DNA of 64,000 nucleotides from Deltaproteobacteria bacterium CG11_big_fil_rev_8_21_14_0_20_47_16 (GCA_002796325.1 PCXA01000006.1:970-64969); one strand, 5' to 3'. Positions 1 through 64,000 are shown, numbered from the stretch's first letter. The notes: generated from the sequence alone by a model not told the origin. Made by a program: numbers and translations.

Positions 1-767
1 TGCGCACCCGCAATCTCTAAAACACGATCATAAACACCCTGTTCGGTAAAGTGTGCGGGCCGGAGCATCTGCCCCCCACGAAGCAAAATGACCGCCTGTT
101 CTTCATAAGGAATACGCGGTTCAAATTCACGACCGAAAACTTCAGTACCAAAGAAGGCAACAGTAACTGGCGTTGAGTGTGTAAACAAGTGGTGAAACAG
201 TTGGGGCCAAATGGACTCTGCAAGCGAACTATGGGACGATATATACCCATCCGAATGGCCAGCCTGTGCTTCTGCTGGTTTACAAAGTGGTGTTTGACCA
301 ATTCCCTTAGCAAACAGCGTAGCCGTTGTCCCGTCTGGGGTAGCGCGCACAATATATCCTCCGCGACCATCACCCAGGTTGCGTTCGCTTTGAACATACC
401 GAGAAGCGCGCACGGTTACAGTTTCGGCACCTGGTGCAGCTTCAGCAACAGGGCGCAGTGCAAATCGGTCTGAAAGTGCCTTCAAGAACGCCGCATTGAC
501 AGGAAATGGCGCCTTTCCCAACAAATCACCTAAGCCATAGCGTCTCGCTGCATTGGGATCAACATAGTTGCATACAGCACGTGTGGGAGCAGCAGAAAAT
601 GGTTCTAACTGTCCATCAAGAACAGCTCTAACACCTGGCAATTCGCTATCTGCCATTGCCTGATAAATTCCATTATTGTCCACACGCGGCAATGCTTCAA
701 GTTCAAGCCGTGTTACAATTCGGGTTGCTCTTCCTTCACCGAGACTTTGTAATCGAGGAATGGCCAT
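1..767 (-). CDS. Divergent SelO/YdiU-like (pseudokinase AMPylase fold) protein, 3'-truncated by window edge
   Basis: Not in ORF track (runs off window). Manual translation from ATG at 767 (AGGAG upstream): MAIPRLQ...RNLGDGRGGYIV...LFAKGIGQTPLCK...HSDGYISSHSSLAE, matching order of SelO motifs QLGDGRA, LKGxGxTPY, DGRAVLRSSxRE. Confidence 0.6.
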   Translation of the reverse strand, partial: MAIPRLQSLGEGRATRIVTRLELEALPRVDNNGIYQAMADSELPGVRAVLDGQLEPFSAAPTRAVCNYVDPNAARRYGLGDLLGKAPFPVNAAFLKALSDRFALRPVAEAAPGAETVTVRASRYVQSERNLGDGRGGYIVRATPDGTTATLFAKGIGQTPLCKPAEAQAGHSDGYISSHSSLAESIWPQLFHHLFTHSTPVTVAFFGTEVFGREFEPRIPYEEQAVILLRGGQMLRPAHFTEQGVYDRVLEIAGA

Positions 768-778
768 TCTCGCTTCTC

Positions 779-2200
779 CTATACTAAGTTATCTTCACCT
801 TCATGCGTCTGCACATAGTTCTCTTCTTTGTAACGGCGTGAAATAAGTGCAAACAAAACAGTATTAATCATCATCAGACCTGCAAAGAACAAAAAGTAAG
901 AGGGCCCTTCGAGAATTACGGAGCCGTCGTCTCTCTGGATGACAAAATTCACAACAGCCGCAAACAGGTTTCCAACTGACATGGAGAGCATCCACAAGCC
1001 CATGATGAAGGACTTCATACTATTGGGGGCTTGCGTGTATGAAAATTCCAAACCCGTTACTGACAGCATAATTTCACCAGATGTTAACAAAAGATATCCC
1101 ACTAACTGCCAAGCCACATTCACTTGATCACCACCGCGGATATGCGCCTCGATAATAGCAGCAACCACATATGAAAGTGCCGCCAAACACATACCAATTG
1201 CCATCTTTCTCATGGGCCTCAACTCATAAACCTTGTTCACAGCAGGATAAATCACGCCCGTAAAGAGCGGAATCAACAGAAGAACCAAAATTGGATTGGC
1301 AGCTTTGATTTGTGCTGCAAGTATTTCGAAATGCAACCAATCGTACTGGAACACCCAGAATCGCAGATCAATCACTCGATTCATTTGTTGCGCTTGTAAA
1401 ACCCACGCAGAACCACCCTGATCAAATAACGCCCAGAAGATGGAAACAAACAGGTAAAGAACGCTCAAGCTAATAATTGCTTTCTTACCCTGAGGACTAA
1501 AAATATCTTTCTTGTATTGCGCCCAACCGACCGGTGGCATGATGACACTCTTCTTTTTACCGATACGAAAGACGATTGTTGCCAACAACATCAAAATACC
1601 AGGAAAACCAAAAGCAACACTGGGACCATAATTCTTGAGTAAAAGTGGCGTAATAATCACAGAAAGGAATGCACCAACGTTAATTGCAAGGTAGAAAATA
1701 CCAAAAATCTTCTCAAGCATGTTTTCATTTTTTGCAGTAAACTGATCGCCCACGTTGGAAGATACAACTGGTTTAATACCACCTGCACCCATTGCAATTA
1801 GCGTGAGCCCAAGAGTTAACCCCATTCGCGTATCATCCAACGCCAAACACAGGTGACCCAGACAATAGACAACCGAAAGCCACAAAATTGTTTTGTATTT
1901 ACCCCAGAAAATATCTGCAACAAGGGATCCCAAAATTGGGAAGAAGTAGTTTGCAGAATTAAACATGTGATACCAACCACGGGCATCTGCAACTGACATT
2001 GTATCTAAAACATTGTCTTTATTCACAAGATACTGTGTCATGAAGATCACCAGGATGGCCTTCATGCCATAGTAGCTAAACCGTTCTGCCAGCTCATTAC
2101 CCACAAGGTAAGGAATACTGCGCGGCATCTTCTGCGCTGAGTTATTCGCAACCGCGACTAACTCACCATCACAAACTGCTTCAGTGGATTGACTGCTCAT
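779..2200 (-). CDS. POT/PTR family proton-dependent oligopeptide transporter
   Basis: ELAERFSYYGM (ExxERFxYYG) and GAGGIKP motifs, many TM helices; likely start ATG 2200 after AAGGGG. Confidence 0.93.
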   Translation of the reverse strand: MSSQSTEAVCDGELVAVANNSAQKMPRSIPYLVGNELAERFSYYGMKAILVIFMTQYLVNKDNVLDTMSVADARGWYHMFNSANYFFPILGSLVADIFWGKYKTILWLSVVYCLGHLCLALDDTRMGLTLGLTLIAMGAGGIKPVVSSNVGDQFTAKNENMLEKIFGIFYLAINVGAFLSVIITPLLLKNYGPSVAFGFPGILMLLATIVFRIGKKKSVIMPPVGWAQYKKDIFSPQGKKAIISLSVLYLFVSIFWALFDQGGSAWVLQAQQMNRVIDLRFWVFQYDWLHFEILAAQIKAANPILVLLLIPLFTGVIYPAVNKVYELRPMRKMAIGMCLAALSYVVAAIIEAHIRGGDQVNVAWQLVGYLLLTSGEIMLSVTGLEFSYTQAPNSMKSFIMGLWMLSMSVGNLFAAVVNFVIQRDDGSVILEGPSYFLFFAGLMMINTVLFALISRRYKEENYVQTHEGEDNLV

Positions 2201-2370
2201 AACACCCCTTTTATTTAGATCATGCGTGAAGCCAACTATTTCGTTGGACTTCCCCATCTATATTAAGAGCCTCGTAATCACCAAAAGAAAAATGGCTCAA
2301 AATAACTTTTTTAAGGGTCCGCTTTTCGCACGCCAACACTACTCGGACACCAATGGTGTTCACTATTAGT

Positions 2371-2396
2371 TATCGGTTAATTTTCAAAAAAGTTGC
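2371..2396 (-). promoter_or_regulatory. sigma28-like promoter GCAAC-N15-CCGATA
   Basis: Minus strand GCAACTTTTTTGAAAATTAACCGATA, ~170 nt upstream of POT gene; one of 7 copies. Confidence 0.65.
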
Positions 2397-2535
2397 GCCA
2401 AAATAAAAATCTATTTAAAAAGGGATAGATAGATAAGTTCTTAGACCAGGCTAACTTGTCACACAAAGTTCACATTTCAATTTATACCATAAATCATTGA
2501 AATGAGTGACTCGCACTGATAGCAGGGAAAACCCT

Positions 2536-3936
2536 ATGAAAAACAATCCTTACGCTCCATTTGTTGAAGTATTTTGGGAACATCAAATCCTTCCGACATT
2601 CCATGATTTTTTGCGTATACCTAACGTATCCCCCGCTTTCGACCCCAATTGGATCAAAAATGGTCATATGGAGAAGGCAATCCAACTTATATCAAAATGG
2701 ATTCAAGCACAGGATCTTCCAGGTGCAACATTGCACATAGAACGACTACCCCAACGTACCCCACTACTCATTGTCGACATCCCAGGCACAATAAAGAAAA
2801 ATGTCCTGATCTATGGACACCTTGATAAACAACCTGAGGCAAGTGGCTGGCTCCCAGGCCTTGGGCCATGGGCACCCGTCGTCAAAGATAACAAGCTATA
2901 CGCACGCGGTACAGTCGATGACGGCTATGCCGTTTTTGCTGCAGTGGGGGCCATCAAGGCTGCCCTCGAGCAAAAGCTACCGCTACCCCACATTGTTCTA
3001 TTAATTGAATGTGCAGAAGAAACAGGATCCGAAGACCTTGAAGCATATTGTGATCATTGCAGCGCACTAATTGGTTCACCTGATTTGATTGTGTGCCTCG
3101 ATGCAGGGGGTGCCAACTACGACCAACTATGGATTTCCACTTCTCAGCGTGGCGTTGTGACGGGCACATTGAAGGTACAAGTTTTGGAAACAGGTGCCCA
3201 TTCCGGTGGCGCCAGTGGCGTTGTTCCCTCCTCATTTCGTATCTTGAGACAACTCCTGGATCGTATCGAAGACGCTAATACGGGCAACATCTCCATTGAA
3301 GCTTTACATGCACCGATTCCGCCACAGCGTCTTGCAGAGGCAAAGGACCTAGCCACGTTTTTGGGTAATACTGTGCATCGTGCATACACATTTCCTCAGG
3401 GAACACTCCCAATGAGCAATGACCCACTCGAATTAATTCTCAATCGATCATGGCGCCCAACCTTATCCTATATTGGTCAGGACGGTATGCCACCAAGCCA
3501 AACGGGTGGCAATATGTTGCGGCCCTTCACTCAATTAAAATTAAGTTTTCGCCTACCACCCACAGTATCCGCAACACATGCCGCAAAGGCAATCCAGACA
3601 ACGCTAACACAGGACCCACCTTATGGTGCAAAGGTCTCATTTGATATTGATGGTGCTGATAATGGCTGGGTTGTTCCAGAGTCTGGACCAAAATTAACCC
3701 AACTGGTAACAGAAGCCTGCCAAATGTCATATGGCAAGCCTCCCATGTTTATGGGTCTTGGTGGATCGATTCCATTTTTAGCATCTTTTGGCCAAAAGTT
3801 TCCCAACGCAGAGTTTATTGTAACGGGTGCATTAGGGCCCGGCAGTAACGCACATGGACCCAATGAATTTTTGGATATTCCGTTTACAAAGAGGTTAATC
3901 GCCAGCCTTGCCTACATTTTGGGGAGATGTGGTTGA
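2536..3936 (+). CDS. M20 family metallopeptidase (dipeptidase/DapE-like)
   Basis: YGHLDKQP, LYARGTVDD, EETGS, HSG, NAHGPNE motifs. Confidence 0.92.
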   Translation: MKNNPYAPFVEVFWEHQILPTFHDFLRIPNVSPAFDPNWIKNGHMEKAIQLISKWIQAQDLPGATLHIERLPQRTPLLIVDIPGTIKKNVLIYGHLDKQPEASGWLPGLGPWAPVVKDNKLYARGTVDDGYAVFAAVGAIKAALEQKLPLPHIVLLIECAEETGSEDLEAYCDHCSALIGSPDLIVCLDAGGANYDQLWISTSQRGVVTGTLKVQVLETGAHSGGASGVVPSSFRILRQLLDRIEDANTGNISIEALHAPIPPQRLAEAKDLATFLGNTVHRAYTFPQGTLPMSNDPLELILNRSWRPTLSYIGQDGMPPSQTGGNMLRPFTQLKLSFRLPPTVSATHAAKAIQTTLTQDPPYGAKVSFDIDGADNGWVVPESGPKLTQLVTEACQMSYGKPPMFMGLGGSIPFLASFGQKFPNAEFIVTGALGPGSNAHGPNEFLDIPFTKRLIASLAYILGRCG

Positions 3937-6726
3937 TCCACTTGGAACAGACAATCCAAATGCTGAGAAAAGTTGTTCAGAATCCAAATTGGGTCGCTCT
4001 GTGTGTAACACAGCTTGAATTTCAGAACGCTGCCTCTGAATTTCCTCCATGAAGAAATCCCGTGCAACAGGATCACGCTGTACCAAATAGACAAAACCGG
4101 GGTCTGAAATAATACCTGCCAAGAGACGGCGGGCTGCTTGTGGATCTTGAGATAATTGCTTAATGTACATTTTGGTTACAAGACCCAAATCCTTTGCCGT
4201 GTAATACCCAGTAGGCAACAAATTACCCAATCGCAGACTAAGAACAAACTCACGGCCTTCGGTATCAGTGATACTCGCCTCTTCCCGATGTAAATTGGCA
4301 AGCGCTTGTGCACGTTCTATTGGACGATTTTCATAGCTCAAATCCTCCTCAAGACTACGAACCCACATTCTGGGTGGTTCACCATGTGCAACATCGTTAA
4401 TGGGCTCAAACAAACCAGCAAGGATTAACAAGCCCGGTAAGAAGGCCAAATAGTTATTAAATCGTTCAGGGCGCACCATGCCACGCACACCTGGTGTAAA
4501 TAATAAATTCACAAAGCCACTCACGAAAACACGACCACCTGATACAAGCCATGTTGATGGATCTGTATAACCAGTGAGCGCCTTAGTTGAAATTGTAATT
4601 GGCGCTGATAGAGGACCGCTAACCAACGTTGTTGCTGAAATGGCTGGGAGCCGACCATATCGCACCCCTTGCCTCACTGAACGACCCAAAAACTGCCACC
4701 AAGGAACAGGTGATCCCTCGACTTTAGGAAAACGCAAATCATCAAGAGCCGTCATATCACCAGGTGGTACTTGAATAGCGATTGCTTCTTCAGGTAGATT
4801 TCTAACAACATTTTGTGGGGCACATCGAGGTGCAGGAACCACCAACTTGATTTTCCCCTCACGAATCAGCCTTGATAATGTACTACGACCATTCAGAGAC
4901 ATAACCAATCCCACACTATTTACAGGAAAGTTCACCATACTCGGATAATCGGTTGATGTTTCAACAGAATCTGGATCCACCAATGAGCCAAGAGAGTTGG
5001 CACCGCGCTCCCACTCACGACGTTCCATAGCCAAAGTCACCACTCCCATGTTCATGGACTCAATCACTGCACGAGACACTGGTACCAAAGGGGACTTGGG
5101 CTGAACCACGTAACGCTGTTGTCCAGCGATAGTTGCAATCGCGCCATAGACTGCATCATCGGGAGTATTGGGATCTGTCAGTTCAATTGTCAAATTCGTG
5201 GGCCACAAAGCACTATGCAATGCACTTCTCACGGGTGCAGGCGTCAGATGTAATGGAGAAAAGAATATGGCACGTGGACGCACTCCACTGACAAAGGGGC
5301 GACGACTAATTGCACGAGCCAGTTGCGGCATCAACGTTGCTGCAGGGCCTTGGAATTGAACTGTATATGTCCCCGAACCTGGCATTTCTCGACGTGAAGG
5401 GAGACCCTGATGTGATTTATGGTGCTTGAGCACTCCAGAAGTAACCATCAGACCATTTTGCGGCAGTTCATTCAAATTAATATCTTGTTTTAGAATAAGA
5501 ACACGGCCCGTTCCTTTGGCCTTTCTTTGCCAGTAAACACGATCTCTTATAGCCACACCATCCGCCCAAGCACGTGTGGCATCATTGTCTGCCAGACGAC
5601 TTCCTGCAATTAGAACCGTAGCCCGATTGACCTGAGTGAAATGAGCATCTGTAACATTGCGATTCCTAATGTTCTGAATGGTAGTTACTGTCACCACACC
5701 ACCCTGATCACGAACCACACCACGCAGCGTCAAAAACTCCGTATAGGGGATTCCAGAAATTGTTGCAGTAACAGGCGTATTCGCTAATTGCTGAGTAGCA
5801 GCAGCAACATTTGCATCTTGTAGATGTGCAGCTTCAATTGAAAATTTAAATCGACCTCTACCTGTACGAAACAACTCTCTAACATTTTCTACAGTTGCTT
5901 CGAACAATCTATCACCAGATAGAATTGTCGGTTCATGTCGTGTACGATCACGCATAAAGACATGTTGGAAAACAAGTCCAGGTAGACGGAATGTCAGTCG
6001 GGATACCAACGACCACGCACCAAGGAACGCCCACATACCCATCACTAAAAAGTTGGCTGTCGATGCACCATAGTTGGAACGGAAACTGGAAAGCACAAAC
6101 CCGTCACGCAAAAGGGCAGAAATTGTGTATGGTGCCGTGTAAATCCAGCCCACCATCAAAAGCGTGCCTGCAGCACCAGTCAAACCAACACTCTCCGCCA
6201 ATGTGGTGACCCCACCCACAATGGGACGCTTCCGATAGTCTTGCATGATAACCATTGAAATGCCCGACAAAAGCAGTAACGCTGTAAGTGGTTTGAACCA
6301 GTCATACGCTGTGCCCGTCACGCGATCGACTTCTATTCCTGCAGCATTAAGTCCCTCTACAACACGATCCATAATGCGACCTGGGTGCTGAATTGGAGAA
6401 AAGAAACTATGATCTTCTGAGATGCCTTTGGTACGAAACACATGTGTACCTCTATTCACACCTCGCTTCATGGCTTGTTCAACGATATCGACAGGGACAA
6501 CATTTGGATCAGTAAATATTTGTAGAGGGCTAGCAGACATTGAAGGATCAACAATGGAAGTTGTGGGCGCTTGTGCATCAGCAGAAGCTGGTACAATTGA
6601 TGCACCAGTAAGCCCTGCCGTGCCAATGGCAATACGAGCCGCCCACTCTCCCAATTGGTTTCGCGTTCTTAAACCAAGAGGTTCGGGCGTAACTCTGATC
6701 TTACCCATTTTACCCATTCCACCCAT
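3895..6726 (-). CDS. Large orphan protein (943 aa) with several hydrophobic segments
   Basis: Long ORF with SD GAAGGGA; no recognisable family motif. Confidence 0.8.
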   Translation of the reverse strand: MGGMGKMGKIRVTPEPLGLRTRNQLGEWAARIAIGTAGLTGASIVPASADAQAPTTSIVDPSMSASPLQIFTDPNVVPVDIVEQAMKRGVNRGTHVFRTKGISEDHSFFSPIQHPGRIMDRVVEGLNAAGIEVDRVTGTAYDWFKPLTALLLLSGISMVIMQDYRKRPIVGGVTTLAESVGLTGAAGTLLMVGWIYTAPYTISALLRDGFVLSSFRSNYGASTANFLVMGMWAFLGAWSLVSRLTFRLPGLVFQHVFMRDRTRHEPTILSGDRLFEATVENVRELFRTGRGRFKFSIEAAHLQDANVAAATQQLANTPVTATISGIPYTEFLTLRGVVRDQGGVVTVTTIQNIRNRNVTDAHFTQVNRATVLIAGSRLADNDATRAWADGVAIRDRVYWQRKAKGTGRVLILKQDINLNELPQNGLMVTSGVLKHHKSHQGLPSRREMPGSGTYTVQFQGPAATLMPQLARAISRRPFVSGVRPRAIFFSPLHLTPAPVRSALHSALWPTNLTIELTDPNTPDDAVYGAIATIAGQQRYVVQPKSPLVPVSRAVIESMNMGVVTLAMERREWERGANSLGSLVDPDSVETSTDYPSMVNFPVNSVGLVMSLNGRSTLSRLIREGKIKLVVPAPRCAPQNVVRNLPEEAIAIQVPPGDMTALDDLRFPKVEGSPVPWWQFLGRSVRQGVRYGRLPAISATTLVSGPLSAPITISTKALTGYTDPSTWLVSGGRVFVSGFVNLLFTPGVRGMVRPERFNNYLAFLPGLLILAGLFEPINDVAHGEPPRMWVRSLEEDLSYENRPIERAQALANLHREEASITDTEGREFVLSLRLGNLLPTGYYTAKDLGLVTKMYIKQLSQDPQAARRLLAGIISDPGFVYLVQRDPVARDFFMEEIQRQRSEIQAVLHTERPNLDSEQLFSAFGLSVPSGSTTSPQNVGKAGD

Positions 6727-6747
6727 TCAACAGTCCCTTCAATTATA

Positions 6748-6773
6748 TATCGGCACATCACAACAAAAGTTGC
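6748..6773 (-). promoter_or_regulatory. sigma28-like promoter GCAAC-N15-CCGATA
   Basis: Minus strand GCAACTTTTGTTGTGATGTGCCGATA, 22 nt upstream of ATG 6726. Confidence 0.75.
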
Positions 6774-6785
6774 TTAACGACGATG

Positions 6786-9425
6786 TTATTTCACTAGCAC
6801 AATTTCAGTCGAACCTGAGAGACTCACTCCAGTATCTGGTATCAGTATAAATGACAGACTTTCACCATCAGATCCCCGCCAAGTAAAGAGGAACGTGCCT
6901 TTCCCAAGATCCTGAAGAGAAAACAATCGTTTTATTCCAGAAAGCGCCTGCAGCAACCCCTGCATCTCAGGATTGTATACAAAAAGTTCTGTAGCAATTT
7001 CATGGACATTGGCCGCTTTGAAGGCTGAAACCAGCTGAGAAATATCCCTTAAAGATTCTTCCGCATCTGCGTATTCCTTTGCACGAGTCCGCAATTCCCC
7101 ACTCTGCTGGATCACCGTTACGTCTTGATCATCAAAAAGTGGGAGCTTTAAGAAGTCCAACTCCTCTTTGCATTGCGCAACGCGTTTGGCCATCAACGCA
7201 CGCCCATATTCGATACTACCAATTGGATCATTAGCCCAACGCTCTCTAAAAACGTCTTCCTGAATATCCAATGACAGTCTCTGATCATCAAAATATTTGA
7301 AACGCTTTTGTATCGCTTCATTCAGGTGGACTTTTACTACCGACTCCAAATTTTTTAGTGGCGGTAACTTGGAAAGCACTTCGTTACCCACTCTTAATGC
7401 AACCAAGAATCCAAGCTGTTTGACCAATGACTGACGTGAGTAAGCTTTTTCAAGTGTATCCAAAGGATTAAATGGAGCATCCGCAAAAAATTCCTGCCGC
7501 ATCATATCCATCGGCGTCCAAGCACCAGCAAAGAATGTGTACGTCGGCAACATCTGCGCTGCCTCACTCCCTAAAGTGACAAGACGCGTGCCATACCATG
7601 TGGCTGCACGAGCACCCAGAGCACCGGTCAACGAACCCCTTGTCCACTCACCCATCGGCCTACCATATTTAAGTGCAATCTTACCCAGAGCACCAAACAA
7701 CACAGTATTAGAAGCAACTTCATAACTCCATCCACCCACACCATCAGGGACTTCCTGATCTACCCAAACATTGCCAAGAGAATTCGAGCTCACTGTAAAG
7801 GTAGCTGCGTTAGCCAAAAGAGAACCAAACTGAATGGCACGTGTAGAATAATTGGCGGCAATCATCGCTGCCTCAACTTCTCCAGCTACCACTCCTGCGA
7901 TACCGGCGCTTGCAGCGGTCACCAAAACCATGGCACCCATATAATTATAAAATGCAATATCTTGGTATTTACCGGCCAATGTAAACAAAGATTGAAACCG
8001 TGGCGTTCCCACTGCAGTAATATACGAGTGTTGTGCGCTAAAAAGTTGTTTCAATGCTTCTGTATTATTCCCAGCTTTGAACGCAACATCTGCTGCTAAA
8101 ATTGCACTATGTGCGGCATCCACTTGCATCATAATTGGCTTCAGAATACGGCTATATTCCGGCACACCAGGAACCAATATCCACCAATTTCCTCGAAATG
8201 ACTTGTCCATTACTTGTAAAATGTCGCGGGATGTTGCGATCACTTTCTTCATCTTAGCGATGCCTTCTTCGGGAGTCATCGAAGGCGATTTGTACGATTC
8301 CGCAGCTTGAGCCATTTCTTCCATACGTTTTACAACGCTGGCACGACGATTGGTAATGTCTGCAAGACGCTTCCAGGGCTCGCCACCCCAATATTCAAAT
8401 TTCTGCTCTGCTCGATTCCACGTTGCATTTGCAGTCAGTTCCGATTTCTGGTGCTCAACACTCGCATCATCATGATTCAAAGTTCTAAATACATTGTCAT
8501 ATTCTGAAACAAGCGATGTATCCTTAATTGCACTGTAAGATTTTTGGAGTGCTTGTTCGTTCAAATGATCTGCCGGAAGTGTAGAGGGATTAAACCCATC
8601 CACAATCTCGGGGTATTCCTTTGCATAATGGCCCAACCATGGAAAATCGCTTCCAACAAGTGGGCTTGTATATTGTTTAAGCTGGGTAACGGCCTTCTTG
8701 TAACGTTGTGTCACCTGATCATATTGCGCCAACAACTGTATATGCTGAGCAACACCCTTTAAAAGGCTTGCACCGCGCGTATTAAGTGACTCATTCTGAC
8801 TATTCATAGCCGCAATGCCAATAAAAAAATCATCAACAACAACTTGGGCAAGCGGAGTTGCGTATTTGATAACGTTATCTTTAGCCATCAACGATCGCAA
8901 ATTTTGCGAGACTGTAACCAGGCGTGTTATGATCGGAATGTACGATGCTACCCATCGTAATTCTTCATCAAATGAAGCCAGTGATTTTGAATCTTGCCAC
9001 CATGCAGACCGCTTAATGGGGCTATCAACCCCAGCCTCGATTCCATTCATGGACTCAACAAAACCAAGGAGCATCCGTTTGAATTTCAAAATACCAATGG
9101 CAGCACCTGCCGAATAATCTCCCGTTGCACTTGACTCATCAAACCATTTTTTATGGGTTTCCAAAAATTTCTTAATTTCATCAGTCAAAACACGGCGGTC
9201 TTCCAACCAGACGCGAACGTCTGCATAATCGTTGTGGAGAGGTGAAAATAATCGATTTTCCGGAAGCGTGATATTAAACGAAGGTAACTCACCAATATTT
9301 AAGTATTTTTCTACACTTGTACCATTTGATTGTGTTTGACCAAACACCCCCAGTTGGGCAGGTGTCAACGACTGGAGTGGCGGTGTCACTTGGGGGACAC
9401 CTATCCCGACTTTCACATTTCCCAC
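6786..9425 (-). CDS. Large orphan alpha-helical protein (879 aa) with central Gly/Ala-rich hydrophobic region
   Basis: Long ORF, GTG start after AGGGG; hydrophobic stretch YMGAMVLVTAASAGIAGVVAG. Confidence 0.8.
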   Translation of the reverse strand: MGNVKVGIGVPQVTPPLQSLTPAQLGVFGQTQSNGTSVEKYLNIGELPSFNITLPENRLFSPLHNDYADVRVWLEDRRVLTDEIKKFLETHKKWFDESSATGDYSAGAAIGILKFKRMLLGFVESMNGIEAGVDSPIKRSAWWQDSKSLASFDEELRWVASYIPIITRLVTVSQNLRSLMAKDNVIKYATPLAQVVVDDFFIGIAAMNSQNESLNTRGASLLKGVAQHIQLLAQYDQVTQRYKKAVTQLKQYTSPLVGSDFPWLGHYAKEYPEIVDGFNPSTLPADHLNEQALQKSYSAIKDTSLVSEYDNVFRTLNHDDASVEHQKSELTANATWNRAEQKFEYWGGEPWKRLADITNRRASVVKRMEEMAQAAESYKSPSMTPEEGIAKMKKVIATSRDILQVMDKSFRGNWWILVPGVPEYSRILKPIMMQVDAAHSAILAADVAFKAGNNTEALKQLFSAQHSYITAVGTPRFQSLFTLAGKYQDIAFYNYMGAMVLVTAASAGIAGVVAGEVEAAMIAANYSTRAIQFGSLLANAATFTVSSNSLGNVWVDQEVPDGVGGWSYEVASNTVLFGALGKIALKYGRPMGEWTRGSLTGALGARAATWYGTRLVTLGSEAAQMLPTYTFFAGAWTPMDMMRQEFFADAPFNPLDTLEKAYSRQSLVKQLGFLVALRVGNEVLSKLPPLKNLESVVKVHLNEAIQKRFKYFDDQRLSLDIQEDVFRERWANDPIGSIEYGRALMAKRVAQCKEELDFLKLPLFDDQDVTVIQQSGELRTRAKEYADAEESLRDISQLVSAFKAANVHEIATELFVYNPEMQGLLQALSGIKRLFSLQDLGKGTFLFTWRGSDGESLSFILIPDTGVSLSGSTEIVLVK

Positions 9426-9485
9426 ACGATCACCCCTAACATGTCAATTTGCATATACAACCAGGCTGCACATGCCCTAATTACT

Positions 9486-9511
9486 TATCGTCATTTTTCT
9501 AAAAAAGTTGC
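9486..9511 (-). promoter_or_regulatory. sigma28-like promoter GCAAC-N15-ACGATA
   Basis: Minus strand GCAACTTTTTTAGAAAAATGACGATA upstream of 879-aa ORF. Confidence 0.7.
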
Positions 9512-9571
9512 TTATAGCATCTCAACCCAGCTAGAAATGCGATCCATGCTGAAAAAAAATAGAAAATCTAA

Positions 9572-9597
9572 GCAACTTTTTTAGCAGGAAACCGATA
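9572..9597 (+). promoter_or_regulatory. sigma28-like promoter GCAAC-N15-CCGATA
   Basis: GCAACTTTTTTAGCAGGAAACCGATA upstream of amidoligase-like ORF; divergent from the 9486-9511 copy. Confidence 0.75.
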
Positions 9598-9692
9598 TTG
9601 GGTATGAGACGAAGCGGGCATTTTCTATTGCCCTGTAACATGGGTTCTGATTAGGTTTAACCAACTGAGTGTATTCACTCATCGAGGTTACG

Positions 9693-12098
9693 ATGGCACC
9701 GCCTATTAATACATTTCCCCCTGCGCATGCTGCCCTTATTGAGTATGCCCAAAGGACATTTGGAGCAGGAAGTCTCGCCGTTCACGATCTTGGTGAACGC
9801 CCCCAACGAGTATGGACCGCCGCCACACTTGTTAATCAATATGGCGTTCCACCACTCATGGCAGTAGCTAAGGTCTTCGAACATCCCCCGCTACCCACCA
9901 TGGTTTTACTCGCAGAACAATTGGGAGGTCTTTTTCAACAGACCCAAGTTACCCAAGTGCTTCAAGCCAGTAATCCCACCAATATTGCCAGCATCATGAC
10001 TGCAGCGGGATTCACCACATTTTCGCAAGCACTCACACCCCAAATGAATGGCATTTTGCGGGGTACACAATTTTTTATGCAAATCATTCATGACCATCTC
10101 GATGAGGCTATTAGGGCTGGACAAAAGATTGGTGTCGAAATCGAGTTCTCGCCGCATGGTACAGCCCAAACCCGTGATGATGCATATTTGGCTCTCAAAG
10201 CCCAACTTGAATCAAAGGGCTATACAGTTACGCTTCATGAAGGAGATCGCGATTTTGTTTATGGCGCAAAGCCAGGTATTTTCCCCACAACACGTGGTTA
10301 CTTTGATTGGAATAAACAAATTGTCGCAGAGCTCTTAGTTGCCACCAGCTCCATCATGCACACCATTACACGCAGCGAAGATGACTCGGTTCGTCTACGT
10401 GCCAAATCAGAGGACGTTGAGGGTGCCTTTGCAGAAATGTACGAACGTGTTGCTGAAGCGCTGGGACTGGATAGTGTGGACAGTGTCAAAACACTCATGG
10501 CAAGAGGAGCCCCCGAATACACTCAAAAGAATGTATATTTACTTAAGGATGATTCTGGGGACATTGCCAAAGTAGAAGTTGAGTTATTGGGAAACAATAA
10601 AGCTCGCCTAACCGGCCTTAATTGCACAATCTACGACCCAGCAGAAAAAGAGCGCATTGCAAAACCATTCATTGATATTGATACCACCGGGACCACACCA
10701 GCTGAGCGATTCAAAGCAGTAGATGTTTATCTGCGAAAAAAAGTTGCCCGAACCGCTTTTGCCAAAAAAGTTGACCGATACAGTGGCCTCAGCATCAAGG
10801 GTATCGATGGCCAATTTAAAATCGTTGTGGAAGCGGATCCGGACTTAGAACTGATTACACCTAAATTAGATGCAGGACAAATCGATATTGTAGAGCATTT
10901 AATCGCGGGTCTTCATACAGCTGGGTTTGAAGGGACCCGTGCCAAAAATGTGGTGGGCGTCCACGTGCATGGGGGCATTCCCCTCGTCTTCCGTACGGGT
11001 GATGGCCAGCTCAAACCCACCGTCGCGCCATTATTGAACCTCATGCGGGCCTATGGACGAGATGCACATCTCATCACTGCCGCCATTCCAACACACCCCA
11101 ATCGCGAAGGGTTCATCCATTCAATCCGACCCGAGCTTACTGACTTGGCGAATGAAATTAATTATGTCACAGATCCCACAGACCCTAAGCAAATCCTACG
11201 CGTTTGCGCAGATCTGGTCCGACTAACGCGCACCAAATACACGGCCCTCAATCTGGACAACCATGTTTCCAAACTTTTGGGACTCATGATCTTGGGCGAC
11301 GAAACAGAAGGTATCCAACCAATTCTCACGGATAAGCAATACAACGTGACACATACGTACAGGGATACAAGTGGTGTTGAGCATCGACTGGAATATGCGT
11401 TTGCCATTGATATCAAAAGGGAAGGTGGCAAAGTGATTGATGCCAGCGTGCGATTACTCACATTGCTCCCAGATGACCGGCCACGAGACGAAGATGGCAA
11501 CCTACCCGATTATGTAGAGATGATTCGCATCAAATTGAGTGCGTGGAAACAGACGGCTGAGATGAGACACTATGACACGTATTTATTGGATCCCAGGATT
11601 ACACCGCTATTTGCAAAATTTTCGGCCGCCTATATTCATCGCTATGGCAAATCTTATTTACTACCCGCATCTGAGTTCCGTCCCAAACCAGCAGTGCCTG
11701 CAGGTGAACGTGGCTTTGCAACCATTGGTGCAATGGGAGCACCTTTATTTATGGCAGCTGACGCCGTTACTGCTGCAAAGACTGCGGCACAGCGGGCTTT
11801 TGCAGGTGCCCAGGCACTCCCGGCCTACCCTGTCACCCAAGCTGAACTGCAACCACTCCTTAGACAGGCATTGATTGGGCTAAATATTCCACCAGCTCTG
11901 TTAGACGCGTATGTTCGTGGTGACGGCTCTCCACTCACCACCACTCAAATTACCAGCCATCTTCGTGCGGCGGGATACGACGGTCTTCTAGAGGCTATCC
12001 AACATGCCCGCCACATGGCACCGCTTGAGCACGAACGACAAGAACGTGAGGGACTTTTCAGACGCCGCGGCTGGTCAGATATTGCACGCCGTCGATAA
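9693..12098 (+). CDS. Amidoligase_2-like (COOH-NH2 ligase) domain protein with large insertion and extensions
   Basis: Ordered motifs IGVEIEF, LELITP, GVHVHG, KYTALNL, TAEMR; likely start ATG 9693 after GAGG. Confidence 0.7.
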   Translation: MAPPINTFPPAHAALIEYAQRTFGAGSLAVHDLGERPQRVWTAATLVNQYGVPPLMAVAKVFEHPPLPTMVLLAEQLGGLFQQTQVTQVLQASNPTNIASIMTAAGFTTFSQALTPQMNGILRGTQFFMQIIHDHLDEAIRAGQKIGVEIEFSPHGTAQTRDDAYLALKAQLESKGYTVTLHEGDRDFVYGAKPGIFPTTRGYFDWNKQIVAELLVATSSIMHTITRSEDDSVRLRAKSEDVEGAFAEMYERVAEALGLDSVDSVKTLMARGAPEYTQKNVYLLKDDSGDIAKVEVELLGNNKARLTGLNCTIYDPAEKERIAKPFIDIDTTGTTPAERFKAVDVYLRKKVARTAFAKKVDRYSGLSIKGIDGQFKIVVEADPDLELITPKLDAGQIDIVEHLIAGLHTAGFEGTRAKNVVGVHVHGGIPLVFRTGDGQLKPTVAPLLNLMRAYGRDAHLITAAIPTHPNREGFIHSIRPELTDLANEINYVTDPTDPKQILRVCADLVRLTRTKYTALNLDNHVSKLLGLMILGDETEGIQPILTDKQYNVTHTYRDTSGVEHRLEYAFAIDIKREGGKVIDASVRLLTLLPDDRPRDEDGNLPDYVEMIRIKLSAWKQTAEMRHYDTYLLDPRITPLFAKFSAAYIHRYGKSYLLPASEFRPKPAVPAGERGFATIGAMGAPLFMAADAVTAAKTAAQRAFAGAQALPAYPVTQAELQPLLRQALIGLNIPPALLDAYVRGDGSPLTTTQITSHLRAAGYDGLLEAIQHARHMAPLEHERQEREGLFRRRGWSDIARRR

Positions 12099-12143
12099 TT
12101 TGGAACACTTGTCATCGATCAGCCACCATGCTACCCCCGCGAC

Positions 12144-13118
12144 ATGGCTGACATCTTTACATCACAGGACGCGCCACCCACTTGGCTGAAGGATAAGGCC
12201 ATTACGGTATTCGGCTATGGCGCCCAGGGCGAGGCTCAGGCCCTTAACTTGAAGGATATGGGTTGTAGGGTCACCGTTTGCCTTTATCCCGGCAGCAAAT
12301 CGATTGATAAGGCCAAAGCAGCAGGGCTGACCGTTATGACCGACCCGGCCATGGCCGCACGCCAAACCGAGGTTGCTGTCTTGTTAACCCCCGATGCCGC
12401 TATACCAGCGCTCTGGGAATCCGCACTGCGGGACGCCCTACCCAGCAAGTGTGCCCTTATTTTCGCGCATGGGTTTACAATTCACTATAATTTGATGACG
12501 CCCAAGCCGACCCAAGATGTCTTGCTCGTCGCACCTATGGGACATGGCAGCATCTTGCGTCAGCAGTTTTTAGACGGCGGCGCAATTCCCGCAGTCTATG
12601 CCATCCATCAAGATGGCACAGGGAACGCCAAAGATATTGCGCTCGCTTATGCCCAAGCCATTGGATGCGCGCGTGTGGGCGCAATCACCTCCACATTTAA
12701 GGAAGAAACCGAAACGGATTTATTTGCCGAGCAAACCACAAGCGTCGGTGGGCTCACCGCGTTGATTGGTGCATCATTTGATACCATGGTCGCGGCAGGC
12801 TATCAGCCGGAAATTGCATACTGGTCCACACTGCGCGAAATGGAAGGCATGATGCGCATTATTGCAAATCGCGGTATGGCGGCATTTGTGGACAACGTCA
12901 GTGCCACTGCCAAGTACGGAGCATTAACACGGGGTCGTCGCATTATTAGCGATGCCACACGCGCTGAGATGAAAACGATCATGGACGAAATTCAGTCCGG
13001 CAAATTTTTGAAAGAGTTGCAACAAGAAGCCCAAGAAGGTTACCCCAAATCCAAAGACGCTATTCGTGAAATGAAATCGAATTCCATTGAAACCACGCAT
13101 CAGGAGTTTACCAAATGA
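12144..13118 (+). CDS. ilvC: Ketol-acid reductoisomerase
   Basis: GYGAQGEAQALNL, FAHGF, ETETDLFAEQ, SATAKYG. Confidence 0.93.
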   Translation: MADIFTSQDAPPTWLKDKAITVFGYGAQGEAQALNLKDMGCRVTVCLYPGSKSIDKAKAAGLTVMTDPAMAARQTEVAVLLTPDAAIPALWESALRDALPSKCALIFAHGFTIHYNLMTPKPTQDVLLVAPMGHGSILRQQFLDGGAIPAVYAIHQDGTGNAKDIALAYAQAIGCARVGAITSTFKEETETDLFAEQTTSVGGLTALIGASFDTMVAAGYQPEIAYWSTLREMEGMMRIIANRGMAAFVDNVSATAKYGALTRGRRIISDATRAEMKTIMDEIQSGKFLKELQQEAQEGYPKSKDAIREMKSNSIETTHQEFTK

Positions 13119-14506
13119 CATGTCGTGTTCGCTTTGCCCCATCCCCCACTGGCCACTTGCACATTGGCGGCGCCCGCACCGCACTTTACAATTGGCTGCT
13201 TGCCCGCAAACTGGGTGGTAAATTTATTTTGCGCGTCGAAGACACTGACACCGAGCGCTCCACGCAGGAATACGTGGATTCCATCATGGACGGCATGCGC
13301 TGGTTGGGATTGCTGTGGGATGAAGGACCTTATCACCAAATGGAACGCATGGACATTTACCGCGCGCACGTGGACCAACTCATGCGCGAAGGCAATGCGT
13401 ACCGCTGTTATTGCACCGTTGAAGAATTAACCGCCAAACGCGAAGCCGCCCAAAAGGCCGGCCAAAAGCCTAAGTACGACGGCACCTGTCGCGATCTTAA
13501 CTTGCAAGATGATTCACGCCCCTATGTCATTCGATTCAAGGCACCCACTAAAGGCACGACCGTTGTGCACGATGCCATTCGTGGCGACATTCCATTTGAA
13601 AACAAGGAACTTGATGACCTAATCATCATGCGCGGCAATAACACCCCCACCTATAATTTTACAGTGGTGGTTGATGACGTGACCATGAAGATCACACACG
13701 TCATTCGCGGTGACGACCATTTGAACAACACACCCCGTCAAATCTTGATGTACAACGCGTTTAATTATCCTGTTCCCACATTTGCGCACTTACCCATGAT
13801 TTTAGGGTCGGACAAAAAGAAATTGTCCAAGCGCCATGCAGCGACTTCTGTCGTGGCCTATCGTGATTTGGGTTATTTGCCCGAAGCGCTCCTCAACTAT
13901 TTGGCGCGGCTTGGGTGGTCACACGGCGATCAAGAAATCTTTTCACTCATGGACATGATTGAAGCCTTTGATTTGGAACACGTTGGAAAATCGGCTGCGA
14001 TTTTTGATCCCGACAAATTGAACTGGGTCAATCAACAACACATTAAAAAGCTAGGCGACGCCGAGCTCACCCACATGTGTGTCCCCTTCTTTCAAAAGGA
14101 AGGTGTTGCATGGGATAATCAAGAATTTGCCATTGCCGCCGTACGTTCTGAACGCGAACGCGCAAAAACACTCGCTGACATAGCCAAACAATGCCGTTTC
14201 TATTTTGTCGATCAGGTGGAATATGATCCAGCGTCCGTTGAAAAATGGCTCACCGCAGATGGCAAAGCACTACTGCAAAAAATCCATGATCGCATGACCC
14301 AGGTGGAACCTTTCACAGCTGAAGCCATTGGTGCGGCATTTAAAGAATTGGTGACCGAATCAGGACTTAAGATGGTTTCCCTCGCCCAGCCCTGCCGCGT
14401 GGCTCTTTGCGGCTGCACGGTAAGCCCCGGCGTTTACGAAGTCATGGCGATTCTAGGCAAAGAAAAAACGCTCAAGCGCCTTACTGCCGCTATTAATAAA
14501 TCTTAA
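13115..14506 (+). CDS. gltX: Glutamate--tRNA ligase
   Basis: RFAPSPTG, HIGG, KLSKR. Confidence 0.97.
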   Translation: MTCRVRFAPSPTGHLHIGGARTALYNWLLARKLGGKFILRVEDTDTERSTQEYVDSIMDGMRWLGLLWDEGPYHQMERMDIYRAHVDQLMREGNAYRCYCTVEELTAKREAAQKAGQKPKYDGTCRDLNLQDDSRPYVIRFKAPTKGTTVVHDAIRGDIPFENKELDDLIIMRGNNTPTYNFTVVVDDVTMKITHVIRGDDHLNNTPRQILMYNAFNYPVPTFAHLPMILGSDKKKLSKRHAATSVVAYRDLGYLPEALLNYLARLGWSHGDQEIFSLMDMIEAFDLEHVGKSAAIFDPDKLNWVNQQHIKKLGDAELTHMCVPFFQKEGVAWDNQEFAIAAVRSERERAKTLADIAKQCRFYFVDQVEYDPASVEKWLTADGKALLQKIHDRMTQVEPFTAEAIGAAFKELVTESGLKMVSLAQPCRVALCGCTVSPGVYEVMAILGKEKTLKRLTAAINKS

Positions 14507-14816
14507 TACGTTTGATGCGAAGTCCGTGGGATGTGCGGCTCACGTCGTAGCCAATGTGCGCGCCAACAGTGAGGTATTTTCTGTGATTTTTGGTACCGCA
14601 AAAATCCATTTCATCTACATGAAAAAATAATTCCCGGCCCAAGCGATCTTGCACAAATCCGTAGGACTGGCTCTGAAAATATTTAGTGATAACCCCTTTT
14701 GAGAAGTTGTCATTTTCGTCTACGAATGACGGAACTGTATCCGCACTCGCCGTCACCACAATTGCAGTGGGAAGCGGTGCTTGGTTTGCAGTCCATTGAA
14801 ATAACTCGGTGTTCAT
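14493..14816 (-). CDS. Cold-shock domain protein
   Basis: KGVITKYF..YGFV..ELFFH resembles CSD RNP1/RNP2. Confidence 0.7.
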   Translation of the reverse strand: MNTELFQWTANQAPLPTAIVVTASADTVPSFVDENDNFSKGVITKYFQSQSYGFVQDRLGRELFFHVDEMDFCGTKNHRKYLTVGAHIGYDVSRTSHGLRIKRIKIY

Positions 14817-16205
14817 TTAAACTCCTGGTTCCGTCATTGGGTATGGATTGAGGTGCTTATCCAATTCCGCCTTCGAAATCTTACCCGTCTTTAAAAAAGC
14901 CTCGCGTAAGCTCATGTGCTTGGCAGACGCCTCTTTAATCACAGCGGCAACTGTTTGATAGCCTAAAATAGGATTTAATGCCGTGCCCAGTGCATAGTTG
15001 TGATCGAGCAACTTTTCGCACTGGCTCTTATTCACAGTAATATCCTTTAAACATTTCGCTGTAAAATTATAGAGCTGCGACGCCAGGAGATCGATTGATT
15101 CATATAGCGCATCGCCAATCACGGGATACGCGGTATTTAATTCGCAGTTACTTTCCATCATGCCCATAGTCACAGTGGACTCGTTGCCAATGACGCGCGC
15201 GCAGACTTGAATAAGTGATTCAATAATCACGGGATTCACCTTAGCTGGCATGATGCTGGAACCCGGCTGCACCGCCGCAATTTGCAATTCAGCGATGCCG
15301 GCATGGGGGCCACAGGCTAAAAAGCGGATGTCCCGACCAATACGATTCAATGCAATCGCTACGACTTTGAGCTGCGCCGCCAATTCCATCAGGCTATCGG
15401 GGCATGCCTGCGCCTGAAAGTGATTTCGGGTTTCGGTAAATTTAACACCCAACTCTTCTGAAATAGCTGCAATGGTAAGACGCGCAAACTTGGGGTCGGT
15501 GTTAATCCCAGTTCCCACCGCCGTCCCACCCAATGGCAGTTCAGACAAACGCGGCAACAGCGACTCAAATCGCTCAATCGCCAATTGAATTTGGTGCGCA
15601 TAGCCAGAAAACACCTGACCCACGCGAATGGGAGTGGCATCTTGCAAATGCGTACGGCCTGTTTTGACAATTTTATCGAATTGTTTGGATTTATTAACCA
15701 GCTCGGATTTTAAAACAGCCAATGCGGGTAACAAACGCTCCACCATCAACTGTGTTACCGTAATATGCACCATCGTGGGAATCACATCATTTGAACTTTG
15801 CCCAAAATTGACATGATCATTGGCAAGAACAGCAACACCCTTTTTCACCAACTGAGTTGCACGATGGGCAATGACTTCATTGGCATTCATGTTGGTGGAA
15901 GTGCCTGAACCCGTTTGATAAATATCGACTACGAACTCTGAGTTCCACTGCCCCTGGTAAATTTCCCATGCAGCTTCTGCAATAGCTTTGGCAATCGACT
16001 TATCCAAGTGACCCAGCTTGGCATTTACCTCAGCAGCTTTGGATTTGATCAATCCCAATGTTCGCACCATCTCAGACGCAAACCTAGCGTTGCTAATTGG
16101 AAAGTTCTCGACAGCCCGCTGCGTCGAAGCACCGTACATCACATGAGATGGAACCTTCATCTCGCCCATACTGTCTTTGAGTATTTTATATGATTGCTTT
16201 TGCAT
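14817..16205 (-). CDS. fumC: Class II fumarate hydratase
   Basis: QTGSGTSTNMNANE, GRTHLQDA, GSSIMPAKVNP. Confidence 0.93.
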   Translation of the reverse strand: MQKQSYKILKDSMGEMKVPSHVMYGASTQRAVENFPISNARFASEMVRTLGLIKSKAAEVNAKLGHLDKSIAKAIAEAAWEIYQGQWNSEFVVDIYQTGSGTSTNMNANEVIAHRATQLVKKGVAVLANDHVNFGQSSNDVIPTMVHITVTQLMVERLLPALAVLKSELVNKSKQFDKIVKTGRTHLQDATPIRVGQVFSGYAHQIQLAIERFESLLPRLSELPLGGTAVGTGINTDPKFARLTIAAISEELGVKFTETRNHFQAQACPDSLMELAAQLKVVAIALNRIGRDIRFLACGPHAGIAELQIAAVQPGSSIMPAKVNPVIIESLIQVCARVIGNESTVTMGMMESNCELNTAYPVIGDALYESIDLLASQLYNFTAKCLKDITVNKSQCEKLLDHNYALGTALNPILGYQTVAAVIKEASAKHMSLREAFLKTGKISKAELDKHLNPYPMTEPGV

Positions 16206-16308
16206 AAGACTCCCTGGTTATTGACGCTGAAACCAAAGTTACCTAGCAAAGCCCGAACCCAATTCCAAGTCTAGACATCTAAAAAATAGTGTGATTAAAA
16301 CGACCACT

Positions 16309-16656
16309 ATGGCAATTTATACAGAAAATCGCCCTTGGGGCCAGTTTGCAGTTCTAGATGAAGGCCAGGGCTATAAAGTCAAACGGGTCACTGTTATGCC
16401 TGGTAAGCGCCTTAGTTACCAATATCACAACTATCGTCACGAGCACTGGATTGTAGTGGAAGGTACAGTGACCATCACACTAGATGGCAAGGAACTCACC
16501 CTCCAAGCCGGTGACTATATTAACATACCCATTAAAGCCCATCATCGCATGGGCAACAATACCGCAATACCCATGTCGCTCATTGAAATTCAGCGCGGCA
16601 GTCGCGTTGACGAAGACGATATCGTACGTCTCGAAGATGACTTTGGACGAGAATAA
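16309..16656 (+). CDS. Cupin protein, type II mannose-6-phosphate isomerase C-terminal-like
   Basis: RPWG, LSYQYH..RHEHW, EDDIVRLEDDF. Confidence 0.88.
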   Translation: MAIYTENRPWGQFAVLDEGQGYKVKRVTVMPGKRLSYQYHNYRHEHWIVVEGTVTITLDGKELTLQAGDYINIPIKAHHRMGNNTAIPMSLIEIQRGSRVDEDDIVRLEDDFGRE

Positions 16657-16658
16657 TT

Positions 16659-17873
16659 ATGCAACTACACACACAAAACAATCACCTAACCATTGGTGGT
16701 CTCAAAGCATCTGATATTGCTGAGAAATTTGATACCCCCACATTTGCAACAGATGCTAGCATCATCAAAGTTCAATTTAAGAAAATCCACGATGCCTTTA
16801 ATGCACATGGAAAAACTGTTATCCGCTACGCTTGCAAAGCCAACAGTAACCCTGCAATCTTACAACTATTACATTCTCTTGGGGCTCAGGCAGATTGCGT
16901 TTCTCCTGGTGAAGTTGCACTATGCTTAAAAGCAGGGTTTGCGGCAGATCAGATTATGTTTACCGGGACTAATCCCCGCAATGACGAGCTCGCTTATCTT
17001 GCCAAGACTGGTATTCATATCAATCTCGATTCTCTATCCATGGCACGACGCTTTCCTACAGATCATAGTCGCAATTTTTCAATTCGCATCAATCCTCGCG
17101 TAGGCGCAGGTCACCATGAGCATGTCGTGACCGGTCATGAGGAAACCAAATTTGGTTTGCACGAAAATGATCTTGTAACTCTTACTAAAACTCTCAAGGA
17201 GCGCGGCGATAAACTCACCGGACTTCATGCCCATATTGGTAGTGGCATCATGGACGAAGCCCCTTATTTAGTGCTCATTGATGAACTGGCTCGTATTTCA
17301 AAATTTTTGGCTGAAACCTGTGGCATGACCATCGATACCATCGACATTGGTGGTGGTTATGGCATTCCCTACGAACCCAATGAAAAGCCGCTCAATATAG
17401 AACAAGTGGCCGAACGCATTTGGAAGCGCATTGATGAATTGTTCCCTAAGAAACCACTTTTAGCAATTGAACCGGGCCGCTTTATCGTCGCAGAATCCAC
17501 TTATTTGCTGACGCGCATCAACACAGTAAAGGAAACACCGCGTATTACATTCTTGGGGGTCGACGCTGGATTTAATACATTGGTACGCCCCACCATGTAT
17601 GATGCTTACCACCACATTGTGGCTGCTGATAAAATGGACAAACCCGCCACCGAACATTACACAATTTGTGGACCCATCTGTGAAACAGGCGACATTTTAG
17701 GTTCTAAACGCAGCCTTCCCACCTGCCAAGAGGGAGACTTGCTCGCCATTTGTGACGCTGGAGCCTATGGCTTTGCCATGGCCAGCCATTACAATACACG
17801 TGGGCTTCCTGCTGAAATTTTGATTGAAAATGGCAAGGCACACATCATTCGCGAAAGAGAATCGTCATACTAA
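16659..17873 (+). CDS. lysA: Diaminopimelate decarboxylase
   Basis: YACKAN, HAHIGS, DIGGG, EPGR, GPICETGD, GAYG. Confidence 0.95.
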   Translation: MQLHTQNNHLTIGGLKASDIAEKFDTPTFATDASIIKVQFKKIHDAFNAHGKTVIRYACKANSNPAILQLLHSLGAQADCVSPGEVALCLKAGFAADQIMFTGTNPRNDELAYLAKTGIHINLDSLSMARRFPTDHSRNFSIRINPRVGAGHHEHVVTGHEETKFGLHENDLVTLTKTLKERGDKLTGLHAHIGSGIMDEAPYLVLIDELARISKFLAETCGMTIDTIDIGGGYGIPYEPNEKPLNIEQVAERIWKRIDELFPKKPLLAIEPGRFIVAESTYLLTRINTVKETPRITFLGVDAGFNTLVRPTMYDAYHHIVAADKMDKPATEHYTICGPICETGDILGSKRSLPTCQEGDLLAICDAGAYGFAMASHYNTRGLPAEILIENGKAHIIRERESSY

Positions 17874-18589
17874 TTCCAGTCAGCGAACAATTTTTATCCA
17901 TTCAAGGTGAAGGACCCACCGCAGGAAAACGTGCCATCTTTTTGCGCACACACGCCTGCAACCTATTATGCGGTGCGGGGAAATATGCCAAAGAGAGCAC
18001 TTGGACGTGTGACACTATTCCAGTTTTTACAAAAATTCAGAAGCACTATACCGCCGAAGAACTATTCAGCGACTGGGAAACGCGTGGGTGGATCACAGAA
18101 TTAACCCGGGGTACCCATCTGGTAATCACCGGCGGCGAACCGCTAATTCTTGAACGTCAAGAGCAGCTCATTCCCTTTTTAAAAATGCTCAAAGACCCAT
18201 TTATTGAAGTTGAAACCAATGGCACAATCTGTCCCTCACCCGCACTTAATACACATATTGCCCAATATAATGTATCGCCCAAGCTAACGTCCAGTGGCAT
18301 GCCCAAGGCAATGCGCTTTGTACCTGAAGTGATTCAATGGCACTGCCAAAATCCACGGTCATTTTTCAAATTTGTCGTAACCAATAAAGAGGATGTACGG
18401 GATTTGACCAACACCTACATAACCCCCTTCAACATCCCTCTAAATCGTGTTTGGCTAATGCCTGGTGCAGCAACTCGCAAGACGTTACTAGAATTGCAAC
18501 CTACTATTGCCCAACTTGCCAAAGAGTCAGGTATGAATTTCTGTTCTCGACTCCACATCCTTCTTTACGACCAAACCACGGGCGTGTAA
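17867..18589 (+). CDS. queE: 7-carboxy-7-deazaguanine synthase (radical SAM); start probably non-canonical ATA 17867 or ATT 17873
   Basis: In-frame N-terminus LIPVSEQFLSIQGEG lies upstream of the ORF-track start; CNLLC..W.CDT, ITGGEP, EVETNG, VSPKL, RLHI. Confidence 0.85.
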   Translation: MLIPVSEQFLSIQGEGPTAGKRAIFLRTHACNLLCGAGKYAKESTWTCDTIPVFTKIQKHYTAEELFSDWETRGWITELTRGTHLVITGGEPLILERQEQLIPFLKMLKDPFIEVETNGTICPSPALNTHIAQYNVSPKLTSSGMPKAMRFVPEVIQWHCQNPRSFFKFVVTNKEDVRDLTNTYITPFNIPLNRVWLMPGAATRKTLLELQPTIAQLAKESGMNFCSRLHILLYDQTTGV

Positions 18590-19387
18590 ATGTATGCACC
18601 TATGTCGCGACGATTGGGGGGTCTCGTCATCCTTATTATTGCTGTTTCGATTTGCAAGTCTACATTTGCTAAATTGGAAGTTCACCCATCGGTATCTATT
18701 TCAAGTGCAATCACACCCAATACGGCCTACACAGCAACAAAGCGTGCCAATGATTATTACAATGACTTTGGAGGTTCTGTAGCATTGGTTTGGAACAACA
18801 AGTGGGAGGCCTCACCTGCACTGAGATTGGGTGTTGATACCACAGCAGGACAAATCGACACCTACACCAACCCAGGACTGGAATTGGCCTATTACTTTAG
18901 TGACACTCTCCAAGAGCGCATGGAAACATCTTGGCTGGTTGCAAATCAAGGAGGCTATGTTGGCGCACTGGTGGATCTTCACACACGTGCAGTAATCAAT
19001 GATTGGTTTATCATCGAAGGTGGGCCTCAATACTTTTATGACACTATTAATACCCAACAGGTAGAAGGCGCCATTGAACTGGATTTTAATGCCACCAAGT
19101 GGCTCGATTTTACAGCATTGGGCGCTCTGGGATATACATGGGTTTCTGGACAACCCAACGTGGTCAGTTATACAAGCGGCGGAGGCCTCGAGATCACATT
19201 TGCCAAATATATGCACTGGGCTGTAACAGCACTCTTTGCACATGGACTTTGTACTGATAGCCCTTATGCCATCTTGAATTCAACAACGACGGTGAACGTA
19301 CAAACAGGTAGTCGCCCCCCAGATACTGCGCTAGATCCAGGCGGCAATACTGTGACCGTCAGCACGGAATTAAGCGCCGAGTTCTAG
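18590..19387 (+). CDS. Putative outer-membrane beta-barrel protein
   Basis: Signal peptide, alternating aromatic strands, C-terminal F. Confidence 0.6.
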   Translation: MYAPMSRRLGGLVILIIAVSICKSTFAKLEVHPSVSISSAITPNTAYTATKRANDYYNDFGGSVALVWNNKWEASPALRLGVDTTAGQIDTYTNPGLELAYYFSDTLQERMETSWLVANQGGYVGALVDLHTRAVINDWFIIEGGPQYFYDTINTQQVEGAIELDFNATKWLDFTALGALGYTWVSGQPNVVSYTSGGGLEITFAKYMHWAVTALFAHGLCTDSPYAILNSTTTVNVQTGSRPPDTALDPGGNTVTVSTELSAEF

Positions 19388-19399
19388 GAGTCAGCTGAA

Positions 19400-20761
19400 G
19401 TGAAGAAAATCAGATTCATCACTGTGTGCATGCTTTTTGCCATCGTATTCTGGCATGCACCCGTACATGCGCAAAATGAGCCACCCACTGAAGATTCTCC
19501 TGAAGCATCTACTGAAGCAGAATCCATCGAATCAGGTACCGGTGCGCTTGAAACAGAAACAGAAAGCAACGCTTTTGATGAATCACTCGAAGAATTTCCT
19601 GGCTTCAAAAAGTTTTATAAAAATAGCCAGGTCACAGTAGTCCCCATTCCCGTTTTTGCCACCCAACCCGATGAAGGGCAAACCTACGGTGTAATGCCCA
19701 CAATTTTGATTACCAATAAATCAGGCAGTCGCATGAAGACAATCATTTCACCGCAAATTGCTTACAACACACTCACCCGCGTGATGGGCACAGCGGCCAT
19801 ACTGGTCTATCCAAGTAAAAATTCAACGCTCAGTGTTTTCGGTGGCGCCGCAGAGCGCTTCTATCAAGAATACGAAGTCATTTATAGTGACCAAAAAGCA
19901 TTTAATGGTGATTTTTATATTAACGTGGCATCACGATTTTATCGTAACCCATTCGGCCGTTTCTTTGGACTGGGTCCAACAAGTACCAAGGCATCAAAGG
20001 CCTACTTTACCGCCAATACCTATTTGGCAGAAACAACTATTGGTTATAATATTCTTCCACAGCTCCGTGTCAGTTCGATTGAACACTTCTATTATCAATC
20101 CCTGCGCAACCCACTCCCTGGCAAGAACCCAGATATTATAACAGCATTTGGCAATAGCAATGACGTGGCCAATGGACGCAACCTGACCAACTCAGTGGCA
20201 CTATCCTACAATAGCAATCGATTTAATTCGACGGCCATTCCCTTTTCCAAAACAGAAGCCAGCGGCGCATTTTTGTTCTCTAACAAGAAACTCGGCAGTG
20301 ATTTTAATTTCACCGGAACAGATTGGATGGTGAAACAAACCCTTAGTTACGGACCCAAGCGCTGGTTTTCGACTATAATTCGCTTCCACTATCGACAGGT
20401 CTTTGGCAGCACACTCCCCTTCTTTGAATTACCCAGCCTGGGCGGTGCCAACGAATTGCGTGGCTATACAGCGGGTCGATTTGTGGATAAAGGCATGGGC
20501 ATTTTGCAAATTGAACAACGTAATCACATCGCTCACATTGACTTTTTCCATCGCGCCGCTGGTGATTTGTATATCGACCCCTTCTTTGAAGTAGGCCAAG
20601 TCTTTCATGAAACCAGCGACTTTGCCTGGAATAATTTACAACCGGTAGGTGGTTTGGGTTTTCGTTTCTATATCCCTCCTGGGATGCTCGCCCGCGTGGA
20701 TGTTGGCTTTTCCCGCGAAGAAAACTTCCAGGTCTTTACCGTGTTGAACTATCCGTTCTAG
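19400..20761 (+). CDS. Omp85/BamA-TamA-like surface antigen barrel protein
   Basis: Signal peptide, LGG..ELRGY..GRF motif, GxGFRF..ARVDVG, C-terminal YPF. Confidence 0.8.
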   Translation: MKKIRFITVCMLFAIVFWHAPVHAQNEPPTEDSPEASTEAESIESGTGALETETESNAFDESLEEFPGFKKFYKNSQVTVVPIPVFATQPDEGQTYGVMPTILITNKSGSRMKTIISPQIAYNTLTRVMGTAAILVYPSKNSTLSVFGGAAERFYQEYEVIYSDQKAFNGDFYINVASRFYRNPFGRFFGLGPTSTKASKAYFTANTYLAETTIGYNILPQLRVSSIEHFYYQSLRNPLPGKNPDIITAFGNSNDVANGRNLTNSVALSYNSNRFNSTAIPFSKTEASGAFLFSNKKLGSDFNFTGTDWMVKQTLSYGPKRWFSTIIRFHYRQVFGSTLPFFELPSLGGANELRGYTAGRFVDKGMGILQIEQRNHIAHIDFFHRAAGDLYIDPFFEVGQVFHETSDFAWNNLQPVGGLGFRFYIPPGMLARVDVGFSREENFQVFTVLNYPF

Positions 20762-20813
20762 CCCGAATCTTGACATGTTTTGGGGGTGGTGTTAGCCACG
20801 CGCCCGAATCACT

Positions 20814-20887
20814 TGGGAGATCGTCTAATGGTAGGACGTCAGACTCTGACTCTGACTATCTAGGTTCGAATCCTAGTCTCCCAGCCA
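20814..20887 (+). tRNA. tRNA-Gln (anticodon CTG)
   Basis: Acceptor TGGGAGA/TCTCCCA, anticodon arm TCAGA-CTCTGAC-TCTGA, GGTTCGAATCC T-arm, encoded CCA; TTGACA at 20770. Confidence 0.96.
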
Positions 20888-20916
20888 AAACCCCAATCGC
20901 AAGATTGGGGTTTTTT
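20887..20916 (+). terminator. Rho-independent terminator after tRNA-Gln
   Basis: CCCCAATC-GCAA-GATTGGGG followed by T6. Confidence 0.85.
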
Positions 20917-21056
20917 ATTGGAGCTAGGATGAGAACCGCAGGTTCGACTACGCACCGGCCCAGTTTTTAGGGTCGGAATACAAATGAATGCCGAGCGGGC
21001 ACCCCGCAGCGCGGGGTCGCGAGGCATCTCCTTGCGGAGCACAGGCGTGAGCCTGT

Positions 21057-21074
21057 GAATCCTAGTCTCCCAGC
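21057..21074 (+). repeat. 18-bp direct repeat of tRNA-Gln 3' end (att-like)
   Basis: GAATCCTAGTCTCCCAGC identical to 20868-20885. Confidence 0.9.
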
Positions 21075-21286
21075 AGTGGCAAAAATGACACCTCTAAATC
21101 GCGCTTGGAATTTTTGAACCACAAATCAACTCTGCAATCGTACCCTGCTGCCGAAGTAGGCCGAATATAAAGACACCCATCGTAAGACGACTTATCAACA
21201 AACTCCTGATAATCACATCGGTGGTGCAAATAATTTTTGTAATTTTATCTTCGACATTGCAACTCAAGCTCCTTTCATTATCACCC

Positions 21287-22375
21287 TCAATGAAACAACC
21301 GCTTCAGCCCGCGTTCGATTGACTTTCCACCCTTCTCAATCGGTTTGGTCACGTCTTTTCCCACATGACCCACATCTTTGATAATAGTAACCGGCGCATT
21401 GCCTGCGGCGCGTGCCACCAACTCTGCGGCAATATTTTTAGACAGCCCCGTCGCAATAGAAAAATTGCCGGTATTCAAATCCCCACTCACAGTCACATTA
21501 AATACAATGGGCCCTGAATGCGCGAGAATGAACTTGTTCACCAACGCACCTTCCAATCCGCCACCGAGTCGTAGACCCGTTAACACCACATGGTTGGTCG
21601 ATTTAAACTGGCCATTCGTCGCCGTTCCTTTGATTGCCACTGACACCGACCCACCCACCACAGGGAATGGCACCTGCCCAGCATAATAAGGTGCAAAAAT
21701 ACCAACCGGCGCAGAGGTCATCTTGCCCTTCACATCAAACGAAATGCCTTCACCAAACAAACTCGCATCTCCTGTTACATGAATCTTTGAAGAGGTGTTT
21801 GCAATCGCTGCACTAAAATCAATCGAAGTTGGCAACTGTCCGTCGTGGCGTGCCGGTCGAATATCTTCAACCGTAACATTCACATCCTGCAATTCCATAT
21901 GCATGCCCTGGCGACGGTCTTCATACACCACATCACCGTTCTTGATCTTCACGTCATCCACCTGCACCTTCGCATGAATGGGTTTCACACCTGTCCAGTT
22001 GCTCGTGTCATTCCCTTCAGCAATATAGGTAATCTTGGGATCAACCAACAACACCTCATTGATATAGAGCTCCTTATGCAGCAGTGAAAACAATGAAAGC
22101 TTCACATACATCTCATCAGCCGATGCCAACAACTGATCATCGGTTTCTTTACCTGCGGGGAAGATTTTGACATGATTCAATTTGATCGATGCACGAAGCG
22201 CACTAAAATGATAACTCCCAATTTGCAATGCAACGCCAGCCACATTATGACGTTCGGCCTCAATAACACCACTTGCGATATTTGTAATCACAACACCCAA
22301 CACATAATAAAACAGAAAAAAAGCAACCACTGCAATGCCAGCTGCATATCGACCACTCAGCTTTTTCTGATTCAT
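21287..22375 (-). CDS. DUF748/AsmA-like protein
   Basis: N-terminal TM anchor then repetitive beta-rich sequence typical of AsmA-like proteins. Confidence 0.7.
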   Translation of the reverse strand: MNQKKLSGRYAAGIAVVAFFLFYYVLGVVITNIASGVIEAERHNVAGVALQIGSYHFSALRASIKLNHVKIFPAGKETDDQLLASADEMYVKLSLFSLLHKELYINEVLLVDPKITYIAEGNDTSNWTGVKPIHAKVQVDDVKIKNGDVVYEDRRQGMHMELQDVNVTVEDIRPARHDGQLPTSIDFSAAIANTSSKIHVTGDASLFGEGISFDVKGKMTSAPVGIFAPYYAGQVPFPVVGGSVSVAIKGTATNGQFKSTNHVVLTGLRLGGGLEGALVNKFILAHSGPIVFNVTVSGDLNTGNFSIATGLSKNIAAELVARAAGNAPVTIIKDVGHVGKDVTKPIEKGGKSIERGLKRLFH

Positions 22376-22451
22376 AGTCCCCCCAATGCAAATGTGACTC
22401 ACGAGTTTATCTTACTGGACAGATATTGGCAACGTGGGTATTGAAGCCCGC

Positions 22452-22889
22452 GTGAATCGCATTTTATTTATTCTTGTTTTGGGAATCAGCCTTACGTCCC
22501 AGGCCGCAACGCCATCCATCATTGGCCAGTGGCGCACCATCGATGATGAAACAGGAAAGCCCTCTTCCATAGTCGATATCTTTAAAGTTGGTAGCGAATA
22601 CCGCGGCAAGGTCATCCAACTCATCAACCCGGACGAACCCAACCCGACTTGCCACAACTGCCCTGGCGACAAAAACGGCAAGCCCGTGGTTGGACTTGAA
22701 ATCCTGTGGGGCATGAAGGAAACCAAACCCAATGATGAATGGGCCGACGGCCGCATCCTGGACCCCCGCAAGGGCAAGACCTACAAATGCCGCATGCGGC
22801 TCATGCCGGGGGGCAACACCTTAAGCGTCCGCGGGTTTATTGGATTTAGCCTCCTAGGGCGCAGTCAAAACTGGTATCGAGCCCAATAA
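22452..22889 (+). CDS. DUF2147 family exported protein
   Basis: G.W.TIDD.TG, C..C, GRILDP.KGKTY, VRGFIG..LLGRSQ.W. Confidence 0.88.
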   Translation: MNRILFILVLGISLTSQAATPSIIGQWRTIDDETGKPSSIVDIFKVGSEYRGKVIQLINPDEPNPTCHNCPGDKNGKPVVGLEILWGMKETKPNDEWADGRILDPRKGKTYKCRMRLMPGGNTLSVRGFIGFSLLGRSQNWYRAQ

Positions 22890-22997
22890 TTCCACAAAAT
22901 TTACTTGATTTAATATTAACCTTGCAACATTAATACTTAATCTTTTAAAATTAATTGTTATTTACTTAAAAATAACAAAACCATCCAGGAGACCCAG

Positions 22998-24440
22998 ATG
23001 AGCGACACCTCTCTACGTAACTTTCTCGAAATTCCCTACGACACACTTGAAGAACTCAATCTCGAAGCCAAAGAAAAGGTCGCCAAAGGCACCCCAGATG
23101 AAAAACTGCAGGAGTACTACCTTAAATATCTTGCCGATGAAAAACGCATCAAGGCCGTGACCGTCTGTTTCAGCGACATTGAAGGCCGCCTGCACATGCT
23201 GGACTATGATAAAAAGTTCTTACTCAAATCTCATGACAATCTTACCTTCGACGGCTCTTCCATTCGCGGATTCTCACAAGTGCGTGAATCCGATTTGCGT
23301 TTGGTTGTGGACTGGGGATCATTCCGTTGGTTGCCCAGCGATGTCTTCGGTCCTGGCAAAGTGATTGTATTTGGGCTGGTTCAAGACCGTGAAGGCGTCA
23401 ACTATGAATCTGACATGCGCGGTCGCCTCAAACATTTTTGTGACACGCTCCAAAAGAATCAAGGCCTTGTTGCAAACATCTCAGTCGAATGTGAAGGGTT
23501 TTTATTTGAAGGCATTAATGCTGAACAAAGCTTTAACCCACGTGATGGATTCAAACTAGTTTCAAGTGGCGGTTACTATAATTCCTTACCCAAAGATCCA
23601 CTCAAGCTCTTCATCGACACCTTTGCTGAAGCCCAACGCGCCATGGGATTCGAAAATGAAAAAGATCATCCCGAAGTTGCGCCATCCCAATTTGAACTCA
23701 ACTATTCATATTGCCATGCATTACAAGCTGCGGATCAGCTACAACTCTACAAACTACTTGCCCGCCAAGTCGCAGCCAACATGGGAATGACAGCCAGCTT
23801 TCTGCCAAAGCCCATCGCCGGCATCAACGGCAGCGGCATGCATTGCAATATGTCGCTTTCCAAGAATGGCAAAAATATTTTCTGGGACGCCAATGGTGAA
23901 GAAAAGATTTCAAAAGAAGCTTGGGACTTTGTTGACCGCATCTTAAACAATGCAAATGACATTTGCTTAACACTCAATCCTAGCGTCAACGCCTATCGTC
24001 GCCTGGATCCTCATTACGAAGCACCCAACCAGATCAAATCATCACCGGTGGATCGCACATCCATGGTGCGCATCCCGTTGGGCAATGAGAAGTCAGCACG
24101 CATCGAAGTGCGCACAGTTGCACCCGATGCCAACCCCTACATGGCCTTCTTGACACTATTGGGTACCGGACTAAATGGCCCCATGACAGAAACGATTACC
24201 TCTGAAAGTCGTCGGACGCGTACAAAGTTTTTGCCCGACAACATTTATGATGGCATTCGTCTTATGAAGGCGAGCACATTCATGTCTGAACTCTTGGGCC
24301 CCGAAACGGCGGACAAATATATTCAACGCAAGATTGCAGCCGCTGAACGCTGCCCCAAAGAATTGGGCACCATGGTGAAAATGGGCGAAGTCCTCTTCCA
24401 CCACGAGGTAACCAACCAGTACCTTTGGAGCCAATTTTAA
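22998..24440 (+). CDS. glnA: Glutamine synthetase (type I family)
   Basis: FDGSSI, HPEVAPSQFE, PKP..GINGSGMH, NAYRRL, RIEVR. Confidence 0.92.
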   Translation: MSDTSLRNFLEIPYDTLEELNLEAKEKVAKGTPDEKLQEYYLKYLADEKRIKAVTVCFSDIEGRLHMLDYDKKFLLKSHDNLTFDGSSIRGFSQVRESDLRLVVDWGSFRWLPSDVFGPGKVIVFGLVQDREGVNYESDMRGRLKHFCDTLQKNQGLVANISVECEGFLFEGINAEQSFNPRDGFKLVSSGGYYNSLPKDPLKLFIDTFAEAQRAMGFENEKDHPEVAPSQFELNYSYCHALQAADQLQLYKLLARQVAANMGMTASFLPKPIAGINGSGMHCNMSLSKNGKNIFWDANGEEKISKEAWDFVDRILNNANDICLTLNPSVNAYRRLDPHYEAPNQIKSSPVDRTSMVRIPLGNEKSARIEVRTVAPDANPYMAFLTLLGTGLNGPMTETITSESRRTRTKFLPDNIYDGIRLMKASTFMSELLGPETADKYIQRKIAAAERCPKELGTMVKMGEVLFHHEVTNQYLWSQF

Positions 24441-24505
24441 CAGCGCCAACCACTTGTAATATATAGACAACACCCCTAAACCCCAGGTGTGGAATGCCAT
24501 TGAAC

Positions 24506-24531
24506 GCAACATTTATTGCGCTTGGTCGATA
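24506..24531 (+). promoter_or_regulatory. sigma28-like promoter GCAAC-N15-TCGATA
   Basis: GCAACATTTATTGCGCTTGGTCGATA, 48 nt upstream of ATG 24579. Confidence 0.6.
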
Positions 24532-24578
24532 CCCACTATGCAATTGACAGTCGGCTTTTCGGGCGGCATGGGTGGCTT

Positions 24579-26321
24579 ATGAGCGGTTGGATTCAAAATT
24601 TGGGGCAACTTTTTGTGGCGGCATCTGTACCCGACCCATATCCTTCATCAACACCGTCTATTGCAAAGTCATTCATGGAAATGATCTTTCCATCGTCATT
24701 CAAAGTGGCGCCACCACCCAACAAGTTTGATTATGAAATAGCGGTTTCTAGAGGTGCAATACTCTTTGGTGGCGGATGCACACCATACGGGTTACCTCAC
24801 AACCAAGAGTACACAGTTAACTTTGATGCCGATGCTCATGATGGCACACTCATAGACGACACCACCGACACAACTTCGCCTGACACATCCATCATCACAG
24901 TGGATACCGATGCAAGCACAGACTTTGATGTGGATATTCAAGATACAACACCCACTGACACAGTAGATGCCAGTGAGGATGCTGATACGCCTGACACCAC
25001 ACCCGTTGATGCAGCAGAAGAAACAAACGCGCCCGACATAGACGACACAACGGCCAATCCAGACACTAAAACCCCTGACACTGATTTACCCGATACCAAC
25101 ACACCAGATATCACAACCGATGCACCTGCAGATACTCAAGTCGTTGACACAACACCCGACACCACGATCGATACAAACAACGATACAGATACCCCCGTTC
25201 AACCCAGCTGTTCACTCAAAGTTGCATTACCCGCAAATTGCAGCATCAGCAGCATTGATGCAGGGCAATTTGCAACAATCGCTGTCAAGAATGGTACAAT
25301 CTGGGGATGGGGTAGTCTCAGCTATGTCACCACGCTCGAACAAGCACTGATTGACTCAAACACCCCCCAAAAGATTGATGGGTTCTCCAATATCACACAA
25401 GCAGATCTAGGACTCACTCACATGTGCACACTTGATCAAAACAGTGACGTCTCATGTGTGGGAGATAACTTCTTTGGTCAATTGGGGGATGGTACTTTAA
25501 AAAGCAAAACCAAACCCAGCAAAACCCAAGTGCCCGTCAAAATCATTGGTTTAAGTGTTGGGGACTTTCATGCCTGCGCGTGGGATGCAGGTGGAAAAGC
25601 CTACTGCTGGGGTTATAATAAATTTTCACAATTTGGACTAAACCAACTTGTCCTCGCAAACACACCTCAAGTCATTCCTCTCTCATTTGGCGTAAAAAAT
25701 ATCTATGCAAGCGCACTCTTCACAATTTTCCAAAACGCTGTTTCAACTGCGGTGTGTGGGGACAACAGCGCGGGCCAATTAGGGCTATACGACGCTGCAG
25801 ATCTTCCAAATCCTGAAACCCAAACCACACCTGCAACGGCCATTTATAAGGGCATTGATCACTTTGCAACCGGTAGCAACTTCACAGTCATTCAAAATCA
25901 AAACTGTTCAGTTGAAGCCCGCGGCGGCAATGAAGTGTGTCAGCTAGGTCAGAATTTGGACAACAAAAAAACACTCACCGCAAAATCCATTGGCATTTCA
26001 TTTGCGCCCAACATTACCATTGCAGAAATTTTTGCACATGGTCGCACTGGATGTGCCCTCACCACAGATGGTGCCCTCTATTGTTGGGGAAGTAATGAAT
26101 ATGGTCAAACCGGGACCGGTAGCAGCGATGCAATGGTATGCAGCCCCACGTTGGTCAAAGGTCTCTCTGCTCCTGTTGTAAAGGTGGCCGTCGGTGATTA
26201 TCATACCTGTATCGTAGACACCGCGTGTAAAGTGTATTGCGCAGGCCTCAACAATCATCACCAGCTGGGTAATGCCAATGTACCACAGTCCAACGCCTTC
26301 ATACCCACATCCGGATTTTAA
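24579..26321 (+). CDS. RCC1/BLIP-II repeat protein with Asp/Thr/Pro-rich linker
   Basis: Repeated H(T/A)C...(V/L)YCWG.N..GQLG units; low-complexity DT/P linker. Confidence 0.85.
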   Translation: MSGWIQNLGQLFVAASVPDPYPSSTPSIAKSFMEMIFPSSFKVAPPPNKFDYEIAVSRGAILFGGGCTPYGLPHNQEYTVNFDADAHDGTLIDDTTDTTSPDTSIITVDTDASTDFDVDIQDTTPTDTVDASEDADTPDTTPVDAAEETNAPDIDDTTANPDTKTPDTDLPDTNTPDITTDAPADTQVVDTTPDTTIDTNNDTDTPVQPSCSLKVALPANCSISSIDAGQFATIAVKNGTIWGWGSLSYVTTLEQALIDSNTPQKIDGFSNITQADLGLTHMCTLDQNSDVSCVGDNFFGQLGDGTLKSKTKPSKTQVPVKIIGLSVGDFHACAWDAGGKAYCWGYNKFSQFGLNQLVLANTPQVIPLSFGVKNIYASALFTIFQNAVSTAVCGDNSAGQLGLYDAADLPNPETQTTPATAIYKGIDHFATGSNFTVIQNQNCSVEARGGNEVCQLGQNLDNKKTLTAKSIGISFAPNITIAEIFAHGRTGCALTTDGALYCWGSNEYGQTGTGSSDAMVCSPTLVKGLSAPVVKVAVGDYHTCIVDTACKVYCAGLNNHHQLGNANVPQSNAFIPTSGF

Positions 26322-26485
26322 CTTCTTATTAGACCATCTCGCCAATAACATAATGTCGCCTATGCGGTGAGTCTTCTAAGGGAACACCTACCGAACTTTG
26401 TTGCCTCACGCAGCATGCCGATCCAACTTTTCACACTGTGGCCGCCGTATAAGTGGTTGTGGGGTGTGACGATACGGCCGAGTCG

Positions 26486-26989
26486 TTATTGATTTACTGC
26501 ATAGGCTGCGCGTGCCATTGTGAGATACGGCATTGGATTTACAGCAAATGTGTAGTGCCTCACTTCAAAATGTAAATGCGATCCCGTTGATGAACCAGTT
26601 GAACCCATTTTTGCAATCAATGTTCCAGCAGCAACCTTATCGCCTTCTTTCACAAGCGCTTCAGACAAATGAGCGTATCGTGTCGTCCATCCATGACCAT
26701 GATCAATGACAACCATCAATCCATAGCCACGTTCACGTTCTACACTAACAACCGTACCGGCACCTGACGCTTCAATATCGGTTCCCTTTTCATTCGCGAT
26801 ATCCACACCTGCATGCATGCAATGTCCACCACGAATTGGGTGCTTGCGAAATCCAAAATCAGATGTAAAGCGTCCTTCAGTGGGCATCACCTGAACTGCA
26901 GTATTTTGAGTAGATGAAGGAATATTCCAAGCAGAATGCCCCATACCCATTGAAAGCCCTGTCATAATAATTGCCAATAACTGTATCAT
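26486..26989 (-). CDS. M23 family peptidoglycan endopeptidase
   Basis: HAGVD, YAHL, STGSHLHFE; signal peptide; SD AGGGGG. Confidence 0.92.
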   Translation of the reverse strand: MIQLLAIIMTGLSMGMGHSAWNIPSSTQNTAVQVMPTEGRFTSDFGFRKHPIRGGHCMHAGVDIANEKGTDIEASGAGTVVSVERERGYGLMVVIDHGHGWTTRYAHLSEALVKEGDKVAAGTLIAKMGSTGSSTGSHLHFEVRHYTFAVNPMPYLTMARAAYAVNQ

Positions 26990-27024
26990 TCTCTCCCCCT
27001 TGGTTAACTTGCGGGGGCTTATAG

Positions 27025-27040
27025 AGCAAGGGCCATGCCA
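27025..27040 (-). promoter_or_regulatory. sigma54 (-24/-12) promoter
   Basis: TGGCATGGCCCTTGCT. Confidence 0.8.
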
Positions 27041-27133
27041 GCCAACTGACTTTAAATGCGCCCTGAGAGCACATACTGGGGACTCCATTCCTTGGACTTC
27101 TGAGATTTCAGGTAAAGCAGGGGTATTTTGGGG

Positions 27134-27658
27134 TCAAAGCCCATCGTTTTTAGCCAAAATCACGGTATTTTTGGGATATAGTGCCTCTAAATAGGGTATT
27201 GGATCGATAGAATGCCCCTGAAACCGCAGTTCAAAGTGTAAATGCGAACCTGTCGCCACACCACTGGCCCCCATTCGCCCAATAATCGCCCCTGACCAGA
27301 CATAATCCCCAGCTTTAAGCGATGTACTGGCCAGATGGGCATAACGGCTCTGCCAGCCATTTCCATGGTCAATTTCGACCATCAAACCATAGCCCCCCTG
27401 AAAACCGATGCGTCGAATCCGGCCAGCAGCGGCAGCGTAAATGAGACTGGCGTATTTGTTGGCAATATCAATGCCCTGATGCTGCCGATGAAACCTGAGA
27501 ACAGGATGATACCGAACACCAAAGATGGATGTGATGATCCCTTCCGCAGGAAGGTGAGCCACAATTGTGGGATGGAGCTGTTGCACCGTTGCAGAATTGA
27601 ACGGCGCCAGTGGACCAACTGTTAAGATTTGCAACAATACCGCAGCAATCAGATTCAT
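27134..27658 (-). CDS. M23 family peptidoglycan endopeptidase (paralog)
   Basis: HQGID, YAHL, ATGSHLHFE. Confidence 0.9.
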   Translation of the reverse strand: MNLIAAVLLQILTVGPLAPFNSATVQQLHPTIVAHLPAEGIITSIFGVRYHPVLRFHRQHQGIDIANKYASLIYAAAAGRIRRIGFQGGYGLMVEIDHGNGWQSRYAHLASTSLKAGDYVWSGAIIGRMGASGVATGSHLHFELRFQGHSIDPIPYLEALYPKNTVILAKNDGL

Positions 27659-27670
27659 GCACGCATACTC

Positions 27671-27686
27671 AGCAAGCATGATGCCA
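27671..27686 (-). promoter_or_regulatory. sigma54 (-24/-12) promoter
   Basis: TGGCATCATGCTTGCT. Confidence 0.75.
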
Positions 27687-27692
27687 ATTCAG

Positions 27693-27754
27693 TGTTCCAA
27701 AAATTGAAATCATTTCTGAATCATGAACAAACTGTTCTAGCTTCGGAACAGTTT
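27693..27754. promoter_or_regulatory. Three tandem TGTTC-N8-GAACA-like sites (candidate enhancer)
   Basis: TGTTC-N8-GAAAT 27693, ATTTC-N8-GAACA 27712, AAACTGTTC-N8-GAACAGTTT 27729-27754. Confidence 0.55.
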
Positions 27755-27833
27755 TGAAAAAAACTGATCCAAAAAACCCATTCAAGTTACTTTACGATTG
27801 ACGCTTCACAAAAAATTTACGTAGTGCAGCGAC

Positions 27834-29090
27834 ATGGCAACACTCATCATCAAACGTGATCGCATCCCCATTCTACGCTACCCACTCAATGGATCACCCA
27901 TTCATATTGGCCGTGATGATGCGAGTGACATTATGTTATTGGGTGACGCTGTGTCGCGCCAACACGGCATCATCGCCCCAGAGAATGGGGCATATCGCTA
28001 TACCAACTTGGGACGCAATGGCACCATACTCGCAGGTCGTAACATCCGGGATCATCGGCTGCAGGCAGGCGACATCTTGCGCATTGCGGATTGGGAGTTA
28101 CAGTTTTTAACCACGGACACAGTACCCACAACCGAAACCATTGTCCAGAAGAGGACATCAAACAACCCTACACCATCACATACCCTTGTCGGTGACAGTG
28201 CTGCCATTAAAACACTGCGTGAACAAATCAGTCGCATTGCGCACACCGCTGCACCGGTTTGCATCACAGGTGAAACGGGCTCAGGTAAAGAAGTCGTCGC
28301 CCACGCCATCCATGCAGAAAGCACGCGGTCCCAAAAACCATTTGTGGCGGTCAATTGCGGCGCCATTCCTGCCAGCATGATTGAAAGCGAGTTATTTGGC
28401 TATGAGCGCGGTGCATTTACTGGCGCCGTTCGTGACCACCGCGGTTATTTTGAACAGGCCAATGGCGGCACCATTTTTCTGGATGAGATTGGTGAGTTAC
28501 CACTGGAATTGCAAACGCGCTTCTTACGTGTATTGGAAACGGGGAGCTTTCGTCGCATTGGATCGCAGTCCAATGTGACTGCAGATTTTCGCATCATCTG
28601 CGCAACACATCGCAACTTGCAACAGGCCATTAAAGAAGGAACGTTCCGCGAAGATCTTTTCTTTCGGTTGTTTGTACTACCACTCAACTTGCCCCCGCTC
28701 CGCAATCGAACAGGCGACATCCCACTGTTGGTTGCGCATTTCTCTACACTCTTTGGGCGCACGTCTGTCAATTGGTCTGAAGAGGCCATGGCCAAATTGA
28801 TTCACTACAGTTGGCCGGGTAATGTACGAGAACTAAAAAACACCGTTCAGCGCGCACTCGTCTTGGCAACACATCATACAATTGGTGAAAATGACATCTC
28901 ACTACTCCAAAGCAATACCGCGGCACCATGCACAGGCAATATGGCAGATCATGAACGCGCAGTCATTATGAGCACATTGCAACAACACGGTGGCAATAAG
29001 ACGCAAACCGCTGCCACATTGGGCATTTCACGCACCACGCTGATTGCTAAAATCAAACGTTATAATATTGAGTTATCTGAATCGTATTAG
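27834..29090 (+). CDS. FHA-domain sigma54-dependent transcriptional activator
   Basis: FHA (IGR..VSRQH..NGT), Walker A GETGSGKE, GAFTGA, FLDEIGE, WPGNVREL, Fis-type HTH. Confidence 0.95.
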   Translation: MATLIIKRDRIPILRYPLNGSPIHIGRDDASDIMLLGDAVSRQHGIIAPENGAYRYTNLGRNGTILAGRNIRDHRLQAGDILRIADWELQFLTTDTVPTTETIVQKRTSNNPTPSHTLVGDSAAIKTLREQISRIAHTAAPVCITGETGSGKEVVAHAIHAESTRSQKPFVAVNCGAIPASMIESELFGYERGAFTGAVRDHRGYFEQANGGTIFLDEIGELPLELQTRFLRVLETGSFRRIGSQSNVTADFRIICATHRNLQQAIKEGTFREDLFFRLFVLPLNLPPLRNRTGDIPLLVAHFSTLFGRTSVNWSEEAMAKLIHYSWPGNVRELKNTVQRALVLATHHTIGENDISLLQSNTAAPCTGNMADHERAVIMSTLQQHGGNKTQTAATLGISRTTLIAKIKRYNIELSESY

Positions 29091-29596
29091 GAATAAACAG
29101 ATGTTGCCCCTTGTTGCGCTTGCTGGGCGAGCAAGTTGTAATGATTATCGAACGGATTGCCATATGAGTTTGCGTCTGTTGACACAGTCCCAGCCGCCGA
29201 CGCCAAGCTTCGTTCTGCAATATCGGGAATGTCGCCTTCATCAGGTGGTTCCATTGGGGAGCGCCTCACAGGACTTAATCCCCATACAGAATCCACAAAC
29301 TTCTTCATTGCCTTGGCAATGCGCAACGCCATGTCCCCTTCCTTTTTGGCATGGAAGGATTCACGTAAAAATTCAACATAGGTGTCATGATCGTCTTGAT
29401 TACCAAAGCGCGGGAAGTTATCACTTTCTGTGCTTGTGGGGTCAGGCTTAGTGGCGGCATCCGTCAGTGGCATTCCAGAATTTGGTTTGGCCTTTTGCTG
29501 CCGTTCGAGACGTCTGGCATCACCTGCAACATCCGGCACTTCCGCGGACTGGCGGGGTTTTGGAGATGCGCTATTTGGGGTACGTGAAGGTGCCAT
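29087..29596 (-). CDS. Hypothetical, largely disordered protein
   Basis: 169-aa ORF directly behind a sigma28-like promoter. Confidence 0.65.
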   Translation of the reverse strand: MAPSRTPNSASPKPRQSAEVPDVAGDARRLERQQKAKPNSGMPLTDAATKPDPTSTESDNFPRFGNQDDHDTYVEFLRESFHAKKEGDMALRIAKAMKKFVDSVWGLSPVRRSPMEPPDEGDIPDIAERSLASAAGTVSTDANSYGNPFDNHYNLLAQQAQQGATSVYS

Positions 29597-29609
29597 AATC
29601 TCTTTATAG

Positions 29610-29636
29610 TATCGGCAAAATTGTACCAGAAGTTGC
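29610..29636 (-). promoter_or_regulatory. sigma28-like promoter GCAAC-N16-CCGATA
   Basis: Minus strand GCAACTTCTGGTACAATTTTGCCGATA, 14 nt upstream of ATG 29596. Confidence 0.7.
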
Positions 29637-29638
29637 GA

Positions 29639-31906
29639 CTATTGCACCAAATTCAATGCAGAACCTGCCCAGAACCATTTAATTTGCTCTGGCGTCAAGG
29701 AATGGCGCGCTTTGAAGGATTCTTTATCCCCACTGGCATGGTGGAGTTCCACCGTGATGGTGCTGCCGGGCTTGAGCTGGTCCTTCAGATTAGGAATCGT
29801 CACACGATCCATTTCCTGGACCTTGTCGTAGTCTTTGGCGTTTTCAAACGTGAGCGGCAACACGCCCTGCTTCTTCAAATTGGTTTCATGAATACGGGCG
29901 AAGCTGCGCACAATCACCACACCAGCGCCCAAGTAACGCGGGCTCATTGCTGCATGTTCACGTGAAGACCCTTCGCCGTAATTTTCGTCGCCCACAACGG
30001 CCCAGAAGTGACCTTTGGATTTGTAGTGGCGCGCAATTTCAGAAATGGCTTTGCCCTTTTCACCTGAAAGCAAGTCGGTTGCCTTACCAGATTCATCGGT
30101 AAAGGCATTGAGTGCGGCCAAGAACATGTTGTCACTGATCTTGTCCAAATGACCACGGTATTTAAGCCACTTGCCCGCAGGAGAAATATGGTCGGTGGTG
30201 CACTTGCCCTTCACTTTCAAAAGTAGTGGCATGTTGATGTACTCTTTGTCGCTACGCTCTGCGAATGGCAACAAGAGTTGCAAGCGATCACTAGCGGAAT
30301 CCACTTGGATATTCACAGCTGCGCTATCTGTTGCAGGCTCTTGATAGCCTTGACGCGCCAAAATGAACCCTTTGCTCGGCACTTCAGCAGCTGGCTTTGG
30401 TGCTTCCAATTTTACTTTGCGACCATCTTGGGTTTCAATTTCATCTTTTAATGGATTAAAACTCAAGCGACCTGCCAACCCCATCGCTACAACAATTTCG
30501 GGGCTCGCAATAAAAGCCATTGTGTCTGGGTTGCCATCGTTACGACGTGGGAAGTTGCGATTAAAGGACGTGATAATGGAATTCTTCTCACCCATCTTCA
30601 CATCATCGCGTTTCCACTGACCAATGCATGGACCACAGGCGTTGGATAAAACCACGCCACCTACAGCTTCTAAAGCTTCGAGTTGGCCATCACGACGAAT
30701 GGTTTCAAAAACAAGTTCGGAACCCGGCGACACCATGAATTGCGTTTGCATGGTGAGCCCCGCTTTTGTGGCCTGACGTGACACATCTGCAGACCGTTCA
30801 ATATCTTCATAGGATGAATTGGTGCAGCTCCCAATGAGCGCTGCTGAAATTTTATCGTTGTATCCGTTCTTCTCGACATCTTCTTTTAGCTTGGAAATGG
30901 GACGCGCCAAATCAGGTGTGTGCGGACCCACCACATAGGGTTCTAACGTATCGAGATCAATTTCGACAACACGGTCAAAATACTTGCTGGGATTTTGTTC
31001 CACTTCGGGATCAGCAGTAATCAAATCCAAATTGGCATCCGCCACTTTGGTTAATGCCGCACGTTCTGTGGCATCCAAGTACAATGCCATGCGGGGGTCA
31101 TAGGGGAAGATGGATGTCGTCGCACCGAGCTCTGCACCCATGTTGGTGATTGTTGCTTTACCGGTGCAGCTGATCGACTTGGTGCCGGGACCAAAATATT
31201 CAATAATGCAGTTGGTACCACCCTTGGTGGTGAGTTCACCGCAGACCTTCAGAATAATATCCTTCGGTGCCGTCCATCCGTTCATTTTTCCGGTCAGCTT
31301 CACACCGATCAACTTGGGGTGCAGCACTTCCCATGGCAGACCCACCATCACGTCGACCGCGTCGGCACCACCCACACCACAAGCCACCATACCCAAACCA
31401 CCGGCATTTGGTGTGTGTGAATCGGTTCCGATAATCAAGCCACCCGGAAACGCATAATTTTCTAAAACTACTTGGTGAATAATGCCTGAGCCAGGTTTCC
31501 AAAATCCAATACCGAACTTGTTACAAGCGGAACTTAAGAAGTCATAGACTTCGCGATTTTCAGACAACGCATCACTCAAATCATGTTGCGCACCTTGATA
31601 CGCACGAATCAAGTGATCGCAATGCACAGTCGATGGCACCGCCGTCGTTGGCTTTTGGGCTTGCATGAATTGCAGAATTGCCATTTGTGCGGTTGCATCC
31701 TGCATCACCACACGATCAGGGTGCAAAGCCAAAATAGCTTTACCAGGTGCCAACTCTTGATTTTCAGGATCATGTAAATGACCAAAGAGAACCTTTTCAG
31801 CCAACGTCAATGGACGATTCAGACGTTTGCGTACAACTGCCAAACGCTCACGTGCTTTCTTATAAATTGAGGACATCATCTCAGGGGTCGTATCAAGTTT
31901 GGACAT
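29639..31906 (-). CDS. Aconitate hydratase (mitochondrial-type)
   Basis: QDATAQMA, HCDHLI, DSHT, GSCTNSS, NACGPCIG, TTDHIS, GSSREHA. Confidence 0.95.
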   Translation of the reverse strand: MSKLDTTPEMMSSIYKKARERLAVVRKRLNRPLTLAEKVLFGHLHDPENQELAPGKAILALHPDRVVMQDATAQMAILQFMQAQKPTTAVPSTVHCDHLIRAYQGAQHDLSDALSENREVYDFLSSACNKFGIGFWKPGSGIIHQVVLENYAFPGGLIIGTDSHTPNAGGLGMVACGVGGADAVDVMVGLPWEVLHPKLIGVKLTGKMNGWTAPKDIILKVCGELTTKGGTNCIIEYFGPGTKSISCTGKATITNMGAELGATTSIFPYDPRMALYLDATERAALTKVADANLDLITADPEVEQNPSKYFDRVVEIDLDTLEPYVVGPHTPDLARPISKLKEDVEKNGYNDKISAALIGSCTNSSYEDIERSADVSRQATKAGLTMQTQFMVSPGSELVFETIRRDGQLEALEAVGGVVLSNACGPCIGQWKRDDVKMGEKNSIITSFNRNFPRRNDGNPDTMAFIASPEIVVAMGLAGRLSFNPLKDEIETQDGRKVKLEAPKPAAEVPSKGFILARQGYQEPATDSAAVNIQVDSASDRLQLLLPFAERSDKEYINMPLLLKVKGKCTTDHISPAGKWLKYRGHLDKISDNMFLAALNAFTDESGKATDLLSGEKGKAISEIARHYKSKGHFWAVVGDENYGEGSSREHAAMSPRYLGAGVVIVRSFARIHETNLKKQGVLPLTFENAKDYDKVQEMDRVTIPNLKDQLKPGSTITVELHHASGDKESFKARHSLTPEQIKWFWAGSALNLVQ

Positions 31907-32060
31907 TGTATTCTCCTTTTCTTACTGACCTATTCTGCCGAATGATCTTATGTGAGTAAAATAGATAAACATTAAGCATCTTATAAGCACCACTAATAAG
32001 TAGTTGCGTAATGAGCCGCGTCGATAGCGGGATTTTCAGCAGATGACAAGGGTTACGTTA

Positions 32061-32507
32061 TCAGCACTTCGGCGTGCGATTTTCGATGGTATCACCAGGC
32101 TTAACACCATGCTTTCTGGCAAATCCCGCAGGCACTTCCAACACGAACCAATATGGAATGGGCGAGCTAATCAGCGTTTCATCCATCGGTCGGGCATCTT
32201 CATGAATATGCAAAACCACCATATTGTATCCCACGAAAAGCAAATCTAATGGCACATAGGTATTCTTCATCCAAAAGGACGCCGTACTGGCGTGCCCCAT
32301 AACAAACCACATGCCCTGATTCGCGCCCAGCTTCTTGCGAAACATGAGCCCCTTTTGGTGCAACGTCGGCGTATTCGCCACTTCGGCCTTCACAATCGCA
32401 TCACCTACTTTAAAAATAGCACGACTCTCATCACAAGCAGCCGCTGCGTGAGTACAGATCAAAAGAAATATAACGGTGAAAAGAACATGACCCTTCTTTA
32501 AACTCAC
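32061..32507 (-). CDS. DUF192 family protein
   Basis: GLMFR, FWMKNT..PLD, VLEVPAG. Confidence 0.9.
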   Translation of the reverse strand: MSLKKGHVLFTVIFLLICTHAAAACDESRAIFKVGDAIVKAEVANTPTLHQKGLMFRKKLGANQGMWFVMGHASTASFWMKNTYVPLDLLFVGYNMVVLHIHEDARPMDETLISSPIPYWFVLEVPAGFARKHGVKPGDTIENRTPKC

Positions 32508-33361
32508 TGCTCACCCTCTTTCGTTTTGGCACGCCGATCCCAGGGCAACAGTTTATTGGCACGATCCACCGCATGACGTCGCTTTTCCATAAACTTTAAC
32601 TTTGCTGTAACTGCCTCATTATCTGGATACTGTGTACGAATTTCCCGTTCCAGCGCCACGGCATTCGGCAAATCATTAAGATCTTCGTAACACTGCGCCA
32701 TTTGCAACTTGGCCATTGGCACCAAGGTACTTTTTGGAAACAGTTCGATGACTTTCTTATAATAGGTAATGGCTTGGCTCTCATTGCCTTCTAAAAAATA
32801 CGTCTCGCCCATGTCGTACCATGACTGGGCCTGTATGTCGGCGGGTACGTCTTTGTCATTCAAGAGTGGCTGCAACTCCAAGCGTGCCTGTATAAAATTG
32901 TTCATCTTAAGATACATGGCCGCAATTTCATGCATAAATGAATATCGGTCTGGATTCTCGGGAAAATACTTCAAAAGATCGCTATACATCTCGATTACAC
33001 GATCATACCGACTTTCTTGCCCATATAGCTCTGCTAGATGCTGCATCGCCAACGCAGCATCTGACGAAAGCGGCCACTTCTGTAAAACAACATTATACGT
33101 ATCAACCGCATGGTCATTTTCTTTGAGATTATAAAAATAGAGGTCTCCAAGGTGCAAATACACCTTGGACAACTTGGGCTTCCCCGGAAACTTTTTGATA
33201 ATGGATTGATAGGCCGAAAGCGCTGCATCAAAATTCTGAGCACCACGCAACGCATCCGCAGATTTTAATGCACGATCAATACGAGAAGAAGTACAGGCAG
33301 ACACAACCAAGACACAGATAACGGGCCAAGCCAACCTCTTTAAGATACATGAGATCGCCAT
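32504..33361 (-). CDS. TPR lipoprotein (BamD/CpoB-like)
   Basis: Lipobox VSAC, multiple TPRs ending in FP/YP; SD AAGGAG before ATG 33361. Confidence 0.8.
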   Translation of the reverse strand: MAISCILKRLAWPVICVLVVSACTSSRIDRALKSADALRGAQNFDAALSAYQSIIKKFPGKPKLSKVYLHLGDLYFYNLKENDHAVDTYNVVLQKWPLSSDAALAMQHLAELYGQESRYDRVIEMYSDLLKYFPENPDRYSFMHEIAAMYLKMNNFIQARLELQPLLNDKDVPADIQAQSWYDMGETYFLEGNESQAITYYKKVIELFPKSTLVPMAKLQMAQCYEDLNDLPNAVALEREIRTQYPDNEAVTAKLKFMEKRRHAVDRANKLLPWDRRAKTKEGEQ

Positions 33362-33395
33362 GTCGCTACACTCCTTGCGATAACATGTGAGCCAC

Positions 33396-35840
33396 TTACT
33401 CCCCGCCTTCTTCTTCATTTTCGACAAGCTTGGCGAAAGAAACAACATGCTCGCCCTTCTCCAAATTGATCAAACGCACACCCTGAGTGTTACGACCGAT
33501 AACCGAGATGTCCTTAGCATGCTGGCGAATTACTTTACCACCATTTGTGACCATCATGATGTCGTCGGTATCACCAGCAACCATTGTACCAACTACAGGA
33601 CCGTTACGATCCGTTGTCTTGATGGTAATGATACCACTGCCACCACGCCCTTGGATGCGATACTCATCGGAGTCAGTGCGTTTTCCGTAGCCATTTTGTG
33701 TGACCGTGAGAATGTTGCATTTTTGCGAGACCGTTTCCATGCTCACCACTGCATCACCCTTGGAAAGTGTGATGCCGCGCACGCCGCGTGATGTACGACC
33801 AATGGGTCGCGCATCTTCTTCCTTAAAGCGAATTGCCTGACCTTCCTTGGTGGACAGCAGAATGTCTTGTTTACCATCTGTTAAACGCACAGAAACAATC
33901 GCGTCTTCAGCATCAAGCGTAATGCCAATGATACCACCCGCACGCGGGCGACTGTATTCCATAAGATCGGTCTTCTTCACGACACCGTTTTTGGTGCCCA
34001 TGACAATAAACTGACCTTCCGCAAATTCACGAATCGGGAGAATGGCCGCAATAGAGTCTGTATTTGGCATGTTAATCAAATTGGTAATTGCTTTACCCTT
34101 TGCTGTACGACCAATTTGGGGGATTTCGTGCACCTTGAGCCAATAGACTTGACCCGATGCTGCAAACACCAACATGGTGCAGTGAGTGGTTGCAATAAAG
34201 AGATTGCTGACAAAGTCTTCTTCACCAGTCGACATACCCGTCTTGCCACGCCCACCGCGACGCTGCGCCCGATAGATGCTGATCGGATTGCGTTTAATAT
34301 AACCATTATGGGAAATGGTGACAACCATGTCTTCTTCTTGAATTAAGTCTTCGACCGACATGTCTTCGGTTTGCTGCGCGATAATTTCTGTGCGACGTTC
34401 GTCCGCATATTTGCTGCGGATTTCTTTGAGTTCATCAACAATAATTTTGGTCACACGCTTTTCGCTCGCCAAAATATCTTTCAAATCTTTGATGGTTTCA
34501 AGAATGGCCTTGTATTCTTGAATGATCTTGTCGCGTTCCAAACCAGTCAAACGCTGCAGACGCATATCCAAAATGGCTTGCGCCTGAATTTCAGAGAGGC
34601 TGTACTTTTTAATCAAGCCCGTCTTGGCTTCTTCTGGGGACTTGCTCTTCTTAATAAGCGCTACAACATCGTCGATATTTTCGACCGCAATTTTTAAGCC
34701 TTCCAAAATGTGTGCGCGTTCTTCGGCTTTGCGAAGTTCATAGGCCGTTCGACGGATAACCACTTCACGACGGTGATCCACAAATCGTTCGAGCATTGAC
34801 TTGAGCGGCAAGACTTTGGGCTGACCTGACACGATCGAGAGCATGATCACACCAAAGGATGACTGCATGGCGGTGTATTTATAGAGCTGATTCAAAATAA
34901 CACCGGCAACAGTACCGCGTTTGAGCTCCACAACGATTCGCATTCCATCACGATCAGATTCGTCACGCAGGTCAGAAATACCTTCAATCTTTCCATCTTG
35001 CACCAAGTTGGCAATGTGCTCAATCAACTTGGCCTTATTTACCTGAAATGGAATTTCGGTAATCACGATACTTTCACGATCACCACGTGCAATGGTTTCA
35101 ATCATGGCCTTGGCACGCATTTGGATAATGCCCTTGCCTGTTTCATAGGCCTTTTTAATTCCTTCGCGCCCGTTGATGCTAGCACCTGTTGGGAAATCAG
35201 GGCCTTTAATATGGCGCATGAGTTGTGCTGTTGTGATGTTGGGATCTTCCATGACCGCAATGGTGCCATCAATCACTTCACCCAGATTGTGTGGCGGAAT
35301 CTTGGTGGCCATACCCACGGCAATACCATCCGAACCATTTACCAATAAGTTGGGAACACGTGTGGGGAGAACAACCGGTTCAACGGTCGAGTCATCAAAG
35401 TTGGGAGAAAAATCAACGGTGTCTTTATCAATATCAGCAAGCAATTCTTCAGCCAACTTGGTCAGTTTGGCTTCGGTATAACGATATGCAGCAGCAGAAT
35501 CACCGTCAACGCTACCAAAGTTACCCTGTCCATCAATCAAGGGATAGCGCATGTTCCAAGGCTGCGCCATACGCACCAAAGTGTCGTACACAGCCATGTC
35601 ACCATGCGGATGGTATTTCTTGAGCACTTCACCCACCACACCAGCGCACTTGGAGTAACGCTTGTTAGCGAGAAGTCCTTCTCTGAACATGGCGTATAAT
35701 ATGCGGCGGTGCACAGGTTTGAGTCCATCACGTACATCGGGCAACGCACGCCCCACAATGACGCTCATGGAGTAATCGAGATACGCACTGCGCATCTCGT
35801 CTTCAATATTAATTGGAATTACTTCTGCGGAAACAACCAT
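33396..35840 (-). CDS. gyrA: DNA gyrase subunit A
   Basis: RALPDVRDGLKPV, YHPHGD, AAAYRYTE, GyrA box QRRGGRG. Confidence 0.98.
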   Translation of the reverse strand: MVVSAEVIPINIEDEMRSAYLDYSMSVIVGRALPDVRDGLKPVHRRILYAMFREGLLANKRYSKCAGVVGEVLKKYHPHGDMAVYDTLVRMAQPWNMRYPLIDGQGNFGSVDGDSAAAYRYTEAKLTKLAEELLADIDKDTVDFSPNFDDSTVEPVVLPTRVPNLLVNGSDGIAVGMATKIPPHNLGEVIDGTIAVMEDPNITTAQLMRHIKGPDFPTGASINGREGIKKAYETGKGIIQMRAKAMIETIARGDRESIVITEIPFQVNKAKLIEHIANLVQDGKIEGISDLRDESDRDGMRIVVELKRGTVAGVILNQLYKYTAMQSSFGVIMLSIVSGQPKVLPLKSMLERFVDHRREVVIRRTAYELRKAEERAHILEGLKIAVENIDDVVALIKKSKSPEEAKTGLIKKYSLSEIQAQAILDMRLQRLTGLERDKIIQEYKAILETIKDLKDILASEKRVTKIIVDELKEIRSKYADERRTEIIAQQTEDMSVEDLIQEEDMVVTISHNGYIKRNPISIYRAQRRGGRGKTGMSTGEEDFVSNLFIATTHCTMLVFAASGQVYWLKVHEIPQIGRTAKGKAITNLINMPNTDSIAAILPIREFAEGQFIVMGTKNGVVKKTDLMEYSRPRAGGIIGITLDAEDAIVSVRLTDGKQDILLSTKEGQAIRFKEEDARPIGRTSRGVRGITLSKGDAVVSMETVSQKCNILTVTQNGYGKRTDSDEYRIQGRGGSGIITIKTTDRNGPVVGTMVAGDTDDIMMVTNGGKVIRQHAKDISVIGRNTQGVRLINLEKGEHVVSFAKLVENEEEGGE

Positions 35841-36008
35841 GAATCCCCCGAATGCTGATGATTTATTGCTCTGCGCGTTATGAACACAAACACGTCTTGT
35901 GTCAACAAATGTGGCAAAAAATGCGGATGCCCGCAGATTTTTATTTGACAAGGGTTTGCGGGGAGAGTAAAAATTCTCTCATCTTAATCACGAAGGGGGG
36001 TGAATCAA

Positions 36009-36281
36009 ATGACAAAAGCAGAACTCGTGAATTACATCGCGAAGGATTGCAAGTTGCCCAAGGCAACAGCAGAGAAGGTGCTTAACTCAACCATTAACAA
36101 CGTGGCCAAATGTCTCCGTAAAAAGGACAAGATCACTTTGACTGGTTTCGGCACTTTCTATTGCGCCAAGCGCAAAGCCCGCAAGGGTCGCAATCCTCAA
36201 ACAGGCGCCGAGATCAACATCAAAGCCGCCACTGTGCCGCGCTTCAAGCCCGGTAAACAGCTTAAGGATTGGGTTGCATAA
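36009..36281 (+). CDS. hup: HU family DNA-binding protein
   Basis: MTKAEL, GFGTF, RKGRNPQTG, PRFKPGK; TTGACA promoter at 35945. Confidence 0.95.
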   Translation: MTKAELVNYIAKDCKLPKATAEKVLNSTINNVAKCLRKKDKITLTGFGTFYCAKRKARKGRNPQTGAEINIKAATVPRFKPGKQLKDWVA

Positions 36282-36307
36282 ATTGTTTTGAAATTGAAGC
36301 TTCAATC

Positions 36308-36341
36308 AAAAAATCCAAGTGCATCACCACTTGGATTTTTT
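36308..36341 (+). terminator. Rho-independent terminator
   Basis: AAAAAATCCAAGTG..CACTTGGATTTTTT. Confidence 0.85.
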
Positions 36342-36433
36342 GTTTTTAAGGGTGTCAAATTTTACACTATCCAGAATCCATTCCGTCGTAGTACACTCAC
36401 GAGCTCACAATTCAAACTAACCCAGGGGGGTCT

Positions 36434-36982
36434 ATGAATAAGAAATGCATTGCTGTACTCGCAGTTGCGGGGCTGTTCTTGGCGGTCAATACACATGCTG
36501 CCGATAAGATGGGAATGCGGGAAAAGATTCAAAATCCAATCAAGTGTACATTGGATTACAATACAAAGTCGTGGTCTGCACTCTATAAGAGTGGTCATGG
36601 CACAGGAACGGTTACATGCAACAATGGACAAACGGCTAAAGTTGACCTCCGCTATCATGGTGTTGGTGTTGAATTTGGTAAGGAAAAGACTGTAAATGGT
36701 ACAGGAACATTCTCTGACTTGAAGAGTCTTGATCAAATCTATGGATCTTATGCCACTTCATCCGGAAGCGCTGCTGTTGCAGGCGCCGCCACCGGACAAG
36801 TGTTGACCAAAGATGGTATCTCACTTTCAATGGGTGGTACCGGCAAAGGCGTTGACCTAGGCTTTAACTTTGGTGACTTCAGCATCAAGCCAGTGAAGGA
36901 ACAACCGGCTGTTGCGACAACACCAACACAAACACCCGTTCAAGCCACAGCACCCACAAAGACAACACCTATTAAGAAATAA
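36434..36982 (+). CDS. Exported hypothetical protein (Gly-rich beta domain)
   Basis: Signal peptide ending AHA-like; SD GGGGGG. Confidence 0.75.
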   Translation: MNKKCIAVLAVAGLFLAVNTHAADKMGMREKIQNPIKCTLDYNTKSWSALYKSGHGTGTVTCNNGQTAKVDLRYHGVGVEFGKEKTVNGTGTFSDLKSLDQIYGSYATSSGSAAVAGAATGQVLTKDGISLSMGGTGKGVDLGFNFGDFSIKPVKEQPAVATTPTQTPVQATAPTKTTPIKK

Positions 36983-37005
36983 TCTAAGCATTTGAAGTAA
37001 GCATT

Positions 37006-37036
37006 AAAAGCCCCTGCAATTGCAGGGGCTTTTTTT
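37006..37036 (+). terminator. Rho-independent terminator
   Basis: AGCCCCTGCAATTGCAGGGGCT + T-run. Confidence 0.85.
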
Positions 37037-37108
37037 GGCCTAAATTTGCATCCTTCTGTAATCGGAGTAGAATTAAGGTTGGGTCTATAACGACTAAGGG
37101 GGTGGGTT

Positions 37109-37372
37109 ATGGGAGAGAATAAGATGTGTTGTCCGGTGTGCTGGGCGACCTGCATATTGGTCATTGTTGGTGCACTGAACTGGGGATTGGTCGGCTTTTT
37201 CGATTTCAATCTCGTTAGCTATATTTTTGGCGACGCCAGTATGGCCAGCCGTGCAGTCTATGGGCTAGTAGGCATTGCAGGCTTACTCAAGCTCTTCACA
37301 TGTGTCAAAAAGTGTCCAGCGTGCTGTAAAGGAAAAGATGGCGACAAAGGCGGCACCTGCTGCGGGAACTAA
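37109..37372 (+). CDS. DUF378 family membrane protein
   Basis: LVIVGALNWGLVGFFDFNLV..IFG..R.VY.LVG. Confidence 0.9.
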   Translation: MGENKMCCPVCWATCILVIVGALNWGLVGFFDFNLVSYIFGDASMASRAVYGLVGIAGLLKLFTCVKKCPACCKGKDGDKGGTCCGN

Positions 37373-37383
37373 ATCATTCCACA

Positions 37384-37410
37384 AAATGCCCCTCAATATG
37401 AGGGGCATTT
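37384..37410 (+). terminator. Hairpin/terminator
   Basis: AAATGCCCCTCA-ATA-TGAGGGGCATTT. Confidence 0.7.
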
Positions 37411-37453
37411 ATGTCTCGACACTCTCAATCAGGATCGGTTAGACACCTCTGCC

Positions 37454-38998
37454 ATGTCCAAGCCATGCACACTAAAGTCCTCTTCTAAAAACCAGCCGCA
37501 CAGCGGCGATGAGGGGGAGGCTCCGTCCCGCATTGCGGGATCGGAGGGGGTGGCAAGTCGCGGCTCTGCCGAGACGCGCAGCAAAATTGAAAATTTTGCG
37601 GAGTCAAATAAACTAGCCCCCATAATTGATACCCATTGCCACATCGGATTTTCTGACTACGACGCAGACCGCGCCGAAGTCCTGCAACGCGCGTGGGATG
37701 CCGGCCTTGAATCCATCATCATGATTGGCGCAGGCCAAGGCATTGAAGGCAATCAAAAGACGGTGGATTTAACCGCATTGGATGAACGTCTTTTTGCCAC
37801 AATTGGCGTTCACCCCCACGACGCTGAAAAACTCACTCCAGACGTCATTGCCGAATTTGAAAAATTGGCGAAGCATGACCGCGTGGTTGCCATTGGTGAA
37901 ATTGGACTGGACTACCACTACGATCATGCGCCGCGAAACATCCAACAAGAAGCATTTCGCCGACAGTTGGAATTGGCGAGCCATGCGGGCCTGCCCGTTA
38001 CGATTCACTCCCGCGATGCAGATGCCGACACCTACGCCATTCTGCGTGAGTTCTGGGAAGAAATCCCTGGCGGCGTCATGCACTGTTTTGGTGGCAATGT
38101 GGAAGCGGCTAAGGCCTGCTTTGACATGGGATTTTATATTTCGATTCCGGGAATCGTCACATTTAAAAAGGCAGAACAACTACAAGACGTCGTACGCGCC
38201 TGCCCCGTCGAAAAAATGCTGATTGAAACAGACGCACCCTACTTGGCACCCATCCCCTACCGCGGTAAACGCAACGAACCGTCATATGTAGCAGAAGTTG
38301 CCAAGGCAATTGCAGAGATCAAAGGACTTGCTTACGACGACGTTGCACGCATTACCACATTGAACGCCAAGCGCCTCTTTCGTCTACCCGGTGCGACAAT
38401 GGAACCACAAATCGCATATGCCATTCGCGACAGTCTCTATTTGAACATCACCAACAAATGCACACTTGCATGTAAGTTTTGCCCTAAATTCAAAGACTGG
38501 GAAGTCAAAGGCTATTACCTGCGCCTTCCCAAAGAACCGGACTTGCAAGATATCCTTCGTGCCATGGGCGACACATCACCGTACAAAGAGGTGGTTTTCT
38601 GTGGCTATGGCGAACCTACTAAACGATTAGAGCTACTAAAGGCGATTGCAGGTGAATTGAAAAAACGGGGCATTAAGGTACGTCTCAACACAGACGGACT
38701 TGGGAACTTAACACACAACCGCAATATTTTGCCTGAACTCAAAGGGCTCATTGACGCCATGTCGGTCAGCTTGAATGCCGCCAACCCACAGGATTATGTA
38801 AAATGGTGTCCCAATAAATATGGAGAAGCCGCTTACCCTGCTGTGAAAGCATTCATAAAAGAAGCCACGCAATACATTCCAGAAGTCATCGCCTCGGTAG
38901 TCACCGTACCCGGTTTGGACGTCGACGAGTGCCGTAGCATTGTCGAAAATGAGCTCGGAGCACGCTTCCGCGACCGCCCTTTCAATGAGGTTGGATAA
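37454..38998 (+). CDS. TatD family nuclease fused to TatD-associated radical SAM domain
   Basis: DTHCH, GVHPH, GEIGLDY, ETDAPY then YLNITNKCTLACKFC, VFCGYGEP. Confidence 0.92.
   Translation: MSKPCTLKSSSKNQPHSGDEGEAPSRIAGSEGVASRGSAETRSKIENFAESNKLAPIIDTHCHIGFSDYDADRAEVLQRAWDAGLESIIMIGAGQGIEGNQKTVDLTALDERLFATIGVHPHDAEKLTPDVIAEFEKLAKHDRVVAIGEIGLDYHYDHAPRNIQQEAFRRQLELASHAGLPVTIHSRDADADTYAILREFWEEIPGGVMHCFGGNVEAAKACFDMGFYISIPGIVTFKKAEQLQDVVRACPVEKMLIETDAPYLAPIPYRGKRNEPSYVAEVAKAIAEIKGLAYDDVARITTLNAKRLFRLPGATMEPQIAYAIRDSLYLNITNKCTLACKFCPKFKDWEVKGYYLRLPKEPDLQDILRAMGDTSPYKEVVFCGYGEPTKRLELLKAIAGELKKRGIKVRLNTDGLGNLTHNRNILPELKGLIDAMSVSLNAANPQDYVKWCPNKYGEAAYPAVKAFIKEATQYIPEVIASVVTVPGLDVDECRSIVENELGARFRDRPFNEVG
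37494..37554 (+). repeat. Palindromic repeat element copy 1 (in frame in TatD N-terminal extension)
   Basis: AGCCGCACAGCGGCGATGAGGGGGAGGCTCC-hairpin-GGAGGGGGTGGC; similar to 49301-49368. Confidence 0.75.
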
Positions 38999-39049
38999 TT
39001 TAAAGCAATTCTGGCGATTTTCTGAAAATTCGGCTAAAGGGCGCCGCCT

Positions 39050-40384
39050 ATGAAAACATTACAAGACCAGCATAACGACACCGTTGCCAAGATTGCTACA
39101 GAAATTCAGGCACGTATCATCGACAATCAGCCTGTCCATATTGCCAAGGGCGGCGTTTCCCACTTTGTGCCACTTCCGGGCGATCGGCGCTTTAAAGGCA
39201 TGCCCATTGATATTTCCACACTCAAAAATGTTCTGAGGGTTGACGTCAAAAGCCGTACCTGCACGGCAGAGCCAGGTGTCACATTCGCTGAACTCGTCAA
39301 AATAACCATGGCACACGGCTTGATTCCCGCAGTGGTTCCGGAACTAGAAGGCATTACGATTGGTGGCGCTGTTGCAGGTTGCTCTGTTGAATCCATGTCA
39401 TACAAGTATGGTGGATTTCACGACACCTGCTTGGAATACGAAGTCATTACGGGTGAAGGTAAAATATTAAGATGTTCACGTGAACAAGACGCCCACGCAT
39501 TTGAAATGATTCATGGATCCTATGGTACCCTGGGCGTGCTAACGCAACTAACGTTTAAATTATTGCCTGCCAAACCATTTGTCAAAATGGAGTATCGCAA
39601 GTTTGATAACTTTGAAGCGTTCCGCGCCGAGATGCGGGAGCGCTGCACCATTGGCGACTATGAATTTGTGGACGGCATCATTCACGACCGCAGCACATTC
39701 GTTATTTGCTTGGGCCGCTTTGTAGATCATGCGCCTTATATTAGTAATTACCGCTGGCTAAACATCTTCTACAAAAGCACGGCAGAGTTAAAAGAAGATT
39801 ACCTAACCACATTTGACTACTGTTTCCGTTACGATACCGAGTGTCACTGGATCACCAAGACCATTCCCATGCTAGAAACAAAACCCGCACGTTTTGCCCT
39901 TGGAAAATTCATTTTGGGTTCTACCAATATCATTAAATGGTCCAAGCGCATTGAGCAGATCCTTAAATTCAAAAAACGCCCGGATGTCGTGGTAGACGTA
40001 TTCATCCCCGAAAAGCGCTTTGGTGATTTTTACAATTGGTACGAAAGTGAATTTGACTTCTTCCCACTGTGGGTCATCCCCTATCGTATGCCCAAAATTT
40101 ATGGTTGGATCTCGGATGAACATGCCAGCAACATGGGCGATGCCTTATTCATTGATTGCGCCGTCTATGGCAAACCCAATGCACACCCCACAATTGACTA
40201 CTCCGAAATTCTGGAAAGGAAGACCACTGAGTTTGGTGGGATCAAAACACTTATCTCCCGCAACCACTACACCAAAGATGAATTTTGGAAGATCTATCAC
40301 CAGAAGAACTACAACAAAGCCAAATTGCAACTGGATCCCAAAGGCGTCTTCCCACAACTGTACGACAAATTCCTGCGCCCTTAA
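39050..40384 (+). CDS. FAD-binding oxidoreductase, Delta24-sterol reductase-like
   Basis: VVPEL.GITIGGAVAG..ESMSYKYG.FH, GSYGTLG, C-terminal LDP.GVFP.LYDK. Confidence 0.8.
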   Translation: MKTLQDQHNDTVAKIATEIQARIIDNQPVHIAKGGVSHFVPLPGDRRFKGMPIDISTLKNVLRVDVKSRTCTAEPGVTFAELVKITMAHGLIPAVVPELEGITIGGAVAGCSVESMSYKYGGFHDTCLEYEVITGEGKILRCSREQDAHAFEMIHGSYGTLGVLTQLTFKLLPAKPFVKMEYRKFDNFEAFRAEMRERCTIGDYEFVDGIIHDRSTFVICLGRFVDHAPYISNYRWLNIFYKSTAELKEDYLTTFDYCFRYDTECHWITKTIPMLETKPARFALGKFILGSTNIIKWSKRIEQILKFKKRPDVVVDVFIPEKRFGDFYNWYESEFDFFPLWVIPYRMPKIYGWISDEHASNMGDALFIDCAVYGKPNAHPTIDYSEILERKTTEFGGIKTLISRNHYTKDEFWKIYHQKNYNKAKLQLDPKGVFPQLYDKFLRP

Positions 40385-40418
40385 TTCAGCACACCATATA
40401 ATTGGTTTTATGTTTAAT

Positions 40419-41054
40419 TTATGCGGTGGGCATTGCATCCAGGATTTTTTGGAGCTTGTTACACCAGAGGTTTTCATTGTGCTCTTGGGCACACCGAAGT
40501 GCAGTCTCAATGAATGTGCGACAAAGATTTTGATCCCATCCTTTTCGCGCCACTTCTTCGACAAGGCGAAAATTGATATTATCTGTCGTTACAAACCCTT
40601 GAAATTGCTCAACAATTGAGTCGCGCAAGCAGTCGCACGCCTTGGCCTTTTTGCCCTGTTTGGCATAGGCCAAACCCATAATGGTACGTGCTTGGTGCAC
40701 CATCGCGCGATTGTTGGGGATAATTTCCAAGACCTTCTTGGCTTTCTTAATTGCAGTATCAAATTCATGAAATTGATCGATCATGAGACGTGCAGAAATC
40801 AATTTCAATGCAGGATCTGTGGGAATTAATTTTTCAGCACGGTCATAATGCCGCCACGCTTCTTTAAATTTTCCCTGCATCTTGGCTGCCACACCCATGG
40901 CAGAATGATACAACCCTAGCGCCACAGGATCTTCGGTCTGGCTCATGTGATAACCCAACAACTTTTCGGCCTCATCAAATTGCTTAGACGCCATGGATTC
41001 AAATGCCGTCCGGCAAATATCTTGTGGCAGTAAATTGTCTTCGAGTTTATCCAT
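40419..41054 (-). CDS. TPR protein
   Basis: TPR-like helical repeats. Confidence 0.7.
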   Translation of the reverse strand: MDKLEDNLLPQDICRTAFESMASKQFDEAEKLLGYHMSQTEDPVALGLYHSAMGVAAKMQGKFKEAWRHYDRAEKLIPTDPALKLISARLMIDQFHEFDTAIKKAKKVLEIIPNNRAMVHQARTIMGLAYAKQGKKAKACDCLRDSIVEQFQGFVTTDNINFRLVEEVARKGWDQNLCRTFIETALRCAQEHNENLWCNKLQKILDAMPTA

Positions 41055-41820
41055 TAACGAGCACGTCCTTCATTTCATCGTGGATATGCGTATTGGTTGC
41101 TAAAATTTCGGTGCCATAAACATCAAATTTGGACCCATCAAATGACGTTACCGTTCCACCCGCCTCTTTCAAAATCAAGCTACCCGCAGCAATATCCCAG
41201 GGCTTCAAATACAGTTCCCAAAATCCCTCGTAACGACCACACGCGACATAGCATAAATCTACACCCGCCACGCCATCACGGCGCACCGCATGCGACTTAA
41301 GCATAAAGTTGCAGAAGTGATTCAGGTTATTCATGCGCTCGCCTTCTTGAATATTATAAGCAAAGCCAGTTACCAAAAGTGCATTCTGCAGGGACTTACT
41401 AGGGGAAACTTTAATGGGTTTACCATTACAAAAAGCGCCCTTCCCCTTTTCTGCCGTAAACATTTCACCGCGGTTGGGTTCATAGATCACACCCATCACA
41501 ATTTCTCCGCGATATTCCAACGCAATACAGACGCAGAATAATGGATAGCCGTGAGCAAAATTGGTGGTCCCATCCAATGGATCAATAATCCATTTATACT
41601 CGGCGTTACTGTTCGTATTGCTACCCTCTTCGGCCAACACATCGTAGTCCGGAAATTGTTCGCGCAAATAATCGACAATTAATTTTTCACAGTATTTATC
41701 AACTTCGGTAACAAGGTTGATAACCCCCTTATGTTCCACTTTAAAATCGGTATGAAGGCGAGAGATTTGATAGTCACCGGCTTTACGAGCAATATGGATT
41801 GCAGCATCGATTGGTTTCAT
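41047..41820 (-). CDS. suhB: Inositol monophosphatase family protein
   Basis: WIIDPLDGTTNF, WDIAAG. Confidence 0.92.
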   Translation of the reverse strand: MKPIDAAIHIARKAGDYQISRLHTDFKVEHKGVINLVTEVDKYCEKLIVDYLREQFPDYDVLAEEGSNTNSNAEYKWIIDPLDGTTNFAHGYPLFCVCIALEYRGEIVMGVIYEPNRGEMFTAEKGKGAFCNGKPIKVSPSKSLQNALLVTGFAYNIQEGERMNNLNHFCNFMLKSHAVRRDGVAGVDLCYVACGRYEGFWELYLKPWDIAAGSLILKEAGGTVTSFDGSKFDVYGTEILATNTHIHDEMKDVLVNG

Positions 41821-41832
41821 AGATAAACCGTA

Positions 41833-42501
41833 TCACACCGTCTGGCCAAGAGTCAACGCGTGGACGCTGGCTGCACCGGATTTTTTAAGTATTTGGGCCA
41901 ATGCATTCAATGTGGCACCGGTTGTAATTACATCATCAACCAGCAAGATACGGCGGTCTTTAATTTGCGCGATTGCTGTATGTAAAACCGTAAACTGACT
42001 TTTCACATTTTCCCACCGTGCTTTGGCATCTAGCCCCACTTGATTCATATCCGCGTGCATACGACCAACAACGTCATCTGCAAGAGAAACATCCAGAGCC
42101 TTTGCAAGTTGCCGCGCCAAAAGTGCACTTTGATTATAGCGGCGCTCACGCAAGCGCTTACGGCTTAATGGAACAGGAATCACAAGATCAGGAACAGGCA
42201 GTCCGCGCGCAAATGGCAGCATCACCGCCGCACAGCTTTTTGCTAGAAATGGCTGCTTATTGTATTTGAACTCATGAATCGCAGAACGCAGCGACCCCTG
42301 AAACAATGCCGCCGCATGAATACTGTCACAATGGATTGGTACACGCGTACTACGCCACATTCCAGGACTCCACTGAATGGCGTGAAAACATTTCGGACAT
42401 ATCATGCTATCTGCATGCGCATGAGACGTGTCCCGGCACCACGGACAACGATATGGAAAGAAAAAATCGAGCGCTATCTTGATGTAGCGATAAGAGAGCA
42501 T
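41833..42501 (-). CDS. comF: ComF family phosphoribosyltransferase-like protein
   Basis: Zinc-finger CxxC pairs, PVPL..R..ER.YNQ, LLVDDVITTGAT. Confidence 0.9.
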   Translation of the reverse strand: MLSYRYIKIALDFFFPYRCPWCRDTSHAHADSMICPKCFHAIQWSPGMWRSTRVPIHCDSIHAAALFQGSLRSAIHEFKYNKQPFLAKSCAAVMLPFARGLPVPDLVIPVPLSRKRLRERRYNQSALLARQLAKALDVSLADDVVGRMHADMNQVGLDAKARWENVKSQFTVLHTAIAQIKDRRILLVDDVITTGATLNALAQILKKSGAASVHALTLGQTV

Positions 42502-44015
42502 CCCGTCATCTCCGGGGGTTGGGGTAAGCGCATCATTTCCAATAAGGTGGGTGCCAAATCGCTCAACTTGCCACCACTGCGCAATGAAACGTCCGACACG
42601 TCATTGGCCACATAAATACATGGTACTAAATTTGTGGTATGCGAGGTATGCACACTGCCATCGGGATTCTGCATCTGCTCACAGTTGCCATGGTCTGCAG
42701 TAATGATCATACCGCCACCCTGCGCCAAAACAGCATCCACAATCTTCCCCACACAGGCATCCACTGTTTCCACAGCCTTAACGGCTGCCGAAATAACGCC
42801 GGTATGCCCCACCATGTCGGGGTTCGCAAAATTCAAAATGATGGCATCGTACTTTTGTGTCGCAATGCGATCCAGAACGGCATTCGTCACTTCACGCGCA
42901 CTCATCTCAGGCTTGTGATCGTATGTCGGCACATCTTTGGGGGATTGAATCAAACAGCGGTCTTCACCGGGATAGGGATGTTCTTCACCGCCATTAAAAA
43001 AGAAAGTGACGTGCGCATATTTTTCAGTTTCCGCAATGCGCAGCTGAGTGCGATTGTGTTTGCTCACCCATTCCCCAAAGTTATCCTGCAATGACTGTGG
43101 CGCATACACCACTGGCAAATCAAATTCTTGGTCATATCGGGTGAGACAGATGAATTGTGCAAGCTTCGGGATTTTTTTGCGAACAAAGCCATCAAAAGCA
43201 GGATCAGTTAAAGCGCGTGTGATTTGGCGCGCACGATCACCTCGAAAATTAAAGAATACAACAACATCACCATCATTAATGGTGGCTACTGGCGCCCCAT
43301 CAGTTTCAATGACCGTTGGGATAATAAATTCATCGGTCTCACCGGCGGCATAGGCTTCTGCCACTGCAGCCTTGGCGGACGCGGCTTTGCGACCCTCCCC
43401 CAAAACCATCGCATTGTAAGCCTTTTCCGTACGGTCCCAACGTTTGTCACGATCCATGGCATAGTAGCGGCCCGATACCGTTGCAATTTTCCAATTGGGA
43501 TACACGCAACACTTGCCACAAAATTGCTCTAAATATTTTTCAGCACCATGTGGTGACGTATCGCGACCATCGGTAAAGCAGTGCACAGCCACATTCAAAA
43601 CTTCTTGCCGCTTGGTCATTTCCAATAGTGCCTGCAAGTGGACAATGTGACTATGCACACCACCATCAGAGAAGAGCCCCATCAAATGTAGACAACCACC
43701 GGTTGCTTTTACCGTTTCACATGCCGACAATAATGTTGGATTTTTGTAGAACTCACCGGACTTAATGGATTCATTAATACGCGTGAGATCTTGATACACT
43801 ACACGACCCGCACCAATATTCATGTGCCCCACTTCGGAATTGCCCATAACATTATCAGGCAATCCTACCGCCAACCCTGTTGTATTCACAAGGGTATGCG
43901 GATATTGCTTCCATAATCGATCAAAGTTAGGTGTCTTGGCCTCCAAAACCGCATTTGCCGTCTTATCTTCGCGCCATCCCCAGCCATCCAGAACCATCAA
44001 AACCACAGGTTTCAT
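42474..44015 (-). CDS. gpmI: 2,3-BPG-independent phosphoglycerate mutase
   Basis: LDGWG, MGNSEVGH, GRYYAMDRD, DMVGHTG, TADHGN. Confidence 0.97.
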   Translation of the reverse strand: MKPVVLMVLDGWGWREDKTANAVLEAKTPNFDRLWKQYPHTLVNTTGLAVGLPDNVMGNSEVGHMNIGAGRVVYQDLTRINESIKSGEFYKNPTLLSACETVKATGGCLHLMGLFSDGGVHSHIVHLQALLEMTKRQEVLNVAVHCFTDGRDTSPHGAEKYLEQFCGKCCVYPNWKIATVSGRYYAMDRDKRWDRTEKAYNAMVLGEGRKAASAKAAVAEAYAAGETDEFIIPTVIETDGAPVATINDGDVVVFFNFRGDRARQITRALTDPAFDGFVRKKIPKLAQFICLTRYDQEFDLPVVYAPQSLQDNFGEWVSKHNRTQLRIAETEKYAHVTFFFNGGEEHPYPGEDRCLIQSPKDVPTYDHKPEMSAREVTNAVLDRIATQKYDAIILNFANPDMVGHTGVISAAVKAVETVDACVGKIVDAVLAQGGGMIITADHGNCEQMQNPDGSVHTSHTTNLVPCIYVANDVSDVSLRSGGKLSDLAPTLLEMMRLPQPPEMTGCSLIATSR

Positions 44016-44069
44016 CGCATAGTCCCCTTTCAACTGGGGTAAATCAAGACTGCTCCTTTTGCACAAGAT

Positions 44070-44098
44070 AAAAGAGGGGTGCAAAGACTGCACCCCTC
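44070..44098 (-). terminator. Rho-independent terminator
   Basis: Minus strand GAGGGGTGCA-GTCTT-TGCACCCCTC-TTTT. Confidence 0.75.
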
Positions 44099-44128
44099 AA
44101 TTGATCTAACAGTTACAACTCTCTAAAT

Positions 44129-44557
44129 TTATCGAGCTGGAGCACATCCCTTTGGAAAAATATTGATTTCAACTTTGTTACCATTACCCACACCTCTATT
44201 GTCATTCCCCTCCTTTGTTTCTTTTGGCTCTGGGCTCTCTTTTGGTGCGGGCTCTTTTGGTTCAGTTGCCACCGCAAGCATTTGTGCGCCAATCACAATA
44301 CCACCACCGCCAGCAGTGGATCCCCCCTCACCCACTGATGCTTTGCCAATCACAACTCCCCCATCACTAGCAGAATACTTCCATAATCCTGACATTAGAC
44401 GACTATTCTCATATTTCTCTTCAAATTTAATAGGAAACGTTGGCCAATCTTCGTTGGGCTTGCATTCACAACTTTTTGCATCAATACGTGTTCCAGATGG
44501 ACAAACCAAATCACATTCATTTCCGAAGCCGATTCCATGCTTATGACTGATATTCAT
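44129..44557 (-). CDS. Hypothetical protein with N-terminal Cys cluster
   Basis: ATG 44557 after AGGGGG; own sigma54 promoter and terminator. Confidence 0.65.
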   Translation of the reverse strand: MNISHKHGIGFGNECDLVCPSGTRIDAKSCECKPNEDWPTFPIKFEEKYENSRLMSGLWKYSASDGGVVIGKASVGEGGSTAGGGGIVIGAQMLAVATEPKEPAPKESPEPKETKEGNDNRGVGNGNKVEINIFPKGCAPAR

Positions 44558-44648
44558 TTTACCCCCTGTAGTATGTCCCAATGGGACAATTTGTTTATTG
44601 ATAAATCACTTCTGATTGGTCTGCAGCTCAATCAGCAACCCAACATTA

Positions 44649-44664
44649 AGCAATTGCTGTGCCA
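44649..44664 (-). promoter_or_regulatory. sigma54 (-24/-12) promoter
   Basis: TGGCACAGCAATTGCT. Confidence 0.8.
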
Positions 44665-44756
44665 ACTATCGGATCAAAACCAAAACAAACAATAGTGTTG
44701 AATATTCAATAGATAAACAGATGAATCCGACGACAATTAATTTAGTTTGCACTGAG

Positions 44757-44794
44757 TGTTCAGACTTCCGGACAGAATTACAGAAAATGGAACA
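44757..44794. promoter_or_regulatory. Two tandem TGTTC-N8-GAACA-like sites (candidate enhancer)
   Basis: TGTTC-N8-GGACA at 44757 and ATTAC-N8-GAACA at 44777. Confidence 0.5.
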
Positions 44795-44839
44795 CGCTTC
44801 TCCCTTGATAAACTAAAAAAATAGTCGCATAAGCGACCC

Positions 44840-46931
<2,092 letters not shown>

Positions 46932-46941
46932 CTAGTTAAAT

Positions 46942-47199
46942 TTACTGAGCAGCCGCTATAACAACCGCGTATGTGCGATTCTTGCGTTTTTTGTAGTTCA
47001 CAATTCCAGGAACTTTAGCAAACAATGTGAAATCGCGACCCATACCCACGTTATCACCTGGGAAAATTTTGGTGCCACATTGGCGGAACAGGATGTCGCC
47101 ACCCTTTACCACTTCACCACCAAAACACTTCATACCACGGCGTTGACCGTGACTGTCGCGTCCGTTTCGAGTTGAACCAGCTGCTTTCTTATGTGCCAT
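46942..47199 (-). CDS. rpmA: 50S ribosomal protein L27
   Basis: [16 protein letters not shown]. Confidence 0.98.
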
Positions 47200-47216
47200 G
47201 ACGAACTCCGTTTACG

Positions 47217-47528
47217 TTAAGCTTTGATATCTTCCACTTTAAGTGAGGTGTAGGATTGACGATGCCCACGCTTCTTTTGGTACCCTTTGCGACGCTTCTT
47301 TTTGAAAACGATAATCTTAGCGGCGCGATCTTGCTCTGTGATGGTGCATATGACGCTAGCACCAGACAAAGTAGGCTTACCCACTTTGATGTCGCCTTCG
47401 CCGCCCACACACAGCACTTGATCGAGAGTGATTTTATCACCCACGTTGCCTTCGAGCTTTTCCACTTTTAGAATGGAACCCTTCTCAACATTGTATTGTT
47501 TGCCACCTGTGGCAATGACTGCGTACAT
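47217..47528 (-). CDS. rplU: 50S ribosomal protein L21
   Basis: MYAVIATGGKQY, KKRRK.Y..K.GHRQ. Confidence 0.98.
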   Translation of the reverse strand: MYAVIATGGKQYNVEKGSILKVEKLEGNVGDKITLDQVLCVGGEGDIKVGKPTLSGASVICTITEQDRAAKIIVFKKKRRKGYQKKRGHRQSYTSLKVEDIKA

Positions 47529-47685
47529 AAAACCCTCTCATTTCGGTTAAATCTTGAAGAGCGGGGGCAATTAGTGAATTTCCTCATTGCTGTCAATGGA
47601 TTATCGACCTCACAACCCCAACACCCCCGCACCCCAGGTGTCCCACACCGGAGGCGTATATCATTTTCCATTTAAAATCAATTAG

Positions 47686-49296
47686 TTATGGCTTTTCAAG
47701 GACCTCGTATTGCTCCAAATGATACTCTTGCTGCGCCTTCACCATAATGCGGCGTTTAAGCCCCTTTTCGAGCATCTCTAAAAAGGATCGTTCTTCGTCA
47801 ATCATGAGGTTGGTAATTGTAGGGTGGGCAAACACATGGATATTACGTCCCTTAAAGTGACGCGCCTCACGTTGAATCTCTCGGAAAATTTCATACACCA
47901 ACGTCTGAGGACTTTTCAGATAGCCCTTACCTTCACAGTATGGACATGGATCTGTAAGAATACGTTGAATTTCTTCGCGCGTGCGTTTGCGTGTCATTTC
48001 CACCAAACCCAACTCTGAAATTTTAGTGATGTTGGTTTTGGCGCGATCTGTTTTGAGGGCCTCTTTCAATGCATTATATACTTTGGTGCGATCACTTTGC
48101 CGCTCCATATCAATGAAATCCAAAATGATAATGCCACCAATGTTACGTAGACGTAGCTGATAAACAATTTCCTTAACGGCTTCGAGATTGGTCTTGAGGA
48201 TCGTATCTTCGACGTTGCGCTTACCCACAAATCGACCCGTGTTAACGTCTACAGCTGTGAGCGCTTCGGTGCGTTCAATAATAATGTAACCACCGGATTT
48301 AAGCCATACTTTGCGACCCAAAGCACGTGTGACTTCCACTTCGATACCATACTTATCAAATAGCGGTTCAGCACTGTCATACAACTCCACCGACTGTTTC
48401 ATTTCCGGCATGAAGGTATGCACAAAAGTTTGAATGCGTTCATGCTCTGGTTTGGAATCAATGACCAAGCGATCAATGTCTGCGGTGAATAGATCACGTA
48501 CAACACGGAGTGTCACATCGAGTTCGGAATGTGCCATCATGGGCGATTTACCCTTAGATGCGCGCGATTCAATTTCAGTCCATGTCTTAGTTAGATATTG
48601 AATATCCGCGACCAGATCTTCTTCACTCACCCCTTCACTCGCAGTGCGTACAATAATGCCCGCGCCTTCGGGGCGATGCTTTATAATAATTTCCTTAAGG
48701 CGGCGACGCTCTTTGTCATCACCAATGCGACGGGAAACCCCAATGTGATTGATTGTGGGCATGAATACCAAGTAGCGGCCAGGCAAGGAGCAGTAAGACG
48801 TGAGACGCGCGCCTTTGGTGCCCATGGGTTCTTTGGTCACTTGAACGATGATTTCTTTGCCTTCTTTTAAGAGGTCTTGAATCTTGGTATTGCGTGGGAC
48901 GGGGCGTTTGCGGCGGCGTTTTTTGCCCGCCTTTGGCGCCCCTTCATCGTCTTCTGCAGTTTCACTATCGGTATCCGCTTCTAAAGCCGCTTCACCGGTA
49001 TCATCATCGCTATCACTATCGCTATCGGATAGCCCAGGGATCTTAAATTCGCCAGTGGCCACCAGCTCAGGTGGCAACGCATCAGAGGCATGGATAAAGG
49101 CTGTGCGATCCAATCCAATTTCCACGAAGGCTGCCTGCATACCCGGCAGCACACGCACCACTTTACCTTTATAGATGTTCCCCACAATGCCCGACTCGCT
49201 GGCGCGCTCAACATACAACTCCGTCACCGCGCCATTTTCAAGGCGTGCAATTCGGGTTTCACCGGGGGTTACGTTTACAACCAATTCATTCGTCAT
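47686..49296 (-). CDS. Ribonuclease E/G family (RNase G-length, acidic/basic insertion in S1 domain)
   Basis: GNIYKGKV..VLPGMQAAFV, TAVDVNTG, LRNIGGIII.DFIDM, CPYC.G.G. Confidence 0.95.
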   Translation of the reverse strand: MTNELVVNVTPGETRIARLENGAVTELYVERASESGIVGNIYKGKVVRVLPGMQAAFVEIGLDRTAFIHASDALPPELVATGEFKIPGLSDSDSDSDDDTGEAALEADTDSETAEDDEGAPKAGKKRRRKRPVPRNTKIQDLLKEGKEIIVQVTKEPMGTKGARLTSYCSLPGRYLVFMPTINHIGVSRRIGDDKERRRLKEIIIKHRPEGAGIIVRTASEGVSEEDLVADIQYLTKTWTEIESRASKGKSPMMAHSELDVTLRVVRDLFTADIDRLVIDSKPEHERIQTFVHTFMPEMKQSVELYDSAEPLFDKYGIEVEVTRALGRKVWLKSGGYIIIERTEALTAVDVNTGRFVGKRNVEDTILKTNLEAVKEIVYQLRLRNIGGIIILDFIDMERQSDRTKVYNALKEALKTDRAKTNITKISELGLVEMTRKRTREEIQRILTDPCPYCEGKGYLKSPQTLVYEIFREIQREARHFKGRNIHVFAHPTITNLMIDEERSFLEMLEKGLKRRIMVKAQQEYHLEQYEVLEKP

Positions 49297-49300
49297 AGTA

Positions 49301-49368
49301 GGGGCTCGCGTCGCCCCCTCCACCGGCAAAGCCGTTGGAGCCTCCCCCTCACCGCCGCACGTGCGGCT
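49301..49368 (-). repeat. Palindromic repeat element copy 2 (immediately 5' of, and in frame with, RNase E/G)
   Basis: Minus strand AGCCGCACGTGCGGCGGTGAGGGGGAGGCTCC-hairpin-GGAGGGGGCGACGCGAGCCCC. Confidence 0.75.
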
Positions 49369-49463
49369 AATGATATTAGTGTAGTTAGGGTGGGCAACTT
49401 AAGCAGAGCCTTTATAGAAGGGGGAAGCGAATGGCAACCAAAATGGCTTATCATCCCACCCGT

Positions 49464-50219
49464 TTAGCGAACCCATTCCCACGCAAGCGTGTCAACTGCC
49501 GTCAGTTGCAGCAGAGGTTTGCCACCACGGGCCACCTCAATCACGCCAGCGCCGACCTTGGTGTTGTGACACGTGCGCGTGTCACCCTGCGGCGTCGGGT
49601 AAATAACGGTAGCCATGTCCGCGTAACCCAATCGAAACTGGCCAGCGATGACCAAATCATGATGGGAAAACGTCCAGTTCCAGTGTGTGTCGGTCAATTC
49701 ATGTTGGGTGCAATGCAGTGTCGAAATACCGTTGGCCAGATACTGAAATTGCTGACTCTGAAAGCAGAGCACTGTGCGATTGCCACTTGTCAGGATTTCA
49801 AATGCAGCAGTGTGGTCTTCTTGAAAACAATTACCATGTGCCCATGCCCATTCCCGAGAGGTACGCCACCCCCACAGATGACCTTGCTGTGCAGGCCAAT
49901 GGGTCATTGGCCACTCTCCCCCATCAAACTGAATGTATCCACTTATTCGACCATTCCAATGGAGTGATTCATATTTGGTGGGGACAGGCAACGCGTACAT
50001 CCATGACGGCATTAGACGCAGCGATTTTCCAGGATCGTCCCAGTGAAAATCAGTGTGCACTGTTTCAAGCACGCGCGGCTCGGTCCAAGATGGATCTGTC
50101 AGCACGGCCCAATGGCGAATCGATTTTCCAGTGCGCTGCTCGCGCAGCCAAAACGCGCGTTTGGTAATTGGATCGTTGGCTTTGATATAAGTTGCATCGA
50201 AGTGTGAAAAAATCCCCAT
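49464..50219 (-). CDS. Hypothetical protein, tocopherol cyclase/CrtC-like beta fold possible
   Basis: Trp-rich, QGHLWG..WAWAH motif; in operon behind rimO. Confidence 0.55.
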   Translation of the reverse strand: MGIFSHFDATYIKANDPITKRAFWLREQRTGKSIRHWAVLTDPSWTEPRVLETVHTDFHWDDPGKSLRLMPSWMYALPVPTKYESLHWNGRISGYIQFDGGEWPMTHWPAQQGHLWGWRTSREWAWAHGNCFQEDHTAAFEILTSGNRTVLCFQSQQFQYLANGISTLHCTQHELTDTHWNWTFSHHDLVIAGQFRLGYADMATVIYPTPQGDTRTCHNTKVGAGVIEVARGGKPLLQLTAVDTLAWEWVR

Positions 50220-50228
50220 GCGGAGTCT

Positions 50229-51590
50229 TTACTGTGGCGGCAAAATCTTTGCAACGAGATCGTACGTGTGGGCCTCGGTGATTTCCACATTGGCAAACAT
50301 CCCAGGCTTAAGCTCAACACCGGAATCATCGTTAATGTAGGTCACACCGTCGATTTCGGGCCCCTGCGATTCAATACGCGCCTGCCAGAGAAGGTCTGTC
50401 TCTTCTGAAGGCCCTTCGATCAATGCGCGGTAAGTCTTGCCCACTTTTTCGGCGTTCTTGCGTGCCGCAACTTTGGACTGGGCTGCCATAATGGCTGCGT
50501 GGCGTTCTTGCTTCACATCATCAGGAACTTGGCCTTCCATTTTTGCGGCTTCTGTTCCGTCTTCTACTGAATAGGCAAAACAACCCACATGATCAAAGTG
50601 CCCTTCTTCTACAAACTTGAGCAATTTCATAAACTGCGCATCGGTTTCGCCTGGGAAACCGGCAATTAATGTGGTGCGTAGTGTGATGTCCGGAACTGCA
50701 GTGCGCAATTTTTCAATCACTCGCGGAATGTGGCGCACTGTTGCGGCACGACGCATGGATTTCAAAACATCTTCATCGACATGCTGGATGGGCATGTCGA
50801 CATATTTGCAGAGTGCAGGATGTGTGCGGTAGAGCTCCACTAATTCATCGGTGAACGTATGTGGGAATGTATAGAACAAGCGCACCCATTTATCGCCATC
50901 CAAGTCTGCCATGGCTTTCATGAGTGAAGCCAGATTCAGTGCTGGTTGCAGGTCAGTGCCATATGCAGTGGAGTCTTGCGCAATCAAATTGATTTCCTTG
51001 GTGCCCATGCCAATGTAGCGCTTGGCCTCTTCCAAAATGGAATCGAGAGGTCGCGACCGATGAGGACCACGCAACTGCGGAATGATGCAAAATGCACACT
51101 TGTGGTGGCAGCCTTCTGAAATTTTCAAATAGACACTATGCGTTGCCGTAGTGAGAACACGCGGCGTGTGGTCATCGTACAAATACGTGGGCGTTTGCGA
51201 AATGAGCTCACCCTTCACATTTTTGGTTTGCATAACACCGCTGGTCATTTTGAGCAGTTCGACAATTTTGGGGAATTCACCCGTGCCCACCCACAAGTCC
51301 ACTTCTGGAATTTCAACCGCCAATTCTTCACGGTACCGCTGCGATAAACAACCTGCGACAACCAACTTTTCGCACGCACCTGCTTCTTTGTATTGCGCCA
51401 TTTCCAAAATGGAATCGACAGATTCTTGTTTGGCCGAATCAATGAACGCGCAGGTGTTGACGACCAAGACATTGGCGGTTTCGGGATCTTTGACAATCCG
51501 ATACCCCGCCTTTTGCATGAGGCCCATCATCACTTCGCTGTCTACTTGGTTGCGTGCACAACCTAGGCTTACAAATCCGACGGTTTTCAT
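50229..51590 (-). CDS. rimO: Ribosomal protein S12 methylthiotransferase
   Basis: SLGC..N.VDSE, NTCAFI, KISEGCHHKCAFC, PEIDG TRAM domain. Confidence 0.96.
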   Translation of the reverse strand: MKTVGFVSLGCARNQVDSEVMMGLMQKAGYRIVKDPETANVLVVNTCAFIDSAKQESVDSILEMAQYKEAGACEKLVVAGCLSQRYREELAVEIPEVDLWVGTGEFPKIVELLKMTSGVMQTKNVKGELISQTPTYLYDDHTPRVLTTATHSVYLKISEGCHHKCAFCIIPQLRGPHRSRPLDSILEEAKRYIGMGTKEINLIAQDSTAYGTDLQPALNLASLMKAMADLDGDKWVRLFYTFPHTFTDELVELYRTHPALCKYVDMPIQHVDEDVLKSMRRAATVRHIPRVIEKLRTAVPDITLRTTLIAGFPGETDAQFMKLLKFVEEGHFDHVGCFAYSVEDGTEAAKMEGQVPDDVKQERHAAIMAAQSKVAARKNAEKVGKTYRALIEGPSEETDLLWQARIESQGPEIDGVTYINDDSGVELKPGMFANVEITEAHTYDLVAKILPPQ

Positions 51591-51596
51591 GTCGCC

Positions 51597-52082
51597 TCAG
51601 TTTCCACAGCACTTTTTAAATTTCTTACCACTACCACAGCTGCATGGATCGTTTCGCCCTGGTGTTGGCGTCTCTTTACGCACTGTCACTCCAGGAGTTT
51701 TGCCTTCAACAAAGTACCAATTATCACCACGACGGCGGAAAAAGCCGATTTCATGATGTTCGTGATCTTCACCTTCAACGCGAAAGCGCGCAATAAACTC
51801 CACTTTGCCTTGGCTATCTGCAACGCCGCCCTTTTCAGTTTTCACGACTTCTAGGCCCAACCATTTGGATGACTTGGCCCACTCACGCGCCGAATCAGCA
51901 TCGAAGGGTTCCTTATTATTGGGATCATTGGTACGCGCCACGAAATCAATATCACACTGCGTGTATGCAGTGTAACGTGCGCGCATCAATGCTTCAGCGG
52001 TTGGAGGATTTGCCGTACCCTTCAAATATCGTCCACAACAGTCATCTAATTTTTGTGCAGACCCACATGCGCAATTTGCCAT
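51597..52082 (-). CDS. YchJ family SEC-C motif protein
   Basis: [39 protein letters not shown]. Confidence 0.93.
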
Positions 52083-52110
52083 AAATGCTCCCTTTATCTA
52101 TAGAAGTTGT

Positions 52111-52136
52111 TATCGGTTGATCCCAAAAAAAGTTGC
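52111..52136 (-). promoter_or_regulatory. sigma28-like promoter GCAAC-N15-CCGATA
   Basis: Minus strand GCAACTTTTTTTGGGATCAACCGATA, 29 nt upstream of ychJ-like ATG. Confidence 0.75.
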
Positions 52137-52139
52137 GTC

Positions 52140-52967
52140 TTACCAATCAATTGCCTGCAAACTGGTGTTGGGGACAATTTGACTCACCAGTCGCAGTAAC
52201 GCATTATGCTTATTTTCCTGAAATTCTTTCTTGGAGATATAAGCCTTCACACGTCCAAGATTTGTATTCTTGATAAACTCCACTTCAGCAAGTCGAACAT
52301 ATCGAAGTGAAACATCCACCACACCTCGAGTTCCAAAATCACCATACAGATCAACACCTTGAAACTTATACACCTTCAAATTTCCATCACGCGATTCCTT
52401 CATTTTGAATGAAAATTGCGGCTCAAACACCAACTCTTTGGCATATTGGCAATAGCCATCATCCCAACTCTTAAAGCCTTTGCCTTGATTGAGTGGAAAC
52501 TGCACCGCCTTATCAAACGACACTGTGTATTGGGGAATGGAGTCCGTTGAAACAAGATAAATTTTGGTAATATGTGCTGGGAATGCAGGATCCTGAAACA
52601 CCTTTGCGGTAACCAAAATCTTACGTGCACTTGTGACATCAAACTGAACACCCATACCAATATCGGCCAAACTATTCTCGGCAATCACATTCAACAACCG
52701 ATAAAACTGCTGCAATTTGGAATTCACGTGAGATGTATCAAATATTTGCTGCAACACTGGACGTAATGTTTCCGCCTTAAGCATTTTGATTCTTGATGAT
52801 GTTGTGAGGGCATTAAGATCTTGAATCAGTTGATCAATATTCACTGGCGCAGGCGTTGTAACTGCTTGTGTTGGTTTGATATTACACTCCGGTGGCGGAA
52901 GCATGTCTTTACCTACAGCCGACACTGCCCATAACATAACCAGTCCAACCCACCTCTTTTTCACCAT
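52140..52967 (-). CDS. Exported hypothetical protein
   Basis: Signal-peptide-like MVKKRWVGLVMLWAVSAVG; SD GGAGG. Confidence 0.7.
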   Translation of the reverse strand: MVKKRWVGLVMLWAVSAVGKDMLPPPECNIKPTQAVTTPAPVNIDQLIQDLNALTTSSRIKMLKAETLRPVLQQIFDTSHVNSKLQQFYRLLNVIAENSLADIGMGVQFDVTSARKILVTAKVFQDPAFPAHITKIYLVSTDSIPQYTVSFDKAVQFPLNQGKGFKSWDDGYCQYAKELVFEPQFSFKMKESRDGNLKVYKFQGVDLYGDFGTRGVVDVSLRYVRLAEVEFIKNTNLGRVKAYISKKEFQENKHNALLRLVSQIVPNTSLQAIDW

Positions 52968-53046
52968 CACTTTTGACCTCCAAAACCCATAACCCATTAA
53001 TTTTAAAAAGAAAGAACCCTAGGCGAAATGTACCGGGTACACAAAG

Positions 53047-53718
53047 TTAGTAAATGTAGCAGCGTACAATCCATTCCATAAACAAGTTGGAGAGTGCATG
53101 AAATAAGATGGGAGCAATGAGGCCATCAGTGCGTTCGCGCAAATAACCAAAGACAAGCGATGGAAAGAAAATAGCAAAATGCCACCATTGAAATTGAATC
53201 AAACTATGAGCCGCTGCAAAGATAATACACGTTAGTATCCAACCCCACCCCAATCGTGCACCAAAAATTGACCACCGTGGCTTAAAGATCTGTTGGAACC
53301 GCGTTTGCATATATCCCCGAAAAAATGTTTCTTCCGGTAATGCGACCACGATCAATTGTGTCAGAATCAGATTCCAAGATGGCAACATCGCAAATTTGAA
53401 TGGATTGCCACCCCAGTAGAGCTGCGCCCAGAGATGTACCAAAAATGTATAAGGCACAAATATAATAATTGCCCACAGCAAAAAGAACCCCAGTGATCGC
53501 AAAACATGTAGGGGTGAGGTTTCAATAAAGACAAGCTGGTTGCGGTGCTTGCGCGTTATCGCCAAGGGGACATAAAGCAATACTGCTGCAAAAATAAGAC
53601 TACGGTATTGAAATAAAATGGAAAACGACTGAAGCCGCTCAATCATGTGGCCAAATGCCACAACAACTGCTGTGACCAAAAGAACTTGTATCATGCGACT
53701 GGATACCGTTTTTGACAC
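53047..53718 (-). CDS. CPBP/Abi (Rce1-like) intramembrane glutamic protease, myxosortase-like
   Basis: PEETFFRG, FAAAH, FHALSN; start uncertain. Confidence 0.88.
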   Translation of the reverse strand: MSKTVSSRMIQVLLVTAVVVAFGHMIERLQSFSILFQYRSLIFAAVLLYVPLAITRKHRNQLVFIETSPLHVLRSLGFFLLWAIIIFVPYTFLVHLWAQLYWGGNPFKFAMLPSWNLILTQLIVVALPEETFFRGYMQTRFQQIFKPRWSIFGARLGWGWILTCIIFAAAHSLIQFQWWHFAIFFPSLVFGYLRERTDGLIAPILFHALSNLFMEWIVRCYIY

Positions 53719-54506
53719 CAGCGATACACCAACACGCCCGCCACAAAGAAACCAATCATTACGACTTGACCTGTGGAGACCAAGCCGTTGAAATACATGC
53801 CACGATCTTCATCACCCCGCAAAAACTCAATAAGAAAACGTGATAAACCATAATACATCAAAAATATGGCCACCATCTGTCCATGAAATGTTTGATAGCG
53901 GTGGCGCCACTGCATGAAGAAGAACAAGACAATTGCACTAATTTGAAAATAGATTTGTGAGGCATGAAGCGGAATATTGGGATAAAAATGATATGCTGTT
54001 GAATTGGGATCCGTAAACGTCAGGTGTATAAAAAAGTCCGTCGGCCGGCCATAGCAACAACCCGCCAGTAGACATCCCAAACGAACAAAGAAGAGAATAA
54101 ATGGCACGACTCTCGCCATGATATCCAAGTATGGCAACATCGGCTGTTTGCGCCACTTGAAGTAGAGAATCCAACCTCCAATGGTCGCAATAAATGCCCC
54201 TAGGGAAACAAAACCACCCTGCCAGAAGTAAAACACACGCACAAACAACGATGGATCCCAGGGCCAAATGCCATAGTAATCAGGCGCTTCAACCAAGACG
54301 TGAAAAATGCGCGCACCCAACATTGATGCAACCACGGCAATAATGGCCATGTCCAAAACAACCACTTCAGAACGACCATCTTGTCGCGCAAATCGAACAG
54401 CAAAATAAGTGGCTACCAATGTCGCCACCATAATCATAAAGAAGAATGCGGGAACACCCGCAATACCGAGCGACGAAAACCAGCCTTTAAACAATATCGG
54501 CATCAT
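53691..54506 (-). CDS. lgt: Prolipoprotein diacylglyceryl transferase family, paralog 2 (divergent)
   Basis: GARIFHV, WQGG, RLGCLLAGCCYG, RFLIEFLRGD. Confidence 0.8.
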   Translation of the reverse strand: MMPILFKGWFSSLGIAGVPAFFFMIMVATLVATYFAVRFARQDGRSEVVVLDMAIIAVVASMLGARIFHVLVEAPDYYGIWPWDPSLFVRVFYFWQGGFVSLGAFIATIGGWILYFKWRKQPMLPYLDIMARVVPFILFFVRLGCLLAGCCYGRPTDFFIHLTFTDPNSTAYHFYPNIPLHASQIYFQISAIVLFFFMQWRHRYQTFHGQMVAIFLMYYGLSRFLIEFLRGDEDRGMYFNGLVSTGQVVMIGFFVAGVLVYRWCQKRYPVA

Positions 54507-55036
54507 GCGTTGTTCCTCCCCTCAAAAAATATCATATGAATAACAATTAAGACCATTGCAATTGTGATCGCACTATCTGCCACATTAAATGATGGCCACT
54601 CCCATTTAAATCCAATGTGCCAACCCAAGACATTCCAATTAGCAACCGCATCACGCCAATGAAAAGACAAGAAATCCACAACATTCCCAAAGCGAATGCG
54701 GTCAACTAAGTTACCCACTAAGCCACCAAACACCAAAGCAATGACCCAGGACATCAGTGTAACATAATTGGGAAGTTTGCGTAAAATACTGATGAGTACT
54801 ACCACCGCTATCAGGGCAACGACATAAAAGAAGGGTTCGCGCAATGGGCTGTCTGAATTGGCAAACATCCCAAAAGCAGCGCCCGTATTGCGAATGTGAA
54901 CAATATCAAAGAATCCTGGAATCACAGGTACGGTGCTATACAGCGGCACATACGTTAGAATGAGCCACTTGGTAAGTTGATCCAACGCAATAATGACAGC
55001 ACTGACAATGATAACCAATTTGTATTTGGATGGCAT
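54503..55036 (-). CDS. lspA: Lipoprotein signal peptidase II
   Basis: DQLTK, NTGAAFG, GNLVDR, VVDF, FNVAD. Confidence 0.95.
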   Translation of the reverse strand: MPSKYKLVIIVSAVIIALDQLTKWLILTYVPLYSTVPVIPGFFDIVHIRNTGAAFGMFANSDSPLREPFFYVVALIAVVVLISILRKLPNYVTLMSWVIALVFGGLVGNLVDRIRFGNVVDFLSFHWRDAVANWNVLGWHIGFKWEWPSFNVADSAITIAMVLIVIHMIFFEGRNNA

Positions 55037-55056
55037 GATACTTATTCCCCCAAGGT

Positions 55057-55088
55057 GATTGCAGCGCCCTGAAGGGCCTCGCAATGAC
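55057..55088. repeat. REP-like palindrome between ileS and lspA
   Basis: Minus strand GTCATTGCGAGGCCCTTCAGGGCGCTGCAATC hairpin. Confidence 0.5.
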
Positions 55089-55092
55089 AGCC

Positions 55093-57894
55093 TTACCCCA
55101 CAACCTCGATACAACGCGTACATAATGTAGGTGCGTTGCCATGCTGCCCCACACCGGATGCACGCCGCCAACACCGCTCGCACTTTTCGCGGTCAGAACG
55201 CGTCACCGCAATTTGGATACTGGGATTGCGCGTAAATGCCCCCACATATTTTCCCTCAGCAGGACCAAATTCAACTTCAGATACCAACAACAAATCAGCC
55301 AGTTCATCTCCAAAGCGCTCTAAGAATCCCTTAAGATCACCATCTGCAGAGACTGTAATTTTAGCATCCAATGAATTACCAATTTCTTTGTCCTTACGCG
55401 CAGGTTCAATCACGGCAGTCACGTCCGATCGAAACTCACGCAACCGTTCCCAACGCTCAATTTCAGTAGGATTAATATCACCCAAAGTTGTTTCAGTTGT
55501 TGGCATTGGTGCCAGGAATACAGATTCCTGGCGGCCTGTGTAAGTCGGCGAAAATTGCCAAATTTCTTCTGCTGTAAAAGAAAGAATCGGCGCAATCAAA
55601 CGTGCGACAGTCTCTAAAATAATCCACATGGCGGACTGCGCTGAACGCCGAAGTTCGCCACACTTCTTTTCACAGTATAAACGGTCTTTTAAAACATCTA
55701 AATAGAACGCACTCATGTCCACTGTGCAGAATTGATTGAGGGCATGATACACCGCATGAAATTCAAAATTCTGATAGGCCGCCTGGCAACGCCACACCAA
55801 TTGACGCAACAGGTGCAATGCATAACGATCCAAAAGCTGCATTTTTTCTGGGGGAATAAAATCACCTTTGGGATCAAAATCATTTAAGTTCCCCAAAATG
55901 AACCGTGCCGTATTGCGAATTTTGCGGTAGCCTTCGATAACGCGACTCAAAATTTCAGACGAAAAGCGTGTATCATTGCGATAGTCTTCAGCCGACACCC
56001 ACAAGCGCAGCACCTCTGCACCGTTTTTGGCAATCACTTCTTCCGGTGGGATAAAATTTTTGGCCGATTTGGAATATTTGCGACCTTCTGCATCCATTAC
56101 AAACCCATGTGTCAGCACAGCTTTGTAAGGCGCGTGTCCGCGGGTCGCCATCGCTGTAAGCAGTGACGTATGAAACCAGCCACGATGCTGATCGCTACCT
56201 TCCAGATACAAGTCCACAGGCAATTGAATGCCCTTCTTCTCAATGACTGCCGCATAGGACACACCGGAATCAAACCACACATCCAAGATATTCCACTCTT
56301 TGACAAAATGATCAGCAGTATTACAAGTGGGGCATACAAAACCTTCTGGCATTAACGATTCAAGTTCATCGCTGTACCATGCATCAGCACCCTTCTCATC
56401 AAAGACGCTTGCCACATGACGAATAAACTCGGGCGTGGTGTGCACTTGATTACACTGTGTGCAGGTCACCGCCACAATGGGAACACCCCAAGAACGCTGA
56501 CGCGACAAACACCAATCCGGACGATTTTGTAGCATCCCAAAAATGCGCTCACGTCCCCACGATGGAATCCATTGAACACGATCCACTTCTTCCAAGACGC
56601 GCGAACGGAAATTGTCCTTTTCCATGCTTAAAAACCACTGCTCGGTTGCACGATAGATCACTGGTTTTTTGCATCGCCAACAATGGGGATAGGAATGTGA
56701 AATTTTGGATTCAAAAATTAAAGCACCCAAATCTTTTAATTTATCGATAACTAGAGGATTGGCTTTGGTAGTTGTCACTCCCACCAACCAATCGCAGTTC
56801 ACATCTTGCGTAAACTTACCATAATGATCCAAAGGCGCAAAGGCATCCAAACCGTACTTCTGACCCACAATGAAGTCTTCCTGACCGTGCCCAGGTGCAG
56901 TATGGACGCAGCCAGTACCTGCATCGATTGTCACATGATCACCCATCACAATAAGCGAATCACGATCAATAAATGGATGACGTGCTGTCTTCCTATCCAA
57001 CAATTTGGGGTCCACAGAACCGACTACTTTGGCGTTTTCCAAACCAGTGGCTTCAAGCATGGGACGCACAAGGCCTTCTGCCACCACCCACAATTCCTGA
57101 TCTACTTGCACAGCAACGTAGTGAAAATGCGGATTCAACGCGATGCCCAAATTGGCAGGCAGAGTCCATGGAGTTGTTGTCCAGATCACCATGTACATTG
57201 GCAAGTTGGGTAAATTGTTTTCTTTGGCGACTTGCTCGTCACCATTCAAACGAAATTTGACATAGATTGAAGGTGAGCTGTGATCTGCATACTCTACTTC
57301 AGCTTCTGCCAATGCCGTTGCACAAGACATACACCAATAAATAGGCTTGCGCCCCCGATACACCATTCCCTTTTCAACACAGTTGGCAAATTCACGCGCA
57401 ATTTGCCCTTCGTATGAGAAGTCCATTGTTCGGTAAGGATTGTCCCAATCTGCAAATGCACCCAAACGCTTAAACTGTTCACGTTGACGGTCAATCACAC
57501 CCGCTGCATAGTCCCGGCACTTTTGACGAATTTCTAGCGCAGTCATTTCTTTCTTTTTGCCACCCAATTCCTTTTCAACTTGCAACTCAATGGGCAAACC
57601 GTGGCAATCCCAACCAGGAGTTAATGGCGTCGCAAACCCCGACATTGCCTTGAACTTAATCGTAATATCTTTGAGCACTTTGTTCATGATGTGACCGATG
57701 TGAATATCCCCATTGGCGTACGGGGGACCATCGTGCAAAATGAAAGGCGGCGCTGATTTACGCTCACTCAATAATTTATTATAGATGTCCATCGATTCCC
57801 AGCGCGCAAGAAATTCTGGCTCACGCCGCGCCAGGTCTGCCTTCATCGGGAATTCCGTTTGGGGCAGCAGAAGTGTATCTTTGTAGTCTGTCAT
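55093..57894 (-). CDS. ileS: Isoleucine--tRNA ligase (type 1)
   Basis: HDGPPYANG.IHIGH, GWDCHGLP, KYSKS (KMSKS variant), C-terminal CERCW zinc finger. Confidence 0.98.
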   Translation of the reverse strand: MTDYKDTLLLPQTEFPMKADLARREPEFLARWESMDIYNKLLSERKSAPPFILHDGPPYANGDIHIGHIMNKVLKDITIKFKAMSGFATPLTPGWDCHGLPIELQVEKELGGKKKEMTALEIRQKCRDYAAGVIDRQREQFKRLGAFADWDNPYRTMDFSYEGQIAREFANCVEKGMVYRGRKPIYWCMSCATALAEAEVEYADHSSPSIYVKFRLNGDEQVAKENNLPNLPMYMVIWTTTPWTLPANLGIALNPHFHYVAVQVDQELWVVAEGLVRPMLEATGLENAKVVGSVDPKLLDRKTARHPFIDRDSLIVMGDHVTIDAGTGCVHTAPGHGQEDFIVGQKYGLDAFAPLDHYGKFTQDVNCDWLVGVTTTKANPLVIDKLKDLGALIFESKISHSYPHCWRCKKPVIYRATEQWFLSMEKDNFRSRVLEEVDRVQWIPSWGRERIFGMLQNRPDWCLSRQRSWGVPIVAVTCTQCNQVHTTPEFIRHVASVFDEKGADAWYSDELESLMPEGFVCPTCNTADHFVKEWNILDVWFDSGVSYAAVIEKKGIQLPVDLYLEGSDQHRGWFHTSLLTAMATRGHAPYKAVLTHGFVMDAEGRKYSKSAKNFIPPEEVIAKNGAEVLRLWVSAEDYRNDTRFSSEILSRVIEGYRKIRNTARFILGNLNDFDPKGDFIPPEKMQLLDRYALHLLRQLVWRCQAAYQNFEFHAVYHALNQFCTVDMSAFYLDVLKDRLYCEKKCGELRRSAQSAMWIILETVARLIAPILSFTAEEIWQFSPTYTGRQESVFLAPMPTTETTLGDINPTEIERWERLREFRSDVTAVIEPARKDKEIGNSLDAKITVSADGDLKGFLERFGDELADLLLVSEVEFGPAEGKYVGAFTRNPSIQIAVTRSDREKCERCWRRASGVGQHGNAPTLCTRCIEVVG

Positions 57895-58394
57895 TCGTGA
57901 TAATCCTCAACCCCCAGGTTGGTTACATCCGGCGTATCAGATCTTAGATAATTACCGATTTTCTTAAACACATCTTCTTCCTGATAGCCGCTTGATTTTA
58001 CTTCGTGAACAATTGTACGTACATGCGATGTAATCACCACACGCGTTTTGCCTCCTTCAGGCATAACATTCAATACCAATTGGTAGTAACCAGCAAAGTT
58101 CCCGAAATCACGCGTATCAGGATCCGTACGATCAAATGGATTAATATAATGGGAGTTGGGAGTTGTTGGCACCCACGATGTCGAAATCAATCCATTCACC
58201 AAATCTTCATGCCCAACAGGATAATCATCTGCAGCTAACGCCCAGCGAATGGCATAGTACACTTGGTTAGGCGTTGCTGAGAATGTCTTCTCATATGATT
58301 TAGTTGTTTGGTCTTTACCCTGGATCAAGGGCTTTGCACAGGCAGATAACAAGACCAATGCCACCAACATACCAAAACCGCATTTATTTTGCAT
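57891..58394 (-). CDS. Hypothetical lipoprotein
   Basis: Lipobox LSAC. Confidence 0.75.
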   Translation of the reverse strand: MQNKCGFGMLVALVLLSACAKPLIQGKDQTTKSYEKTFSATPNQVYYAIRWALAADDYPVGHEDLVNGLISTSWVPTTPNSHYINPFDRTDPDTRDFGNFAGYYQLVLNVMPEGGKTRVVITSHVRTIVHEVKSSGYQEEDVFKKIGNYLRSDTPDVTNLGVEDYHE

Positions 58395-59169
58395 AACGCC
58401 TCCGCCACAAATATAGTCCCAATCCCATTGATGCCATAATCAATGCGATTCCTTGAGACGTTGATACGTAAGGATCAATCCAATACCCACGATCGGTATC
58501 ACCACGAATGTATTCCAGAGTGAAGCGCAACACTGCATAAATCATCAGATACAACAAGATGATCTGGCCTGAAAATTTTTGGCGCCGCCCCATCCATGCC
58601 AGAAACAGAAAAATACACACTTCGCCCAGAGATTCCATAATTTGCGTGGGATACAATGCGATTCCTACAGGGGCCAGTGACCCCACACCATCCGGAAATG
58701 TGATGCCATACCATGCATCCAATGGTGCGGGACGACCATGGCAACAACCCGCCATCAGGCACCCAAGACGTCCAAAAGCATGTCCCAAGGAAACGCCTGG
58801 CGCAACAATATCAGCACAAGTCCAGAATGATAATTTATAACGCCAGACATAGAATGCAACGGCCATAATACCACCAACAACACCGCCATAGAATGTAATG
58901 CCACCTTGCCAAATTTTAAAGATATCCAGCGGTGCATGAATAAACATGCCTGGATCCACCACCAAAATGTAATGAAGACGGGAAACAACAAGGCCCGTAA
59001 GGATCATGTAAAATACCATGTCCATGATACGGTTGGGATTTTCACCGCGACGCTTGGCATCAAAACCACACCACCACATACCTGCCAAGAACCCCGCGGC
59101 TGCCATAACGCCGTACGTATGAATTGTAATTCCCCCGAATACTGGAATTGTAAATAAAACCGGATGCAT
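58384..59169 (-). CDS. lgt: Prolipoprotein diacylglyceryl transferase, paralog 1
   Basis: MHPVLF..TYG, IWQGGITFYGG, GRLGC..AGCC.G, YPTQ, RF..E..RGD. Confidence 0.9.
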   Translation of the reverse strand: MHPVLFTIPVFGGITIHTYGVMAAAGFLAGMWWCGFDAKRRGENPNRIMDMVFYMILTGLVVSRLHYILVVDPGMFIHAPLDIFKIWQGGITFYGGVVGGIMAVAFYVWRYKLSFWTCADIVAPGVSLGHAFGRLGCLMAGCCHGRPAPLDAWYGITFPDGVGSLAPVGIALYPTQIMESLGEVCIFLFLAWMGRRQKFSGQIILLYLMIYAVLRFTLEYIRGDTDRGYWIDPYVSTSQGIALIMASMGLGLYLWRRRYAK

Positions 59170-59234
59170 AAGTGCTGCGTCTATAAGGGAGGAAGTACTA
59201 GAAGTAAATGAAAAATCGGCTAGAAATTACTCAC

Positions 59235-59735
59235 TTACTGGATGATTGCGCCCACGACACCGCCAAGTGCACAACCAGCAGCTGCAACAAGTAGGAACGG
59301 GCCTGTGGATGAAAAAACAATCCCACCAGCAAGAGCGCCTGCAACGCCACCAATGGCAGGTGCTTCTATAGGATATTCAGAATAATTGAGAAATTCAGAA
59401 CGCTTTTGGCGGGACAGCGCAACAAGCGGAATATTCCCTTTTAGCACTTCAGCTTTGAACAAATTGTATTGATAGTCTGAAACATGACCTAAGAAATGAT
59501 CTGATCCACTATCGCAGTCATCCCCGATAACAACTTTTGCACGATGTTCGTCACGAACGGTTAAACAAACGGGGACATCCAAAAGGCGACTAAAATAGCC
59601 TCTGTTCTGTAAAGCATCTTCAAATGCATTATATGTGTGATGGTTACGCACATATGTTAAACCAACATCTGTAGTTAGTGCACTCATTGAAGCCTCCGTA
59701 TTAAATAATGCGGGGGCCTCTAACGGAGCCATCAT
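59235..59735 (-). CDS. Hypothetical protein with C-terminal glycine-zipper hairpin
   Basis: IGGVAGALAGG...ALGGVVGA. Confidence 0.6.
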   Translation of the reverse strand: MMAPLEAPALFNTEASMSALTTDVGLTYVRNHHTYNAFEDALQNRGYFSRLLDVPVCLTVRDEHRAKVVIGDDCDSGSDHFLGHVSDYQYNLFKAEVLKGNIPLVALSRQKRSEFLNYSEYPIEAPAIGGVAGALAGGIVFSSTGPFLLVAAAGCALGGVVGAIIQ

Positions 59736-59789
59736 AATGAATCAAGACTTTTTGAGAGGTGTTTTGACCTGCTGCAGCAATGGGCATTC

Positions 59790-61451
59790 TTAGCGGGTAC
59801 GAATCAAAACGGCCTGTAAATTGGCGCTACTGCTACCTGTAATGGTCAGCGGATCAGACTGCGCTGAAAGACTGTAGTATGCGGTACCTGTTGGAGCCAA
59901 AGTTACACCACTACTACCACTAAAACTGCTCACGGAGGGACCATCCAAAACTGTACCGCGTCCATCATCTGCAATACACTGCAGACAAACACCATCCCAT
60001 TGGCTAGTCGTTGAATTATAGGTGCGATCTTTGAACACATAGCGCGAATCGCTAATGATGCCGGCATTGGTCATTCCAACCGCCACTGCCCATCTCATAA
60101 AGAACTCTTCAAATTGGTCAAAACTAGAATCCGTTCCTGCAAACGCATTTTCAATATTATCCACTTCCGTTTTATCGGTGCCCACAAGACGTGCTAAAAA
60201 CGCATTACCATCACTACTTTGTTCATATAAAAATCGGATGAACAAGAATGAAGCACCACGTTGCTTCAGATTGGCCGAGCTTCCAGAAACTAATGATGTT
60301 GTTGCGGTGGCATTCAAGAACAGATCCACACGGGATGGATTTTCCTGACAATAGCCCGTCACGCATTCCATGTTATGAGACAGTGCTTCATTCAACCATG
60401 TCCGCTCTGGACTACCACCGCGCAGTAACACGTGTTGGTTGTAGCTAATGGCATGCTGAATTTCATGAGGCAACACAGCGTTGAGCAAATTGTTTAAGGC
60501 AAATGACTTACTAATTGCTGAACCATATTCGCCACTAGGATCTGGCACTAAAGCGAAAACAATTTCCTGCTCATTGCTCACAGGGTTACTACCAGTACGG
60601 GGATACAAATCTGCTGCGTAGAAGAATCCTGTGACAATACCACCACCTTGGCCACCCAAGCGATTTACACGGTCGGTCAATAAAAATGTAAGGCGTCCAT
60701 CGCCATTAATGTCAGATGCATCGCCTAATACAGCAACATCAATAGCAGCAGAACTTTCAGATATGGTACAAAGGTCTTGTAACTCTTGGGCTGTGAAAAT
60801 ATCACCATCATTATTGTCCAATGCCACAACCAAATGGTCTGTCACACATACAACAGTTGCTGTAATGTCAGCATATGAGGTTGTTGATGTAAGAGAAGCT
60901 AAAACACGAAAGCTTTCCTGATCGCCAACTGTGGTTACAGATGACAATGTCTTGGCCACAGACTTGCCAACCCCACGACTGCCACCTTCAACAGGAACTT
61001 CATTTATAGCCAGATCTTCCTCATTGAAGCGTAAAAATGTATCAAAAGCATCGCCCACATCCGTACTTATTTCATTCGTAGAGATGTCTAATGCCTTTGC
61101 CATTGAATCAAAATCCTCGACAGAAACATCACCCAACGTCACTGAACTGGATCCGCCGCTGGTATTGGTTGATTGAACTACCAGTTCGTATTGGGAAGAC
61201 GATGATGCATCAGTAAAATCGATTGTTGCATTTCCTTCGCTGAAAGTGACGGGATAAATGTCACCTACATTCAACTCAGACACTTTCGTTGTACTCGAGA
61301 CAGTCCCGTTCTGGATTGTTGTGGACTCAGAACTGGTACTCGCCGCATCGCCACCACTCGAGGAACCGCAAGCAGTCAGGGCTATTGCCACCAAACCTGT
61401 CATTCCCAAGGTCCGGATGGTTTTACTTAATTTGGCAAATCCCAGTACCAT
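59790..61451 (-). CDS. Lipoprotein zinc metallopeptidase (gluzincin, M30-like)
   Basis: Lipobox LTAC, HEIQH, WLNEALSH. Confidence 0.8.
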   Translation of the reverse strand: MVLGFAKLSKTIRTLGMTGLVAIALTACGSSSGGDAASTSSESTTIQNGTVSSTTKVSELNVGDIYPVTFSEGNATIDFTDASSSSQYELVVQSTNTSGGSSSVTLGDVSVEDFDSMAKALDISTNEISTDVGDAFDTFLRFNEEDLAINEVPVEGGSRGVGKSVAKTLSSVTTVGDQESFRVLASLTSTTSYADITATVVCVTDHLVVALDNNDGDIFTAQELQDLCTISESSAAIDVAVLGDASDINGDGRLTFLLTDRVNRLGGQGGGIVTGFFYAADLYPRTGSNPVSNEQEIVFALVPDPSGEYGSAISKSFALNNLLNAVLPHEIQHAISYNQHVLLRGGSPERTWLNEALSHNMECVTGYCQENPSRVDLFLNATATTSLVSGSSANLKQRGASFLFIRFLYEQSSDGNAFLARLVGTDKTEVDNIENAFAGTDSSFDQFEEFFMRWAVAVGMTNAGIISDSRYVFKDRTYNSTTSQWDGVCLQCIADDGRGTVLDGPSVSSFSGSSGVTLAPTGTAYYSLSAQSDPLTITGSSSANLQAVLIRTR

Positions 61452-61478
61452 AGCTCCCCCTTCTGGGGACTATGGAAA

Positions 61479-61494
61479 AGCAACGGTTGTGCCA
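61479..61494 (-). promoter_or_regulatory. sigma54 (-24/-12) promoter
   Basis: TGGCACAACCGTTGCT. Confidence 0.8.
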
Positions 61495-61689
61495 GCCAAA
61501 GAATTACTCGTTTTTGGAATTTTCAATTTCAAATACAGTGACTTAAGATCACATATTTACCACACATTAGCGCCAGACCTTTGTCAGTTACGTGGGCTTC
61601 CACCCACTTTCGGGATGGAAGTCACGTAACCCTTTGATTTTTATAATTATGCTACTGAAAGGCGGCACACCCACCGTGTCAAAAACCAC

Positions 61690-63351
61690 CTACTTAACAC
61701 GCACTACCACGGCACCAAAATTACCCGTACCTCTGCTATATAAGCTAATTTCAGAAGGAGCGCTTGTGACGCGATAGAATTGAGAACCGCCTGGCATAAC
61801 ATTCGACGATGTATAGCCACGATATGTGGCAGGAACGATACCGGTTATCTGAGTACCACGTCCATCATCCGCATCTCCGAGCAGTGTCACACCTTCCCAG
61901 TTATTGGTTTCTGAATTACGGGTACGATCTTGGTAGCTGAAGCGTGGATCCTTACTCAGCCCCTGACTTCCCAGAGCCAGCGTGGCCACCCAGCGAAGAT
62001 AAAACTCACCGAATTGATCAAAACTCGCATCCTTACTATCAAAAGCTGACTCAATATTACCGGCACCCTTTTGATCAGTATTCAGCAGACGTGTTACAAA
62101 ACTTGTGCTTCCACTCTGCTCCATAAGATAGCGCAGGAAAAGATAACTCGCACCACGCGTACCCAGATTTGGGGATCCACCAGAAAAGAGACCATAGTTT
62201 GCAGGGTGCGCCAGGAATGTTTCATATCGCGCATAATTCTCGCGACCTTCACCAAAGAGATCTTCGCTCAGGTGAGAGAGTCCTTCGTTAAACACAGGCT
62301 CTTCAGGTGAGCCACCATGAATCAGCACATGTTGGTTATAACTAATCGCATGTTGAAATTCATGAATCAGAACAGATGGCAGTAGGTTTTCCATGGCAAA
62401 GTCTCTTGGAACGGTTTGACCATAAACAGCTGAACCATCTGGAACCAGGGTATAAATAATCTCCATACCGGGGTCATAGAGATTGGCAGCATAGAAGAAG
62501 CCTGTGATGAGGCCACCGAGAGCGGCACCCATTTTGTTAATTTGTGGGGTCATCAGCACATTCAGGTGACCATTACCATCCACATCGGATTCACTTCCAA
62601 AGATAGCGCGTTCTTGTGGCACACGACGATCAAAGGTGTCACACAGTAACTGAACATCACTGTCTGGAAGGTCCGAGGCCGTCTTAGAAGCCACTTCGTT
62701 ATCCACATAGAAGATTACATTCTGTCCAATGCACTTCGCAGTCGCTGTAACAGTTGTTGTACCAGTATTTCCCAGACTGGAAAGCACGTTGAACCGGGCT
62801 TGATCCCCAACCTGTGGTACAGCTGAAGATGCCGACGCTGCAGCAACCGATTTAGAAGCACTCACAACTGAATCATCATGATCTTCGGAAGCCGTGATCT
62901 CTTCTTGAAAACGCAGCTCCTCATGAAAACGAGCAGCCACATCTGAAAGTGCAATCTCATTCTCATGATCAGCAACTTCTTCATCCACATTCGCTGACAC
63001 GCTCTTTGCCAGAACTTCACTTTCGCTACTCGCCAGTTGCATATTACTACTGGAGCCACTGGTATTCAGATTGGACACCGCCAGAATATATTCTGCCCCT
63101 TCTGGCACATCCGACATATCCAGTGTCATGGGCTGACTACCTGCAAATGCCACTTGGTACACATCACCAACCCCAAGCTCCTTTACTGAATTGACAGTGT
63201 TACTCACAGAAACAGGATCGGTTGCTGCTGTGTTGGTGGCGCTTAGTGAATTGCTAGGGGAATTGTCATTCATGGAACCACAAGCTGATATGAAAATTAC
63301 CCATGCAACCGCAAATAGCTGTTTATATGGTATTTTTTGTTGTGGTTTCAT
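61690..63351 (-). CDS. Lipoprotein zinc metallopeptidase (paralog)
   Basis: Lipobox ISAC, HEFQH, FNEGLSH; collinear with neighbour. Confidence 0.8.
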   Translation of the reverse strand: MKPQQKIPYKQLFAVAWVIFISACGSMNDNSPSNSLSATNTAATDPVSVSNTVNSVKELGVGDVYQVAFAGSQPMTLDMSDVPEGAEYILAVSNLNTSGSSSNMQLASSESEVLAKSVSANVDEEVADHENEIALSDVAARFHEELRFQEEITASEDHDDSVVSASKSVAAASASSAVPQVGDQARFNVLSSLGNTGTTTVTATAKCIGQNVIFYVDNEVASKTASDLPDSDVQLLCDTFDRRVPQERAIFGSESDVDGNGHLNVLMTPQINKMGAALGGLITGFFYAANLYDPGMEIIYTLVPDGSAVYGQTVPRDFAMENLLPSVLIHEFQHAISYNQHVLIHGGSPEEPVFNEGLSHLSEDLFGEGRENYARYETFLAHPANYGLFSGGSPNLGTRGASYLFLRYLMEQSGSTSFVTRLLNTDQKGAGNIESAFDSKDASFDQFGEFYLRWVATLALGSQGLSKDPRFSYQDRTRNSETNNWEGVTLLGDADDGRGTQITGIVPATYRGYTSSNVMPGGSQFYRVTSAPSEISLYSRGTGNFGAVVVRVK

Positions 63352-63379
63352 TTGACTCTCCCTTGTTACTGGGAGAGAT

Positions 63380-63395
63380 TGCAACAGGCGGGCCA
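63380..63395 (-). promoter_or_regulatory. sigma54 (-24/-12) promoter
   Basis: TGGCCCGCCTGTTGCA. Confidence 0.75.
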
Positions 63396-63605
63396 AACTG
63401 AAACCACAGGCAAATTTTATTAAATTACATTATTTTACATATACTTATACAAAATTCTCCATTCAATAACCTCAAATCATCTTGGTAATATTTTAGCATA
63501 GAAACACAAAACACTCTCATTTTGAGAATGACAATGTAACCTATTGAAAAACATAGGTCAATTTTTTGACACTTATATGATGTAAAAGTGAAAGCTTACC
63601 CGGAA

Positions 63606-64000
63606 CTATTCGCGGGGTACGATATGAATGGTATACTTCTTAGAAGAACTTTGAAAAATAGCTTCGCGAAACGTCTCTAAATTCACACTATCTGGGAACA
63701 TCAGATCAATGGTTGTGGATTCCGCGATGCGCACCATCAAAGGATATTCAATCATTTGGCGTAACCGTTGCGGTAGCTTTGCCCACACCTTGGGATTTTC
63801 ATCACGCATCATCAGAATAGCACGATGACGTCCTTTATTACTATCGACCACCCACCACTTGTCCGCCAATGGATCCATTTGCAGATATTCTAGAGAGTTA
63901 TTGGTAATTGCGACCGTTAGGATTTTGTAGCCCGGAATAATGTTATCGAGTCGTGAGTCGTATGCCACTTCAAATCCCATATTGAGCGATGGGGAGCTCG
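63606..64000 (-). CDS. Hypothetical protein, probably 5'-truncated by window edge
   Basis: Frame stays open from ATG 63980 to window end. Confidence 0.65.
   Translation of the reverse strand, partial: SSPSLNMGFEVAYDSRLDNIIPGYKILTVAITNNSLEYLQMDPLADKWWVVDSNKGRHRAILMMRDENPKVWAKLPQRLRQMIEYPLMVRIAESTTIDLMFPDSVNLETFREAIFQSSSKKYTIHIVPRE

Follow-up and report, generated by a model that had tools for sequence, protein, structure and literature searches.

In an uncultured groundwater bacterium without flagella, about 90 promoters sharing one two-box motif are most likely switched on by a FliA-like sigma factor encoded within a non-flagellar type III secretion system (T3SS) cluster. We consider it probable that the motif defines promoters recognized by this sigma factor, a link that is correlative in nature. 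The promoters divide by spacer length into one class preceding the T3SS apparatus operons and another preceding other, mostly unannotated genes, and this division, as an observation, is held with high confidence. The organism, Deltaproteobacteria bacterium CG11_big_fil_rev_8_21_14_0_20_47_16, has a genome of 1.95 Mb rated 99.75% complete. The window, by which we mean the whole 64,000-nt stretch of this genome that was analyzed, comes from an aquifer context: all 14 runs listed with DNA matching its positions 2001-12000 are DNA runs from groundwater or aquifer metagenomes.

A sequence-only reading of the window had pointed to seven copies of the motif GCAAC-N15/16-CCGATA. Seven are found, five of them exact and two of them variants that match the NCGATA form also given there:

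2371-2396, minus strand: spacer-15 promoter (GCAACTTTTTTGAAAATTAACCGATA), exact match, matrix score 28.6; 113 nt before the POT-family transporter gene 779-2257 (minus), PTR2 family
6748-6773, minus strand: spacer-15 promoter, exact match; 21 nt before the 943-aa gene 3895-6726 (minus), no Pfam family
9486-9511, minus strand: spacer-15 promoter, ACGATA variant; 60 nt before the 879-aa gene 6786-9425 (minus), no Pfam family at E ≤ 0.001
9572-9597, plus strand: spacer-15 promoter, exact match, divergent from 9486-9511 (minus); 71 nt before the 809-aa amidoligase-like gene 9669-12098 (plus), Amidoligase_2 E 8.9e-8
24506-24531, plus strand: spacer-15 promoter, variant GCAACATT...TCGATA; 47 nt before the RCC1-repeat gene 24579-26321 (plus), RCC1 families
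29610-29636, minus strand: spacer-16 promoter, exact match; 13 nt before the 169-aa gene 29087-29596 (minus), no Pfam family
52111-52136, minus strand: spacer-15 promoter, exact match; 28 nt before the ychJ-like gene 51597-52082 (minus), followed by rimO 50229-51590 (minus)

All seven are intergenic and lead into the next ORF on the same strand, and the spacer is 15 nt in six and 16 nt in one, as had been stated. Distances of 14-170 nt had been given; those measured here, between the final A of CCGATA and the chosen start codon, run from 13 to 113 nt. The gene descriptions also hold (POT/PTR2 transporter, Amidoligase_2, RCC1, YchJ and then RimO, and proteins of 943, 879 and 169 aa without a Pfam family at E ≤ 0.001), except that the label "SelO-like" corresponds only to a match of the truncated ORF 3-767 that stays below threshold (13.6 bits where the cut-off is 22.8; E 0.028). 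The five exact copies compare with 0.06 expected from 100 shuffles, none of which reached five, and a matrix scan of the window returned precisely the same seven sites and none besides. A sigma-70-type consensus scan of positions 1-20000 was uninformative (24 matches against 30.9 expected). As for conservation, the 943-aa protein has a homologue in only one of 40 relatives (27% identity), where a spacer-15 site again lies about 40 nt upstream. Of 30 relatives, only one has a YchJ homologue, and its locus lacks any site scoring ≥ 12; conservation of the ychJ promoter is uninformative beyond marking ychJ as an accessory gene.

The genome as a whole carries the motif far above background. GCAAC-N15-CCGATA occurs 48 times, against about one expected from 20 third-order Markov simulations, and when spacers of 10-21 nt are compared, 15 nt gives 48 matches, 17 nt gives 11 and every other length 0-4. 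A matrix scan at score ≥ 16 yields 104 sites (82 with spacer 15, six with spacer 16, 11 with spacer 17, four with spacer 18 and one with spacer 14), against seven over all scored spacer classes in the reversed-sequence control. As many as 89 of these 104 lie at most 300 nt upstream of a same-strand ORF, at a median distance of 27.5 nt, and the remaining 15 have no gene downstream by that criterion. The logo reads aAGCAACTTTTT-N9-tGCCGATAa. Its -10 and extended -10 elements are those of sigma-28, which a Pseudomonas aeruginosa study gives as GCCGATAA at -15 to -8 (PMC12784957). The -35 box, located at the FliA distance, is GCAAC(TTT) and not TAAA(G); TAAA-N15-NCGATA is not enriched in the genome (14 matches against 23 in the reversed control). 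The proposal of sigma-28 geometry and a sigma-28 -10 box combined with an altered -35 box is thus borne out. A dispersed repeat or mobile element was rejected as the source of the motif, conservation being limited to two short boxes. In the literature searched, with subscription journals outside its scope, no description of a promoter or sigma subfamily of this kind was found.

Which sigma factor would read such a promoter? The inventory of the genome comprises RpoD, an RpoH-like factor, one FliA/WhiG-like factor, sigma-54 and one region-2-only factor on contig C16. The FliA/WhiG-like gene (about 280 aa; contig C2:95904-96746) lies outside the window, within the T3SS cluster. Its best NCBIfam match is TIGR02479 FliA_WhiG (E 2.6e-41), yet the score of 141.8 bits is below the cut-off of 189.6, and it is likewise below the cut-off of all FliA, WhiG and sigma-28 equivalog models; Pfam recognizes regions 2 and 4. 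In a phmmer search against solved structures, residues 40-261 align end to end with WhiG (6PFJ, E 3.8e-27) and FliA (6PMI, 3.2e-21; 9WSM, 5.4e-20), and these chains rank ahead of every SigA/RpoD chain. It therefore has the domain composition of a group 3 sigma factor, i.e., domains 2, 3 and 4 without region 1.1, with FliA and WhiG as the closest solved relatives. As for the control of late flagellar, chemotaxis or sporulation genes that also marks this group, the targets are instead T3SS apparatus genes and diverse non-flagellar genes.

In P. aeruginosa sigma-28, R97 reads the extended -10 element, and S224 and Q228 in region 4.2 contact the -35 element (PMC12784957). When these positions are mapped onto the factor of the present genome, R97 and R80 are kept as R126 and R109 and S224 is kept as S244; Q228 is replaced by R248 and a neighboring arginine by W245. 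All five residues (R126, R109, S244, R248 and W245) are invariant in 16 of 16 aligned orthologs, and KSWxxR replaces ESRVSQ in the -35-reading helix of all 16 copies. Five of 40 relatives have flagellin, and the same five hold a second sigma-28 gene with a canonical ESRVSQ-type helix. Because these flagellated relatives carry both types, the FliA-like factor behaves as a paralogue of canonical FliA, in agreement with the earlier idea of a sigma-28 paralog with altered specificity, the present genome having a single gene of the family with an altered -35-reading helix. It would keep the FliA mode for the -10 and extended -10 elements (GCCGATA), and the changed region 4.2 helix would let it read GCAACTTT where FliA reads TAAAGTTT, at an unchanged distance. 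In relatives with both sigma factors, neither would probably read the promoters of the other. A flagellin-promoter-like sequence, AAGTTT-N11/12-TCCGT, is not enriched genome-wide in the five flagellated relatives (3-5 matches against 0-13 in controls), so that the evidence for this footprint comes from the upstream regions of the five flagellin genes.

A type III export apparatus, whose presence had been named as a check on the export idea, does exist, and the sigma gene is located within its cluster. By its components, the apparatus is of the non-flagellar type, as judged from profile matches. SctV passes TIGR01399 (778 bits against 692) and fails the FlhA model (679 against 772), SctR is above its cut-off, and a SctJ-type lipoprotein of 302 aa scores 127 with the SctJ model, below the cut-off of 162; YscO-like, FHA/YscD and FlhB/YscU-family proteins are also encoded. 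Some features are mixed: SctN passes the FliI_clade2 model as well as the SctN model, SctQ is FliM-like, one protein of 350 aa is FliG_M/C-like, and a FliK-like C-terminus is present. Neither the Flagellin_N nor the Flg_bb_rod profile has a match in the genome, and the claim that the regulon contains no flagellar genes is upheld, the genome as a whole lacking a flagellin or rod/hook match.

The genes behind the spacer-15 promoters are mostly lineage-specific, without a known family, or endowed with protein-interaction or protease domains. Enrichment of orphan genes, another earlier claim, was supported by a Pfam comparison of 22 targets (of the 88, the seven in the window and those 15 spacer-15 targets that score highest elsewhere) with 20 neighboring genes rather than the whole genome: a family is absent in 12 of 22 targets and in three of 20 neighbors. 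Of 32 target proteins checked for family membership, none is ribosomal or the product of another core housekeeping gene. Do these genes encode cargo of the secretion machine? Any of them might be a secreted T3SS effector. A real possibility, if not a probable one, is that the promoters are read by the FliA-like sigma factor and the spacer-15 regulon is a surface, envelope or life-stage program of lipoproteins, secreted proteases, transporters and accessory genes, with few or no targets passing through the T3SS and the sigma gene simply being housed in the T3SS cluster. A crude screen of N-termini found starts of the Sec or lipoprotein type in 18 of 88 targets, a lipobox being present in 10 of them; Met-zincin, matrixin and TSP3-repeat proteins are among the targets with signal-like starts. 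An effector role is implausible for the POT transporter and for YchJ-RimO, which are ordinary proteins of the cytoplasm or membrane. Against such a program, the sigma gene is tied to apparatus promoters phylum-wide, and beside the 12 of 22 targets without a Pfam family there are RCC1, HEAT, TPR and amidoligase-like domain proteins without signal peptides. Such domains are common in injected proteins. Moreover, two targets are lineage-specific (homologues in one of 30 and one of 40 relatives), as is often the case in effector sets. Taken as a whole, the sequence-only reading is partly supported; that the regulon is life-stage specific and the bacterium predatory or host-associated may be so. 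The spacer-17 promoter class at the T3SS apparatus and a candidate anti-sigma gene, both described below, go beyond it.

The first of the two promoter classes, GCAACTTT-GGG..-N-CCGATAAT, has a 17-nt G/C-rich spacer and stands before T3SS apparatus operons, including the operon of the sigma gene itself. The second, GCAACTTTTT-N-GCCGATA, has a 15-nt T-rich spacer and stands before about 75 other, mostly unannotated or accessory genes. Eight spacer-17 sites are upstream of genes: five precede sctV, a sctU-family gene and three T3SS-cluster operons, and the others precede genes for an SLT lytic transglycosylase, an FHA/YscD-type protein and an 80-aa protein without an assigned family. There is no spacer-15 site inside the T3SS cluster. 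Among relatives, the search for GCAAC-N16-CGATA in 41 sigma loci gave no match, and this led to the search that showed spacer 17 in those T3SS loci. In the T3SS loci of 11 relatives, 21 of 23 sites have spacer 17 and none has spacer 15, most of them before the same two genes. Upstream of sctU, the best site has spacer 17 in 14 of 30 loci, spacer 16 in two and spacer 15 in none, and in the other 14 loci the 300 nt before the gene contain no site. Most relatives show enrichment of the spacer-17 form.

How can one sigma factor use two spacers? Sigma factors seldom tolerate a 2-bp change in spacer length. This speaks for taking the spacer-17 sites as a separate signal that shares half-sites with the spacer-15 class, served by a spacer-binding activator, as MerR-like regulators act on over-long spacers, or by a modified holoenzyme, so that there would be two regulatory inputs. 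The spacer-17 sites do have conserved features of their own: GGG occupies spacer positions 9-11, the sequence around positions 18-19 is rich in C, and the -10 box is lengthened to CCGATAAT(A). Several of the spacers contain GGG...CCC inverted repeats. We nevertheless consider a separate signal rather unlikely: both boxes are identical to those of the spacer-15 class, most genomes have a single sigma factor of the FliA-like type, and no candidate spacer-binding regulator was identified.

The case for the FliA-like sigma factor as the reader of both classes includes co-occurrence. Its ortholog is present in 40 of 40 relatives (49-69% identity), the motif is enriched in all 40 (8-79 matches against 0-7 in the control) as well as in 60 of 60 genomes sampled phylum-wide, and in the phylum genomes sampled sigma gene and motif are always together, neither having been found alone. 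It is highly improbable that another factor, such as the RpoH-like factor, the primary sigma factor or the C16 region-2-only factor acting in an ECF-like manner, reads the motif. ECF promoters combine AAC and a T run in the -35 element with a CG-containing -10 element 16 nt on. The -35 box GCAACTTT and the AAC-N16-CG spacing resemble this layout, and a divergent sigma-like gene is at hand on C16, but the -10 element is GCCGATA(A), the signature of sigma-28, and not CGT(C/A); the AAC and T run are thus joined to CCGATA and not to an ECF-type -10. In addition, clear homologues of the C16 factor occur in only four of 40 relatives, three of them 86-98% identical despite belonging to other families, as expected for a mobile gene, against enrichment of the motif in all 40. 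The primary sigma factor is disfavored by the lack of core housekeeping genes among the 32 looked-up targets, and the RpoH-like factor scores as a sigma-32. The sigma-32 consensus differs from the motif. Least probable of all is that the boxes are a transcription-factor binding site or remnants of dispersed repeats and no promoter, as the spacer sequence varies between two short conserved boxes, the spacing is almost fixed, the second box is a known -10 element, and the sites are asymmetric, 89 of 104 leading into the next gene at short, similar distances.

If the FliA-like sigma factor reads these promoters, how would it be controlled? A gene of 111 aa is located directly upstream of the sigma gene. 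Predictions of a complex between sigma residues 40-265 (with a 16-row alignment) and the 111-aa protein scored 0.83, 0.83 and 0.82, against 0.00 for the best of three controls; on calibration, 58 of 80 solved complexes attained this mark, as did two of 110 mismatched pairs. Contacts are shared between runs to at least 68%, the partner has a pLDDT of 61, and its residues 60-109 are placed against sigma domains 2, 3 and 4. FliA-FlgM complexes have already been solved, and therefore the prediction may pass by likeness. The 111-aa protein has no Pfam family at E ≤ 1, and a search of the genome with the FlgM profile (PF04316) gave nothing credible, the best matches (E 0.31 and 0.83) lying elsewhere. 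A small ORF of 95-139 aa occupies the same position in nine of 13 loci with enough upstream DNA and is missing in four; the proteins at this position are scarcely alike between families. That the 111-aa protein is the anti-sigma factor of the FliA-like sigma factor is thus a tentative identification, on modeling nearly evenly poised between right and wrong.

By analogy with FliA-FlgM, the 111-aa protein would hold the sigma factor inactive by wrapping domains 2, 3 and 4; a working secretion machine would lead to its export or loss, and the sigma factor would be freed for the spacer-15 genes. Such an export-coupled checkpoint via the 111-aa protein is doubtful. If the apparatus and the sigma operon need the same sigma factor, start-up of the system is left unexplained by a simple checkpoint of the FlgM type. 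For the phylum as a whole, a re-specified FliA-FlgM checkpoint, in which one sigma-28 paralogue is set apart from true FliA by its altered -35-reading helix, spacer-17 promoters serve the apparatus, spacer-15 promoters serve a fast-evolving arsenal of about 75 mostly family-less genes and a secreted FlgM-like anti-sigma factor is the timing switch, can be proposed only as an attractive scheme that is more probably wrong than right by a clear measure.

The system resembles FliA/FlgM of E. coli/Salmonella and P. aeruginosa (PDB 6PMI, 9WSM, 9WSF, 1RP3) in the sigma family, the promoter geometry, the GCCGATA(A) of the -10 and extended -10 elements, the R97 equivalent and the location of the sigma gene in a type III export cluster. 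The small neighbor predicted to wrap sigma domains 2-4 would add a likeness to FlgM, which is described as wrapping the same domains of sigma-28 (PMC12784957). It differs in the non-flagellar export apparatus and the lack of a flagellin, rod or hook match, in the -35 box and its reading helix (GCAAC and KSWxxR, against TAAA(G) and ESRVSQ in FliA), in the about 90 promoters that include those of apparatus genes, in the lack of a FlgM Pfam match and in a sigma score below the FliA_WhiG cut-off. The non-flagellated Lysobacter enzymogenes is reported to have kept FliA and remnant flagellar T3SS genes (PMC7688988, PMC7277350, PMC9927559). A FliA-family factor and type III export genes would thus be reused without flagella in both cases; flagellar remnants are described for Lysobacter, whereas here the apparatus is non-flagellar and a distinct paralogue with changed -35 specificity coexists with true FliA in flagellated relatives.

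Chlamydia also keeps a sigma-28-family factor without flagella, beside a non-flagellar T3SS and for a non-motility program; the present case differs in its changed -35 box, in a regulon of about 90 promoters that takes in apparatus genes, and in the placement of the sigma gene inside the T3SS cluster. Closer in circuit design is BtrS of Bordetella, an alternative sigma factor encoded with the injectisome that drives apparatus and effector genes from a recognizable box, and HrpL with the hrp box of plant pathogens follows the same logic of a T3SS-encoded alternative sigma factor. BtrS and HrpL are, however, ECF (group 4) factors with ECF-type boxes, unlike the group 3 FliA-type sigma factor and FliA-type -10 element found here, and we know of no two spacer-length promoter classes described for them. 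The proposed control would also recall Bordetella BtrA/BspR, BtrA being reported as an anti-sigma factor that a T3SS chaperone helps to secrete.

Non-flagellar T3SSs evolved from flagella, but the regulators that control them usually have no kinship with those of flagella. A phylum with a FliA-type sigma factor, possibly a FlgM-type partner, and FliG-, FliM- and FliK-like parts on an injectisome-type machine would be a living intermediate in regulatory logic. It also offers a natural case of changed sigma specificity, in which few helix substitutions accompany a new -35 box, and the two classes, set apart by 2 bp and by spacer composition and divided between the machine and other genes, make a clean system for the study of a hierarchy under one sigma factor. 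In a lineage known from metagenomes only, each genome has several dozen unannotated genes flagged by the spacer-15 box, which provides a principled shortlist for what these small-genome bacteria do to other cells. If the checkpoint reading is true, spacer length would be a tier code of the secretion hierarchy, and the spacer-15 box would serve as a detector of new effector families across the phylum.

The window holds five exact copies of the motif GCAAC-N15/16-CCGATA against 0.06 expected, none of 100 shuffles giving as many as five, together with two one-letter variants, one at 9486-9511 (-) with ACGATA as the second box and one at 24506-24531 (+) with GCAACATT and TCGATA. These are the seven sites named in a sequence-only reading of this DNA, and a later position matrix recovers precisely the same seven. 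As that reading had also stated, all seven are intergenic and oriented into the gene that follows; here the chosen start codons lie 13 to 113 nt downstream. Its descriptions of the downstream genes hold in a family look-up, except that the label "SelO-like" has as its sole basis a sub-threshold match to an ORF truncated at the window edge.

Target genes in the window
943-, 879- and 169-aa proteins, no Pfam family at E<=0.001
Amidoligase-like protein
RCC1-repeat protein
POT-family transporter
YchJ, then RimO

Just downstream of the RCC1 gene, and convergent with it, lie two adjacent M23 peptidase genes of 200 and 181 aa (26486-27679 (-)).

The genome (1.95 Mb, 20 contigs, 47% G+C, completeness rating 99.75%) contains 48 copies of GCAAC-N15-CCGATA, whereas about one was expected from 20 third-order Markov simulations. 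When spacer lengths of 10 to 21 nt between the two boxes were tested, peaks appeared at 15 (48 copies) and 17 (11 copies), all others giving 0-4. The logo from 63 spacer-15 sites reads aAGCAACTTTTT-N9-tGCCGATAa. A two-block matrix scan at a score of >=16 gave 104 sites (82 with spacer 15, 6 with 16, 11 with 17, 4 with 18 and 1 with 14), compared with 7 in the reversed-sequence control for all scored spacer classes together. A same-strand ORF begins within 300 nt downstream of 89 of the 104 sites, which defines 88 target genes, and CCGATA lies a median of 27.5 nt before the start codon. Thus the motif, well above background genome-wide, behaves as a promoter does and unlike a repeat or a symmetric operator. 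In 21 of the 88 targets the chosen start codon lies 12 nt or less from CCGATA, all but one of them (20) lacking a Shine-Dalgarno-like sequence; their messages are either leaderless or near-leaderless, or their start codons are miscalled.

Which sigma factor reads this promoter? The E. coli sigma-28 promoter has the form TAAAGTTT-N11-GCCGATAA. The layout of the motif, GCAACTTT-N11-GCCGATA, is identical to that of sigma-28 promoters, and in the P. aeruginosa fliC promoter GCCGATAA spans -15 to -8 and TCTAAAG spans -36 to -30 (available text of PMC12784957). The sigma inventory of the genome comprises RpoD, an RpoH-like factor, sigma-54, a single FliA/WhiG-like factor and a sigma-like protein with region 2 only. 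The FliA-like factor has TIGR02479 FliA_WhiG as its top family match, below the cut-off (141.8 vs 189.6), and WhiG and FliA as its nearest solved relatives. Its ortholog is present in 40/40 relatives (49-69% identity), and the motif is enriched in all 40 (8-79 matches vs 0-7 in a backwards control) and in 60/60 genomes sampled across the phylum, all 60 from one class. Since both sigma and motif are universal in the phylum, their co-occurrence cannot discriminate inside it. The region-2-only gene has clear homologues in just 4/40 relatives, three of them 86-98% identical despite belonging to other families, a pattern that suggests a mobile gene. This 274-aa protein (contig C16, 1133-1954 (-)), 97-98% identical in two relatives of other families and missing from most, is encoded on a contig of higher G+C (50.6%) and looks like a mobile-element component.

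The FliA-like factor was mapped on P. aeruginosa sigma-28, the numbering offset being verified with seven residues named in the available text of PMC12784957. R97, which according to that text recognises the extended -10 element at its GC, and R80 are conserved as R126 and R109. As for the two residues contacting -35 bases, S224 is conserved as S244 and Q228 is replaced by R248; the adjacent arginine has become W245. The recognition helix is thus LSKSW(T/V)(S/C)RLH rather than the ESRVSQ(L/I)H of FliA, and the altered residues are invariant in 16/16 orthologs. That the -10-reading side is kept and the -35-reading side changed matches the promoter's own pattern of the same -10 and a different -35.

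Flagellin is found in 5/40 relatives, and the same five possess another sigma-28 gene (28-35% identity) whose helix is the canonical (E/A)SR(V/I)SQ; in three of them it sits on the flagellin contig. The KSW-type factor, as we call the FliA-like sigma after its helix, is present twice in one additional relative, which lacks flagellin. The canonical sigma of the five relatives, together with the lack of enrichment of canonical TAAA-N15-NCGATA in the genome under study (14 vs 23 in control), supports the earlier proposal of a paralogue with altered specificity, and "non-flagellar" is borne out by the flagellin and rod/hook families searched, which gave no match in this genome. Upstream of the five flagellin genes (loci L100-L104 of relatives G037, G028, G038, G035 and G002), about 70-110 nt from the start codon, lies xxAAGTTT-N11/12-TCCGT(C/T) with no CGATA. 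This pattern, too rare to show any genome-wide enrichment, shows none; it suggests that the true FliA of the phylum may use a CCGT-type -10 box.

The export genes sought as a check on the sequence-only reading are present: the FliA-like sigma gene sits within a non-flagellar type III secretion system (T3SS) cluster on contig C2, at 86-109 kb.

Components of the T3SS
C2 cluster: SctV, passing TIGR01399 and failing the FlhA model
C2 cluster: FHA/YscD-type protein
C2 cluster: TPR chaperone-like proteins
C2 cluster: SctJ-type lipoprotein
C2:95904-96746: FliA-like sigma gene
C2:97255-98307 (locus L044:11256-12308): FliG_M/C-like protein, 350 aa, FliG middle and C-terminal domains
C2 cluster: SctL, SctN and YscO-like proteins
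C2 cluster: protein with FliK-like C-terminus
C2 cluster: FliM-like SctQ, only NCBIfam match FliM
C2 cluster: SctR and SctT
Contig C12, apart from the cluster: sctU-family gene (present in 29/30 relatives)

The FliG_M/C-like protein, SctQ and the FliK-like C-terminus are flagellum-like parts inside an otherwise Sct-type system. In the window, a sigma-54 activator at 27834-29090 (+), whose gene meets that of the 169-aa target tail to tail, has an N-terminal FHA/YscD-cytoplasmic-type domain, the domain type of the T3SS ring protein.

In this genome, eight of the spacer-17 sites are followed by a gene. Five of them stand before sctV, sctU and three C2-cluster operons, one of which includes the sigma gene; an SLT lytic transglycosylase and another FHA/YscD-type protein account for two more, and an 80-aa protein of unknown family for the last. 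The matrix scan found no spacer-15 site in the T3SS cluster. In the T3SS loci of 11 relatives, 21/23 sites have spacer 17 and none spacer 15, the majority before the same two orthologous genes. The best site upstream of sctU in 30 loci has spacer 17 in 14, spacer 16 in 2 and spacer 15 in none, 14 having no site, in contrast to the genome-wide excess of spacer 15, which is several times commoner. Most relatives show enrichment of the spacer-17 form. Its -10 box is longer, CCGATAAT(A), and its sites are also marked by GGG at spacer positions 9-11 and by a run rich in C around positions 18-19; that a spacer-binding activator separates the two classes is a serious alternative. At C1:93234-93261 (-), outside the window and 8 nt upstream of an 80-aa gene of unknown family, a spacer-17 promoter carries a 10-G run, GCAACTTT-G10-CCTGCCGATA, and a spacer-15 site of one relative (G063, C16:12725-12750) has a G9 run. 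A homopolymer between the boxes could slip, changing the spacer length and so switching the promoter class or shutting it off.

The spacer-17 operon that includes the sigma gene also holds, immediately ahead of that gene, a 111-aa ORF (C2:95381-95716) with no Pfam family. Complex prediction with sigma residues 40-265 (16-row alignment) scored 0.83, 0.83 and 0.82, the best of three controls scoring 0.00; in the tool's calibration this mark was reached by 58/80 solved complexes and 2/110 mismatched pairs. Contact agreement between the runs is 68% or higher and the partner's pLDDT is 61; in the predicted interface, partner residues 60-109 make contact with domains 2, 3 and 4 of the sigma, just as FlgM contacts all three domains of sigma-28 (available text of PMC12784957). 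Sigma-28/FlgM complexes have already been solved, and thus the pass may reflect likeness. The FlgM Pfam model found nothing in the genome. A small ORF occupies the same position in 9/13 loci with sufficient upstream DNA, its sequences barely alike between families. On this model the 111-aa protein may be an anti-sigma checkpoint on the FliA-like sigma.

Outside the window, nine of the 15 top-scoring targets have no Pfam family, the remainder showing TSP3 repeats, an alpha/beta hydrolase fold, TPR, HEAT, or a Met-zincin or matrixin domain. With the seven window targets, 12/22 are family-less vs 3/20 neighbouring non-targets (Fisher p = 0.011). Genes without known family occur outside the regulon too, as three consecutive ones (215, 265 and 453 aa; 17942-20761 (+)) have no motif copy. 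Elsewhere in the window, a 514-aa ORF (37454-38998 (+)) joins a full TatD-type DNase domain to a radical SAM domain, which is an unusual fusion provided that the ORF is called correctly. YchJ was found in 1/30 relatives and the 943-aa protein in 1/40, its sole homologue likewise preceded by a spacer-15 site, about 40 nt away; the two targets tested are accessory. We infer that targets may be T3SS cargo; 18/88 have Sec- or lipoprotein-type N-termini by a crude test, and therefore the regulon is not purely T3SS cargo.

HrpL with its hrp boxes follows a comparable logic. The regulatory logic is also like that of FliA-FlgM and, in the available part of its description, of BtrS in Bordetella, whose anti-sigma BtrA is secreted. 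Lysobacter, in the part of the account available, retains FliA alongside remnant flagellar export genes. Chlamydia also retains sigma-28 without flagella, where it bound only hctB and tsp (available text of PMC12282069). In our searches of literature outside subscription journals and supplements, we found no description of the motif promoter, the KSW-type sigma subfamily or the two spacer classes. The promoter class and its pairing with the FliA-like sigma as a regulon are well supported, and the two spacer classes, observed as a two-tier layout, are the main new result.
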